A stretch of 64,000 nt of DNA from an uncultured virus (IMG/VR IMGVR_UViG_3300021387_000053) (taxonomy: Duplodnaviria; Heunggongvirae; Uroviricota; Caudoviricetes), in the IMG/VR virus record IMGVR_UViG_3300021387_000053. One strand, 5' to 3'. Under the pieces are notes generated by a model. It made no database searches and was not told where the DNA came from. It saw only the letters and a list, made by a program, of their open reading frames with translations. Of this stretch, positions 1 to 64,000 are shown one piece after another. Positions within the stretch are counted from its first letter, which is position 1. Each line of letters begins with the position of its first letter. A program made the position numbers and the translations under genes.

Positions 1-1083
1 GGAATGGATGACGATGTGGCGGGATTCCTGCACAACGTTATGGTCTTCGACAAGGGAGACGCAAAGCTCTGCGCTAAGTGGCTGCCCTCGATTAATGCTT
101 CGTCCCCGGTTACGATTGCGAGAGCAAAGAGGATCGCATCTCTTTGGGGTCTCAACCAGAAGCAGTATCGTCAGTTCCTGACCTTATCAAGAAAGGGTGC
201 GAACCTTCTTGAGAACTATCTCCGCATGAAGGATTACACCTTCGATTATTCGAAGCTTCCTTCTCAGGCGATGATGAAGTACAAGAGGGCTTTCCTGCGG
301 AATGACTATGATCGGTACTGTAAGTATCTTGACAGTGTCGAAAAGGGAGAGCAGAAGATCAACACAAAGACTCTGACTCCTTATCAGATCGTTCATCAGG
401 CGGAGAATGCCGGTAACCCCGACGATGCGAAGGCTCTTGATGTGATGTGGAAGAATCTTCCTGATTACACAAACGGAGAGAATGCTCTGGTTGTCAGAGA
501 TGGATCAGGTTCTATGTACGGAACTCCGCTGGAGATTGCGACGAGTCTTGCGATTTATTTCGCAGAGCGGAATACGGGAGCTTTCCATAACTACTTTATG
601 ACTTTCTCTGAGAGTCCGAAGATGGTCAAGATTCCGAATCGGGATATTGCCGGTAAGGTCGATTATTGTATGAGGTACGATGACTGGACAAACACCGACC
701 TCGTGAAGGTATTTGATCTTCTTCTCAAGACTGCGATTAAGAACAATGTCCCGCAGGAAGAACTGCCGAAGACTCTGTACATTATTTCTGATATGGAGTT
801 TGACATGGCTTGCGGCAGACCAGACAGCACGATCTTCGAACATGCGAAAGAGATGTTTGAACTGAACGGCTACAAGCTGCCGACAGTCGTGTTCTGGAAG
901 GTATCTTCTATTACGGATACGAACCCGGTAAAGATGGATGACACGGGAGCAGTTCTTGTCAGCGGAAGCAGTCCGACTGTATTCCAGATGGTGATCGAGA
1001 ATAACACCAATCCGTATGAGTTTATGAAGAAGGCTCTGTATTCGGAACGGTACGCTCAGGTTACCTTGCCTTTCGGATATTAA
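1..1083 (+). CDS. DUF2828-like protein with C-terminal vWA domain (TROVE/Ro60-related), probably 5'-truncated by the window edge
   Basis: MIDAS-like DGSGSM, AKWLPS, YSKLPSQAM and IISDMEFD motifs; frame open from base 1; TAA stop. Confidence 0.75.
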   Translation, partial: GMDDDVAGFLHNVMVFDKGDAKLCAKWLPSINASSPVTIARAKRIASLWGLNQKQYRQFLTLSRKGANLLENYLRMKDYTFDYSKLPSQAMMKYKRAFLRNDYDRYCKYLDSVEKGEQKINTKTLTPYQIVHQAENAGNPDDAKALDVMWKNLPDYTNGENALVVRDGSGSMYGTPLEIATSLAIYFAERNTGAFHNYFMTFSESPKMVKIPNRDIAGKVDYCMRYDDWTNTDLVKVFDLLLKTAIKNNVPQEELPKTLYIISDMEFDMACGRPDSTIFEHAKEMFELNGYKLPTVVFWKVSSITDTNPVKMDDTGAVLVSGSSPTVFQMVIENNTNPYEFMKKALYSERYAQVTLPFGY

Positions 1084-1139
1084 GTAATCCTCTCCAAAAG
1101 GAATGCCGTGGGAAACCGTGGCTTCCTCTTGGTTTATTT

Positions 1140-1221
1140 GTCCGAATGGCGAAATAGGCAGACGCAGCGGACTTAAAATCCGCTGTCGTAAGGCGTGTGG
1201 GTTCAAGTCCCACTTCGGACA
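1140..1221 (+). tRNA. tRNA-Leu(UAA)
   Basis: Acceptor GTCCGAA/TTCGGAC, D arm GGCGAAATAGGCAGACGC, anticodon arm GCGGA-CTTAAAA-TCCGC, long variable arm, T loop TTCAAGT, discriminator A. Confidence 0.95.
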
Positions 1222-1238
1222 CTTTTAGTTGCGGTTAT

Positions 1239-1326
1239 GGATCAGTAGCTAAATGGTGATAGCCACGGTCTTATAAACCGTACGCCCTAACAAGGTATAA
1301 TCCTGGTTCGACTCCAGGCTGATCTA
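1239..1326 (+). tRNA. tRNA with UAU anticodon (nominally Ile) and long variable arm
   Basis: Acceptor GGATCAG/CTGATCT, anticodon arm ACGGT-CTTATAA-ACCGT, about 20-nt variable region, T arm CCTGG-TTCGACT-CCAGG. Confidence 0.85.
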
Positions 1327-1447
1327 CTCCTGATTTATTTTAAAAGACATATTAGGGACGAGCCATCTTGTTAAAGCCGTAGTCCGTGGCTAAATAACGG
1401 AAGGTGTGGCTCACGGCAGACTGTTGGGAGAAGGCTTGGTCTGTTTT

Positions 1448-1519
1448 GGTCTCTTAGCTCAATGGTAGAGCATCACGCTGTTAACGTGAGGGTTCTGTGT
1501 TCGAGCCACAGAGAGACCG
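1448..1519 (+). tRNA. tRNA-Asn(GUU)
   Basis: Acceptor GGTCTCT/AGAGACC, anticodon arm TCACG-CTGTTAA-CGTGA, T arm CTGTG-TTCGAGC-CACAG. Confidence 0.9.
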
Positions 1520-1630
1520 CTCAATCCTGTAATAGCCAGAGATAGTATGGACTCTAAGGACGCTCTTTAAAGTTGTTTACGGTAGTTTGAATAACCTTCG
1601 CTGTGGCGAAGTAAAACAGCCACAGAATAT

Positions 1631-1701
1631 TGGGGATTATCCCAGAAGCAAGGAGTCTGGCTTTGAACCAGAATAAGTAGGGGCAGTACCTACATCCCCA
1701 G
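1631..1701 (+). tRNA. tRNA-Gln(UUG) with atypical D and T loops
   Basis: Acceptor TGGGGAT/ATCCCCA, anticodon arm TCTGG-CTTTGAA-CCAGA, T arm GTAGG-GGCAGTA-CCTAC. Confidence 0.75.
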
Positions 1702-1729
1702 TTACGTTGTAATTAAAGGGGGCTTTGAT

Positions 1730-1993
1730 ATGTTCGAACAGGCTGGCAGAAGCAGAGCGTATAGACGTAGACAAAAGTACCTGAAGGACAAAAGACGCAA
1801 ATAGATCGCCCAGTATCCCGGTTGGTATAACAGGAACTTCTATTTTAACGAGGAGCGGGTGAACCACATCCAATGGCTCGACTACAGCGACACGAAGAGC
1901 TTTTACAAAAAGTGTGCGAGACGGGCATGGAGAAGAAGTAATGACGATCATCCGAAAGGTTGTCTTTACAAAAAGTATTACACTGTGGATTAA
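1730..1993 (+). CDS. Small basic hypothetical protein (87 aa, one in-frame TAG at 1802)
   Basis: AGGGGG SD, ATG 1730, open to TAA 1991-1993 if TAG is read through; absent from the ORF track. Confidence 0.6.
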
Positions 1994-2010
1994 AAGGGTG
2001 TGAAGGAATA

Positions 2011-3261
2011 TTGGAAGCAAACTTCGATGTGTTGGATAAAGAAGGTAAGAGACAGCTTGTCTCCGATATATAGAATAAGAAGTCAGGTGTCTCCGATTAT
2101 GACTGGTCGGAGATTGTAAATAATTATGGACTCCAGATGAGTCCAGACACCTTACGAAAAGCCGGCGTTGGCATCGCATTAGCTGACGAGGCTGGTGTAC
2201 TGAAGTTCAGGGATTCGTCCTCAGAAGAAGTGGTTAAAGCCAAGGATGGAGTTGCAGCAACAATCCCAGAAGCAGACACAAATGGTTTTATAGAACGGCA
2301 GAAGATTCGTGATCTCCGTACAGAGATTCGTGCGGAACTTCGTGCCGAATCTAGAAGCCAATCTTTACAGGAAGTAGTCGCTGAAGCGATTAAGAATTTA
2401 AAGCCGATTAATGTTGAGCGGATAATTCCGTGGAGTCCGGTAGACGAGGAGAGTCGTTCTCTTGTCGTGGCTCTTGGTGATTTCCATTACGGTTCTGAAT
2501 TTACTGTTTGCGGGTTGGATGGAGATTGTTTGAATCTCTATAATCCCGCAACGTTTGAACAGCGGATGGGAAATCTTTTGGTACAGCTTGAGGAGATTAT
2601 CGAGAAAGAAAAGATTAATACCGTTGAAGTTATGTTGGTTGGAGATTTGATTGACGGAATGTTAAGAGATTCTCAGCTTATGAGATTGAAGTACGGGATT
2701 GTTGATTCTACGATTCACCTTAGCGAGTATCTTGCTGTCTGGCTTACAAGGCTGTCGAGTTATGTGAGTGTTGTGAAAGTACATGCGTGTACCGGCAACC
2801 ACTCAGAGATTCGTCCGCTTGGATCAAAAGCAAGACAGTTTGAGGAAGAAAATATGGAGCGGATTATTATGTGGTATCTTCAGGAACGGCTGAAGGTTCA
2901 CCCGAACATTATTATTAATCCGAATACGAATAGACGAGTATTGGCAAAGGTTCAAGGTTATAACTTTTTACTGCTCCACGGTGATGGAGCTTCATATAAG
3001 AATATTTCAGATATCGCAAGAGATACTGTTAATCTATATGGAACGCCGATAGACTTCTTTGTTTGCGGACATCTGCACAATGAAGTGACGATGCAGTCAG
3101 GTATGACGAAGGATGGCAGGAGCTATATTGTTCGTGTTCCTTCTTTATGCGGGGTTGACTGCTATGCTCAGAGCAAAGAACTGGGTGGACAGCCCGGGGC
3201 AGTGGCAATGGTTATTGAGAAAGGATACGGCAGGAAGTGTGTGTATCCGATCATTCTGTAA
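2011..3261 (+). CDS. Calcineurin-like metallophosphoesterase / nuclease (TAG at 2071)
   Basis: GDFHYG, GDLIDG, GNHSE, HGD and GHLH motifs; N-terminal DWSEIV..YGL..PDTLRK segment joins across the TAG from TTG 2011. Confidence 0.8.
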
Positions 3262-3349
3262 AGAGTTATCAGAGACGTAAGTCTCGCCACAGGAGATACC
3301 CGTATCATCTGTGGTTACAAAACAGGAGAGCGTAAGTTCTCCTTTATAT

Positions 3350-3420
3350 TGCAGAAAAGAGCAATGGAAGTTCGTATGCCTCATAAGCATAAGGTGAAGG
3401 TTCGAGTCCTTCTTCTGCAT
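3350..3420 (+). tRNA. tRNA with CAU anticodon (Met or Ile2)
   Basis: Acceptor TGCAGAA/TTCTGCA, anticodon arm TATGC-CTCATAA-GCATA, T arm GAAGG-TTCGAGT-CCTTC. Confidence 0.8.
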
Positions 3421-3426
3421 CTTATA

Positions 3427-3462
3427 AGCCTCGAAGGGAATAAAACCTTCGGGGCTTTTCTT
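3427..3462 (+). terminator. Intrinsic terminator
   Basis: AGCCTCGAAGG/CCTTCGGGGCT hairpin followed by TTTCTT. Confidence 0.65.
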
Positions 3463-3483
3463 ATACCAAAAGGGGGAAAGCAA

Positions 3484-4380
3484 ATGGCAGGAAATAGACA
3501 ATCGCTTGTCGGCAAGTACTGTATCAAATGCGGCAAAGTTCTTCCTCTTGGAGATTTCGCTATGAACAAAGAATGGAAATCCCAGTCTTATCATGACATC
3601 TGGTGTAAAGAGTGTGCAAAGAAATCTCTGAAGACGAAAGAAGATGTCGTAAGGTACTGCTATGAAAACAACAGGCACTGGGAAGATAAGTATTGGGAAG
3701 CTTGTAAAGTAAAAGCGCAGAAGACAATGTCTACGAGTGATCTGATTCTGAAGGCTACTGACGAGACAAAACGTCAGAAGGCAGCGATCCAGATCGTAGC
3801 CCAGACATGGCTTTCGATCATGAATAATGTAGCGTACTACCAGTACGAGGATCATGACGAAGCTTCGACTACTGCGCTGAATAATCCCGAAGCATAGACA
3901 GACTCGCCCGAAACTTCTGAGAAGCCCAAGTGGGATAAGACGTGGAGAGGTTATTATACGGACAGTCAGATCAGAGAATAGAGCGAAGCCTTTGACGGAT
4001 ATGTTAAGGCTTACGGAATTGATATGAATGACTTGAACCTTGTTGACTCGACACGGAAACTTCTGAAGGCTTCATTGAATGCGGATATCGCTGACGATAA
4101 GTTCAGGCGTGGAGAAATTAATATGCAGGAGTGCAAAGCCGCACACGCTCTATATGAGGAATATTCCAAGATGACAACGTTCGCCGCCTGTGTTCAGGCT
4201 AAGAACAAGGTCGGTGTTACTGACGAGGATTCGCTTGGAGTGATTATCGAGAGACTGGAATCGACTGGACTCCTAGGGGACAATGACTTTACTTTTGAGC
4301 CGGATCAGGTTGACATGATTATTTCTGACTTCCGTCATACTATTGCCGCTGTCGGCACATCGATTGGTGGTTATGAGTGA
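3484..4380 (+). CDS. Zn-finger protein upstream of terminase (possible small terminase), 298 aa, TAGs at 3895 and 3979
   Basis: CIKC...WCKEC motifs; two track ORFs join in frame; its TGA overlaps the terminase ATG. Confidence 0.7.
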
Positions 4381-6098
4381 TGGAGCAGTTAAATAAAGAA
4401 ATACCAGCGGCTGAAGCCAGACCCCCTATTGAGGTCTGCGGAATAGAGATCAAGAACTTCCAAGCATGGCGAAAACAAATCTGGTTCTGGCGTACCCATC
4501 TTGATATCTTTATTATGGAATACTTTGGTATCGAGTAGAAGGATACGCAGAGAATCGAAGCTAGAGAGATCGGCAATTGCGCCAGATCTCTTTTAACTCA
4601 GTCTCGTGGTTACGGCAAAACATGGATTACCGCATTGTGTGCTTGCGCTCTGGCTGTCCTATATCCCGGAAGCATGATTGCAGTTGTCTCCGGCACAGCA
4701 CAACAGGCAACACTGGTTCTGAAAAAGATTGATGACGAGTTGATTAAGATCCCGAATATTCTGCGAGAGATCGAAGCCAAGAACCATTCTCCCGTTCAGG
4801 TGAGTAATGAGAAGGGCAGATGCAGATTTAAGAACGGATCTAAGATTGAGTCTTATTCTATGCGGAGTTTCCTTGGTAACCGTGCAAAGATTATTATCGT
4901 CGACGAAGCCCCTGAAGTGAAGAAGAAGGATATCGAGAAAGTCGTTAACCCTGTTCTGAACACGACCCGTATGGTTAGCCATCAGGCGCACTTCGAGGAT
5001 TATGATTCTAAGATGATCAGTATTACTTCCGCATGTTTCAAGTCCAGCTACTATTATACTTCCTTTGTTAATGCTCTGAATAAAATGTCAAAGCTTGACC
5101 GGGAGAGTAAAGACTACTTTGCTTGTGCTTAGGATTATAAGTCAGCTTAGAGACTTGGGCTTGCGAGAGAGAAGTTTATTGAGGAGCAGAGAGATAGTCT
5201 TCCGCAGCAGACATTTGAAATGGAGTACGGAGCTATCTTTAAGGGATCAGAAAAGGGAGCAGTCTTTCCGCATGAGTTGACTGAACCTTGTCGTGTCCTT
5301 GAGAATGTCGAGTTAACTCAGCCCCCGAAGTCTACTTCGGAATATGTGATCAGTGTTGACTTGGCTACCTCTCAGGCAAAGGACGCTGACAACGCAGCTA
5401 TCTGTGTTCTGAAGCTGATCGAGCGTGAGGACGGAACATATCTCACCCGGCTTGTTCAGATTAGAACTTTCCACGGTCGAGGACTTGATAAGTTAGCTGA
5501 GGAAGTCAGGAGACTTCTCGTGTCTTTCCCGAACACGATTAAAGTTGTATTCGACCATCGTGGTCTGGGTGATGCGTTCCCGCTGTTCTTATCGGAGCCG
5601 TGGATTGATCCTGTTACGAGGAAAGAGTATCCGCCACTTGTTGTGGATACGGAACACTCAACGATCAGGAATGCAGTTCCGCTTCTTCGTCCTGTTGTTG
5701 CGGATAATAAACTGAACCAACAGTTGGTTACCGTGACTACTGTGAATCTTGAGCAACGGAAGATCGAATTGCCTGTCTCCAGCAGAAAGCTTGTCGAGGA
5801 CAGACTTATCGAGGAAGACGATGAGGGCAGGACGATTAAGAGCCGCACCCTGACGAAAGAAGAGAAGGCGATCTTCCTTGAAGCCGATGCATTACAAGTG
5901 GAGCTTGGACAGATCGTAGCCAAAGAGACTGTTGCCGGAAACGTTATATACGATACGGCAAAATATAATCAGCATAAAGACCGTTACTCTGCACTTTCTA
6001 TGGGACTGAGATATATCTCAGAACTTGAGAACAAGCGGATACAAAAGATACGCAATGGCGAAGTCGATGACATTGGCATTGTCGGAACTTGGAATTAA
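4380..6098 (+). CDS. terL: Terminase large subunit, 572 aa, TAGs at 4536, 5130, 5148
   Basis: Walker A SRGYGKT, Walker B IIIVDEA, coupling motif ITSA, nuclease ISVDLA and HKDRYSAL in one frame broken only by TAG. Confidence 0.93.
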
Positions 6099-6111
6099 GG
6101 AGGAGAGGCGT

Positions 6112-7803
6112 ATGGGAATCTTTGACATTTTCAGACGGCCTAAAGAAGTACCTTCTGTTGTCCCAGATGGTACGGAATAGAGGATGAACGGTGAAGTTGC
6201 CTTCGACCCGAACGCAGCTCCAACGATTACTTTCAACAATCCTGTTATTCAGGGACGTGGATAGGTAAGGAATAAGATTTCTTATGAGACCATCCTGAGT
6301 AATAAAGAATTATATATTTATGACTAGTTTGCATAGAGTGATTACTACGTTGACGCAGACCCTATATATCGTGGATTAATTAAACAAGTATATACTCCGT
6401 TTAGTATAGCTGACCCTTGGAAACTAATTGGGGCAAACGAAGAAGTAAAGCAGAAGTATGAGAAGTATTACGAGAGGATTCGACTCCGTGAAAAGATGGA
6501 GAGCATCTTCTACCAGTACCATAAGTACGCTAATGTGTATATTTATTAGTTTAGTGATGGTCGTTTGATTACACTTCCCCCTGAATATATCAGGATTGCA
6601 AATATCGCAGTTGACTTCGAGCCTATGCTTGAATTCGACTGCACAAAGCTTCTGGCTAATCTTGGGTTACAGCGCAGTAATTTATCTGCGGAAAATTATC
6701 TGAAAGACAGTGACATTAATCTGAGACTTGCGGGTTATCCCCCGGAGATCGCAGAGGGTGTCAGGAACGGAAAGAAATTCGTTCAACTGAATCCGCATAA
6801 CACATTCACCTTTCAGGACACTAAGGAAGACTGGATGAGGTATGCGATTCCGATGATCGCTGCGTGTCTTCTCCCGCTGAAAAAGAAGTCAATTATCAGT
6901 GACTGGGAAGACAGCAACTTAAAGCTCGGTACTCGAAGCTTCCTGCATGTTAAGTACGGTGACCCTGACGGGGACGTACTCCCGAACAAGGAACAGTAGG
7001 GTAAAGTATTCGAGACATTCAAACGGGCTATGCAGGGATCTGCTCTTGCGGTAACTAACTCATGGGCAACCGCTGAGTTCAAGCAGCCGGACTAGGATGA
7101 GATTTTTCACTTCGATAAGTATAACAGTGTCAACTCACAGATTCTTTCTGCGGGTGGTATCTCTGAGATTATCGTAAGCGGACAGACCACAACCAGTGCG
7201 ACATTTGCGACGGCTCAGGTTTCCATGCAGACGGCTGCAATTCGTATCAGAAAAGCACGAGATAAGTTCTGCGAGATTATGAACAAGATAAATGAGAGAC
7301 TGAACGAGCGTGGCTTCACTGCTATTCCTCACAGTGCACCCGATCAGATCCCTCAGTTTACTTTCCCGCCTGTAGATCTTGCTGGTACAAAGCAGTTCCA
7401 GGAAATCTGCACGAAGCTCTATGACAAAGGAGTCATCTCCAAAAAGACTCTGCTTCAGACTCATGGCTTTGACATTGATCAGGAAGTGGAGCGCAGGAAG
7501 GAAGAGAAGCGAACCGGGGTTGACGAAGTATTGGTTGATCCCAGTTTAGTTGAGACTCCTTCCGATAATACGACTGAGTCGGTAAATAATGAGCCAGAAA
7601 ACAGGGAAGGCTATGAGGCTTATCGTCGTAACGGTAAGACTTATTACCGCAAATCCCGTACTAAAAATAGTGACTCAGATGAGGAGAATCCAAGAGGCAG
7701 ACCGACTGAAGACTATAACGAGCGCACAAGCGATCCCGCTAAGTCTCAGACCGGGAGACAGCCCAAGCCTTCGAACCCGTCAGGTTCTGAAGCGCAGACA
7801 TAA
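6112..7803 (+). CDS. Portal protein, 563 aa, seven TAGs (6178, 6262, 6325, 6334, 6547, 6997, 7093)
   Basis: Follows terL; GGAGGAG SD; continuous frame; FDKYNSVNSQILSAGGIS and LYDKGVIS portal-like motifs. Confidence 0.85.
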
Positions 7804-7910
7804 GATATTTTTAAAGGCGAGTTATACTCCCTTAGAAGTATAAATTCCATCTTACCGAAAAATAAGACCGCCTATTATTTTAGGTGAGAAGGAAAGGAAT
7901 GTGACAGCAA

Positions 7911-9320
7911 ATGGATAGTCGGAATAGTATGTTTGTTCTGGCTTCTGATGTTTTGCTGGCCGAACAGCAGACTAATAACCAATTCATGTCAGTGAAGATG
8001 CGTATGTAGTCTACGAATGGGAACAGAAATGAACAGGGTGTTACAGAAGCATTTATTGACGAGATTGTTGCGAACCCTGAGAAATATGACTGTACTCCTC
8101 TGTACGCAGATAAGATGAATCTTTAGGCCGGAAGGTACGAGCAGCTTGGACATAAGTTTAATCGTATTACACATACTTTCGGGACTGACCAGATTGGGAG
8201 TTTCGCTCTCAATTCTTTTGAAAAGGTAAAGGATGAGTTTGGCACATGTTTATACGGAGAAGTTAGAATTCCGAAAAGAGAATCCGATATCTGTGCAGCA
8301 GTGAAGGAAATGTATGACAAAGGAATTTTATGCTTTTCCTTTGAGTTGACGTATGATCCCGATCACGTAATTTATGACGGCAAAGTTATGTATGTAGATG
8401 CCGCAGAAACAAATACGTTAAACGGGATGGCAATCGTCTCTGTACCCGCATATCCTGAAGCGGTTGCTCTTGATTAGGTTGCGGAAGCAGAAGCGGAGCT
8501 TACGGACAATACTGAACCGACTCAAATTATCAGCGAAACAGTAGAGAAGTCTGGGACAGATACAAACGAGGTGAACGAAGAAATGGACAAAGTGAATGAA
8601 GCGAATGCTTCTACTGTCGAAGAAGTAATGATAGACACCGCAAGTGAACAGACTGTTGAGCGTGTATCTGATTTTGAAGACGAACCCAATGTGGCTGCTG
8701 AAGCTAATGCTGCCGTTGACGAGAAAGGCGAAGAGGTAAAGCCTGAAGACAATACGGAAGAGCAGAAGAAAGAAGAAGCTTCCGCAGAGGAAGCCCCCGC
8801 TAATGAGGACGAGAAGAAAGAAGAGACTCCCGAAGAAAATAAGGAAGAAGCCAAGGCTGAAGAAGTCAGTGACAGACCTCCTGAAATGAATCGGGTTATC
8901 GAAACAGTCGAGGAAACTTACGTGACTCGTATTACTCGGATGCAGGAAACTATTGCGGAACAAGAGTCTATGATCGCAAGTCTTCAGGAAAAGGTCAAAG
9001 ACTATGATGCAATTCAAGCCGAACTGAATCAATATAAAGAAGCCGCCCAGAAGATGGAGCATGATCAGAAGCTGAATAAGGCTACTGTTTATGCGGAAAC
9101 TATGGGGCTGAATGTTGAAGATGAAGAGGTTAAATCGGCGATTGCTTCTCTGGATTATGAGAAGCTTGCAGATCTCAGTGTAGCAGTGGCACAGGCTGCC
9201 AAGAAAGCTACAGAAGAATCTGAAAATAAAGATCAGTCCAATCCCGTTGGTCAAATCTTTTCCAGTTATGCTGGGATTATTGATGATATGACTTTCGGTG
9301 GAATTATTTCTGGACGGTAA
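7911..9320 (+). CDS. Prohead protease with acidic coiled-coil scaffold, 469 aa, TAGs at 8007, 8124, 8475
   Basis: LGH, FSFEL and GMAIVSVPAY protease-like motifs; Glu-rich C-terminal half. Confidence 0.8.
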
Positions 9321-9343
9321 ATAAAAGAATGAGGTGAAACACT

Positions 9344-9787
9344 ATGGCTGGATTTATGAAAAGATAGGATGGTCACGTATATGATGGTCATCATGTCGCA
9401 GCTGAAACGCTTGAGAATGGCGTATTCGTAAAGATCAACGATGAGAATAAGGTTGCAAAGCTTGAAGCCGGAGACAACACTGACGCAGCTAAGTGCGTTA
9501 TGCGTATGGAGAACAAGTATTATCAGTGGGGTCTGTATTTCCTCGCTATGAATGTTCTTGTTAATAATGCTGAGAATCTCTGGTTCACGGAGAATGACTG
9601 GCAAGTTGATGACACTCTGGAATATGATGAGACCAAGTATGCCGTTGCCGCTGGCAAGTACGTGAAGATGCGTCAGCCTGTCAAGGGCGATATGGTTTAC
9701 ATGAGTGTCGACAAGGCCCTGTACGACACCGTCGAAGCCGGCGATAAGATGAAGCCCGTCGCTGGCGGTACTGTTGCCAAGGCTTAA
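9344..9787 (+). CDS. Head decoration / minor capsid protein, 147 aa, TAG at 9365
   Basis: GAGGTG SD; lies between scaffold and major capsid; strongly biased codon use. Confidence 0.7.
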
Positions 9788-9819
9788 TAATTAACAAAAC
9801 AATATCGAGGTGAAAACAT

Positions 9820-10845
9820 ATGTCTGATATTATTATCCGTCGTGACGATCCTGCGGTAAAGATTATGGTCGCAGAGACCCGCAAGGAACGTATTGACTCT
9901 GGTGATTTAGATAAGCTGAATAAATAGCTTCAGGTGATTGCGGAAGATCCCAATCCCATGAATATGCATGCACTGGCTCAGCTGGTTGGTTTCTCTGTGG
10001 ACGAACTGGTTAAGCCCATGAGCGATTTCCTGAATCGCATTGCTGACTATAAAGTTCTGGGTGTGAACGACACTCCTAAATTTACTGTTGGTCTGGAAGG
10101 CATTCAGGCTTATATCCAGGCTATGGGTTCTACGACTCCTCGTAGCCGTATCGCTCACAAGACCATCACTCTTGACTCCCTGACTGTGTCCGCTCGTCCT
10201 TTCATGACGATTGCCGACATTAATCGTGGTGTGGTTAAGATGGCTGATCTTGTGTCTGATGCCGCCGTGAAGATGGAGAACGCCAAGCTCGGTTATATCC
10301 GTGAAGTTCTCGAAGCCAACTATAACAACGCTGGCACTCTGACCGCAGGTTCTCCCTTCTATGCTGAAGGCACTGGCGTTCTGAAGTCTGGTATCGATCC
10401 TCTGATTCGTCACTGGATGCGTTATGGTGGTGTGGGTATCGTTGGTGATATTGAGACCACTCAGCAGCTTGCTGAACTGACTGGCTTCAAGACTGTCGAG
10501 AATCCTGCTACCCAGCAGTTCGCTGACAACATTATCCTTGAACAGAACCAGAACGGCTACATTGGTCGTTATCTTGGTGCTGACGTGGCTACGATGATGA
10601 ACCCCTATAAGGACGGCAGCATCTCTGAGACTGTCCTTGATCCCAAGGTTATGTTCATCTTCCCGACCGCTGCTTCTGCTGATATGCGTCCGCTCAAGGT
10701 CTTTACCAAGGGTCCGGTGCAGTCTATGGAAGCTCGTCACATCGACGATCTCACTTGGGAAATCCGTCTGGATCAGGAATTTGGTTGCGGTTTCGTGTAT
10801 GGCGAACAGCCCTATATGTCCGTGTACAAGGATCTGTCCAACTAA
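9820..10845 (+). CDS. Major capsid protein, 341 aa, TAG at 9925
   Basis: Position, size, strong codon bias, downstream terminator. Confidence 0.85.
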
Positions 10846-10856
10846 GTTAATACTAC

Positions 10857-10895
10857 GGGGACTGCTGAGTTTCCCTCGGCAGTCCTCTCTTCTTT
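10857..10895 (+). terminator. Intrinsic terminator after capsid gene
   Basis: GGGGACTGCTGAG/CTCGGCAGTCCTC hairpin plus TCTTCTTT. Confidence 0.7.
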
Positions 10896-10910
10896 AGAGG
10901 AGTGAAGGAA

Positions 10911-11333
10911 ATGAATAGTGATAAAATTCGTGTGCGGAATAACACAACTTTTGATATTGCTGTCAAAATGCTTGATGAAAAAGAACGACTGATTAAGGCG
11001 GGATCTTTTCTTCCGATGACTAAGGACGAGATTGATTATCTGTCTTCTATTTGTTCAGTTTTTTCTTCCAATCATCTAACTATTGAAAATCCCGAAGAAG
11101 CCAAAGAGATTCTTGAGGGCAGCGGTATTGTTATGGAAGAGAATCCTGTGTTCATGGATGACGATGATATCAGGAAGCATCTCCGGGCTTCTGCTGCTAA
11201 TGTCAAGAAGTGGCTCGACGAAATCGAGTTTGACCGGGTTCTGTTTAGTAGGATTGAACGGATCGCTACCGAAATGGATCTTCCTGCAAGCAAGATGAAA
11301 GTCGTTGATGCGAAACTCCACGGCGGAGAATAA
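10911..11333 (+). CDS. Hypothetical head-associated protein
   Basis: ORF with SD directly after capsid gene. Confidence 0.7.
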   Translation: MNSDKIRVRNNTTFDIAVKMLDEKERLIKAGSFLPMTKDEIDYLSSICSVFSSNHLTIENPEEAKEILEGSGIVMEENPVFMDDDDIRKHLRASAANVKKWLDEIEFDRVLFSRIERIATEMDLPASKMKVVDAKLHGGE

Positions 11334-11347
11334 AGGAGCGAAAGAGA

Positions 11348-11773
11348 ATGACAGATCTGATTAAGTAGACAAAGAAACTTGTCAACCGAATCGAATGGCA
11401 GGAAGTTCCAGAAGATTTAGACCTGGATGATATGTGCGACTTTATTCTGGATGCGATTGAGCATTTCTATGTCATGGCTGGGAAATCTGCGGAATATTCT
11501 GAAGATCTTGTTGTTCTCGATGAAGATGGGAAACCTCAGTATTTCAAAGCAGACTTTATGCTTGACGAACAGCGGTATATTCTTGCGACCGCTCAGTTAT
11601 ATTTCCTTGATAAAGTCAGGGGAGATCTGAGTGAGACAGAGAGCTATACTACAGATGCTATGAGCGTTACGAACGGAGACAAACCGTTCAAGAATGTAAC
11701 TGAAATGCTGAATCTCGCACGCTCTGAGCAGATCCAGATGTGGCATAAGATGCCTAGGTACAACATGCTGTAA
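11348..11773 (+). CDS. Putative head-tail adaptor, TAG at 11366
   Basis: AAGGAG SD, ATG 11348; SYTTDAMSVTN motif; synteny. Confidence 0.65.
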
Positions 11774-11792
11774 GGGAAGAGGCGGTAGGAAA

Positions 11793-12122
11793 ATGGAAGA
11801 GAAAAAGAACTTGAGTGTACATATTGTATACCGCAATGAAAAGCTGATGCCTGTTGCAGACTATATGTACAGTCTTGATGAATATACGCAAATGATCAGA
11901 AATGATATGATGCGGATGATTACTGATGTTGAAGATCTTGTCTATGAAGCGACGGGCGGTCTGCCGAAAGAGAAATGGGCAGATGAGACTTGGGCTAGAT
12001 TTGCCAAGATCAAACACAAGCTTTTGGATAAAGCAGGAGAAGTTGGCCGGCTTCCGCAGTGTATTGTATACGGGGGTGTTGGCGATGGGACGTATCTTGA
12101 ACAAGAGGAAAAGCGAAGTTGA
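11793..12122 (+). CDS. Hypothetical protein
   Basis: 109-aa ORF with TGA stop. Confidence 0.65.
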   Translation: MEEKKNLSVHIVYRNEKLMPVADYMYSLDEYTQMIRNDMMRMITDVEDLVYEATGGLPKEKWADETWARFAKIKHKLLDKAGEVGRLPQCIVYGGVGDGTYLEQEEKRS

Positions 12123-12894
12123 GTCTGCGGATTCTTTCGACGATGAAGCCTTACGTCCAAATCCTCAAATAAAAACTAATCGTAGATTCAGAGATCCTGC
12201 TACTCTGTACTCGGATTGGCATAACGAGCTTTATGAAGATAAGCCTTATGTAAATTGGTGGTTCGATATCGTGCATGACTGGTATAACAAGCCTGAAGAA
12301 CCGTATCGGATCAGAGCGCAGCAGACTCCTATCGACTGGAAGTCTAAGATTGGTAACTCAGATATGAGTACGAACTTTAAGGTTGAACATAATGTCGAGA
12401 TTTATAAAGGGGATTATGCAATACGGGAAGATGGTGCACTGTATCTCCTGAACTGGAATGTACAGAACCATGCGAACAACCAAGCGACTCAGTCCGTTGA
12501 GTGTAATGACTATATTACTTTTATGCGAGAGAGAAGAACAAGGGTTGACGGTAATGCGTTCATTTTGCCCGAAAGAGAAGACGGCAAGGAATATTCTGAA
12601 GATGGGAAATATGAGATTATCGTAAAAGATATTCCCGCTTCGCATTCTCTGTATACAGGTCGTCCTGATTATTCTGTGAGTTCAGGTATTCCGGGTGTAA
12701 CGTCTAATGACTTGATGAGTGTGTTCGTTCAGTGGAATAGCGAAACACAAAAGATTCGAGTAGATGATATATTCCGTATAGGGTTCTTCACTTACCATGT
12801 TGTTGACGTAGTAACCTCTGAAGTAAGGCTTGATAAAAAACATGGAGTATAGGATCTCTATGCTAAACGTATTCCTGGAGGTGTGATTGCTTAA
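12085..12894 (+). CDS. Putative head closure / neck protein, TAG at 12850
   Basis: Read-through adds DLYAKRIPGGVIA and gives a TAATG overlap with the next gene. Confidence 0.7.
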
Positions 12895-13472
12895 TGGGTA
12901 TGAGTTTAAATTAGAATCAAGCGCAAAAAGATTAGCAATCCGCTGCAGAAATTGCGATGGGCATTTTAAAAGATAGATTCTACGATAGTATGACTGCTGA
13001 GATGGGGAATATCGTTGCAGAAGTTGCTCGAGAAAAACATGATGGTGATATGTTTTCAGGGCCTCTTACTTCAGCGGTTGATAATTCTAAATACATGTCT
13101 TCCGTAGATACTAATGGAAGTATGGTCTCTTTCCCAGTTAAAGTTGAATTTCAAACTGAACAACAGCAGGAAATGTGGGACGTTGCTACGATTGGTAACC
13201 TAAGAACTCTTTGGGATGGTCATTCACACACGCATGCCAGACCTGGCGCAATAGTCTGGGGAAAAGGAATGCAAGAACAGCATGAGAGTAATGCTAAGAC
13301 AGAAAGAGAAATTCCGCAATGGGACTATTCTGGTATAGGTAAAGAATATGCTGAGGGAAAAATAAAAGACAATTCAGAAAAGATTGCTTTAGGAAGCGAT
13401 CACGGAATTGCCGCAGATGTTATTAAGTCTACTATAGAAAGCTAGTTAGTTTTAACTGTATCTGTTTCGTAA
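12894..13472 (+). CDS. Putative neck / tail completion protein, TAGs at 12912, 12933, 13443
   Basis: Coupled start; frame closed by TAA 13470-13472. Confidence 0.65.
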
Positions 13473-13485
13473 GAGGTGATAACGG

Positions 13486-13971
13486 ATGTACGTTGAGAAG
13501 AAGAAGACATGGAAAGATAATTGGAACGACGTTGTTCGTTATCTCATTTTTACTGATGCTAAAATGCAAGAGCTTATGTGCTTACCAAAAGGAATAACAA
13601 TTCCGCAGTTTTGTGAAAAGTATTTTATTCGTGACGGGGACGGTGCTGAATTATTAACCGATGAGAAGGTTCGTGTTATTTATAATGACAGTCCCGGAAC
13701 TCCTACAAAGAATAGATTTGTAAAGAATCGATATAAAGAATTCGATATCTATGTTAAAGATGAATATGTTCATCCTTCATGGGATTATCAGTTTTCCACT
13801 GATTGGATGAAATGTCGTTATGATGCTATTGCAGAAAGATTAAAAGTTCTTTTATGTAATGGCGATGTATTTGGATTAAAGTTTTTCTTTGAAGATGAAT
13901 ACGATTAGTGGACTAAAACCGTAGGGTATAAAAGATACCATGTCGTATTTTCTTATCAAACAACTGTTTAA
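13486..13971 (+). CDS. Putative tail terminator protein, TAG at 13906
   Basis: Read-through adds WTKTVGYKRYHVVFSYQTTV; lies directly before the tail tube gene. Confidence 0.7.
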
Positions 13972-14053
13972 TATATCTTGAGTATAAAGATGTAGGCGGC
14001 ATCTTAATACGTCGATATAAACTACAACTTCTCAAATAAAGGGAGGAATAAAT

Positions 14054-14902
14054 ATGGGTGCAATTTATTTAGATATTGCAAAGGGCTATGTTATCGATAC
14101 TCCTAACATTGACTTTGAACGTTGCGATGGCACGGTCTTCTCCTATGATAAGGTGAACACTGCTTCCTCTAACTTCACTCTGAATGGTTAGGATATTACT
14201 GGTGGTCAGTATCGTCTGCCCCTGGCTCACATCGACACCGACTCTACTGTTGAAATCAGCTTCGAATCTTCTGAGTTCACTCTGGACATTTTCGAACTGG
14301 CTAATGCTGAAAAGGTTTCCGTTGGTGATATCGGTATGCTGGAGAGCAAGCGTTTCGAAGTCAAGGAAGGTCTGAAGATTACTCTGCCTTACGAAGTGCA
14401 GGCTAACTCCGTTTCCATCCGTGGTCTGGAAGAAGCTACCACTGCTGCCGAAGGTAAGTTTGCTGTGGCGATTACTGCTGCTGGGGCTGAAACCGATGGC
14501 AAGACCGAGATTACTCTGAACGCTGCTGATGCTACTGTCGGTGACGAGATCCGTGTGAGCTACCATCGCCGGATTGTGGACGCTCATCGTGTTATCGTCC
14601 GCAATACTTCTACCACTGCTAAGGGTGCTCTTGCTATGCACTTCCCGGTGTATTCCGACGGTGGTTCTTGCGAAGACGCTAACCTGAAGGGCTGGCTGCA
14701 TATCTACTACTATCGTGTCCGTGTGACTCAGACCCCTGGTATCAATGCCAGCTACAAGAGCGCACAGACCTTCGGTCTCACATTCTCCGTTATTGACCCT
14801 CAGCGTGCTGACGGTCGTACCTATGAATGGAGCTACGAACCTCTTGATCCCGATGGCAATATCGTTGTTAAGAGCGACGCTACCGAAGTTGACTGGGGTT
14901 AA
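14054..14902 (+). CDS. Major tail (tube) protein, 282 aa, TAG at 14189
   Basis: GGAGG SD, capsid-like codon bias, downstream terminator, position before chaperones and tape measure. Confidence 0.8.
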
Positions 14903-14915
14903 TCAGTCTAATCTG

Positions 14916-14946
14916 GGGAGACGGATTTATTCCGTCTCCCGTCTTT
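14916..14946 (+). terminator. Intrinsic terminator
   Basis: GGGAGACGGA/TCCGTCTCCC hairpin plus GTCTTT. Confidence 0.7.
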
Positions 14947-14974
14947 ATAAAGTATAAAGGAAGAAGGAATCGAA

Positions 14975-15238
14975 ATGGATAATGATGCTATGTTTAAAAG
15001 GGCGAAGGAATTGGTGTGCGAATACTTTAACAGTCATGCAGAGAAGACAGATAATTTCGCAATCACCGCAAAGGATGTATACATTGTGTGGTTTTCGAAG
15101 ACATTACAGAATTGGAAAGCCTTACTGAGTACAGTTGTTCCTGACGGGATGTATTATGAGATTACTCACAATGGAGATAAACATGAAACTTATCTGGATG
15201 CATACAAGAAGTTTCAGAATGTATGTTATCCTGACTAA
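14975..15238 (+). CDS. DUF6275-like small phage protein
   Basis: VYIVWFSKTLQNWKALLST..DGMYYEITHNGDK.ETYLDAYKK motif. Confidence 0.75.
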   Translation: MDNDAMFKRAKELVCEYFNSHAEKTDNFAITAKDVYIVWFSKTLQNWKALLSTVVPDGMYYEITHNGDKHETYLDAYKKFQNVCYPD

Positions 15239-15301
15239 ATAAATGTACCCTATGTGAGAAGCATAGGGCTTTTCTTTTTATACTAAAGGAGTTGAAGGAT
15301 A

Positions 15302-15817
15302 GTGGCAACGAGGAAAAAGAGTTAGGCAGTACCTGATGCGGAACAGGCAGTAGTTGAGATGCCGTCGAGCGAACAGGAACATAAAGAGCTTCCAGATCCG
15401 AAACAAAAGAAGAAAGAGATTCCTTCCGCAGAGATTGAAAAGAAGGAATTACCGAAGACAGGACATCCTGAAAATATGGTTCTGTTTGGCAATACACCGA
15501 TTGAGATATTCCCAACAAAGCTTGAATACTTCAGGAATAAGACAGCGAACTTTTATCGTCTCCTTCAATTATACCCAGTAGGAGAAGTACTTGATTTGAC
15601 AGCGGAGCAGCTTGGAGATAAAGACGGAGATAAGGCAACCTTTGATTGGCTGATTGCTGTTACGGATAATGAGGAACTTGTTAAGGCAAACTACAATCTC
15701 ATTAATCAGGACACAATCGATAAAATGGTTGATATTTTTGTTCGTGTTAATAAGATCAAAGAGAAGGAAGAAAAATTAAAAAACCTGATGGCCCCCAAAA
15801 ATCCGGGGGCGAAATAA
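15302..15817 (+). CDS. Tail assembly chaperone (gpG-like), TAG at 15323
   Basis: GTG start after AAGGA; ends just past a slippery A AAA AAC. Confidence 0.7.
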
Positions 15818-16128
15818 CATTAGATAAAGCAGTCGCTTTAATTGCAACATATCTAGGCGTGATTGACGAAGCTCAACTAAATAAGATGAGTTTTATCTTT
15901 TTTGAGGATATCTTGGAACAGCTTGGTCGGCGGATAACCTACGAAGGGATTGTGAACTACGCAGGAAATAGTTTCTGCGAGAAGTCATGGGAAATGATTA
16001 TGGAGAATAATCCTATGGAACTGATCAACGAAGGCGGACAGAAAATTAATTCCAAGAATAAAGGTTTATCTGATTTCTTCTCGCATCTCAGCGGAAAGAA
16101 CATGAAGAAAGGTACTGGGGGAAAGTAA
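15778..16128 (+). CDS. Tail assembly chaperone -1 frameshift extension (gpT-like)
   Basis: The -1 frame is open from the slippery site at 15778 through track ORF 15859..16128. Confidence 0.7.
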   Translation, partial: KKPDGPQKSGGEITLDKAVALIATYLGVIDEAQLNKMSFIFFEDILEQLGRRITYEGIVNYAGNSFCEKSWEMIMENNPMELINEGGQKINSKNKGLSDFFSHLSGKNMKKGTGGK

Positions 16129-16129
16129 A

Positions 16130-16783
16130 ATGGAAATTGAAAAAGCATTAGTTAGAAAAGAAATGATGCCAGAGGAAGAATGGGTTGAGATTGGAAAGCT
16201 TCCAGATGGTCAGAAGATTATGTGTAAAAAGCATATATCTTATGGAGATAAAGAAAGTCTCGCTCTTGGACTTGCTTCATTGACGGTTGTAAGAGATTAT
16301 AAAAATGAAGCATGTTATATCAGCTATAAGAAGACATTGATAGAGACAACTCTTTTTGTAGCGTATTATACAAATCTTGAAGTTGAATCTGAAGATTCAA
16401 GTGAAGATGTCATGAATTTCATTTTCAATTATGTTGTATCTTCTGGAATTTATGATGCAATGATGGATGTGATCAAACCAGACTTAGAATTCGTGTACGA
16501 GATTTATTATAATACTTGTGATGTTATAACTACTTTATTTGATGGGGATTATAGTCTTAGCGGTAAGGTCAAGAAAACATTTTCTTCTATCTTAGACGGA
16601 GAAGATATGATAGATTCTATCGCTAAAACTGAAGAAGTCACAGGTAAAATTGAAGAGTTATTAAGAACTTATCAGGCAGCTCAGGTAGCCGATGTTGAGA
16701 AAGGCGTTATCCCGATCAAAGACGGAGTCCTTAATATTGGCGGTAAACAATTTGATTTACGAAAAAAGGAATTAGAAGAATGA
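16130..16783 (+). CDS. Hypothetical protein
   Basis: 217-aa AT-rich ORF before the tape measure gene. Confidence 0.7.
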   Translation: MEIEKALVRKEMMPEEEWVEIGKLPDGQKIMCKKHISYGDKESLALGLASLTVVRDYKNEACYISYKKTLIETTLFVAYYTNLEVESEDSSEDVMNFIFNYVVSSGIYDAMMDVIKPDLEFVYEIYYNTCDVITTLFDGDYSLSGKVKKTFSSILDGEDMIDSIAKTEEVTGKIEELLRTYQAAQVADVEKGVIPIKDGVLNIGGKQFDLRKKELEE

Positions 16784-16821
16784 AATAATATAGCAGAAAG
16801 GATATGGAGGTGATTTGTTAC

Positions 16822-19800
16822 ATGGCACAGAACATTGATCTTGGTAGTGTAACACTTCAAATTGACGATGCGTAGAAACAACTGAGTAGTTTGTCTGGTG
16901 CAATCACACGAGCGGGTAGTGCAATGGATAACGTTAAACTCGCAGAGGGATTGCAGAGACAGGTTGATGGAGTCAAACATGTCCTTTCTGGATTAAACAC
17001 TCAAATAACATCTATGATTTCAAATATCAATAGCACTCTTGGAACATTGGATGGAAGTGCTATTACGAAAAGTTTGACAAGCATAGAACAAAGTGTTAAA
17101 AGGATTTCTGATTCTTTAGGTGATTCTTTTTCTACGGCAATTAAAGATATTAATTCAGATGCTAAGGCTTTGGATTTCTCATCTACGATAGGGCAATAGA
17201 GAACGTTAAGTAATGCGTTCGCAATGACTTCAGAAGAAGCCAAGCAACAATCTAAGTCATTAAAAAAGACTGGAGAATATAGTGGAGATTCGTTTGGTCT
17301 TAAAGGCATAATTAACGATATCGAAAAAGTTAATGGTGCTATTAATACATTACAAACGAATTTACAGAATCTATCAACACAAGAAGGATTTAATTTATTT
17401 AATGATCTTCATGGTAATATAGACTATATCAAGGGTAGCTTTGACGATTTAAACGCAGTAATAAATGAAGCACCAAAAGCTGTAAGTGCTTTTTCTGAAG
17501 CCATTCAAGGGAAAGCTGGATCTGGTGCAAATGCGTTAACTCAATATGTCGGAGAAATAACAAAACTTTCTAATTCAATAAGAAGGTTGGTTACTGTCCC
17601 TCAAGTAGATGAGACGAATATTAGAGCAAACCTTCAAACAATTTTGGATGCTGTTGACGAATATGATACTCAATTGGCTGATATAGCTGAATCAGCGAAG
17701 TCGTCTTTTAAAAAGATGACATCAGCAGAAGGCGTTGAGAAAATTACAGACGGCATGAAGAAGATGATGGGAGTCGTCAATGTCACAGAAGGGCAAAAAA
17801 AATATGCTCAGATTGCTGATGTTGTGAACGGACTTGCGCCGTTAAAGAATATTTCTGGTGACATTACAAAAGCAGCTAAAGGTATGAGCGATGCAATAAC
17901 CAGTATCGGAGATAGTTTTAAACAATAGAATCTAGAATCCGTTACTGGCCCAAGAGGGTCGTTACAAAGTATTGCGTCATCTTTAGTGACGGTTAAAGAA
18001 AAATTACTTGGCGTTAAAACAGAGGCTAAAGAAGCCGCTACAGCTGTTACTCAAGAAACTGCTAAAGCAAGCCAGGAAGCAGAGAAGGTTGCAACCGCTG
18101 AAGAAAAGGTAACAACTGCTAAAAAGAAAACAAAGAAAGCTACAGAAGAGGCCGTACAGAAAACAACTGCTTCAATAGACACAAAGCAGTTAGGACAGAT
18201 TACTGGAGCATTAAGCAGTATTAATACGGCAATAACAAATATCTCTACTAATGGTCTTAAAATTGACGGATTCAAGGATTCGATTAAAGGTATCGCAGAG
18301 GAATTCGTAAATGCGAATGTAGCGGCTGGCTTATTTATTCGGACTATTAATAATGGCGTAGCTGTTAATACAAATGTTGCCAGTACAAGTGGGGCTTTCG
18401 GAAAGACGTTTGCTGGCATTACTCAAGACATCAAAGATGCTCAGAGCAACCTTGAAAGTATAATGGATAATACTTCCGATATGTTGGAAGGGAAGACAGC
18501 TACGGGGACTCCTACTGGAGGAGCGTTGCCCAAAATTACTATTGATACGAAGTCTGCGAAAGATGCGCTTCAGGATCTGCAAGACAGTATTACTAAAATT
18601 GGGACAGCAGCTGGAGGTTTAAAAGGCACTATTGAAGGTAGCCTGAACGGTATAACATTAGAAAGTTTAAGTAAAAAGTTCGATGAAGTAATCACGAAAA
18701 TAAATGAAGTTGTTACAAAAGCCGGAGAACTTGCGACTAAGTTATCCACGCCTTACAGCAGTAGTTCGTTCGATGGGTTGATTACTAAGCTTGGAGAAGT
18801 CGTTATAAAAGTAGACGAGGTAATGAAAAAGTTTGATGATTTATCAACCAAAGTGTCTACGCCATAGCCTACAAATCTTTTTACTTCATTCAAGACCAAT
18901 GCAGGAGAACTGACTTCTTCTTTTGAATCTGTCAAGAAATCGGTTGGAGAAGTTCAGGCATTGGTTTCAACTCTTAGTACTTCTTTATCTTCTATGGGGA
19001 TTAAGAATGTTAAATCTTTATAGGGCGCAGCGAAAGGTGCTACATCTTCTGGCAACACTATTGAGAAACAAGAGGTAGGTCGGCTTTATAAAGAATACGA
19101 AGAATATCAGCAAAGGTATTTAGCTGTTGCAAAGCAGATTCAGAATTTCCCTGAAAACACTCCGAAGCATTTAATTGATGATGCGGAGAAAGAAGTATTA
19201 GATCTGTTAGATTTAATGAAGAAAGTTAAAGAGGGCGAGAGAGAATAGGATGGTAGCATAAAGACAAAAGGCTATTTAGACTATGATCCCAGTGCTCGTG
19301 ATAAGGCTAGGGAAGCCCGCATAGAACGAAGAGATGTTTACAACGAGTTAGATCTGTCCCGTACAAGGGCTGAAATAAAAGCAACGAATGCGGCGTTTGA
19401 TGAGGGTGTCGCTAGGGTTGAAGCGTATTACAAGAAATATGAAGAATTAAGCAGAGAAATAGAAGATGTTGAAAAGAAACAGATAGGGTTAGACCATGAC
19501 TCTGAATATTGGAAAGAGTTAGAAGCAAAAAGACTTGACTAGAGAGATAAGCGTCGAGACGAAAAACTAAAGTGGGAAGGCGAAAATACAGCTTATAGAG
19601 ATACTGGTAGAGAACAGTACTTGACTGGCCCTAATGGGTTGGAAGCAGAAATAAATGCCGAAGTGAAACTTGCACAAGCTAAATATAATACCGCTGAAGC
19701 AGAGAAGGCTAAGAGTGCTGCAGAAGCTGAAGCCAAGCGGAACCAAAAGAAGCAGGATGCTGAGAACAACAGGAACAAGAAAAAAGCCGAAGCTATTGAG

Positions 19801-22800
19801 GCTAAGGAAGTAAAAGAAGTTACTGCTGAGATCGAGACGCTATATCAACGAATTAATGAATCTCAAGTAAAAATAAAAACGGGTTTACTTGATTCGGATG
19901 AGATAGATAATGAAATAAAAAAGATTAAAGCATTAAAAGATCAGATATCTGATGTGTGGAGTCGAGCATCATATGGAGCAAGACAAAAAGTAAATGATCC
20001 AGAGATAAAGCAAAATAGTGACCAAGATTATGTTAATCAGCTGTATTCACAAATGGAAAACATCTTGAAGATGAGAGAAAAAGCTCAGGCTGATTTTGAA
20101 AAGACCGGCGATGCAACACAAGTCAATAAATTAGGCGTTGCGTTCGATAACTTGAATACGACAGTACATAGTCTTAGTGCGGCTTATAGAGACTTAGCGA
20201 AGGAACAAGACTTAGCGTTCCAGAATTCTCAGATCACAAAGAGTCAGGACGAAGCTTCCGCTGCCTTAACAGAGATGATTCAGAAATACGGAGAGCTTCA
20301 AAAGTTATATGAGAAACGAGCAGAAGGGCCTTTAACTGGAGCGGAAAGAGTCCAGTTGGAAAATGCCGAGAAGAGAATCGAGCAGATCAAACAGGAACAC
20401 AAAGAATTCGAGAAGCTTGAAGCTGTTAAGAAAGCAGCGGCTTCTGCGGATACCGCTCGTTCGTATTCCGAAATGGCTTTAAATAGAAAGAACTTCGCTA
20501 GTTCTTACGATGAACTTACCAAGGCGATCCAAAGATATAAAGCCGCTAAGGAATCGGGAGACACTGCGGAACAAGAGAGTGCCGAGGTAACAATTTCTAA
20601 ATATAAGAACGCAATTAAAGAAGCAGAAAAGTACATGAGTCTACTGGATAAAGAGTCTGATACTTACAAAGAATTGGCTCAAAATGTAGGGAAAGTAAAG
20701 ACAGCTATCGGAGAGTTAGGGTCGGAACAAAAAAAGAATGCCAATGAAAATGAGAAGGCAGACAATAGGTCGCTCGACAGATTAGCTCAACTTGCTAAGA
20801 CATATATCTAGATGAGGGGACTGCGTACTCTTTGGAAGAACGCTACTTCTTATGTAACGGAATACTATGATGCTCTGAACGAAATCCGTGTGGTTACCGG
20901 GAAGAGCGAGCAAGAATCTCTGGCTCTTGGCGAGAATTATCGTAAGCTTGCCAAGGAAATGAGTACGACTTCTCAGGAACTTGCTGAGTCTGCTGTTACT
21001 CTGTATCGTCAGGGCTTGAGCGATGAGCAAGTGAATGAACGTCTGAAGTACACGACAATGTACTCAAAGACTTCTGGTCTCGAAATGGGAACAGCTACTG
21101 AACTGATGACCGCTACGATAAATGCTTATTCCAGTTATGTCCGCTCTGTTGAAGAAGCCGGAGAGGTTACTACTAAGGTCGGTTATAATGCGGAAGAAGT
21201 TGCCAGTATGTTTACCGCTGTTGGTAACGCAGCTGCATCCAGTGGTGAAGAAATTGGTACTGCTGCCCAGAAGGTTGCAAGTGTTGCGGGTGAAGCCGGA
21301 CTTTCTCTGGAATATCTTTCCGCATATATAGCTACTCTTTCTGAAAAGACTCGACTTGCTCCTGAGACAATCGGTACTGCTCTGAATACGATGATCGCTC
21401 GTCTCCGTCAGATTAAACAGAACGGATTCAACGAAGAAGACGAAACCAAGATTAACGACGTGGCTAAAGCTTTACGGACTATCGGTGTATCTCTTATGGA
21501 TACGGAAGGTAACTGGAGAGACCTCAACGATATCTTCGAAGATATCGGTAAGAAGTGGGATGATATGTCTGATAAGCAGAAATCCTATATCTCTACAACG
21601 ATGGCTGGTACTCGTCAGCAGAACTACTTCATTGCTTTGATGAATGATTTGTCTAAAGCGGACGAAGGTGCTTCCCGTGCGATGGAACTTTACAATATCG
21701 CCATGAATAGTTCTGGCTCTGTTGCCAAGAGCTATTCTACATATATGGAATCTGCAACGGCAGCCGCTGATAGATTTAAGCAGGCTATGGAAAATGTGTA
21801 TTCTACTTTATTAGACGCAAGTGCTATAAAAGGATTGCACGATTTCGGTACGGGAGTTGCGAATGGCTTTGCTCAAGCTACAAAAAGTGTGAGTGGCTTT
21901 AATGTTATTATTCCTACTGCGGTTGGCGTAATACTTACATAGATTGCGGCATTTGCTTCCCTTAAAAAAGCATTGGCAGGAGCGAGTCTGGTTTCATGGA
22001 TTACTTCTGCGAGTGTTGGATTTGGAACTAAAATTGGTTTGATTATTGCGGGTGTAACAGCCCTTATAGCCGTTATGTCTTTACTTGCCAATGTATTTGA
22101 TCAAAAAGTCCCAACAATGGCGGAAAAATTTAGTGGACTGAAAGAGAGTATAGATAAAGTAAAACAGTCTGTTAAAGATATTGGGACAGCGCAGCAAGAC
22201 ATAGTCAAGGATAATACAAGCCTCAAAACATTAAGAGATGAGTATGCTGAGTTGTCAACGAAAGCCAATAAAACTAAAGAAGACAACGAAAGACTGAAGA
22301 CTATTTTAGATGAACTGTCTGCTCTTTCCCCTGGTGTAGCTTCCGCTCTGGAAGGAATAACTGATGTGTATTCCTATCAAGAGGGAGTTATTGATGCAGT
22401 TAATAAACAACTCGAAAGAAATATTGAGTTGTCTAAGGAAGTAGCCAAAACCAAAATACGAGAACAACTTCCCACTCTTGAAGAAACTTCGAATAAGATC
22501 AAGAATTTACAAAACGATATCAACAATCAGAGTAATAAAGTAAATGACTTTAATACAAAGTTCGCTACAGATAAGGGTTACACAGTAGCCAATGCTAATG
22601 GAACTTATATATACTCTAAAGCAGGCAAGGATTTTTCTATAACTGAATTCTTGCAACAATTATTAATTAATGCGGCTAAAAACGGTGATCTTACTGGGAA
22701 CAATGGACAAGATTTTGCAGACCAGTTCTTCCAATACGGTATAGCCAATAAACATGGACGGGCGTTTAATCTAGAAATCAATAAAGGTCAAGCCAAGAAT

Positions 22801-25800
22801 TATGCGGGTATGTCTGATCAAGAGGTCTGGGATGAACTCAGTAAGAGGGATTCGTTCACTGAGTTTGTTAGTGCCGCTGCCGAGATGGTGTCGACTCTTA
22901 CATCTAATCAAACCGAATTAGATAATTCCAGAGAAGCTCTTAAAACTACGACTAGGAATTTATTACAATATTATAAAAACGACACAGGTCTTCCTGATTT
23001 CTTAAAAGATACACTTAATGAGGAAGTCGAAGGAATACTTGATAACTTTGACTTCGGAGCAGAAGACTATGATGCGGAGTTCTAGAAGAGAGCGGAGCAG
23101 ATTGAAAAAGCTTCTGCTAAAGCCGCATAGAATTATAAAGAGTGGCAAGAAGGCAGAGGACAAGCAATAAAGACTGCCGAGGTTCAACTCGATAAAGCTT
23201 ATAACGATTTTAAAGCAGATCCGACAAAAGAAAATCAGGAAGCATACAATCAGCTTGTAGATCAGTATAATGATTTGTTCGATGGAACTTTGAAGAAATT
23301 CGGTGATGATTTAGTAAAGACAGCCGAAGAAGCAACATCTACTGCAAATGAAACACCTAAACAAGAAACCGTTCAGGATCTTGTTAAGAAGCAAGACGAA
23401 GCGATGAGATCTTGGTCGGAGGGATTCCAAGATCAATATAAGGCGTTCTTGGGAAGCAAACAAGAGGATGGCACTTACGATTTAAAATCTTATCAGGAAA
23501 GACTTAATACATTACGTGAAACCAATAAATCTTTATACGATAAGATGATTGCACGTATGCCCCAGCTTGAAAAAGTCGGTACAGAGATTACGAATACTTC
23601 TGACTTTACCGTTGCTGATTTGATGGGGTATTGGAATGACATGCAAGATGAATGGATCAAGGAATACGAGAAAGAAATCAGCAGACGGTCTGAACAGAAT
23701 GAACGACTGGCTGAAGATGCTAAGAATGCCGAAAATGAACTTGATCCGTATCTGGAGTTAATGGCGCAGACCGCTCAAGAAAACCCTGGTGACACTGATG
23801 CGATCTTCGATTTAGTCAGCGGGTTTGAAGAAAATATAAGAAAGAAAATTATTGAATACCTTGCTGAACAAGAGTTTACTCCTGACTCAGATAAGTTTGC
23901 AGAGACTGTCTGGGATGAAGAGTTCATGTCTAAGGTTACGAACTCTGTTGAAGGTTGGTCGACTGCTCTGAAAGCTGCATTTTCCGATGCGACGGGTGAG
24001 ACTACTAAGTCCGCTGAAGAAACTATGTACTTCCTTGAGACGTTACAGACTAAGCTTGACGGAGTGAATGTCGATAACTTCTCTGAAGCCTTCCATAAGC
24101 TTTATGACGGAGCAAAGCCTACCGATAAGAAGAAGATGCTTGAGTATCTTGGTATTACATCTGAAGAAGCAAACAATATTACCGATGATGTAGTAGAAAA
24201 GATCAAGTACAACCTCGATAAGAAATTACTAAAGCTCTATGAAGATACGGATGACAGAACGAAGAAAGTTCTTCCCGGAACTTCTACTCTGCTTGATCCT
24301 AAGAAAGCCGGAACAACTGAGTTCCATACTCAGGCTGAGACGATGCGGAAAGGGATCAACGACTTGCATAAAGCCCTTGGTCAATACTCTGCTATTCAGG
24401 ATAATGTTCTTGAAAAAGGAACTGACAAATGGAATGAAGCTGTTGAGAATCTGGCAACATATGCGCAAGTTAATCAGGACTTATTAAAAGCTGGGGTCGG
24501 TTGGGATTCCGTATGGACAAAACTCAATGAAGATGTACTTCTTTACAAGAATACAATAGAAGCTATTAATGCCGAGATCGAAAGCTCGAAAGGTCAGAAG
24601 GTAGCCAAGGGACAGGAAGAAGCTTGGAATAAAGTTGCTAAGGCTGCTGGGATGACTAGAGATCAGCTTGAACAATACGGACAAAGCTTGATCGATTCAC
24701 GAAGCGGAATTACTTTTGATCGCAAGAAAGTATCTTGGCAAGACATGAGGGCTAAGAAATGGGATGTTGAAGAAGGAAGTTATTCCACATTTGACTCTTA
24801 TTCAACTGGCGTAGAATTAGCTAACGGGAAAGTAGTAACGCTAACCGTAACTCCTATTCTTCCAAATGGCAAAGTATTATCTGAAGAAGAAGTCAAGCAA
24901 TACATAGATGATAACTTACAGGGATTAGATAGTATCGATGATATCTTCAAAGCGGACAATGGCGAAAATGGTAAGACCATCGTAATGAACGCTTACGAGG
25001 GCGGAACTGAAGAGATAGTTAAACAAGCCGAAGCCGCAGAAATGGCTATCCATACTCTGTCTGATGCTTATGAAACGATGGCTGCTGACGCAACGTTTGA
25101 TCCTCAATCTGCATTTGGTGAGTACGGAGAAGGTTGGTGGGAAGGACTCGAAAGAATAGCGGGTGACGCTCAAGATGCTAACCAGGCTCTTGCTCAGTAG
25201 CTGATCACTATGGCTCAGATTGGTCAGGTCGATACCTCTAATATTAATAGTGTTGATGATCTGATGAAGGCTCTTGGTATTTACAAGGAATACGGATTCG
25301 GTGAGGAGTACAAAGCTGATGGAATGTTTGGTTCTCTTTCAGTTCTTGATAGTGAGTCTCCCGACATCGATAAGTACGAGAAGAAGATCGTAGAGCTTTC
25401 TAAAACCGAAAAAGGATTACAGCAGTTAGGCGAAAGCTGGAATAGATAGAGCGATACTCAACAGAAAGCCGTTAAGAAGATGCTTGGCTTCAGTGACGAG
25501 TATTATGACGCTCTTAAAAAAGGAACGAAAGATGCAAAGAAATGGGGTCAAGAAACTGAGAAAGCCTATCAGATGAAGAATCTGAAGAACCTCGAAAAGA
25601 GCGGTAAGGTTCTGGATGGCATGTCTAAGATTTACGATGTCCTGAACGGAAATGTAACTGATGCCACTAAAGCAACAAAGTCGAATATCACAACCTTGGA
25701 AAAACTCAACAAGGGCATGACCGCATACAAGACGTTATCAAACGGTGCAAAGAAGGGTACGACCGAATATACCAATGCAATGAAGGATCTTACGACTGCT

Positions 25801-28068
25801 ACAGGCATGACTGAAGAACAGCTTTCTACTGCAAGCGGTATGGCATAGGCTTTGTCTGAATTGACTTCGCAATGTGACACGGCACAGTTTTCCCTCGAAT
25901 CGTTGGTTAATGCCATGTACGCAATTGCTGGATCTAGCTTCGATCCTTCCACTTGGAATAACGGATTGATTACATTAGGATCTAGCGCATCGGATGCAGA
26001 AAAAGACCTCGCCAATATGATTAATACGATGTTAAGCGCAGCGGGTGCAACGATTTCCGCAACACTTAATGCGGATAAGACCGTAGCCTCTCTTCACGTT
26101 AATGGCGTTGGGTCAACTGGAAGCAAGACAACCTCTAACAAAAAAGGTGGAGGTGGCGGAGGCGGTGGAGGTGGCGGAGACAAAAATAAAAAAACCAACA
26201 CCCCCAGTAAAGACAAGAAAGCCTTTGAGCAAACTAACTGGCTAGAAACAATTAAGTTCCAAGAAGACCAACTCCAAGACCTGATCGACAGACTGGGTAT
26301 CCTGCGTGAACGTTATGATATGCAAGGCTATCTGACTGGCGAGATTAATACGATCAAATAGCAGAACGAGAAAATTCGTGAGCAGACTGAACTCTTTAAG
26401 AAGAACAAGGATGCAGTTGCAAAACGCATTGAAAGTACGAAGAAAGAACTTGCAACGCAGCAGAAGGGAACAGAAGAGTATGATAAGGTACTCGCCCGTC
26501 TGAAAGAACTGCAAGATGCTTATGCGGAATATGACACTGCAATACTTGAAAACCAGAATACTGTTCTTGAGAATGCGGAAGCCGTGAAACAACTCCGCAG
26601 ACAAATCCTTGAACAGGAGATTGAACTGAGGAACGTTCTTAAATCCGCAATCGAAGATCGTAAGCAAAGAGAAGAAGATTCTGCTAATGCCTATGTGAAT
26701 ATGCAGGATCGAATTATTGATGCGATCAAAGCCCGGTACGAAAAGGAACGGGATGAGGTTGAGCGTACAACTCAGCTGAAGATCGATGCTCTGCAAAAAG
26801 AGACGGACGCTCTGTCTGAAGCTCTTGATGAGAGAAGGGCGTTATCTGAAGAACAGGATAAGGCTGTAGAGTTAGCTAAACTTCAGGCACAGTATGCTCG
26901 TATTATTGCAGACCCGACCAGAGCCAAAGAAGCTCTTGAAATCCAGAAGAAGATTACTGATCTTCAGAAGGAAATGGCTTGGGATGCAGCTGAGAAATCC
27001 GTTGAAGATCAGCAGAAGTCTATTGAGAAACAAGTTGAAGACCTCGAAGATTATCAGGAGCGGATGAACGAGTACTACGATAAGTTACTCGAAGACAATC
27101 ACAACTTTGCCGATGAAGCGAACAAAGTACTTGGCGGTTCTCAGGAAGAGATTATCGCATGGCTTAAAGCGAACGATGAGGAATATAAAAACTCGACGGC
27201 AGAACAACAGGCTCAGATGGTTGAGGAATGGAAAGACAGTCTCAATACAATGAGCGGAATCACTGAAACTGTCTGGGCTGAAGTAGAACAGATTATTGCC
27301 GGGGGAGATCAAGCGATTATTGCTTTCCTCGAAGCAAATAGTCAGGAGTATATGGAAGCCAGTTCGTATGACAGACAGCGGATGTTGGAAGACTGGCGTG
27401 ATCAGTTAATGTATCTGCACAGGGCGTATGAGAATATTACTCCTAACCTTGCACTCCACAACTTCACAAATACTGCACAAACTTGGGACGGAGAGTCTTC
27501 GAGCGGTAGCAGTTCAAGTGGCGGTGGTGGTGGCGGGGGCGGAGGCCCCGGCGGAAACAACAATAATAATTCTGGAGTAAAGAAACCTAAACACGATGAT
27601 CCGAGTAACACGGGTGTTATCGAAGGTCTTTATCATAACGGAAGCAGTACTGGCGGAGTTATCCGTGGTAGTGTAAATGATCCGGCTAATGTCGGTGCTA
27701 GCGTAATCGATTTAATAAAGAGAAAGCGTATAGCCGAATTCGATACAGGTGGTTCTACTGGTGATCAGGAAGGTATTGCGTATATCCACAAAAAAGAACG
27801 TGTTCTTACTCCTGAGCAGAATGAGACCTTCGATAAGGTTCTCAAGACGATGGAAGCACTGAACAGAATCTATGTGAGTATGCCGACGCTGAACCCGCAA
27901 TACAGTGGAGCAAGTACTTCGAATATTACTTTCGAAGGCGGTATCCATATTGAAGTGGATCAGCTGTCCAGTGATTCGGATTATGAAGAAGTCGCTGAAC
28001 GTGTTATGGATTACATTAACGAACGGATCGGTCGGGGCATGAGCGTCGGCGGTGTCCGTATTAATTAA
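16822..28068 (+). CDS. Tape measure protein, 3748 aa, 15 in-frame TAGs
   Basis: Eleven track ORFs share one frame; gaps read by hand contain only TAG (16873, 17197, 17926, 18865, 19021, 19246, 19540, 20809, 21940, 23083, 23128, 25198, 25447, 25846, 26359); TP901-type core (IGTALNTMIARL, MAGTRQQNYFIALM); C-terminal FDTGG..AYIHKKERVLT. Confidence 0.92.
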
Positions 28069-28077
28069 ACCTATTAC

Positions 28078-28111
28078 GGAGAGGGGAGTCACAAGCTCTC
28101 CTCTCCTCTTT
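28078..28111 (+). terminator. Intrinsic terminator
   Basis: GGAGAGGGGAGT/GCTCTCCTCTCC hairpin plus TCTTT. Confidence 0.6.
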
Positions 28112-28306
28112 GAAAGAAGGAGTTGCCGTTGGAAGAGTAGTTTGATTAGTCTTGTCCTGTATTTGTATCAGAAGAACTTGACAGAAGGTGGAAAGAAACT
28201 GTAAGGCAGCTCGAACAGGAAGTCGGATTAGACGAATTAAAAAGGCTTGCAAGTGAGAATAAAGAGCCATTGGAGATAACCGTTAGTATTAAAGGAGTTG
28301 AGGAAA

Positions 28307-29407
28307 ATGGGAGTTATGAGGTATAGTTTCAGCTATTGCGGGATCCCTTGCGAGGACTTCGGACTGAGGTATATACCAGACCAGAAGGCGAGGGCATTTG
28401 ACCAAGCGGAATTTACGCCGATTACCGAATCGGTAACAGCCAGAGTAGGATCGAACTGGTTTGGCAATACCGTGAAAAACCTCGACTTTACTCTGTTATG
28501 TTTTTATGAAGATCTTACTCCGGGCGAGTATGAAGCGATCTACAGATGGATGCATAAAGATACCGTGGGCGAGTTAAGATTCGTGGATCGCCCCTGGTGC
28601 TATTACATGGTCAGACCCAGTAAGAAACCAGTGGGAGAGAATTATGTAGTGTATGATGCGGAAGGGAACGGAAGGTTCTCTGGTAAGATCACTTTTTATC
28701 TAACGTGTTACGAAGGGTATGCGAGAATAGACAGAACCTATACAATTTCTACAAGCGCACAAGCCAGCGATTCGATAGCCGACTTGACAACCGAAGACTG
28801 GGAATCCGCTAAAAAATATTGTGGATTAGTCGATACGAGCCAAATGCCTTTTATAACTTCCTACACTCAAATGCCGCAGTAGATTTACAATCCCGGAACT
28901 GAGACTACGAATTTAGTGAAGATACGTATTGGCGGTACTGCTCCTAATGGGATCACGATTGAGAACCACACAACTGGAGATGTATGCAAACTGGTTTCTT
29001 TACCAGAAGGTAATGAACGTCTTATATAGGATAGCTCAGTTGGAACAGTGACATATCACAGCAACGGAGACTATGCTTTCTCTTACCACAACTTCGGATA
29101 TATTACTCTTGCAAGTTGCGGGGCGTACAGAAATATACAGTTCCATACGACTCCTAATTCTTCCGTTATCACTTCGAACGGACAGTTCCGCAAGTCTACG
29201 GATGTGGGAAAGTATGTTTATATCAACGGAATTGGTTGGCGTAAGATTGCCAGTGTGACAAACCCCAATAGCGCAATTCTGAGTGAACGAGTATCTACAG
29301 GCGGAAACCGTGACACAATAATTGCAACGATGAATGAGATTTATATTCAGGGTGAAGGTGCTACCCTTACAGATTTTAGAATAGAATATACCCCGCTTGT
29401 GAGGTAA
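28307..29407 (+). CDS. Distal tail protein (Dit-like), 366 aa, TAGs at 28880 and 29027
   Basis: FSYCGIPCEDFGLRY start, GELRFVDRPW, IYNPGTE; follows tape measure. Confidence 0.8.
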
Positions 29408-29419
29408 AGAAAGGAGAGG

Positions 29420-32400
29420 GTGAGATTGAGCAAACATGTCTCATTAGACATATTCAATTACAGTTATCAGAAAGTCTGTAACTTATATGATTCGGAAATT
29501 ACAACTCCCGGTTCGGCTCATGACATTACACTGGTGAATGAGATCACTGGCTGGAAGACTCTCACCTTTACATTACCTTATGTACTGGATGAGGGATCGA
29601 ATAATTACCGTTGGGACTTTGTAAAGAATGAGTACCTGATACGGTAGAAAGAGGATGACTCCTACGACTGGTTTATTATCCATACTCCGAAGAAGAAGAG
29701 AGATGCGAAGTCAATTGAGAATACCGTGACTTGTTCTCATGTCTGCGGTGGACTCAAGACCAAGAACATTTACCTTTCCTTTGACGGAGACGAGACGGGT
29801 ATCGGTACTCTCCAAGAACTGGCTACTCAGGTTCTCGCCGGGACTGGTTGGGTTTACGATACAGCGGGATCAGATACGATTTACGAGGAAGACGGAGAGA
29901 CGGTTAAGATCCGCAGTCTGAAGTCCAACTCTAAAGCCGGGGCTTATAAGATGATCACTGATCTCTGTACTCTGTTCGATGCATATCCGATCTTCCATTG
30001 TTCAGAAGACGGACGGACTAAGATGGTCACGTTCCGCTCTATGGATAATAAAGGCGATATGCGTGAGGTTATGATTGGGAAGGATCTTCAGTCGATCAGC
30101 TTCGAAGAGAAGAGCGAGGACATCGTAACCAGACTGTATGTTGAAGGGGAGTATGGCGATGACGGGTATGTGGGTATTGACGATGTGAACCCGACTGGTC
30201 TGACGTATCTCCTGAACTTCAGCTACTACAGAGAGAATGGATTATTTACTGCGGAACATCAGGCGATCTACGATACATTCCTCGCCAATATAATGAATAT
30301 CACTGAATACATCAGAGAACACGCGGCAGAAATCACTACGATGAGCAATGAGCTTAATACTTTATGGGGTCAACCCTAGCTCGTCCAATACAACATAAAT
30401 TCTACTACTCACTCGATAGAAAGCACAATTAAGAGTTCTGAGGATATCAGCGACGATAAACTTCCGATTGTAGTCGGGGATGTTCTCCATATTGTCGGCC
30501 CCTCCGGGACTTACCGCAAAGAAGTTGTATCCAATGCAAGCACGTTCGGTTTCCAAGCCGGAGATGTGTATGCGGTTAAGTATACAACTACTGAGGGCAA
30601 GTCGAACGCAGCAGGAACGATTGGATCGAAGGAAGTCTCTATCGAAGCTAAGGAGTCTGCGATTACTCAGATCGAGCGGTTGAAGAGACAGACAACCGAT
30701 CCTGATAAGATCGCAGAATACGACAGACAAATCGCAGAGATCAGAACTCAGATTCAGCTTATTTATACGGGTGTTCCTGAGACAACCACTGATCCTGACG
30801 CAGTTCCTACTGTTGGTCTGTACACTCTGTATTATCAAGCCATGGACTAGAACTTCCGCCTGTACAATGCAAAGACTGTACTGAGTACTTATCAGGATCA
30901 GCAGAGCAGCCTTGAATCCCAGTTCTATATGGACATGGGCGATATGTAGAAGGACGGCTACTGGTCGAACACCAATTATATCCAGGGGCAGGAACAGTTC
31001 CTGTATGCGGATGCGATTAAAGTTCTCGATCAAATGAGCAGACCGCAACGCACATATACAGTGAACAGAGTTGCGATGAGCGACGTGATCGGATACGACC
31101 TGAATGACTTCGAAGTGAATACGCAAGTCAGGATTTACGATCCGAAGATCAATGTCAACGATATCGTGTACGTTAAGAAGATCACAAAGTATCTGGATAC
31201 TCCTTGGAAGGATAAAGTAGAACTCACTAATGAGTCGATAACTTTATCAGGAAAATCCCTTGACTCGATCCTTCAGAGGATTACATCTGTGGCTAGTGAA
31301 ATGGAAGCCAGAAAGGATGTATTTCAACGAGCCAACGCATTAACTAAAGAAGGCACAATTATGATGGACAGACTGGACGGAGCGATAGATATAATGAAGA
31401 ATCGTCTCCTGAGTTCTGTGTCTTCTTGGTATACAGATGACAACGGTAACATTATGTTCGAAGCCGCCGATGGTCAGTCCGCTATGATGCTGAGTGGCGA
31501 TGGGTGGATGATTGCGAACGGTAAGACTGAAGATGGAGAATGGAACTGGAGAACGGCAGCTAGTGGTAAAGGTATTACCGCTGATGCAATTGTGACTGGA
31601 TACCTGAGCGCAGCATAGATTGAAGCGGGGAGTATCACAGGAGATAAGCTTGACATCCATGCGGGTGACAGCTTAGATCTTTCCGCAAACCAATCAATTC
31701 ATGTGGCGGTCGGACAGGCACTTCAGGATATGGAAAGATCTTCTGGCGATAACTTACTCGCCGGAACTTCCACAACACTGACTCAAGCAGATGTCGCAAC
31801 TGATCTGGTTCTTGGAGCGGTTGAGATTGATGCAGACGAAGCTGGAGCAGAGACTCTGAGTTTCCGCTGTCACTTAGCTCCTACAACGGACAGCTTCAAA
31901 GTAGGACTTCGACTCCATAACTTTGACGGAACTTATACAGACTACCTGAGTGAGACAACGGTAGCAGCCGGAGAAGAAGACTGGTGCGAAGTAAATGCTC
32001 CGTTGTCTGATAACGTTGAGTATGCGGAAGCTCTTCTCGTGAACTCAACTCATGAACACACATCTACTGTCTATTACCATTCCGCTAAAGTTGAGTACGG
32101 CCCCTCGACTCCTTACACTCCCAGTATTAATGAGTTGAAGAGTGAAGTGTCTGGACTTACAGTGGATATGTACGGAGACTCTGGTAAGATCGAAACCTAC
32201 AGGCAGACAATGGAAGGAAGTATTAAAGCGAACAAGGATGCGATTGCTGAGATTACTCCTGAATACATTGCTCAGTCCGTAAAAGATCAAGTCACATACG
32301 GAACTAGAAACCTGATCCTGAACTCCAGTATTCTACGGAAGAACAGAGACGATTAGGTTACGATCTTTGAGTTGTCTGAACCGACAATCGAAGACCATGT

Positions 32401-34387
32401 GTACACTCTCTCGATGGACTTCATTCCTGCAACGGGAGTACAGAAGTATAACGTGTGTCTCTCCCAGGGCGGACAGTCCGTCGGTTATATTATTCCGTAT
32501 GGCACATCAAGACAGATCAGAACACTAACGTTCCTTTCCAAGTATGCGAGACAGTCCTCAGATCAGATCGCAACAGATAAAGTCGCTGCGTGGAATATTG
32601 TGAACGGTGCAAATAATAAGACTCCCGCAGAACTTGACACGTACCTGACGGGTCTTGTCAACGGGAATGTGGATGTAACGAATAGACCAGTTGTTCTGGG
32701 CAGAAGACTTACTTCTGAAGCAGGATATACGGATGCAATCGAAGACCAGTACTATTCGATCTTCGGTAAGGTTAAGAGTATTACTGCGACAGAGGGAAGC
32801 GCAACTTCGACTCTCTGGCTTCTGATGACTGCGATTACCCCGCCGGGGAATGAGTAGTATACAGATGCGGAGCTTAATACGTATGTCCAGAATTTTAATT
32901 CTCCTGACTACTATACAGTCAGCGGAAGTACTTAGACTTGGGATACCGCAAAGATTCTGGAAGACGATGAGGACGGAATTATCGTAGCTTTTGTTACAGA
33001 TCAGGCAGACGGCATTGCCAAAGCAACAGCCCTTGAAACACTGCTTCAGATCAGGCGGGATATGGCTGAGTTCAGTTCCGCTACTGTAGATGTAACAAGC
33101 TACAAGACAGCGTACCTCGATCCTTCTGTTACGATTCTGAACGGAGACGTAGATGAGAAGAATATAGACCTTTATCTCTATGCTGTTCCGGCTGGGGTAA
33201 CAGACAGAGGATTAACGACGATCTATAACGCCAAGCTTGAACGAGGAAACGCAGCAACAGGGTTCACGAATGCTCCTGAAGATAATCTGTATGCGGGTGT
33301 GAATCTCCTGCGTAACGGCGGATTCGAGATGTATGGTACTCACAATTATCCGATTGGTTGGGTTCTTATGAATGACGGAGACAGAACACAAGAAAACTCT
33401 GTTCATGAGTAGGAAGTTGTTGCTGCAACGGACTTCAGCGTTTGCGGACCCAATACTGATACAGACACATACGGCGGGTTTAGAGATCCCGCTGTAAATA
33501 CGTGTGTAATTATCAGACAAGGAGAACACACTGCGGAGCAGAGAGTTGGTATTTACAGTAACCGTGTAGATTTAACACCGAATGAAGTGTACACCTTCTC
33601 TGGTTATGTAAGCTGTAGATACGCCACAAAAGTCTATGTAAACGTATATGAGACAGACGCTTCTAACGCAAGCCCGGACGAAGCACTGAGTGTTATAAGT
33701 ACTAATGAGTACACTCCGATCTGGGGCAACACTTAGCTTTCTACTTGGCGGAGATTTGAGATCACCTTCAAAGCGACTGCGGGTGTTGAAGTGGCTATTT
33801 ATTGTACTGGCCCTAGAACCCATGAGACAGAAGATGTTGTGATTATGGTTACACAGTGCAAGATTGAGAAGGGATATTTCGCAACAGATTATTCTGAGTG
33901 CAATATGAACGCTTCGGATATTGTGAGTAGAATCAGTTCCGCAGAACAGAAGATTACTCCTGATGCAATTGAAAGCACTGTAAGAGAACGGCTCGATTAT
34001 GAGAACACAATAGATAATCTGGATACTCGAATCGATTCTGTTAGTTCGACTTTAACTCAAACTTCGAGGTCTCTTACGGCAGAAATAACGAGTGCGAGGA
34101 ATGACGCAGCTGATGCTTTAAATGCATACGATGCAGAGGTTAAAACCTATATTAGATTTACAGAAGCGGGTCTTGAACTTGGCAAGCAAGGGACTAATAA
34201 CTCTGGAATGACAACTCTTCTTTCAAACGACAGACTCTCATTCAAGGACAGCGGTAACGAAGTGGCATATATCTCGCAGAACAATCTTTGGATCACGCAT
34301 GCTCAGATCCTTTACACTTTAGAGTTTGGCGGGATTATTGCAACTAAAGATACTGACGGAAGTATCAACTGGGCATGGACAACGTAA
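29420..34387 (+). CDS. Tail hub / spike (Tal-like) protein with carbohydrate-binding-like inserts, 1655 aa, 10 TAGs
   Basis: Eight track ORFs in one frame; DIVTRLYVEG, WNWRTAASGKGITADAIV, RNLILNS and NLLRNGGF, KLERGNAATGF motifs. Confidence 0.85.
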
Positions 34388-34406
34388 GTTAAGGAAGTGA
34401 AAGGAA

Positions 34407-36356
34407 ATGGGATCTTTTAGTATATGGAACAGAATGGTTGTCAGTTCTAACCCTAAGACATTCAGTTGGTCTGCTCCAAGCGGAAACAATATGACAAGTG
34501 TGGTTATCACTATCGATGGTGCGGCTTCTGGTTCTCCCAGAAATTAGTATCACGGTGATACTCCTATAGCAGACATTAATAACCATCCAACTTATACAAT
34601 TAACAGCCCAGGCAATTCTGGCAGTTACTCTGTCCGATCTGCAAATACTGGTGCTTTCTATATATCGGTTACAGGATACTATGAATCAGCGTAGGGACCC
34701 TCGACAATCAGTGCGGGGAATATAACTCTTGGGGATTTCAGTGCTGTTACAATTGGCAACTCGCAAGGTTAGACTGGTCTTGTACACAAGATCAAGTGGA
34801 CGATGGTAAGTCCTTCTGGAGCTTCTCATGATACGGGTTGGATAACGACAAGTGTCGGAGCAGGAACGGCTTCCGCAACAATCGATGTAGCGACTTGGTT
34901 GCCTTATATGCCGACGAACGCCCGTTCAAATATTTTATCGATTGTTTGTCAGACTTATAAAGACGGAACTTATTACGGACAATCTTCTACAACATGCACT
35001 GTATCGATTCCCGATACACCCGCATATCAACCCGTTATTGGTTCGACGAGCCTTACTGTTGGAGAACCAAGTCCGACGAACTGGTATAACAATAAACCTT
35101 GGAAGACTAAGTCAACGGCAGTAGTTAGTTGGAGTGGAATTACTCCGCAACAAGGAGCTACTTAGGCTTCATGGACTCTGACTGGAGACAGTATTCTTCA
35201 TAGCGGAGATGCGACTTACGCAGCACAAGGAGCAATCGTAACCAGTATATTTGCAACAGCGGGAACAAAAACATTTACACTTACGGTTACAGATTCCAGA
35301 GGATAGAGTTCTTCCGCATCAGTAACTTTATATGTAGCGGATTACAATCTTCCGACGATCACGGATTATTCTTGCTTCCGCTGTGATCCAACTACATTAG
35401 CTCCAGATCCCACAAGTGTAACGGGTGGAGCAAGGATGAACTATTCTGCATTCAATACTGCGGACGGCAACACCATCACGGGAGCAACAATTTCCATCTA
35501 TCAAAATGGAGATTACCAGCCAATGCACACAGGAATAGCACAGCCGAATACCGTTTACTCGTATGGATCAACGACCGCTGGAACAGCCCTTGACCAAGGC
35601 ACAAGATACAGTGTGCGGTTCTCTGTTACGGATACATTAGGCGGAACAACTACAGTCGATTCCATGATTGATACAGCTTACGTATTCATGCGGTGGGATA
35701 AGACTTTGAACTCCTTTGGATTCGGATCATATCCTCTGGCTTCCAATGGACAGAATCAGGTTTATATGAACCCGTCGTGGAATCTGTACACACATGGGCA
35801 GGAGATTATTGATCTGATTCATCCTATCGGCAGTATATACATTTCAATTGATAATACCAGTCCGGCTACATTGTTCCCCGGTACATATTGGAGACGTATC
35901 AGTGGCAGATATCTCATTGCAGCCGGAGCACCGAATGCAAACGATGATAACAGTATAGGTTCAATTACTGGCGGATGGAATGCAATAGTGGGAACTAAAG
36001 CTGGTGGAGATGCTCACTCACATGCAACTCAAAGCCATACCTTGGCTATCAATGAGATCCCGCAACATTATCATGGTATGTTGGACTGGTGGAATACAAG
36101 CTATAGTGGTAGTGGTACTAGAGCCGCTGTTGCTGTTAACGGCGATGGAAGCGGTTCTGCTGATGTGAGAAATAATAGATCCAGATCTGACGGTGTTATC
36201 CAAAGTGCAAGTAATATGACTGTCCGTACAGGGACCGCTATTGGTCAGCCTCACAACCACGGAGCTACTGAAACGGGTTGGAATTTACCGCCATATTTTG
36301 CTGTTAATATGTGGTTACGTGTTGCAACAGCGCAAGAAGCTACTACGGATATATAA
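34407..36356 (+). CDS. DUF859-like minor tail protein with C-terminal baseplate/fibre domain, 649 aa, 5 TAGs
   Basis: VTDSRG..V.DY..P.I....FRCD; HPIGSIYIS...PATLFPGTYW; NLPPYFAVNMWLRVA. Confidence 0.8.
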
Positions 36357-36376
36357 TTCAAAGAAAGGGTGGTTGG

Positions 36377-38188
36377 ATGAAATTTCTTAATTCAGAAGGC
36401 GTTGAAAAACTCTGCGAGAAGATAGGGAGTCTTCTTGCGGGGAAACTCAATATAGCACAAGGAACAGAAAACGTTGGGAAAGTTTAGATCATAAACAGCA
36501 AAGGCGAAGTTCAACCAAGCGAGTTAAGTGGGAACTTCTCTGGAGATTTAGTAGCTGATTCTGGTGGGTCGAATCCTATTAGCGTAAGAGAACTTTCTCA
36601 AAAGGCAACTGAATTCGAAAATGAAATCGAAGAAACCAATGGGCAGCTTGAAACATAGGAACTTCGGGTTTCCGCAAGTGAGGAAGCTACACAAAGTCTT
36701 GCGGAAGCTATTGAAAGCGAATCCAGAGCGACTGACATAAAGTTCGGTGATCTTACTGAATTAACGACCGACACGAAGTCGGATATTGTTTCTGCAATTA
36801 ATGAAAATGTTGATGCTGTAAAAGAGTTAGCAGAAACGGCAGACCAGTTGGATTCTCGTATAGGGAACAACTCAACATAGATTTCAGAACTCGAAACTGC
36901 GACAGATTATTTGTCACAAGGCTTAGAAAGTTTAGACAGTAAATCAGATACACTTCTGAACAGGACAAATGAAAATACAAAAGCTATTCAAGAGAACACC
37001 CAGGCTATCGAAGACATTAATAAATATCTCCCAGACGCTGAAGGCTATATTCCTATTGTTAACGAGATAAAAGAATCTAAGGCAGGAATCGTAACAGACG
37101 AAGAAAACGGAACTGTTTTAACAGGAATTGTATTTGATAAAACTGTAACAAATCCAGTTAACACTTTATATGAAGCCGGCGAGACATCTCAAAAAACATT
37201 TCCGGGGAATAATATTATCGACATTAATAATCGACTGACGATACATAACACACTTTATTATGGCTCTGAAGTGAACATAGCAGCAGGAACAAAATTATAT
37301 GTCAGAAGAAAAGGCGGTTCGTCCATCTCTATAAGAGGATTGAATGAACACGATGAAATTGTGACTGCTATTACAAGTTATTACGTGACTGAGAGTAAAG
37401 TAATAATAACCGCAAATGAAAATTTAACCGCAATTTTTATTACTTCTGATACCAGAAATGCTTTTGTTCAAAGGAATGGGAAGTTGATGATAAGCAAAAA
37501 TGATTTTACGGAAATTGAGAGTTACGTTGGGGGAGAAACTTCTCCTAATATATATTATCCGCAAGCTGTAACTTCTCTTCTTGGTTACGATACAATTCAG
37601 GAAACGTCAGAAGGATATACGTATTCTAGATCTTCGTCGTTCAAACCAGAAGATCCGTTACAATTTTATGCAGTAAAAATTGAGGACTCTAGTGGGAACA
37701 CAAGATGGGTAGGCACAAAAGCCAAGATCCCTGTTCTTTATGAGGGAGATAAAATTGATTTCGCTACAGGCGAAGTTAAGCGTAAGAATTTAAGAATTGA
37801 TTATCCTGCTAATCAAATGCCGTGGGAGTTAAGAAATGACGGATATATTGGCTGTCGGCTTACTGAATTAAAAGGCGGTGGCTTTAGTTCTAATGTTTAT
37901 TCGAATATTTCTATTCCAGATAATATAAGTATTATGCCTGAGAGTGGTTATATTTGGATTAAATCAGATAAGTTATTAAATGCATGGACTTCTGCTTTAG
38001 GGAATAAGAATGTTTATTTCGTTATACCTCTCACTAAAGAATCCGAATCGACAATAGAGATTGTTGGCAAGTTTCCCACAGGGGATTCTGGTGCTTTAAC
38101 TATTACAGGCAATGGAATTCTTAACTTGGAATATATAATCGATTTAAAAACATTTATTATTAATACAGTTCAAAGCGTTCTTACTTGA
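36377..38188 (+). CDS. Tail fibre / receptor-binding-like protein, 603 aa, TAGs at 36485, 36656, 36878
   Basis: Coiled-coil N-terminus with GDLTELTTDTKSDIVSAINE; YVGGETSPNIYYPQ fibre-type motif. Confidence 0.7.
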
Positions 38189-38201
38189 AGGGGGAATATA
38201 A

Positions 38202-38657
38202 ATGACGGTTAAAGATTTTATTGAATCGGTTATTGCTTAGGGAAAATATAAAGCAGACGAATAGACAGAGAAGATTGATCAGCTCTGGATCGAGGGGAAG
38301 ATTACTGATCAGGAACGGAGTCAGTTAATTACTTCCGCAAATAACAATGCCAGAAATGAGGAGCAAGTCGATCTGTATAAAAAGCTTGTAGACCTTGAAG
38401 CACGTATCTTTGCGCTTGAGCAGAAGGACGAGCCTGAAATAGAATATCCTGTTTGGACTCAAGGATATACAACTAAAAATGGTGAGATTGTTCAGTATGA
38501 CTATGACAATGACGAGATTATGGATCTTCTGCGTTATGATGGCGGACGTGAGCAGACATCTCTTCGACCGGGGAAAATTGAAGGATGGCATGTGGTAGAT
38601 ACCACTGGGAAAATCCTCGGAACTTTTTATAACGGAGAATTTACTCCCGCCAACTAA
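38202..38657 (+). CDS. Hypothetical fibre-associated protein, 151 aa, two TAGs
   Basis: GGGGG SD; KIDQLWIEGKITDQERSQL motif; absent from the ORF track. Confidence 0.65.
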
Positions 38658-38680
38658 TATAAGAGAAAGGTGGCGGTCTG

Positions 38681-38854
38681 ATGAAATTTTTGGATATAGA
38701 TGGACTTGCTTTGTAGGTTGACAAGATAAAAGAAAAACTTACAAGAAAACTCGACAAGAACCAAGGAGCGGAACATGTCGGGGACTTTATGACGGTTGAT
38801 GAATCTGGCGATATAACTCCTTCTAAAATAGAGTTTATTGCCCGTTATGAATAA
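38681..38854 (+). CDS. Small protein paralogous to the N-terminus of the 36377 gene, TAG at 38714
   Basis: MKFLDIDGLAL*VDKIK...QGAEHVGDFMTVDESG aligns with MKFLNSEGVEKLCEKIG...QGTENVGKV*IINSKG. Confidence 0.65.
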
Positions 38855-38874
38855 ATAGTTAAGGAAGTGGTTAT

Positions 38875-41217
38875 ATGGCTTATCAAATTCACCAAGTTAA
38901 AAAAGGTGACACAATTAAAGCTCAAACTACAATCGAGCAAGATACCCAGATTAAATTAAACGAAGAAAATATTGAGGCTCTCTCGAATGGTAAAATAGCA
39001 GAGCCTAAAAGCGATGGTACTAATGGGCAAGTACTTACTACGGACGGCAACGGTGGACGTACATGGAAAACGATTGCGGCTGCTGATCCTGCCGTTATCG
39101 GTGAGGCGGTATCGGACTGGCTTACCGATCACCCGGAAGCTACTACAACCGTGGCGGATGGGTCGATTACTGAACAGAAACTTGCATCTTCCGTGGCGCA
39201 GAAAGTGAATGCTGTTACTCAACTTTCTGACGAGATTGATGATGTAAAGAGCGCAAAGTATGACAAAATAACAAAGTCTGAGTCAAATGTCAGCAGAGTA
39301 AGCTTTTTCGACAATGTCGGTGAAAATCCAATCGAATCACTCACCGTATCCTGCAAGTTTTCGCAGTCTGGTAGTGGCACTCCATCATTTGGCAATGTCA
39401 GACCAATCACAGGCGTTTCGTCTGTCGCTGTCACGTACAACAGCGTGATAACAAACGTTCTGCTCAAAGTCAGCGGGAGTGAAACTGCCGTTTATGATGC
39501 GGTGGTTGACCTTGTTTCTGGCGTTGCAACTGTTTACGGTGTAATGGACACGTTTACAGGAAGTTCTGTCAACGACTTCGGAACAGGAACTGTTAATAAC
39601 TATGTTCGAGTCCCGATGAGTTTTCTCCCGAAATCCGGCACTTGGTCAAAGATTGTCGGTAATGTTGCTGTGCCGTCAAATAGCAGCGACGTGAGCGGCA
39701 CGTTCTATCAACCATCGGTGTCCAATAAAAACATCCGCATTTACGATGCGTCTTTTACCTCGAAAGATGTGGCAAAGTCCATTATGGACGCTACACCTGT
39801 GCAAATGTATTACAAAGTCACTCCGTTCTCGTTGCAACTTGACCCGACAGAACTGAAAACGATTCAAGGACAGAACATCATCACAGTTGGCACAGGCAAG
39901 TTTTCCATCGCCTATTCGCTCGACTTTGAAACAGTAGTGCAGAACAGCGTTTCAGAAAGCAATGGTCTCTCAACGGATGCAACTTTTTACGCAGAAAAAG
40001 TACCAACCTATTACATCGAACCCGCTTCTGATCCGACTTCGTATGCCGAAGCACAGGGTTATCTTGACGATAAAATCGCACAGATTCCCAAGCAGGGAAA
40101 GAGTTTTATTTTCATCACAGATGTCCATTGGGATGGGAACGAGAAGCACTCGACTGACCTCATCAATTACATCCGCAAACGTACAGGAATCCAAAAGGTG
40201 CTTTTTGGTGGTGACATTTACGGCAACGCCACATCCAATTATGCCGCGATGAAAAAAGCCGCATCCTATATGGACGGCGCGAAACGGGCTTTTGGATACG
40301 GATTCATCCCGACTGTCGGTGACCACGACAACAATACGGTTAATGTCAGTGACGATGCCGCACATTTTTTGCCGTATGAGCAGTTAGAACAGCTTTTTGT
40401 TGGTGACCTTGAGCGCAGACCAGAATACCATTTTTACGATCCTTCTGAGAAACTGGCAAATTACGCAACGCCAGGAAGTGATGACTATAATGGTGCTATG
40501 GCATTTTTTCACACAGTCTACTATGTGGACGATAATGTTCAGAAAATCCGTTACATCTCTCTGAATTGCGGATGCGGCGGCGTGTATGGGTCAATGTACA
40601 ACATTTTCGGGTCGGCAGGAACAGATCTGCTCAGATTGCAAGCAGACTGGTTAGTCGAAACGCTGATGTCAACTCCTGCGTATTGGGATGTCATCGTTCT
40701 GTCCCACAAGGCAAATGGTTCTGACTCAGGCACGGCAAGCACCGTTATCAATTCCATTATCTACGGTTTCAAACGCAAAAATTCCAACGTCTATCCGCAT
40801 CCGTCAAGCGCTCAACTCCAAAACATTGATTCATGGTGGCCCAACACGACAAGCTACAACATGAGTTCAGCGCCAGATGTCGGTCGCGTGATTTGCTTTG
40901 ATGGTCACACCCATGTCGATAGACTGTCCTATTTTGGCAGAACGAATAGCACTTATTCTGGCAGCTTGACAACGCTTGCCTCGGGTGGGACGGTCATTCA
41001 ACCTACTGTTGAGTCTGGTGATACATTCACGGATTTGCAAATCCCTGTCATCCATACGGCAACAGACTCTATCGGTGCCGCAGAATCTGGCTCACCGTCA
41101 ATGACGCAGGGGACTGTAACAGAGCAGTGCTTCGATGTCATCACTCTGGTCAATGACGGAGTCGTGCTGACACGCATCGGTGCGGGCGATGACCGCAGAT
41201 TCTACATCACGACATAA
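38875..41217 (+). CDS. Fibre-like virion protein with C-terminal metallophosphoesterase domain, 780 aa
   Basis: GQVLTTDGNG and VSDWLTDHPEATTTVADGSITEQKL N-terminal motifs; FITDVH, GGD, GDHD, GHTH motifs. Confidence 0.8.
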   Translation: MAYQIHQVKKGDTIKAQTTIEQDTQIKLNEENIEALSNGKIAEPKSDGTNGQVLTTDGNGGRTWKTIAAADPAVIGEAVSDWLTDHPEATTTVADGSITEQKLASSVAQKVNAVTQLSDEIDDVKSAKYDKITKSESNVSRVSFFDNVGENPIESLTVSCKFSQSGSGTPSFGNVRPITGVSSVAVTYNSVITNVLLKVSGSETAVYDAVVDLVSGVATVYGVMDTFTGSSVNDFGTGTVNNYVRVPMSFLPKSGTWSKIVGNVAVPSNSSDVSGTFYQPSVSNKNIRIYDASFTSKDVAKSIMDATPVQMYYKVTPFSLQLDPTELKTIQGQNIITVGTGKFSIAYSLDFETVVQNSVSESNGLSTDATFYAEKVPTYYIEPASDPTSYAEAQGYLDDKIAQIPKQGKSFIFITDVHWDGNEKHSTDLINYIRKRTGIQKVLFGGDIYGNATSNYAAMKKAASYMDGAKRAFGYGFIPTVGDHDNNTVNVSDDAAHFLPYEQLEQLFVGDLERRPEYHFYDPSEKLANYATPGSDDYNGAMAFFHTVYYVDDNVQKIRYISLNCGCGGVYGSMYNIFGSAGTDLLRLQADWLVETLMSTPAYWDVIVLSHKANGSDSGTASTVINSIIYGFKRKNSNVYPHPSSAQLQNIDSWWPNTTSYNMSSAPDVGRVICFDGHTHVDRLSYFGRTNSTYSGSLTTLASGGTVIQPTVESGDTFTDLQIPVIHTATDSIGAAESGSPSMTQGTVTEQCFDVITLVNDGVVLTRIGAGDDRRFYITT

Positions 41218-41375
41218 ATAACACTTTAACTTACTTTCTGAAAAGATTGCTGATCAGTATGGAACTATACCTACCAGTAGGTAGCGGTAGCAATCGATCA
41301 ACGCATGTGGTATAATGATTGTGACAGAGCCTGACACGCTGAGCCATTATGGATGCGGACTAAGTCAGGACATTT

Positions 41376-41479
41376 AATGCGGTGGCGGAATAGGTAGACG
41401 CTGCGCGAGGCTTGTGACATTTTGCCATTAAGTTGAGTGGGTAGCAAGCTATGTCAGGTGCAAATCCTGACCCGCATTA
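41376..41479 (+). ncRNA. tRNA-mimic RNA A (no anticodon arm)
   Basis: AATGCGG/CCGCATT acceptor, Leu-type D arm, GTCAGG-TGCAAAT-CCTGAC T arm; TGGTATAAT extended -10 about 60 nt upstream. Confidence 0.7.
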
Positions 41480-41497
41480 TCGTTTTAAGGTGATTAC

Positions 41498-41665
41498 ATG
41501 ACAGATGATGAACTGTACAACCTCGTCCGAGATAACTACAACAAGGTAAACAGAGACTATCTGCTTGAACAGACAGCAAAAGCCTGTGAGTACTGCCCGA
41601 ACAATCCCCGAAACGGTGGATCAGGCGTATGCCACTGTTTGCTTGGAACACCCGTGGTGTATTGA
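41498..41665 (+). CDS. Small Cys-rich phage protein (55 aa)
   Basis: AAGGTG SD; CEYCPNNPRNGGSGVCHCLLG motif. Confidence 0.65.
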   Translation: MTDDELYNLVRDNYNKVNRDYLLEQTAKACEYCPNNPRNGGSGVCHCLLGTPVVY

Positions 41666-41674
41666 AAGAAGTGA

Positions 41675-41944
41675 TTGCATGTGTTGCAGACCGACGATGT
41701 AAAGATTGTCCGAACATACTGGAACAAATCAAAGCAAGAAGCGTTTGAATGTCCATGGTGTGGCAGAAAGAAAATCTTTCTTTGGAAATCTCACGCACGG
41801 AAATTCAAACGCTATTCGATAGGGTGTTCATGGTGTAATGTTTCCAGTGGTAGGGCTTTCACTGAAAAAGGCGCGGTTCGTAAATGGAATCGTTTCTGCA
41901 AATGGATGAAGAATAATTCCGATGTTCATCCTGCATGGCTTTAA
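41675..41944 (+). CDS. Lar-like (restriction alleviation family) Zn-ribbon protein
   Basis: CPWCG...CSWC...AVRKWNR pattern. Confidence 0.6.
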   Translation: MHVLQTDDVKIVRTYWNKSKQEAFECPWCGRKKIFLWKSHARKFKRYSIGCSWCNVSSGRAFTEKGAVRKWNRFCKWMKNNSDVHPAWL

Positions 41945-42120
41945 ACCACAGGGTCATCCTTGTGCTTTTCAAGCCATTCTTGCAATGCTTTCCGCACAAC
42001 CCATGACAATGTCCGTTCGTGTTTCTCGCAATACTCAATCGTTCGTTCATAGTCTTCTGGGGTGAAGGACACGCTGATCTTCTGGGCGTGGGTTTCCCAA
42101 GGTGTACGTTGACGGGGCAT
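41941..42120 (-). CDS. Ribbon-helix-helix (CopG-like) regulator
   Basis: KISVSF...YCEKHERTLSWVVRKALQEWLE. Confidence 0.75.
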   Translation of the reverse strand: MPRQRTPWETHAQKISVSFTPEDYERTIEYCEKHERTLSWVVRKALQEWLEKHKDDPVV

Positions 42121-42288
42121 ATTCACACTTCCTTTCTTCGATGAGCATACCAGAAGGATTGAGTGGTAGCAAGTGGCAAGATAAGCCAGATGCCCGCAAC
42201 CCATTGTGGCACAACGGTTTGCAAGAATTTTCCAATGAAAAGATTGTTAAACACTACGACAACGTAACCATTTAACCAGATCACACAA

Positions 42289-42319
42289 AAAAGGGAGGAT
42301 TCATTCCTCCCTTTTCTCT
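42289..42319. terminator. Bidirectional terminator
   Basis: AAAAGGGAGGAT/ATTCCTCCCTTTT hairpin with A and T tracts. Confidence 0.65.
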
Positions 42320-42484
42320 TCATTGATTTCGTTCTAGCCACTCGGCCAGGGCTTTCTGGATAACCCAGGAAAGCGGTCTCTCGTTCTTTTTAGCGTACTG
42401 TCTCAGCTGCTGATCCAGATCCGGAGGCAGTGACACGATCAGGCGGAGATTCTTCTCGCCTTCAGCTTTTGCCGGTCTTGACAC
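42320..42484 (-). CDS. Ribbon-helix-helix (CopG-like) regulator, paralog of 41941..42120
   Basis: RLIVSLP...YAKKNERPLSWVIQKALAEWLE. Confidence 0.75.
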   Translation of the reverse strand: MSRPAKAEGEKNLRLIVSLPPDLDQQLRQYAKKNERPLSWVIQKALAEWLERNQ

Positions 42485-42494
42485 CTTGATCACT

Positions 42495-42568
42495 TCCTTT
42501 CGTTTCGGTATTGTAACATATTGCACGTTATGATACAATATATCACGCAACATACCGAAACGAAAGGA
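42495..42568. promoter_or_regulatory. 17-bp inverted repeat enclosing overlapping divergent sigma-A-type promoters
   Basis: TCCTTTCGTTTCGGTAT (42495-42511) and ATACCGAAACGAAAGGA (42552-42568); TTGTAA-N17-TACAAT on + and TTGTAT-N17-TACAAT on -. Confidence 0.75.
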
Positions 42569-42577
42569 GCACAGAAT

Positions 42578-43591
42578 ATGTCGAACGAATATGAGATGTT
42601 TAGGAATTCTTTCGTGGCCATGGTCACAGAGAAAATGCCAGGAATCACAGTAGAACAGATGCAGGAGATTATTTCGTGCATGGACGTATGTGCAGCTCCA
42701 TACGAGATCAATCGGGCTGAGCTTGCGCTCTCTGTGCCTGTTGGCGAAGTGCCAGAACTGATCAAATTGTACATCGCAACTAAGACGGTTGAGGGACAGT
42801 CAAGGGAAAGTTTGAATAATCGGCTGACCCATCTTAAAGCTTTCTGTAGGTACGTTAAGAAACCGCTTGACAAGATCGAACCGCAGGATATCCGTGTTTT
42901 CCTGTACCAATATCAGCAGGATCGTGGAATATGTAGTGCTTCCTTGGATAAGCTCCGAAGCGAAGTCTGTTCGCTGTTTCATTGGTGTGCAGCTGAGGGA
43001 TACCTGAATAGGGATCCGGCAATCACAATCAAGCCGATCAAGTGCGAAAAGAAACAGCGTCAAAGTCTGTCGCAGATCGAACTGGAGTATATCCGAAAGG
43101 CATGCCAGACGATCAGAGAAAAAGCCATGATCGAATTCATGTATAGTACTGGATGCCGCGTGAGTGAAATGTGCATTGTAAAGCTGTCCGATGTTAACTT
43201 CCAGAGTGATGAGGTTCATCTGTTCGGCAAGGGGAGAAAGCATAGGACTAGCTATCTCAACGCCAAAGCGCATGTAACGTTGCAGGAGTATCTGAAAGTT
43301 CGCAAGGGAAACTCTGAATATCTGTTCGTTAGCGATCGTCGACCTCATGGACAGTTAGGCAAGGCGGGTATCGAATCCATTGTGCGGGATATTCGGGAGC
43401 GTGCTGGTATCACAAAAGCAGTGACACCGCACATTCTTCGGCATACTACTGCCACTCAGGCTGTGAGACACGGAATGCCTATCGAAGAGGTACAGAAGTT
43501 GCTCGGTCATGAGAATGTAGCAACGACTATGATTTACGTGGAAACGGCTCAGGACGATGTGCGCTCTGGCCATGCAAAAGCTGTTGTATAA
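42578..43591 (+). CDS. XerC/D-like tyrosine recombinase, 337 aa
   Basis: TGCRVSE, GKGRKHR, HILRHT, LLGH, TMIY catalytic motifs. Confidence 0.92.
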   Translation: MSNEYEMFRNSFVAMVTEKMPGITVEQMQEIISCMDVCAAPYEINRAELALSVPVGEVPELIKLYIATKTVEGQSRESLNNRLTHLKAFCRYVKKPLDKIEPQDIRVFLYQYQQDRGICSASLDKLRSEVCSLFHWCAAEGYLNRDPAITIKPIKCEKKQRQSLSQIELEYIRKACQTIREKAMIEFMYSTGCRVSEMCIVKLSDVNFQSDEVHLFGKGRKHRTSYLNAKAHVTLQEYLKVRKGNSEYLFVSDRRPHGQLGKAGIESIVRDIRERAGITKAVTPHILRHTTATQAVRHGMPIEEVQKLLGHENVATTMIYVETAQDDVRSGHAKAVV

Positions 43592-43763
43592 AGGAGTGAT
43601 AAAATGAAGAACTTTCTGATCAGGAAGATCAGCGAACCAGAAACAGTTGGGTAGTTGGGCTTCAATTCAGATCTCAGTGGACGCTGAGACACTACAAATT
43701 ATATGCAGAGGTTATCTAAAGCGATAGCCTTTATTCTTATATTTAGATTAAGGAGATGATTAT

Positions 43764-46385
43764 ATGGCTTATCAGATTCATGACGTAATAGATGGCGATG
43801 TGATTTAGGCTCAAACTACGGTTGAACAAGATACACAGATCGCTGCCAACGAATCAGCCATTGGGCAACTTCGTACTACAGTGCAGCAGATCCAGCATGA
43901 CATGCCTGATACTACGCAGATCGAAAGCGACGTGAGTGCGCTCCAGACTTCTGTCAGCGGACTCTCTAGTACGGTTAACGGGATTAATACGACTCTTGGG
44001 ACTAAGATAAATGAGCCGACCACGGAAGGAAAGAACGGTCAGGTTCTTACTACTGATGGCAACGGACATCGTACATGGAAGACAGTTCAGGGTAGCGGTG
44101 GATCAAGCGTTGAGATCGACGATACGCTTACGCAACAGGGCGAAGCAGCGGATGCCAAGGCAGCAGGTGACGCTCTTGCAACGAAGCTCACGAAGCCTGC
44201 TACGGATGGCACGAATGGACAGGTGCTGATGACGGATGGACAGGGCGGAGCTAGTTGGCAGGATGCTCTGGATGGCACGGCGGTTGAGAGTGCTGTTGGG
44301 AGTTATATTAATGCTCATCCTGAAGTAATTGCGGTTGCGGATGGTTCTATCAGCAGAGCAAAGCTTGACACTGATCTTGGTGATATCGTCGACCAGATCG
44401 ACCCGCTGTCATCTACCATCGAAGAAGCATTCGGGTCTACTTCCGAACAGACGATCGCCATTGCCGACATTACGTTCACAGAGGGCAAGACCATCTCAAC
44501 GACTGCGGCAACGATCGGGAACATTATAAACGGTTCTTCCTACTCTGTGTCCGACCCGATTACATTAACAAACGCCAAGACACTCAACATCAGCTACAAT
44601 GGGACTATTGATCCCACTGCGAAAGCTTTCTTCTATACGCCGTCTGGCAGCTATGTAAGTCACTTCAATGTTCTCCGTGATACAAAGGCAACTCCTATAG
44701 ATATTCCTGCAACTGCCGGGTATTTCAGGTTCTGTGTAATGACTTCAAGAATCTCAAAGATGAACCCGATCGTCATCTCTGCTGAAGTCAAAGGGACTCT
44801 GGAAATTGAGTTTGAGAAGAAGGTTGACATTGATCAAGGCGTTGAGAACGCTGGCAAAGTCCTTGCTGTTGACGGGGCCGGGAAGGTTGGTCTCCGCTCG
44901 TCTACTGTGACCGTCAAACCGAAGTACATGCTTTCTCATCCGATAAAGCCCCTGATGCCTGAAATTATGGCGAGCTTTGGCTGGTGCAGTATGTATATCC
45001 CGGATGCATGGACTAAAGCAGATATCACGATGTCTGTCAGCGGTAGTGCGGATTCTGACAGCTTGACTGTTTCCTCGTTTGCGGCGGTTCATTGCGACAC
45101 AGATGCAGACCTCTCTTCTACTGTGAACCTTGCCCAGCTCACTTCCGACTTTGGATGGGTCGGTGGTGTTCTGTCTGCTGATGGGATTCATTTCCACACT
45201 GTCAACTTCAAGGCAGATCCGAACGATGCCACGAAGCTGATCGTGTTCCCGAAGCTTACCGAAGAAATCACGAACGGTGTTCTGTCCACGATGCTGACGG
45301 ACTCTACCTCTACTTCCGTTGGACTGCATCTTACGACAAACGGTTACAAAGCATATGCCCAGCATATCTTTGCCCAGAACCCGAAACATTGCGAGGTTGG
45401 CAAATACGTTGCCCGGTTCTCCGGCACGGAAGTTGATGTGACAGATCCTACCGTATTCCCTTGGCAGAAGATTGGCTCCGGCTATCAGACTGATCAGTAT
45501 CGTTATGTTAACGAGAATATGAATAAGGAATGGCTTCAGAGAACCGTAACAAATGCATGCTTGTATATTGCATATGCAAGTTATTCTCCTTGGACTGGGA
45601 AGACTGGCGTTTTCTGGGAGCAGAACCTTCAGGGCAACAGCGGTTATCTTGAAGCGTTCATCTTCCCTGTGTGCAACCAGATTGAACTTCCCGAAGGTAT
45701 GGAAGTGCATGTTGTTGTTACGATTGACGGAGTTGAGAAGCTCCATGAAATCCTGACAACCTCCATCTGCCGCAGGATCATCTGTGACTACGAGGGAGCT
45801 GGGACTGCCAAGCTTGAGATCTACAGCAATAGCTGGGGGCCTGTCAATGGTGGCAAGTATGGCTTTGGTATAGGTCGGGTCACTTGGTGGGTAAACGAAC
45901 TTGAATATCCTGACACTCAACTGTTCCCCAAGGGAGCGGTTATTGCACAGGAATTTGACTCTTGGGGAACTGTGCGACATGCGGCGAGTGCCACAGAGTT
46001 CAAACGGTTGCAGTGTGAAAACAGTGTTGTAACGGTTGATTACACGAACTACTCCAAGGGAAGTCAGACCAGTGCGTGGGCTTTGGCTTGGTTCTATGAG
46101 AACGTTATCAAGTACCATCCTGCGATCAGCATCCACGACTTTGTCATCAATGACACGAACTCAAAAAATTCCAGCCTTGTCCCTGATACTGTTGCTGGCC
46201 CTGACGGCAATGCCTATAACAACAAGCTGACAAGTGCCCAGTATTGTGAGAACATGAAGCTCCTTGCCCAACTTGCCATCAGCAACGGCATTCAACCGAT
46301 CTTTATGCGGAACATGCAACACGGTGCAAGCAACTATCAGACCTTCTCTAATTCTCTGATCAACTCTATGTCTACTCAGATCTAA
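43764..46385 (+). CDS. Second fibre-like virion protein with C-terminal SGNH-hydrolase-like domain, 873 aa, TAG at 43806
   Basis: MAYQIH N-terminus paralogous to the 38875 gene; FDSWG, NYSKGSQTS, DFVIND blocks. Confidence 0.75.
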
Positions 46386-46439
46386 TGTCTATAGGGCTGT
46401 CACTCATGTGGCAGTCCGTCTTTGAATTGAGGTGATGAT

Positions 46440-46715
46440 ATGGCTCTTGTAATTAAAGTTGGCGGTAAGCCAGCTATCAGCAATCTGTGCGAAATCATGG
46501 TGCCTGACGGTACGAGCATCAACAACGCTAAGATCGATTACCGCTTCGTCGGCCCTGGCTCGATTGCCTACACGACTTGCGGCGACAAGATGTGGCGGCT
46601 CGGCGAGAACATGCGCTGGGTTCGGGTCGTTAACACTAGCGGTGGAGGAGGCGGTGGCAGCGGAACTTCTACTAGTTACGGTGCTGCCGTATATGGCACA
46701 GCAGTTTATTCGTAA
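46440..46715 (+). CDS. Hypothetical protein
   Basis: GAGGTG SD; GPGSIAYT motif; Gly linker; YGAAVYGTAVY tail. Confidence 0.65.
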   Translation: MALVIKVGGKPAISNLCEIMVPDGTSINNAKIDYRFVGPGSIAYTTCGDKMWRLGENMRWVRVVNTSGGGGGGSGTSTSYGAAVYGTAVYS

Positions 46716-46745
46716 TAATTTAAATTAATAAGCGAGGTGTCTGAG

Positions 46746-46925
46746 ATGAAGACGATTGGAAGATTTTGTGGTACATGGCATTTAGGTTATTCATATTCTG
46801 AAGGAGATACAGTCCGCTATGAGAACGAATATTACAAGGCTTTGTCTCAGATACCTTGCTATTCCAATGATCCTGCTAATAACCCTTAGTGGGAAAAGAA
46901 AACTAAAAGGGGTGATATAAAATGA
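46746..46925 (+). CDS. Small CBM5/12-like carbohydrate-binding protein, TAG at 46887
   Basis: W...YSYSEGDTVRYE..YYKAL...P*W pattern; its TGA overlaps the next ATG. Confidence 0.6.
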
Positions 46926-47584
46926 GCGCAAGAAATAAATATTTCCCCGTTGTGTTTGAGAATGGCGAAACAGTAGCGAGTTCTGAAACTCCTGCTTATC
47001 AATGGGATAAAGGCGTTGTACTTGTATTGAGCGGAATAGAAATTCCTAATGGTTCTATCCTTGAAGCAAACTGTTATTATGATTCTCAAGAGAATTCAGT
47101 TACATCTGCTGTTAGTGTGCAGGATAATCAGATTCAGGTATCTGTTCCTGATATTGTAATGACAAAAGGAGTGCAAGTCTTTGCTACAGTACAAATTACA
47201 AAAGACGATTCCACAATTACTATATATGAAGCAAGACTTCCTCTCATCCGCAGAGCTAAACCTCATGATTATGAAATGAGTGATAGCCAAAAAGAAGCGG
47301 TCGATGGGTTGATCTCCGCCGTCAATGAAGCAATGTCTTCGATTAACAAGTTCACACATTTAGATGCAACACTGGAAACCATTGATGAACTCGAAGAGCC
47401 GGATGTAACGCTTTCTTCGACAGAGGATACTACGTCTTTTGATTTTGTATTCCCAACCTGGATTCCTATGACCGACGAAGAGATCGACAGCTAGCTTGAC
47501 AAAATAGTACCCGCAGAAGATGAGAGTATTATTATTGGCGGGGCTATTTCTCCAGAAGAAATCGAAGATCTTATGAACTGGTAA
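46922..47584 (+). CDS. BppU-like baseplate/fibre adaptor, TAG at 47492
   Basis: YQWDKG.VL...VPD...RAKPHDY motifs; TAA 47582-47584. Confidence 0.65.
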
Positions 47585-47596
47585 GCGGGTGAGGAT

Positions 47597-48403
47597 ATGG
47601 GAAAGATCAGTAATATTGATTATGCGGAAGCAGCAGATAAACTTCTGATGGAAAGAAAGATTGATGAAGAGAATAACGTGATCTATACGGACATCCCTTA
47701 TGTAAATGCCAGTTCTGATTAGAACGGAATGGACTGTCAGGGCTTGATGGAATACTAGCTTCGCCAGTTTGGAGTCAAGAAGAACTGGAAAGGCAGCAAC
47801 GATATGTTCCGAAACGCATGCGATTGGGTAGGGACGATTGCGGAGTGTAAGAAAGAATTCGGGAAGATCCCTAAAGGAGCTTGGCTGTTTATCGTAGAGT
47901 TTGATGGCGGGGAAGTAGCCAGGGGTTACAAGGATGGACTGGGCAATGCTTCTCACGTCGGTGTTTATACAGGGATCGGGAACGGCGTAGTTCACGCTTC
48001 CGCATCAAGAAGGTGTGTAGCTTCGTCCACGCTCAAGAATGCCTGGACTCATGTCGGGCTTTGCAAGTATATAGATTACGGCAATACCCCTGAGCAAAAT
48101 AAAAAGATAGAGGTGACCGTTATGGAGCAGGAAATGAAAGTCTTTGCTGAGAACGGCAGTTCTGTAAATATGAGAGATTCTATTAATGGGAATCTGGTTA
48201 TGAGAGTTCCCGTTGGAGAAACTGTCACAGTTACTGGAGTGTCTAATGACTGGTCAAAGATTATATACAACGGTAAAAGTGGTTGGATGATGAGCAAGTT
48301 CCTCACAGATGTGGAAGGCTCGGAGAATGGAATGTATACGATATTCCTTGAGGTTAAGACTGCGAAAGCCCTCAAGGATGCTTTAGAGTAGGCGGGTGTT
48401 TAA
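47597..48403 (+). CDS. Endolysin: NlpC/P60-like peptidase plus SH3b domain, TAGs at 47720, 47756, 48389
   Basis: PY...MDCQG catalytic Cys lies between two TAGs upstream of the track ORF; ASHVGVY, VVHAS; VNMR...WSKIIYNGKSGWMMSKFL. Confidence 0.85.
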
Positions 48404-48425
48404 CATCTGAGAGGAGAGGATACCG

Positions 48426-48887
48426 ATGGAAATGACTGGAACTATTGAGGGGGCAATCCAATGGGCTGAGATCGTAAGAAGTTTTTTATTATTCATTACT
48501 GCGGTAGGCGGAGCAGTCGCAGCGATTAAACTGTGGGTGTCGAAGCCGATCAAAGAAATGGATGAAAAGCTTGACAAGGTTATCGAAGAGTCCAGAAAAC
48601 AAGATGAAGAGCAACGGAAAGAGATTAAAGAACTGAAGAAGACTCTGTCACGAGTGGATGAGAACAACGCAGATCTTCTTTGTGACAGGCTTGAAACTCT
48701 TCATCAGACATATATGGCACGAGGTTGGTGTGCGCCAGTAGAAAAGCAGAGGGTTATCCGCATGTACGAAACCTATCGAAGTCGTGGGTGCAACCATCTC
48801 GCAACACACAACGAGGAAGATATCTTGAATCTGCCAGATCAACCGCCTAAAGGGGGCGTGAGTGGAAGTGGCAATAAGGAAAGTTGA
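48426..48887 (+). CDS. Holin-like single-TM protein
   Basis: N-terminal hydrophobic helix; LLCDRL...RGW...MYETYRSRGCNH motif. Confidence 0.65.
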   Translation: MEMTGTIEGAIQWAEIVRSFLLFITAVGGAVAAIKLWVSKPIKEMDEKLDKVIEESRKQDEEQRKEIKELKKTLSRVDENNADLLCDRLETLHQTYMARGWCAPVEKQRVIRMYETYRSRGCNHLATHNEEDILNLPDQPPKGGVSGSGNKES

Positions 48888-49155
48888 ATACTCTAAGAAA
48901 TAGGTCGGGGGAGTTACCCTTGGTCTGTTTATACTTTTATAGCTCTCTCTTGTCTTGATTTCTTTTGCGGGTTTATTCCAGTACCAGACGGATGCAATCG
49001 TTTCTATTATGCAAGCGGTTACAACTTAGACTGGGGTAGCCATCACAAACTACAGTGTCAAGGCAGGAGTAGAGAATACATCTAAGATTAAGAATGCATA
49101 TCAGGAAGCGAAGTCAATTGTAGATAATCAGATTATAGATGAAGGCTTAGGCTAA
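48868..49155 (+). CDS. Two-TM lysis-module membrane protein, TAGs at 48901, 48940, 49027
   Basis: EYSKK*V..GLFILL*LSLVLI...NYSVKAGVENTSKI; absent from the ORF track. Confidence 0.7.
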
Positions 49156-49262
49156 GTTAAAGAATCGGAGAGGTGTCTCGTCAGAGATCCTCTCCCATAC
49201 AGAGGACGTTGCTTCTGCGGATGACTAGAAATTTTTAAATAAAGTATACGGGAGTGAGTAAT

Positions 49263-49571
49263 ATGAATTGGACACCTGTGTTAGTTGCACTGATTACATT
49301 GTAGGCAGTTTTATTTGAGGAACTTTTACGGCGTTATGTTGTCCCGTGGCTGAAGGAAAACAACCTTATGGCTGTCGCTAAGTACGCAGTGTAGGCAGCC
49401 GAAGCTATTTACGGGCGTGGGCATGGAAGCGATAAGCTCAAGGAAGCTCTGGAGATTATGAAGAATAAAGGCTTTAATGTGGATACGGCAGAAGTCATGA
49501 ACGCATTACAAGCCGCATGGAAGCAACTCGATATTGATCAGATCGCAGCCGGTATTAAACCCGCAGAATAA
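49263..49571 (+). CDS. LL-H-like holin, TAGs at 49302 and 49392
   Basis: N-terminal TM, YVVPWLK, AV*AAEAIYGRGHGSDKL; absent from the ORF track. Confidence 0.8.
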
Positions 49572-49576
49572 AATTA

Positions 49577-49615
49577 GGGGAGTAGATCTTAATTGGTCTA
49601 CTCCCCATTTTTTTT
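49577..49615. terminator. Terminator between convergent late and R-M transcripts
   Basis: GGGGAGTAGATC/GGTCTACTCCCC hairpin plus T8. Confidence 0.8.
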
Positions 49616-49617
49616 GT

Positions 49618-50355
49618 TTATATACCCCTTGGCAAGGCTTGGTAGGTATCCGCTATGTCTCTCCATCTTGGGACATTCAGACGAACCCCGTAATGGTACT
49701 CATAATTTCCAAGGAATTGGTTGAGCCACTGTCCTGCTATATCGTGGGTTTTTGGATTCTTATATACGGTTTCCTCGATTGCGCTGATAAAGTCTTCAAG
49801 ACATTGGAAGGGAGGATATCCGATCCGCTTATAGAAAACCCCTGGGCGAATCTTGTGTACGACTCTGTCCTTGATCTGGAGATTGATCGGCCACTCCTTC
49901 ATTCGTCTGGTAATCTCCCAGACTTTCTTCAGCCATAAGTCTCTGATCAAAACAGTTCCGTCTGCCATCATCTCATACCCGAAGATCAGGTAATCCACAT
50001 ACAACATCCAAGGCTTCTCAACGATCTCCTGCTGATACATATTGAAGTCCGCAATATCAAATCCCGGAGAGGCTTCTATATTGAACGCCTTGACTTCCAA
50101 CATATCAGTCTTTCTGTTCTGCGGATTCAGAAAGAAATCTGGGGGCATCTGAGAGTTGTCATTCGTGCAGTATAAAACCTCATGCGTGTCAAACCAACCC
50201 TGTAACCACTCCTGAATTATATTGCCAACTACATCTCTCTGCCTGACAACTATGTCTACTGTCCCCAGATAGAATCTTATCTGACCTTCGATCTCTGTAA
50301 TCCGTTCCTCACTCAACAGGGCTTCATATACTTCCTGTGCAGACATCCTGATCAT
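49618..50355 (-). CDS. Type II restriction endonuclease, NgoBV/NlaIV-like
   Basis: DVVGNIIQEWL, PPDFFL...LEVKAF PD-(D/E)xK motif, PGFDIADF. Confidence 0.8.
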   Translation of the reverse strand: MIRMSAQEVYEALLSEERITEIEGQIRFYLGTVDIVVRQRDVVGNIIQEWLQGWFDTHEVLYCTNDNSQMPPDFFLNPQNRKTDMLEVKAFNIEASPGFDIADFNMYQQEIVEKPWMLYVDYLIFGYEMMADGTVLIRDLWLKKVWEITRRMKEWPINLQIKDRVVHKIRPGVFYKRIGYPPFQCLEDFISAIEETVYKNPKTHDIAGQWLNQFLGNYEYHYGVRLNVPRWRDIADTYQALPRGI

Positions 50356-51641
50356 TTCTATTTATCTCCTTGATAAATGTCAAGTACTTTACCCGCAACA
50401 GCTTTGATTACAGGAACAACGACTGTGTTCCCAAGCAGATCATAACCAAGGTTTCTATCGATATCGAACTTAAAATCCTCTGGGTATCCGAACAGGCGGA
50501 GTCCTTCTCTGAGACTCAGCTTTCTGATCCCGTCTCCGTCTCTCACGTACAGATGCTCCATATCCATAGCGACCAGAGTAGGAGAGATAGAATCAGGATC
50601 GAGTACTTTGCTCACCTGAAAGCTCATCTTACCCGCAACAATATTATAGCCAACAGGCAGCTCTTCATCCGGGACTCGCAAGAGTCCCACTTTCTTTTTA
50701 GGGTGTTCCTTCCTGACATACTTCTTCTGAGCCAGATCTTCCAACATCTCTTCCAAGTCATCCGCATCAAAGAAAGTCCTGATCATATTCAGAGTCAGGG
50801 GCATACCGTCCATCCAGTCGATCCCGTAAATCTCTGCCCACTTCTTCTTCCGTCTTTCCGTCATCATCAGGTTCAGAAGAGTCCTCTGGCGTTCAGAGAT
50901 TTCTCCCTTCAGTCCAATATCCCAACTGTGGATATTATTATCTCCGCCCCGCTTGTCTTTAATCGACATCCCAGGAAGTTCTTCGAGTTTATAGTGGGCG
51001 AGGAGTTTATTGATGAACGGGCTAGTCTCTGTCTCAAGTCCCTGTTCAAGGATATCCCGTACATACTTTTCTTTATGCGGAAACCTATCCATGTCAGGAG
51101 TCTCTTTAAGAGTTCCGATAATATAGATACGCTTTCTGTCTTGCGGAACTCCAAAGTCCTTGGCGTTGAGAACCTTCCAGTTCACCTTGTATCCCAGACT
51201 CACAAGCCGATCCAGAATAATCGTCAGTGTCCGTCCGATCTTGTCCTTCGGATTCTCCTTGTCATGGTTGACAAGGCCCTCTACATTCTCAAGGATAAAC
51301 CCGAACGGTTTCTTTTCAGCGAGAATACGTTCGACTTCAAAGAACAGAGTACCTCTGGTATCGTAGAATCCAAGTCTTTTACCCGCAGCGGAGAAAGCCT
51401 GACACGGAAACCCCCCAAGCAGAATATCAAACTGCGGAATCTCATCCGTAGAAATCTTAGTAATATCTCCGTGAATTTCTTCGTCGGGGTGGTTCTGTTT
51501 CAGAATCTCAATCGCATGGGGTTTGATCTCGCTCGTGAATACACACTGGGTCTTGATCCCTCTCTCTTCACAAGCCAGTTCCAGACCTTTACGGATTCCC
51601 CCGATGCCAGCGAACAAGTCAATAAATCTTATCTCACTCAT
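50352..51641 (-). CDS. C5 cytosine DNA methyltransferase, M.NlaIV-like (standard-code end 50358; read-through end 50352)
   Basis: FIDLFAGIG, GFPCQ, ENVEG, QDRKRIY, LGNTVVVPV; target-recognition region DKRGG.NNIHSWDI..WMDGMPLT. Confidence 0.9.
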
Positions 51642-51945
51642 CCTTAGTTTCCTTCCTTGCGGTTTCGCAACTATTATATCACACTAGAATAACTTTCAGC
51701 AGACCAAGCGTAGACACTTGAAAAATAAATTAAAGATTCTTGAGCTGGTGGAAATTATCCTATATGGATTCACTTATGCTGGTTATTGGTTATGCATATA
51801 TTCTGCATAATTATTCAAGTTCTTTTCGTGTATTGAAGATTCACTGTTTTAGACATTTGTTTATTTACAAGGGATCTGGCTCGTTTTTATCTCGTTGTTG
51901 ACATCGAAATGTCAATTGCATATTAATTAATTATTCCTGGACTCC

Positions 51946-53034
51946 TTACACCGCAACGCTTTCAGGACTTTTCTCTGTCAATTTCGTGTCAACTTTCTGA
52001 TAGAGTTTATCGCATAATTTTGCAACGTCTTCCGTCTGCTCTTTTGTGGTATCCACGTAGGTATTCATTGTGATCAAGAAGTCCGAATGACCCAGAATTG
52101 TCTGGAGAGTCTTGGCATTAATACGTGTTGCCATCATCGTAGCAAAGGTATGGCGAAGGCAGTGATAAGTAATATCTTTCGGGACGTTGAGCTTCTTCAG
52201 TGTCCTGTTTCCTTCGACCGTAGCTCCTCCAGAATTGTAAGGTTTACCCTTCTTGGAAACAATCACTCTTCCGCTCGGCTGCCTAGCTTTCAAGAGATAC
52301 TCCTCAAGTTCTGGCAGAAGAGGAACATACCTAATACCCGCATCTGTCTTTGGAGCTTTAACAATCGGATTACTATCCTTGTCAAGACTCAGAGTTTTTG
52401 TTACGTGGATCAGCTTCTTATCAAAGTCGATATCTTCCCAGTCCAGAGCAAAGACTTCTCCTAGTCGCATGCCTGTATATAGTGGGATAACTACTATTAA
52501 CTGTTTCATCAGCGGAAGATCGGGTATCCTGTCAAGCATGTCTTCTACTTCTTCCGTTGTCATCGAGCGTCTCTTGGCATTCGGGTTTGTGACGGAGATC
52601 TTAGAACTCTTGAATGGATTCTTTGTGATAAACCCATCTTCAATTGCGTACTCATACAAGTTCTTCATAATCCACAGGACGAGGAACTGAATGCTCTCCA
52701 ATTCCTCTAACGAATTAATAAACCGCATCGCCTTATCTGAGTCCATCTCATCCAGGTGCATATCTCCAATTGCGGGTTCGATATGCGACTTGATAATAGA
52801 ACTCAGACTGATATAACGCTTACCCGCTATCTTCTTACTGCGATACTCGTTGAGCCACTTATTAATGTACTCGCCGATCGTAGGGGCGTTTGATGCGGGT
52901 TTCTCCATTACATCCTGATACAGATACCCGTACTTCCTGAATGCGGTATCAAATACTTCGTCGATTGTGTAGCCTGTGATCCAGACTTGTTCTCCGTTGA
53001 TAAGTGTTACATGGAAACGCTGACGCTTTTTCAT
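51946..53034 (-). CDS. int: Phage tyrosine integrase
   Basis: TGMRLGEVFAL, PKT..GIR, HCLRHTFAT, ILGHS, TMNTY. Confidence 0.92.
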   Translation of the reverse strand: MKKRQRFHVTLINGEQVWITGYTIDEVFDTAFRKYGYLYQDVMEKPASNAPTIGEYINKWLNEYRSKKIAGKRYISLSSIIKSHIEPAIGDMHLDEMDSDKAMRFINSLEELESIQFLVLWIMKNLYEYAIEDGFITKNPFKSSKISVTNPNAKRRSMTTEEVEDMLDRIPDLPLMKQLIVVIPLYTGMRLGEVFALDWEDIDFDKKLIHVTKTLSLDKDSNPIVKAPKTDAGIRYVPLLPELEEYLLKARQPSGRVIVSKKGKPYNSGGATVEGNRTLKKLNVPKDITYHCLRHTFATMMATRINAKTLQTILGHSDFLITMNTYVDTTKEQTEDVAKLCDKLYQKVDTKLTEKSPESVAV

Positions 53035-54309
53035 TGGACTGCTCCCTTCATCCTAGCAGCAGTCGTGAACCCATATAGAATTTTCAAGTTTCATAAAACG
53101 TTATCAGCCCTTTCAAAAAGAACCTCTACACGGTTATTATAGCCGCATAGAGGTTGTATACAATGGTTAATCCGGGATACCGTCAATTAAAGTCAGAATC
53201 CATTCCGCTGTCTCATATTCTTTTTCTTCGGTTGTAGGATCAAGGAAGGTTATATAGTCACGGATAACAGCCTTGACTTGTTCCTTGTACTCCTGATTCA
53301 GAATCTTGGCGTGGTCAACTTCTCTGCGAAGCTTATCCTTATCTCTCGGCTCAATCGTATAAGTCGGAGCGTTATTAATAATCTCGGCTACAGCAGAAGC
53401 AACTGCTTCCTTATAGTAGTTGTTCCCAGCATATATACTCATCTCGTACATATTCTGCTCAAGTTCATCTGCATCAATCAGTCTCATCCCACTTCACCGC
53501 CTGTCCGCATACTGGGCAATACTTCACAATTTCATCATTTGGTAAATCCAACACATCACACGGATATCCACTTGCTGTTTTTCCTATTAGTTTTAATCCA
53601 CATCTAGGGCAATTCCATCCATCGTCGTATTCCGTCATCGGTTTTGCCTCCTGCTTGGGCTGTCCCTTAACAACAACAAATCTTTCATCTTCTTCAATTT
53701 CGCAGATTCTACAATAAAACTCATATGCGAGTTTTTTATCTCTGATAATTTCCTCGCATTTTTCTTTGAGCATTCTACGCAAGTCTTGAAATTCAACCTG
53801 TAGTCTCATTCTGCTTCACCTCTTTCGATGACCTCGGAATAAACTTACTACAGTAACCGATCTTGTCTGTATCCCAACTCTTGTACGGGATCTTCCTAGA
53901 TCTTCCGAAGCCGGAACAGAAAGCGGATGTCCTGACCCATTCTCCGTAGGCACATCTACGGCAGTTTGCCTGATTCGCATAAGGAGTAGCGGTCTCTTTA
54001 TGCTTCAGATATGTACTGTATCTCATTTTATTTCTCCGTTCAATTTGAGTCTGCACTGCGGACAATACTTATACTGGTAAGCAAGCCCGCCTATAAACTC
54101 ATGCTTGAATCCACATCTCGGACACTCACATATCGTATGTACGGTATCATCATCTTCCCTGTAGGACAGCCCCGGAATACGAACCCATGTCGCAGATTCG
54201 CAGTCACGCTCACGTCTTCCTTCGCTTACTCCTTCGTTATGTCCTGACCACCAGCTGATTATAATTAAAAGAAAAAACACCACATTCAAAACAATACAAG
54301 CTACCCAAT

Positions 54310-54519
54310 TCATATAACCACTCCTTCTACCTCAACTATTTCTATCCACTGACCAGACCCATCTACGGCAGGAGTCTACTAATCTGCGGAAGCAATAGAG
54401 TTATCACCAGACTTGGCTTGCTCGATAAACTTCTTAGCTTCAGAGTAGGAGCAGTTAGGAAGATTCCCGAACTGGACTTGATCGGAATTCTTTCGTGTAA
54501 TTTTCACTAGCCACATCAT
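54310..54519 (-). CDS. Hypothetical protein with tandem TAG TAG (54376-54381)
   Basis: Read-through ends at a TGA overlapping the ATG at 54313. Confidence 0.65.
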
Positions 54520-55048
54520 ATTTTTTACCTCATTCCCATTGAGTAGGATCATACTGGGACAACAACCAGTCCTGAAAAGCAACGCAGAAACTGCGTCCAA
54601 AACTCTGTGTGTTATCAGAGTTTTTAATAAACACCTTATTAAAGACGAAAGGATTCGGATCAAGCCCATCGAGTCCGCTCTGAGGGTTATAGATATTCCC
54701 CTGATGATAGGGGAGACTGTCTGCCCAATTGTGAAAGGCATCCCAGACCCTGGACTTAAAATCCGATCCTCGCCAGCCTTCGTTAAACAGTTCAGCCAGT
54801 CTCCTGTCATCAAGCCCCGCCATTATATATTCGTAGTTCGTCATGTCGGTGGCACACTCTCATCATCATAGTAGTGGCTGTAACGGGACAGTCTCATGTC
54901 TCCGTGACAATCCGTACAAACAATAAGGTAAGTAGGGTAAAGATACTTGCCATTTGCATCCTTTTCGACAAGCTTTTCAGCAATCACCATCCTGTCTTCC
55001 GATGAAAACTCTTTTCCGCAAAACGGACAAGCAGTGATCGGGATAGGT

Positions 55049-55552
55049 TTAGGATTCCCCAACGTCCTCATCTTCTTTCTTTTCATATCTCGCATCAGTT
55101 GTAACTGGCTCACAGTCTTTATACCAGGGCTGAATCTCAGGAGAGAATCCAGTCTCCTCACACCATTCCAGAGACTCGCAGTTCTTCTGATAATAGAACT
55201 GAATTCCTCTGCGGGAGTTAGTCTGATAGACCTGACCATATCTCAGGAGATTACGGAATCCCGCAGACTCTTTATATACGATATCAAACTGCTTGTTCAG
55301 GAAATCCTTGAACCCGCCCGGAGACTTAGCTCCCTTCCAGTAATTACAGGACTTACAGGAAGGCATCAGGTTCAGCACATCGTCTATGTCTCCTTCCTTG
55401 TGAGAACGCTTCCATCTGCTCACAGGGAAGAAGTGATCAACGACCATCTCATCCTTATTCAGTACACATCCACAGTAGGCACAGTGTCCTTCATACCGCT
55501 TGAATACCTAATTGCGGACACCCTGATTAATATACTTGCGCTTATGTCTCAT
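55049..55552 (-). CDS. HNH endonuclease, TAG at 55508-55510
   Basis: GHCAYCG...VDHFFP...NLMPSCKSCNYWKG. Confidence 0.85.
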
Positions 55553-55757
55553 ACTATTCACCAGCTTTTAAGATAAAAGATAAAGTTAAAACTTGAAGTC
55601 GCAGTTAACAGGAAGACTGGAAAGCAACATCGCATACTTCGTGAGGATAGCACTCGTCTCTTTGAATGCGTCGTACATATGTTCATCCTTCACATCTTCC
55701 ATATAGCTATCGATAAACTTTGCATACATTCGAGCCTTGTCGATTTCAAAGGTCACA

Positions 55758-55958
55758 TCATTTACTGTCATAATACTTCTCCCATGCACATGCACCACCA
55801 AGAGCAAGTAACGCAATGCCTACGGTGATCCACAGCGGACTGAGTACCCATACCCAAGACCAATTAATTACTCCGCAAAGCTTTAACACAATAAAGATAA
55901 TCAGCAGGACATCAGCCTATCCCATTCCTGCACTACTTCCACCTTTGTTATTGCTCAT
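55758..55958 (-). CDS. Small membrane protein, TAG at 55917-55919
   Basis: GMG*ADVLLIIFIVLKLCGVINWSWVWVLSPLWI, a common phage membrane-protein motif; absent from the ORF track. Confidence 0.75.
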
Positions 55959-56203
55959 GATTTCCACCGTACCTTTCCACATCTCTTACAGTAGTAATGT
56001 TTCATCCCAGTCTCTTCATCTATGCGGACTTCCCAGATATGTCCGTTGAAAGCACCGCATTTGAAATACTTAATCGGTCTGTTGATATATCCGTTTTGCT
56101 GATCAGGTCTGATCTCTTCATCCATATTAAAAACGCACATCGTAGCCATCCCAATCAGGAAGGCCAAAAACAGAAACTAAAACGTAAGAAAACCAGGCAT
56201 AGC

Positions 56204-56503
56204 TTACACCTTCTTTTCATTAGGGGAGATAATCTTCCCGTTCTTAATAATCGACTCAATCATCCAGTCATACCCGCAGAATCCAATTGATCTGCTCACC
56301 AGTTTCCTAGCTTCACTGGCTGAGACTTTGCGGGTTTCTACACAAGCTGTCCATCCATCAGGCCACGAATAGAAGAAGTCTTTGTTCCAGTATTCCTTGG
56401 GGACAGCTTTATTCTGACGGATTCTTACGTGTAAATCCTTCTCGCCTGACCACCGTCCGTTCCAAGAACCAACGTTGGGCATCGTCAATTCAAACACAAT
56501 CAT
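56204..56503 (-). CDS. Conserved phage hypothetical protein
   Basis: FELTMPNVGSWNGRWSGE...GFCGYDWMIESI motif. Confidence 0.75.
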   Translation of the reverse strand: MIVFELTMPNVGSWNGRWSGEKDLHVRIRQNKAVPKEYWNKDFFYSWPDGWTACVETRKVSASEARKLVSRSIGFCGYDWMIESIIKNGKIISPNEKKV

Positions 56504-58995
56504 TCTTCATCTCCACCCATCTCTTCATACCTTCTGCATATCTCGTCCAAAGAGTAGGCACAAGTCTCGCACTTCTCATCGCAGATCGGATTCATTCCCG
56601 TAAGTAAGGGATACCCACAATTGAGCAGCTTCTCAGTTGTCATCCTGCGGACACCTCTTCATAATCATATCTGCTGCGGTATCCATCAGCAGTTCAAACT
56701 CCTTCACATCCATACCGACAACCCGCTCATTAATATGCCAGTTGTAGGCATCGTAGCTGAGTTGCTTCAGTGCATCAGCTACAGTCTTAGGGCTGTATAC
56801 CTGATCTCTGCAATAGCCGAAGCAATGACCCTGGTCAACATTGTGTTCCAGGTTATCTCTGGCACAGACAGTCACCCTGTCTCCGTCCTTGTCTACTTTG
56901 ACCCGCTTACAGTGTTTGCAATCCATCTGAAAGTCATAAATCTTTTTCTTAATCTCGTCTCCGTTATAATACATATCCCACATTCTCTTATCCTCTTCTC
57001 ATTAAAATCTCGAATACGGAATCCTTTAAAGCTTCCACTGCACTTGTCTTATCGAACGCATCGTCACCGTAGGCATCAAGTGCTTTCTTAAACTCAGCGT
57101 TCAGGGAGTGGAATTGTTTCTCCGCATAATCATCCTGAGTCAGTGCTTCATTGTCTGGGTGCTTGACTCTCCATGCCTTTTCTTTTGGACAGCCAGTACA
57201 GCTTGAACGTGTACTCAGATCACACTCTCTGCAAGGATATCCTTCATACGGATCATCAATAGACTTGAGCGTTCTGTCACAAGCACTTATGATAATCCTC
57301 ATAATCTTGTAGTAATCTTCTTTTTGTAACACGTCGCATTTAAGTAACTCAGTAATATCCTGAACCAACTTTTTCTTTTCTTCTGCCGTCATTCTGCTTG
57401 TCATACTTCTCACTCCCAAAGGATCGCCTGTCCACAATTCTCACAGTGCCTAGGCTCTCCGTCTGCAGCAGATTTAAGAATAGGTCTTGAGCAATGAGGA
57501 CAAGAATAGAAATGTGGCGGATCACCAGTCGGAGCAGTAGGAGTCAGCCGTTTAATCGCATTCAGTGCATACTGGATTGCTTCATGCCCAGCACTGCCTT
57601 CATCACTCATCGCAGACATAATCCCAAGAACCGCAACTGCTCTGTCTCTTTCAGTAAACAAACTAAAATCCATATCAATTCTCCTTCGGATATCTGATAA
57701 TCTCCTGCGGTGAGTGACCAAGGTACGTATTAATATACTCACTGGCTTCTCCCTGTGTCGTACCTACAAATTTTGGGATACGATGTTCCGCATATTCATA
57801 CAAATTTTCGACTATAATTTTCTGCCTTTCAGTCATCGGCATGTCTTCCCAATTCTTAACCTTTTTCATTGGCGGATTCCTTCCTCATCTCTTCAAGTTT
57901 CTGCTCCGTGGCTATACATATATAAGGCGGATCGCATATCTCCCAAGCGGGGCAGTCATGGCAAATCCTAGGCATCTCATCCAGATTATTCATTCTGCTA
58001 CTACTACATCAGGGCCTTTAATTGAATACTGACATTCTGTTGCCCTGATTACTCTCCCATCGTCAAGCTTAATCAAAGTCTCAAAAGGATCTGCCCGGTC
58101 ATCCCGAATAATCGTTCCGAAGAACTTAACTGTGGTATCGTAATGGAAACATACTTCGCATCTTCTGTTTACATACTCGCTTTGCATTGGAAAACTAAAG
58201 GCACTAATTGTTTTAACACATCCCATTCTTCTCATCCTCCGTTAATGCTATGTCAGCAAGTACAGCAATCGGTACGCCTTTCGCTTGAACAATGGTCAAA
58301 GAAGTTATTTGATAAACTTTTTTATTGGGATCCATACAAATGACGGGTACATTTCCATATACTCCCTTCAATTGTTCGATCATATCTTTCTTATACATAT
58401 TACATACTCCCATCTTCAGGATCGTAAGACTCTTCGTATCCCGTACAGTAATCTTCCATCTCCTGAGCAACTTCGTCACAGTGTTCCCCAGGGTCATCCG
58501 CATAACATCCTTCAAGCTCATCATGCATCGGACAACCCAAGCAACTTCTCACAGTCGTTGTCTTACTACGGTTGAAGAACTCCTTGCGGTTAAAGAAGTC
58601 AGGGCAAGGCTCAGACTCACCCTGACAGTTCCAAAATTCATCGAGGTAGTAATCGCAGAGTTCTTTGCATTCCTTACAAACCGTTGAATCGTAAGCAGCA
58701 ATATCCATTCTTATTCCTCATACTTGTCATCGAGATAATTAAAGACGAAACGCCACAATATAGGTGAGATGATAAAGAGATACCATCCGATCGCAGCGAA
58801 CAATTCAAGACTCACATTACCACCTCTTGATATAGTCCTTGCCCAACAACATTCTTGTTTTGTGGTAATTGTCTATAAGCCTGTTGCGTATAGTTATGTC
58901 ATTGAGGTCTCTGCCGTCCATACCGTGCAACATTAATTGACTTAAAGCCAGAGTTATAGTTTCCTGATTGTCAAGAATCTGCTTCTCTATATCCG

Positions 58996-59559
58996 TCATT
59001 CTTCATCCTCTTTTTCAAGTGCGGAAATGAACTCTTCATTCGTCGGCAACTCGTCAAGACTCCAAGACTTGGCAAGCTTAACGCCGTGGTAGGGGAGTTC
59101 TTCATGTTCCCGCAGTTCATAAAACCTATCCTCTGGAGTCAGCGGTTCTTTATTAAATCCCTGATAGACTTCAAATGTCCGCTTATCAAAATCGATCACA
59201 TATGCCCACTCACAGAACAGGGAGTCGGCAGCAAACCTAAGCTGATTAGAAATACGGAAGCAGTTGCCCCGCTGAATAATCGGAAGAATATCTGCGCTCG
59301 TATCACGATCAAACTCAGGGAAGATTTCTCTTAAAGCGTTGACTCTGTCCCCGGTAAACGAGAACAACGTGCGGTATTCGTTGTCGTTCATCTCACGGAC
59401 ATTGACCAAGTTGTTGAGAAAGATCTTCTCATCCATCTGATCCCGCAGAAACTCAAGTACTGCAATGCCCTGTCCACTGGGATATCCATCCCACTGCCCA
59501 TACTGGGCAACCCAATAACGTCCTTTATATTGGACAGCAATCTAATGTCTCGTTCCCAT
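58996..59559 (-). CDS. Conserved phage hypothetical protein, TAG at 59542-59544
   Basis: MGTRH*IAV...AQYGQWDGYPSGQG...DSLFCEWAYVIDFD. Confidence 0.8.
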
Positions 59560-60303
59560 ATACTTAAACACATCCCCAAACGATATTTTTCTTCTTAATT
59601 TTCGCTTCTCTGCCAGAGTGAGACAGGCAGCGTTACCGTGACTGTAACCGGCTGGACATGAGGCATAGTGTATACATTCTCTGCACTCCACAAACAAGGC
59701 GATTCCCCCTTTGTTGTACTTGTGGCATCTTCTACTAAAGATACTTTGACGTTATCCGCACATTCTTCAAGAAGCTGTTGAATATAAGTGCAGATTGTTT
59801 GCTCATTTGCTTCCTCGCTGTAGAAATCCATTGACAGCCTGACATTCTATACAGCGGAGACTGTACGCTTCTCTTTCTTCTGATTCATTTCTTATCCCCC
59901 GTCTTATGTTCATAATCAAAACACATCAGAACCTCAACACATGCTTCATCAGGGTCTTTCTCGCACGGGTGAGGAGAGTCTTTATCATGCCACTTGCAAT
60001 GGTCACACAGACTGACTTTCTTTTCATAATCAGGGATCGTTACCTCTTTGATCTTGTAGTCGTAATCCCATCCGATATTGTGTTCGTTCAACCGCAAGTC
60101 CTGTTCAATTTCTTCTGCGGACAAGATATGGTGAGTGTTCAGTTCAAGCATTACCACTACTTCCATTGTTCTTCTCCTTTATGAGTCGTTTGTTAAACCG
60201 ATCAATTGCTCTGTAATATTCTGCGTCTGTCAAAAGGTTTTCCATCCAAAGGAACAGCTACATGTCCCCGCAATCAATAAACCTCATCCGATCTCTTCCT
60301 TTC

Positions 60304-60412
60304 TGACACGTACAAGAATCGAACTTGCATGGGTCTGCCCCGCCCAGTACCGACCCGAACGGTCTGCCACCCCTTTAGCGGGATGCCCTGTTACCAATGA
60401 GGCAACGTGTCA
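60304..60412 (-). ncRNA. tRNA-like RNA F with enlarged variable region
   Basis: TGACACG/CGTGTCA acceptor, D arm containing TGGTA, TGCAAG-TTCGATT-CTTGTA T arm. Confidence 0.6.
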
Positions 60413-60749
60413 TTTATTGCTGCTCTTCTCGCTTCAGGGAATGAATCCGGCTCTCCGTTGCTCGTTCTCTGATACTCATGTACCCACGTATAAGCAGCGT
60501 TGAGAAAGCCAGCCTTCCACTCTCTTGACTTGTAAACCAGGAACGGCTGATTCAGCAGATAAGCCTGGAAGCCTTCTTCGAACTCGCTCATCTCTTGTTC
60601 CTTCTTTCGTTTTTCATCTCGTCCTTGAGTACGGAAATGAATACAAGGAAACAAACAGCCCAAGTTATAATGACTCCAGAACAGTATCCTAAAAGAAATG
60701 ATCCCCAGTCCATCTTTCTCTCTCCTTAATCTTCTTAAATAATATGGCT

Positions 60750-60840
60750 TCAGCACAACAAGGAATCGAACCTTGTGCATCCCCGTGACTTAACTCTCAC
60801 GGTTACGAGAAATAGAAGCAGTCACCAGACCCTGTGCTGA
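60750..60840 (-). ncRNA. tRNA-like RNA E with minimal D arm
   Basis: TCAGCACA/TGTGCTGA acceptor, GTC-TGGT-GAC, ACAAGG-TTCGATT-CCTTGT T arm. Confidence 0.55.
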
Positions 60841-60876
60841 TTCAGATCTCCTTTCTGATCTTAGCCATATACAATC

Positions 60877-61099
60877 AATGCGGGTGAGGATTTGCACCTC
60901 ACATGTCAAAGCACTTCGGGCTGTTCGCTTCGCACATTTCTATGGCTATACTCTCGTTATAGCTATGCCGCCTCTGACTCCCCTTTAAGCGTCTACTTTA
61001 ACCGTGACCTGCGCCCCTGTGATCAGGTGTACTTAATTGAGAGACACGTCCTTATCTACTCTCCGCAGGAATGATGGTAATCTATTCCGCCACCGCATT
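60877..61099 (-). ncRNA. tRNA-mimic RNA B with 85-nt D-loop insertion
   Basis: Same acceptor and D-arm halves as RNA A; GTGAGG-TGCAAAT-CCTCAC T arm. Confidence 0.65.
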
Positions 61100-61928
61100 T
61101 AATCGTCTGTATCACCATCCGCACAAAACCAATGACCGGGATGACGTTGATCATATAAACGACAGTAACGATCATCACACGGGGGTATACACTCCTCGCC
61201 GTACTTACAATCTTTACAACGTACAATCACTGGCTCTGTTGACTCCGTCCAGAACGGATCGTCCGGCGGATAATCTCTCATGTCATAATACAAATCTTGT
61301 GCCATAACAACTCAATCTCCTGGGGGCTGATTCATAATCCAGCCTTTTCTGGCATAAACTCGCTTGCCACACTTCGGGCAACGTTCTCGCTGATTGTTTT
61401 CGAGATCGGACTGGAAACGTTCGCTTGCCGGGTTATACCAACCAGTCTCATCTCCACAATACGGGCAAACCGTATAACCAAACCCGTAATGGAAGACATC
61501 CTTCCAACGTTTCGGCTCTTTCTTCTTGTCTGCTTTAGCTTTCAGCGGACACTCGTCAGGGCTGCCGTCTCGCCAGTAATACCAGTTAACAAACATGTGT
61601 GTCCCAGTCTTAGCAAGCTCCCCACACTCCACATAATTACCAAACACATCCATCACATGCTTACAACCATAACAATTCGGTTCACTCATTTAGCCAACTC
61701 CGCCTTCACTGTCTCAACCATATCAACAAACAACATTGTTTCTTGGAATCCGCCGATAGGAACACCGCTGTTTAACTTATCGTATTTCTCAAGTGCTTCA
61801 TCGACATACTCAGCACCAAGGTTTTTCTCAACCCAATCGCCAAGCTCTTTCCGAAGATCGTACTTCTTATGCCTTGCAAGAAATTTCTTAAACCACATAC
61901 GCTGATTCTCCTAAACTGAATATAAGAA

Positions 61929-62075
61929 TGTGTGGGTTAGGATTTGCACCTAACAGGATAGCCTTTTCGCAGATGTAGGGTCGCATGACTTTCGTCCTTC
62001 TTTTCAAGCGGTAACGTTAACTCCGCTTTCGTGGCTATCTCCCTCTAGCCCGTTTACCTCTTCCGTCACCACACA
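61929..62075 (-). ncRNA. tRNA-mimic RNA C
   Basis: TGTGTGG/CCACACA acceptor, GAAGAGGTAAA D loop, GATAGCC/GGCTATC stem, GTTAGG-TGCAAAT-CCTAAC T arm. Confidence 0.65.
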
Positions 62076-62180
62076 ATTTGGTATTTGCCTTTACCCACGC
62101 ATGAGTGTTTGCTGCTGCCGATACCTCGACGGAAGTGGTTTTCATCCTTCCTGCTCTCCGAAGAAAGCAGCCGTTATTCT

Positions 62181-62288
62181 TATGCGGATCAGGATTTGCA
62201 CCTGATAGGAGACGGAATCTCAAGTCCCCGTCGGTAACCCGCCATCTCAACTGTTTCTGTTTTTGTTTACCTCTTCCAACACCGCATA
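62181..62288 (-). ncRNA. tRNA-mimic RNA D
   Basis: TATGCGG/CCGCATA acceptor, TTG-GAAGAGGTAAA-CAA D arm, GAGATGG/CCGTCTC stem, ATCAGG-TGCAAAT-CCTGAT T arm. Confidence 0.65.
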
Positions 62289-63564
62289 TATTTATCTATC
62301 CGTTCAGGAATATTCTGTCAGAGTTTTTCTAAGCAAATACATGCACAAGTAATGAGCTTGCTCAATCTCTTCTCGTTCCTGATCCGTCATCATTGACTGC
62401 CATCGTGCGTACCTCTCGCACTTCAGAACCTCAAGCGCATCTTCTAATTGTTGTCTAGTTGGCGTTTCGCCGTATACGTATTTCTCTTCGAAGATCAACA
62501 TTGCACAATTTCGAAATGTGTACTGTAATGTGAACCGCACATCTCGCATGTCCCTTCTCCATATTCCAACTTCAATGGGTGACCGCAGTTCTTACATTTG
62601 ATTTCCTTGACTTCAACAATACTGGCTTGCAATGCATAAATCTTATCGCCAACTTTTATCGTACTGATAAAGTCATCAACGTACTTTTCGCCTTCCGGCG
62701 TTTTAATATACGGCATTAAGCTCTACCTCTTTTTGCAATGTTTTGTACCATATTTCCAAAGCTTTATCTGCTTCGTCGTTGATACGCTGCTCACTGATGT
62801 CGAGACTGCCACCCCATGTTGCCCTGATAATATTGTCGATGCACCAGTCAGTGAGCCTGATCATAACGCAAAGGTTTTCATACCGCTTTGAGTTCTCATT
62901 GTGGTCGCAGTCTTCATCTGGTTCGACCTCGCCAACTACATTGCTCACAAGTTTAATTACTTCCTGAGCGGTAAGTTTATCTCTTGTCATGCGGATTCTC
63001 CTCATCGAATGCCAAGCAAATAATCCAGTATCCCAGACCCAGAAGGATTCCCATGATCGCAGTTGCCACATAAGGGTTCTCCTGTATTACTCTCACAAGC
63101 TCCATTGTCCTCACCATCCTTCTTTATGTAAGCGAGGATTGCCATTGTTTCATCTTGAGAGCCAGCCACACGCTTGAGAGAAACGATCTCATATATATTG
63201 TTTTGAGTATCCAAGCAAATAACGGGAACATTTCCTCGTACATCCGTAAGACCTTTGATCATGTTTAATTTATTCATTGTCCTCACACCCTCATGTACCC
63301 AGTCTCTCTTCGCAACGTGTTCGCTGCCTGTCGCATCAGATTACTCATACAAGATCTGCCATCCGCTTTACCTTCTGCGGAATAACGACATTCTCTGCAA
63401 TCCCGTTCATCGTTTTTACCAGAGCAAATCTCCAACATCTCAATCAGATCTCTTGTGTCCATCTCTTTACCTCACTCTTCGAAGAAAGGACTGGGTATGT
63501 AGTACACACTGATGCAAGCCAGTCCAAAGATTAACGTAACAATACACAATGTCTCAATCATCTG

Positions 63565-63900
63565 TTATATCGTTTCCCTCATCTTTGCACCGCATCCTGG
63601 GCAGTGATCGAACTCCAGTTCTTTCTCAAAGTTCTTTCCGTGCCATCCACATTTACTGCACTCGTAATGTCCGTGGAATTCAGGGGGCATCATCCCTTCC
63701 ATCTTTACCCAACAGGCTTTCTTAATCCCAAGGATTTCATCCGTCATATCACCTTCAACAACAAATTCAGTGTCGGGATTAGTGACATAAATATTGGTAT
63801 TGTCATATTGCGGGTTATAGAAAAAGTACAAGATTTGATCCGTATTAATCTACGTAGGAGTACTCTGATTCCTCTCTTTAACCTGAATAAACCTAGGCAT
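63565..63900 (-). CDS. Hypothetical protein with C-terminal Zn ribbon, TAG at 63850-63852
   Basis: MPRFIQV...PT*INTDQI; YECSKCG...HCPGCGAKM. Confidence 0.7.
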
Positions 63901-64000
63901 TATTTGTCCACCTTCTTTACAATGTCTGCTATTTCATTAAGTGCGGTTCTCTGTGACCGAATAATATTTACTGCCCGGTCAACAGTAAGCATTCTTCGTT

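Follow-up and report, generated by a model that had tools for sequence, protein, structure and literature searches.

The locus raises the question of whether TAG is a stop codon in this phage and, if it is not, which amino acid it specifies. The sequence analyzed, hereafter the window, is a 64,000-nucleotide stretch from an uncultured virus (IMG/VR record IMGVR_UViG_3300021387_000053), and it very probably represents ∼64 kb of the ∼119-kb genome of a temperate, siphovirus-like phage that infects ruminant-gut Clostridia and uses TAG as a leucine codon. The late genes are where the codon is found in frame, and the features on which the argument relies are listed below.

1140..1519, plus strand: tRNA cluster with Leu(UAA), a long-armed tRNA(UAU), and Asn(GUU)
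1730..49571, plus strand: late block (packaging, head, tail, fibers, lysis) with in-frame TAGs and a TAG-free island inside
3350-3420: tRNA(CAU)
4377..6098, plus strand: large terminase terL, three TAGs (Pfam Terminase_6N)
6112..7803, plus strand: portal-like protein, seven TAGs
7911..9320, plus strand: head protease/scaffold candidate, a label from the first-pass annotation for which no family match was found; TAGs at 8007, 8124, and 8475
9820..10845, plus strand: capsid candidate (phrog_4088)
16804..28068, plus strand: tape measure of 3754 aa, 15 TAGs (Pfam PhageMin_Tail)
28298..29407, plus strand: distal-tail candidate, TAGs at 28880 and 29027
29420..34387, plus strand: tail hub of 1655 aa, 10 TAGs (Pfam Prophage_tail)
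34407..38188, plus strand: two fiber/baseplate proteins with five and three TAGs (Pfam Gp10_C in the first)
38875..43591, no single strand: TAG-free island with a 780-aa metallophosphatase-like gene, small ORFs, and an integrase (42521-43591)
47597..48403, plus strand: endolysin, three TAGs (Pfam NlpC/P60 and SH3_3)
49254..49571, plus strand: holin (Pfam Holin_LLH)
50352..51641, minus strand: DNA methyltransferase with one TAG (50360), its penultimate codon, so that the gene ends correctly under the host code too
58996..59697, minus strand: gene of the minus-strand block (phrog_30528)

Most minus-strand genes of the window had no functional assignment in PHROGs, and among GenBank phage records no relative of the portal was found beyond one 23% match.

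The first-pass annotation had described the late genes as single frames broken only by TAG and closed by TAA or TGA. These frames do appear on read-through (tape measure, tail hub, portal, and terL), and the start/stop overlaps that it placed at 12894, 46922, 50355, and 54313 are all present. Each codon that it had cited, namely the TAGs at 36485, 38714, 47492, and 43806, the CTT at 44862, and the CTC at 36410, lies exactly where it was reported. Under table 11 the longest ORF in the window is 834 aa. The coding-density comparison that the annotation had called for showed greedy ORF cover rising from 0.85 to 0.93 overall when TAG is read through, with 0.97 in the late block, and strand switches falling from 47 to 29; taking TGA or TAA as sense instead neither lengthened the longest ORF in the window nor reduced its strand switches. 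TAG occurs in 26 of 31 hand-set late ORFs, 73 times in total, and a mechanical ORF call of the late block returned 78 TAGs in 13,863 codons with TAA (27) and TGA (5) as stops. TAG accounts for 7.5% of the Leu and TAG codons of this block, and about 75 leucines of the virion and lysis genes would be spelled this way. In-frame TAG within intact late genes is thereby confirmed as an observation, and intact conserved genes with in-frame stops, together with a gain in coding density, are features of stop-recoded phages.

The meaning of the codon was derived from a tblastn comparison of the window ORFs with 55 distant related genomes, using TAG columns covered by at least eight genomes (n = 43). The log-odds over these columns were +27 bits for leucine, −92 for isoleucine, −93 for methionine, and −168 for glutamine. 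Leucine was the commonest residue in 20 of the 43 columns and glutamine in none, and the pooled residues included 576 leucines and nine glutamines out of 1126, which upholds the earlier proposal that TAG stands for leucine rather than glutamine. The other 23 columns were led by a different residue (Ala in four; Tyr, Asp, Arg, and Val in three each; Ile in two; and others). Support per column was 0.63 bits for TAG as leucine versus 1.3 to 1.9 bits for true Leu codons, for which leucine is commonest in 50 to 60% of their own columns in the same comparison. None of the 61 sense codons departs from table 11. TCA columns read as serine, which rules out genetic code 22 (TAG = Leu, TCA = stop), and the glutamine values above are at odds with code 15 (TAG = Gln). 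Code 16 (TAG = Leu, the rest standard), that of chlorophycean mitochondria, has the same codon with the same new meaning and describes the phage as a codon table only, not as a lineage. A recoding of ATA, suspected from the long-armed tRNA(UAU), was rejected on 75 ATA columns that read isoleucine; leucine was commonest in 12% of ATA columns versus 18% for ATT and ATC.

Individual columns follow the same trend with exceptions. The first-pass annotation had cited family motifs that favor leucine, and this held at seven sites where leucine dominates, 4536 (41/42), 5130 (44/46), 6325 (49/52), 6334 (48/52), 8475 (37/46), 13906 (21/26), and 30947 (13/16), as well as at 59544; it did not hold cleanly at 7093 (Thr 27, Leu 18) and 8007 (Phe 27, Leu 11). 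The third terL TAG, at 5148, faces Ala 33, Val 12, and Ile 1. In the portal, leucine also dominates at 6547 and 6997, and the columns at 6178 and 6262 are variable. The TAG at 9925 in the capsid candidate faces leucine in 14 and TAG in eight relatives, with Val, Met, and Ile among the rest. In the distal-tail candidate, leucine is found in 10 of 16 at 28880 and in five at 29027, where isoleucine has nine. Tail hub columns include 29645 (Leu 11/16), 30848 (Leu 7/14), and 31616 (Arg 11/16). The endolysin column at 47756, with few homologues, holds Trp 5 and Ala 1, and the two holin columns read Leu 8/8 (49302) and Tyr 7, Glu 1 (49392).

Two sets of 120 database homologues agree with leucine at TAG. 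For the portal, leucine is found at four TAGs in 93/104, 96/104, 103/119, and 117/120 proteins. For the gene at 58996-59697, TAG 59544 faces leucine in 116 of 120, and the true start of this gene is probably the Met five codons before that TAG. Both in-window paralogue matches put forward in the first-pass annotation are real, with TAG 36485 opposite CTT 44862 and TAG 38714 opposite CTC 36410. Among 21 swaps of TAG in close relatives, eight are to Leu codons. In-frame TAGs of their own are present in 38 of the 55 distant relatives, mostly at leucine columns, and leucine is the top residue opposite these TAGs in 34 of the 38.

A tRNA search found no tRNA(CUA) in the 64-kb window. However, a 119-kb IMG/VR genome that is 96 to 97% identical (G002), used here in place of the full genome of the window, has such a gene beside the packaging genes, 753 bases upstream of the first base of the window. 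The gene was found in both L001 and L002/G002 with 54.8 bits against the Rfam tRNA model. This tRNA is compact, at 76 nt, with A73 and a variable region of 7 nt, and it therefore lacks the long variable arm of class II tRNA-Leu. The identity elements of tRNA-Leu are the discriminator A73 and a Leu-type D arm. Compared with 108 phage tRNAs, nine of them Leu, the D arm is nearest to Leu in nine of 11 unique suppressors, and the same nine of 11 result was obtained against 39 tRNAs of a candidate host. By full-length identity to host tRNAs, the compact suppressor matches Leu tRNAs no better than those for Gly, Thr, or Tyr, and the Leu-likeness of the compact forms is limited to the D arm and A73. 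An alignment of nine suppressors made with MAFFT for a covariance model was set aside because its anticodon-stem columns were misaligned.

Related elements carry fuller versions of the gene. A long-armed tRNA(CUA) is present in relatives, with a length of 92 nt for L014 and 86 nt for G022, the 86-nt form being encoded by a prophage that is syntenic and lies within a 300-kb Eubacteriales contig. Apart from the other tRNA(CUA) of that genome, the nearest tRNAs to the prophage gene there are Leu (identity 0.63-0.72), and among host tRNAs, tRNA-Leu(CAA) comes nearest to the class II tRNA(CUA) from a related prophage. A compact tRNA(CAA) of 76 nt whose T arm is of the Leu type also occurs in one relative. 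The origin suggested in the first-pass annotation, a single CAA to CUA change, is plausible on these sequences. ARAGORN labels any tRNA with a CUA anticodon as tRNA-Pyl, which is characterized by a very short variable loop, a small D loop without GG, a long anticodon stem, and accompanying pyl genes. This identity was rejected by Rfam alignment, which showed a normal cloverleaf with a D-loop GG, a 5-bp anticodon stem, and a 7-nt variable region; Pfam scans returned no pyl families, nor did they return a release-factor or synthetase gene.

The distribution of TAG among genes is uneven. The TAG-free island has no TAG in 1225 codons, TAG is also missing from the large replication genes of G002, and the sole TAG of a second integrase is at codon 14, upstream of a likely start. 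TAGs stand at the ends of early genes at 50360 and 54378/54381. Avoidance of the recoded codon by integrase and early genes is a further feature of stop-recoded phages. Within the late genes, 13 of 73 TAGs fall in the first 25 codons versus 58 of 927 Leu codons (p = 0.001), an enrichment near gene starts that suggests that these codons act as gates. Metatranscriptome RNA contigs cover the region, a coverage that is not proof of transcription.

Four other readings were weighed. It is vanishingly improbable that the TAGs arose from faulty assembly or sequencing or that the genes are decaying pseudogenes: TAGs occur at identical places in four independent assemblies (L001-L004), which argues that they are not miscalls, and the read-through frames contain no TAA or TGA across thousands of codons. 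Weaker support comes from four other runs, where the 40 differences listed, of 228, all lie outside the three terL TAGs. For glutamine (NCBI table 15), the assignment in crAss-like and other recoded gut phages, three points can be cited: the parts of the literature searched give no other TAG meaning for phages, one of the 21 close-relative swaps is to CAG (26359), and a few database proteins have Gln at the TAG places. Those proteins, however, are the closest relatives only (80-95% identity), they carry Gln exactly where the related DNA has TAG, and the entries look like table-15 translations. With the −168 bits and the absence of any Gln-led column, we consider this reading extremely improbable.

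A TAG read as Ile, Met, or Val, likewise hydrophobic, or ambiguously as several residues, would account for the looser fit of leucine at TAG columns than at true Leu codons, for the columns that favor Val, Ile, Phe, or Ala, and for a compact tRNA whose full-length identity is not Leu-specific. Against this, leucine leads isoleucine by 119 bits and methionine by 120 bits, and related elements have an unmistakable long-armed Leu-type tRNA(CUA); we regard such a reading as unlikely. That the host itself reads TAG as leucine, with the phage following it, is very unlikely. The candidate host genome G022 does have two tRNA(CUA) genes, but one of them sits within a related prophage, and prfA (RF1) is intact and over the family cut-off in all four MAGs that hold relatives and serve as candidate hosts. 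These host links rest on MAG binning, save for one integrated prophage. The avoidance of TAG by the phage integrase and replication genes also fits a host that stops at TAG.

Leucine therefore remains the preferred meaning, and it has precedents. Phages with a code unlike that of the host are reported to show only TAG-to-Gln and TGA-to-Trp (bioRxiv 10.1101/2021.08.26.457843). TAG-to-Leu was likewise not found for phages in the parts of the literature searched, where only the same two changes appeared; the codon meaning is already known from mitochondria and eukaryotes. Recoded gut phages with suppressor tRNAs, as described in the available portions of the reports, include crAss-like, Lak, Garnet, Topaz, and Agate phages and phAss-1 (bioRxiv 10.1101/2021.08.26.457843, PMC9523058, PMC10607447). 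The present phage resembles them, as far as those portions go, in its in-frame TAGs in late/lytic genes, a phage tRNA(CUA) (here in the 96 to 97% identical genomes), a standard-code host (here candidate hosts), and integrase genes that avoid the recoded codon. It differs in that TAG means glutamine there and leucine here, with a tRNA body that is Leu-like and not Gln-like. UAG-to-Leu is known from a rhizarian nucleus. It is also reported for some ciliates (PMC11687900). In organelles and eukaryotic nuclei the whole genome is recoded, whereas here the recoding sets a virus apart from its host and extends to only part of the viral genes. Laboratory amber suppressors such as E. coli supP/leuX are derived from tRNA-Leu, and since the anticodon is not read by LeuRS, a tRNA-Leu with a CUA anticodon inserts leucine at UAG. 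Suppressors of this type are single mutants of full-size tRNAs and suppress only partially; the phage tRNA occurs naturally and, in this lineage, is without the long variable arm.

Taken together, our current hypothesis is that the phage tRNA(CUA) represents a leucine tRNA reduced in size, which would be charged by the host LeuRS. Once made, it would outcompete host RF1 at TAG. Given such competition and early genes that avoid TAG, the early and lysogeny genes would be readable by the host code, and the virion and lysis genes would give full-length protein only with the tRNA present. Extending this to the relatives, we lean toward a whole family of phages and prophages, ∼60-120 kb in size and belonging to ruminant and gut Clostridia, with TAG as leucine, a code absent from the phage papers searched. 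Its leucine tRNA may have shrunk from a long-armed to a 76-nt form that is still charged, the TAGs at the 5′ ends of late genes may be a translational switch that keeps back virion and lysis proteins as long as the tRNA is not expressed, and databases may hold its proteins mistranslated with Gln. For phages that recode TAG, table 15 is the only choice in phage annotation pipelines, and proteins are consequently written with Gln where leucine would belong (database examples with Gln at TAG places are P0001 and P0121-P0123). The phage is common in ruminant guts, being present in runs of 15 studies, which makes metaproteomic tests feasible. If true, this would be a second natural meaning of TAG in phages, and more than the Gln and Trp synthetases would be usable for recoding. 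LeuRS, being blind to the anticodon, would be an easy route to a change of phage code, and the compact Leu-type suppressor would be a natural test of which parts of the tRNA LeuRS needs.

Under the standard bacterial code (table 11), the window is broken into fragmented short open reading frames (ORFs), the longest of 834 aa. When TAG is read through, long unbroken frames appear that are terminated solely by TAA or TGA, and the recognizable products include the following.

4377-6098: large terminase, 3 TAGs
16804-28068: tape measure, 3754 aa, 15 TAGs
29420-34387: tail hub, 1655 aa, 10 TAGs
portal-like protein: 7 TAGs
fibre proteins: single frames once TAG is read through
endolysin: NlpC/P60 and SH3
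holin: Holin_LLH

By mechanical ORF calling, the late block (packaging, head, tail, fibre, and lysis genes) comprises 13,863 codons with 78 TAGs, and its stops are TAA (27) and TGA (5). On a hand-set list of 31 late ORFs, three of which have start coordinates that are not at start codons, 73 TAGs are spread over 26 ORFs. Coding was also compared under alternative stop readings. Only TAG as sense raised the greedy ORF cover, from 0.85 to 0.93 overall with 0.97 in the late block, and reduced strand switches (47 before, 29 after); with TGA or TAA made a sense codon instead, cover did not rise and switches did not fall. The coordinates quoted in the first-pass annotation were all correct on checking, and its two in-window paralogue matches are genuine, with X opposite L in both. 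The observation of in-frame TAG recoding is confirmed.

The residue at TAG was examined by comparison with loci encoding portal relatives (47 viral and 12 bacterial-genome) and with extra tail-hub DNA from 16 of these genomes. All ORFs of the window, translated with X for TAG, were searched by tblastn against these loci, and the codon opposite each window codon was scored with one count per genome, excluding the near-identical relatives L001-L004. The first pass required 10 or more genomes per column; its 4253 columns included 22 TAG columns, for which the log-odds were +34 bits for L, -55 for M, and -62 for I, and all 61 sense codons matched table 11. The extended pass, with a minimum of 8 genomes per column, covered 8642 columns, and its 43 TAG columns returned +27 bits for L, -92 for I, -93 for M, -104 for V, and -168 for Q. 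These values favour Leu over Gln and support the first-pass interpretation of TAG as leucine. L was the commonest residue in 20 of these 43 TAG columns, and no column was led by Q; of the 1126 pooled residues, 576 were L and 9 were Q. For comparison, L is commonest in 50-60% of columns at true Leu codons, and columns at Gln codons are led by Q in 24-33% of cases and by L in 1-3%. The Leu fit per column is looser for TAG (0.63 bits) than for true Leu codons (1.3-1.9 bits), and a residue other than L leads in 23 of the 43 columns, including those listed here.

TAG 5148: A leads (33)
TAG 6262: D leads (36)
TAG 8124: R 21 versus L 17
TAG 31616: R leads (11)
TAG 49392: Y leads (7)

Two independent protein-database searches agree with the codon comparison in pointing to Leu. 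Among 120 portal homologues, L stands opposite four of the TAGs in 93/104, 96/104, 103/119, and 117/120 sequences, and the columns of the other three TAGs are mixed in one case (T 78, L 28) and variable in two. The minus-strand gene at 58996-59697 has L opposite its TAG in 116 of 120 homologues. Gln at TAG places was limited to proteins of the closest relatives (P0001 and P0121-P0123), and P0001 carries six Q residues exactly opposite the TAGs of the related locus L003. These public entries look like translations made under table 15, in which TAG is read as Gln.

TAG positions are identical across four independent assemblies, and the phage was found in gut runs from cattle, sheep, and goats in 15 studies. 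Across segments sharing 60% identity or more, close relatives differ from the window at 21 TAG sites, of which 8 are Leu codons (TTG, CTG, CTT, TTA) and one is CAG, with the others scattered. Among the 55 distant relatives, 38 also use in-frame TAG in the aligned genes, and in 34 of these 38 the columns opposite their TAGs are led most often by L (for example, 28/32 columns in L032, 12/12 in L062, and 16/20 in L052). This code thus belongs to the phage family and not to a single genome. Four relatives (L034, L035, L036, and L044) have a 76-nt tRNA(CUA), yet contain no in-frame TAG in 1,749 to 9,370 aligned codons; the suppressor tRNA may precede, or exist without, recoding of the aligned genes.

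The four tRNAs of the window (Leu-UAA, a long-armed UAU, Asn-GUU, and CAU) do not include the anticodon CUA. A candidate suppressor was found in G002, a 119,416-bp IMG/VR genome (CheckV 100% complete) that is 96-97% identical to the window and circularly permuted relative to it. Both G002 and L001 encode a tRNA(CUA) positioned 753 bases upstream of the site matching window base 1; it measures 75 nt to the discriminator, scores 54.8 bits against the Rfam tRNA model, and combines A73 with a Leu-kind D arm and a variable region of 7 nt. The D arm was nearest to tRNA-Leu for 9 of 11 unique family tRNA(CUA) genes when compared with 108 other phage tRNAs (9 Leu), a result repeated against 39 tRNAs of a candidate host. 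The compact forms, which lack a long variable arm, showed no greater full-length similarity to Leu tRNAs than to those for Gly, Thr, or Tyr, and the compact body by itself does not settle the residue. The tie to leucine comes instead from tRNAs of relatives. A prophage syntenic with G002 across late and replication genes (205.5-293.9 kb of a 300-kb Eubacteriales contig) encodes an 86-nt long-armed tRNA(CUA) immediately after the DNA polymerase III alpha gene, and its nearest tRNAs in the same genome, other tRNA(CUA) aside, are Leu (0.63-0.72 identity, CAA first). The tRNA(CUA) of L014 measures 92 nt, and a 76-nt tRNA in L044 combines the Leu anticodon CAA with a Leu-type T arm.

The candidate-host MAG G022, to which the prophage contig belongs, has another long-armed tRNA(CUA) of 86 nt on a separate contig (C35:100736-100821, L136); it shares 85% identity with the prophage copy and may derive from another mobile element. 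About 0.8 kb upstream of the G002 tRNA(CUA), on the same strand, a 138-aa ORF (L069:9997-10413, minus strand) contains 5 TAGs, has a tail resembling a helix-turn-helix, and could be a regulator that itself depends on the suppressor.

Other tRNAs lie near the window start. The tRNA(UAU) at 1239-1326 (L001 5193-5280, L002 5010-5098) has A73 and a variable arm of ~19 nt, a shape that fits tRNAs for Leu, Ser, or Tyr and does not fit tRNA-Ile. Three related phages conserve this tRNA, with a constant variable-arm stem and a varying loop. Despite this tRNA, ATA codons stand opposite Ile (75 columns). The tRNA-Leu(UAA) at 1140-1221 was not called by ARAGORN in L001 or L002, and the window/G002 match is interrupted at 1174/1175, where G002 has ~207 different bases. 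Immediately beside the cluster, 4-1083 encodes a protein matching Pfam DUF7788 and DUF2828.

TAG is unevenly distributed. Large replication genes of G002 have none (polymerase, 830 aa; NrdD, 642 aa; primase-helicase, 619 aa), and neither does an island at 38875-43591 (1225 codons). The 16 TAGs of the window's minus-strand block are mostly within 22 codons of the start of over-long ORF calls or at the extreme end. TAG occupies the first 25 codons more often (13/73) than ordinary Leu codons do (58/927; Fisher p = 0.001). Located within the tail-fibre region, the island contains an integrase and a 780-aa metallophosphatase-like gene, along with small ORFs on the minus strand; G002 has different DNA in place of window 39239-42236. 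The window has a second integrase at 51946-53094, and a third integrase-like gene is present in G002. On the minus strand, TAG is the penultimate codon of a methyltransferase gene (50360), and tandem TAGs (54378 and 54381) precede another gene's TGA by 22 codons. These may act as stops early in infection and later be read through to give short C-terminal extensions.

The gene prfA is intact in all four MAGs containing relatives, and Pfam scans of 30 window and 58 G002 proteins detected no release factor or synthetase. LeuRS does not recognize the anticodon. We infer that the phage tRNA(CUA) would be charged by host LeuRS and would compete with RF1 at TAG, which could then serve as a gate on the late genes. 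Such gating was earlier proposed for TAG-to-Gln phages in 10.1101/2021.08.26.457843, and the window phage would share it.

For phages, full-text searches together with PMC11210395, PMC10607447, and 10.1101/2021.08.26.457843 yielded only TAG-to-Gln, TGA-to-Trp, and TGA-to-Gly recodings, and the last of these papers reports only TAG-to-Gln and TGA-to-Trp where phage and host codes differ. In full-text literature available without subscription, UAG-to-Leu was found only in organelles and protists, and GenBank phage records hold no relative of the portal beyond one 23% match. Taken together, the sequence comparisons support a stop-recoded phage with a probable suppressor tRNA, a known kind, in which the new point is that TAG would mean leucine; the public protein records of its closest relatives carry Gln at these places, apparently through table-15 translation.
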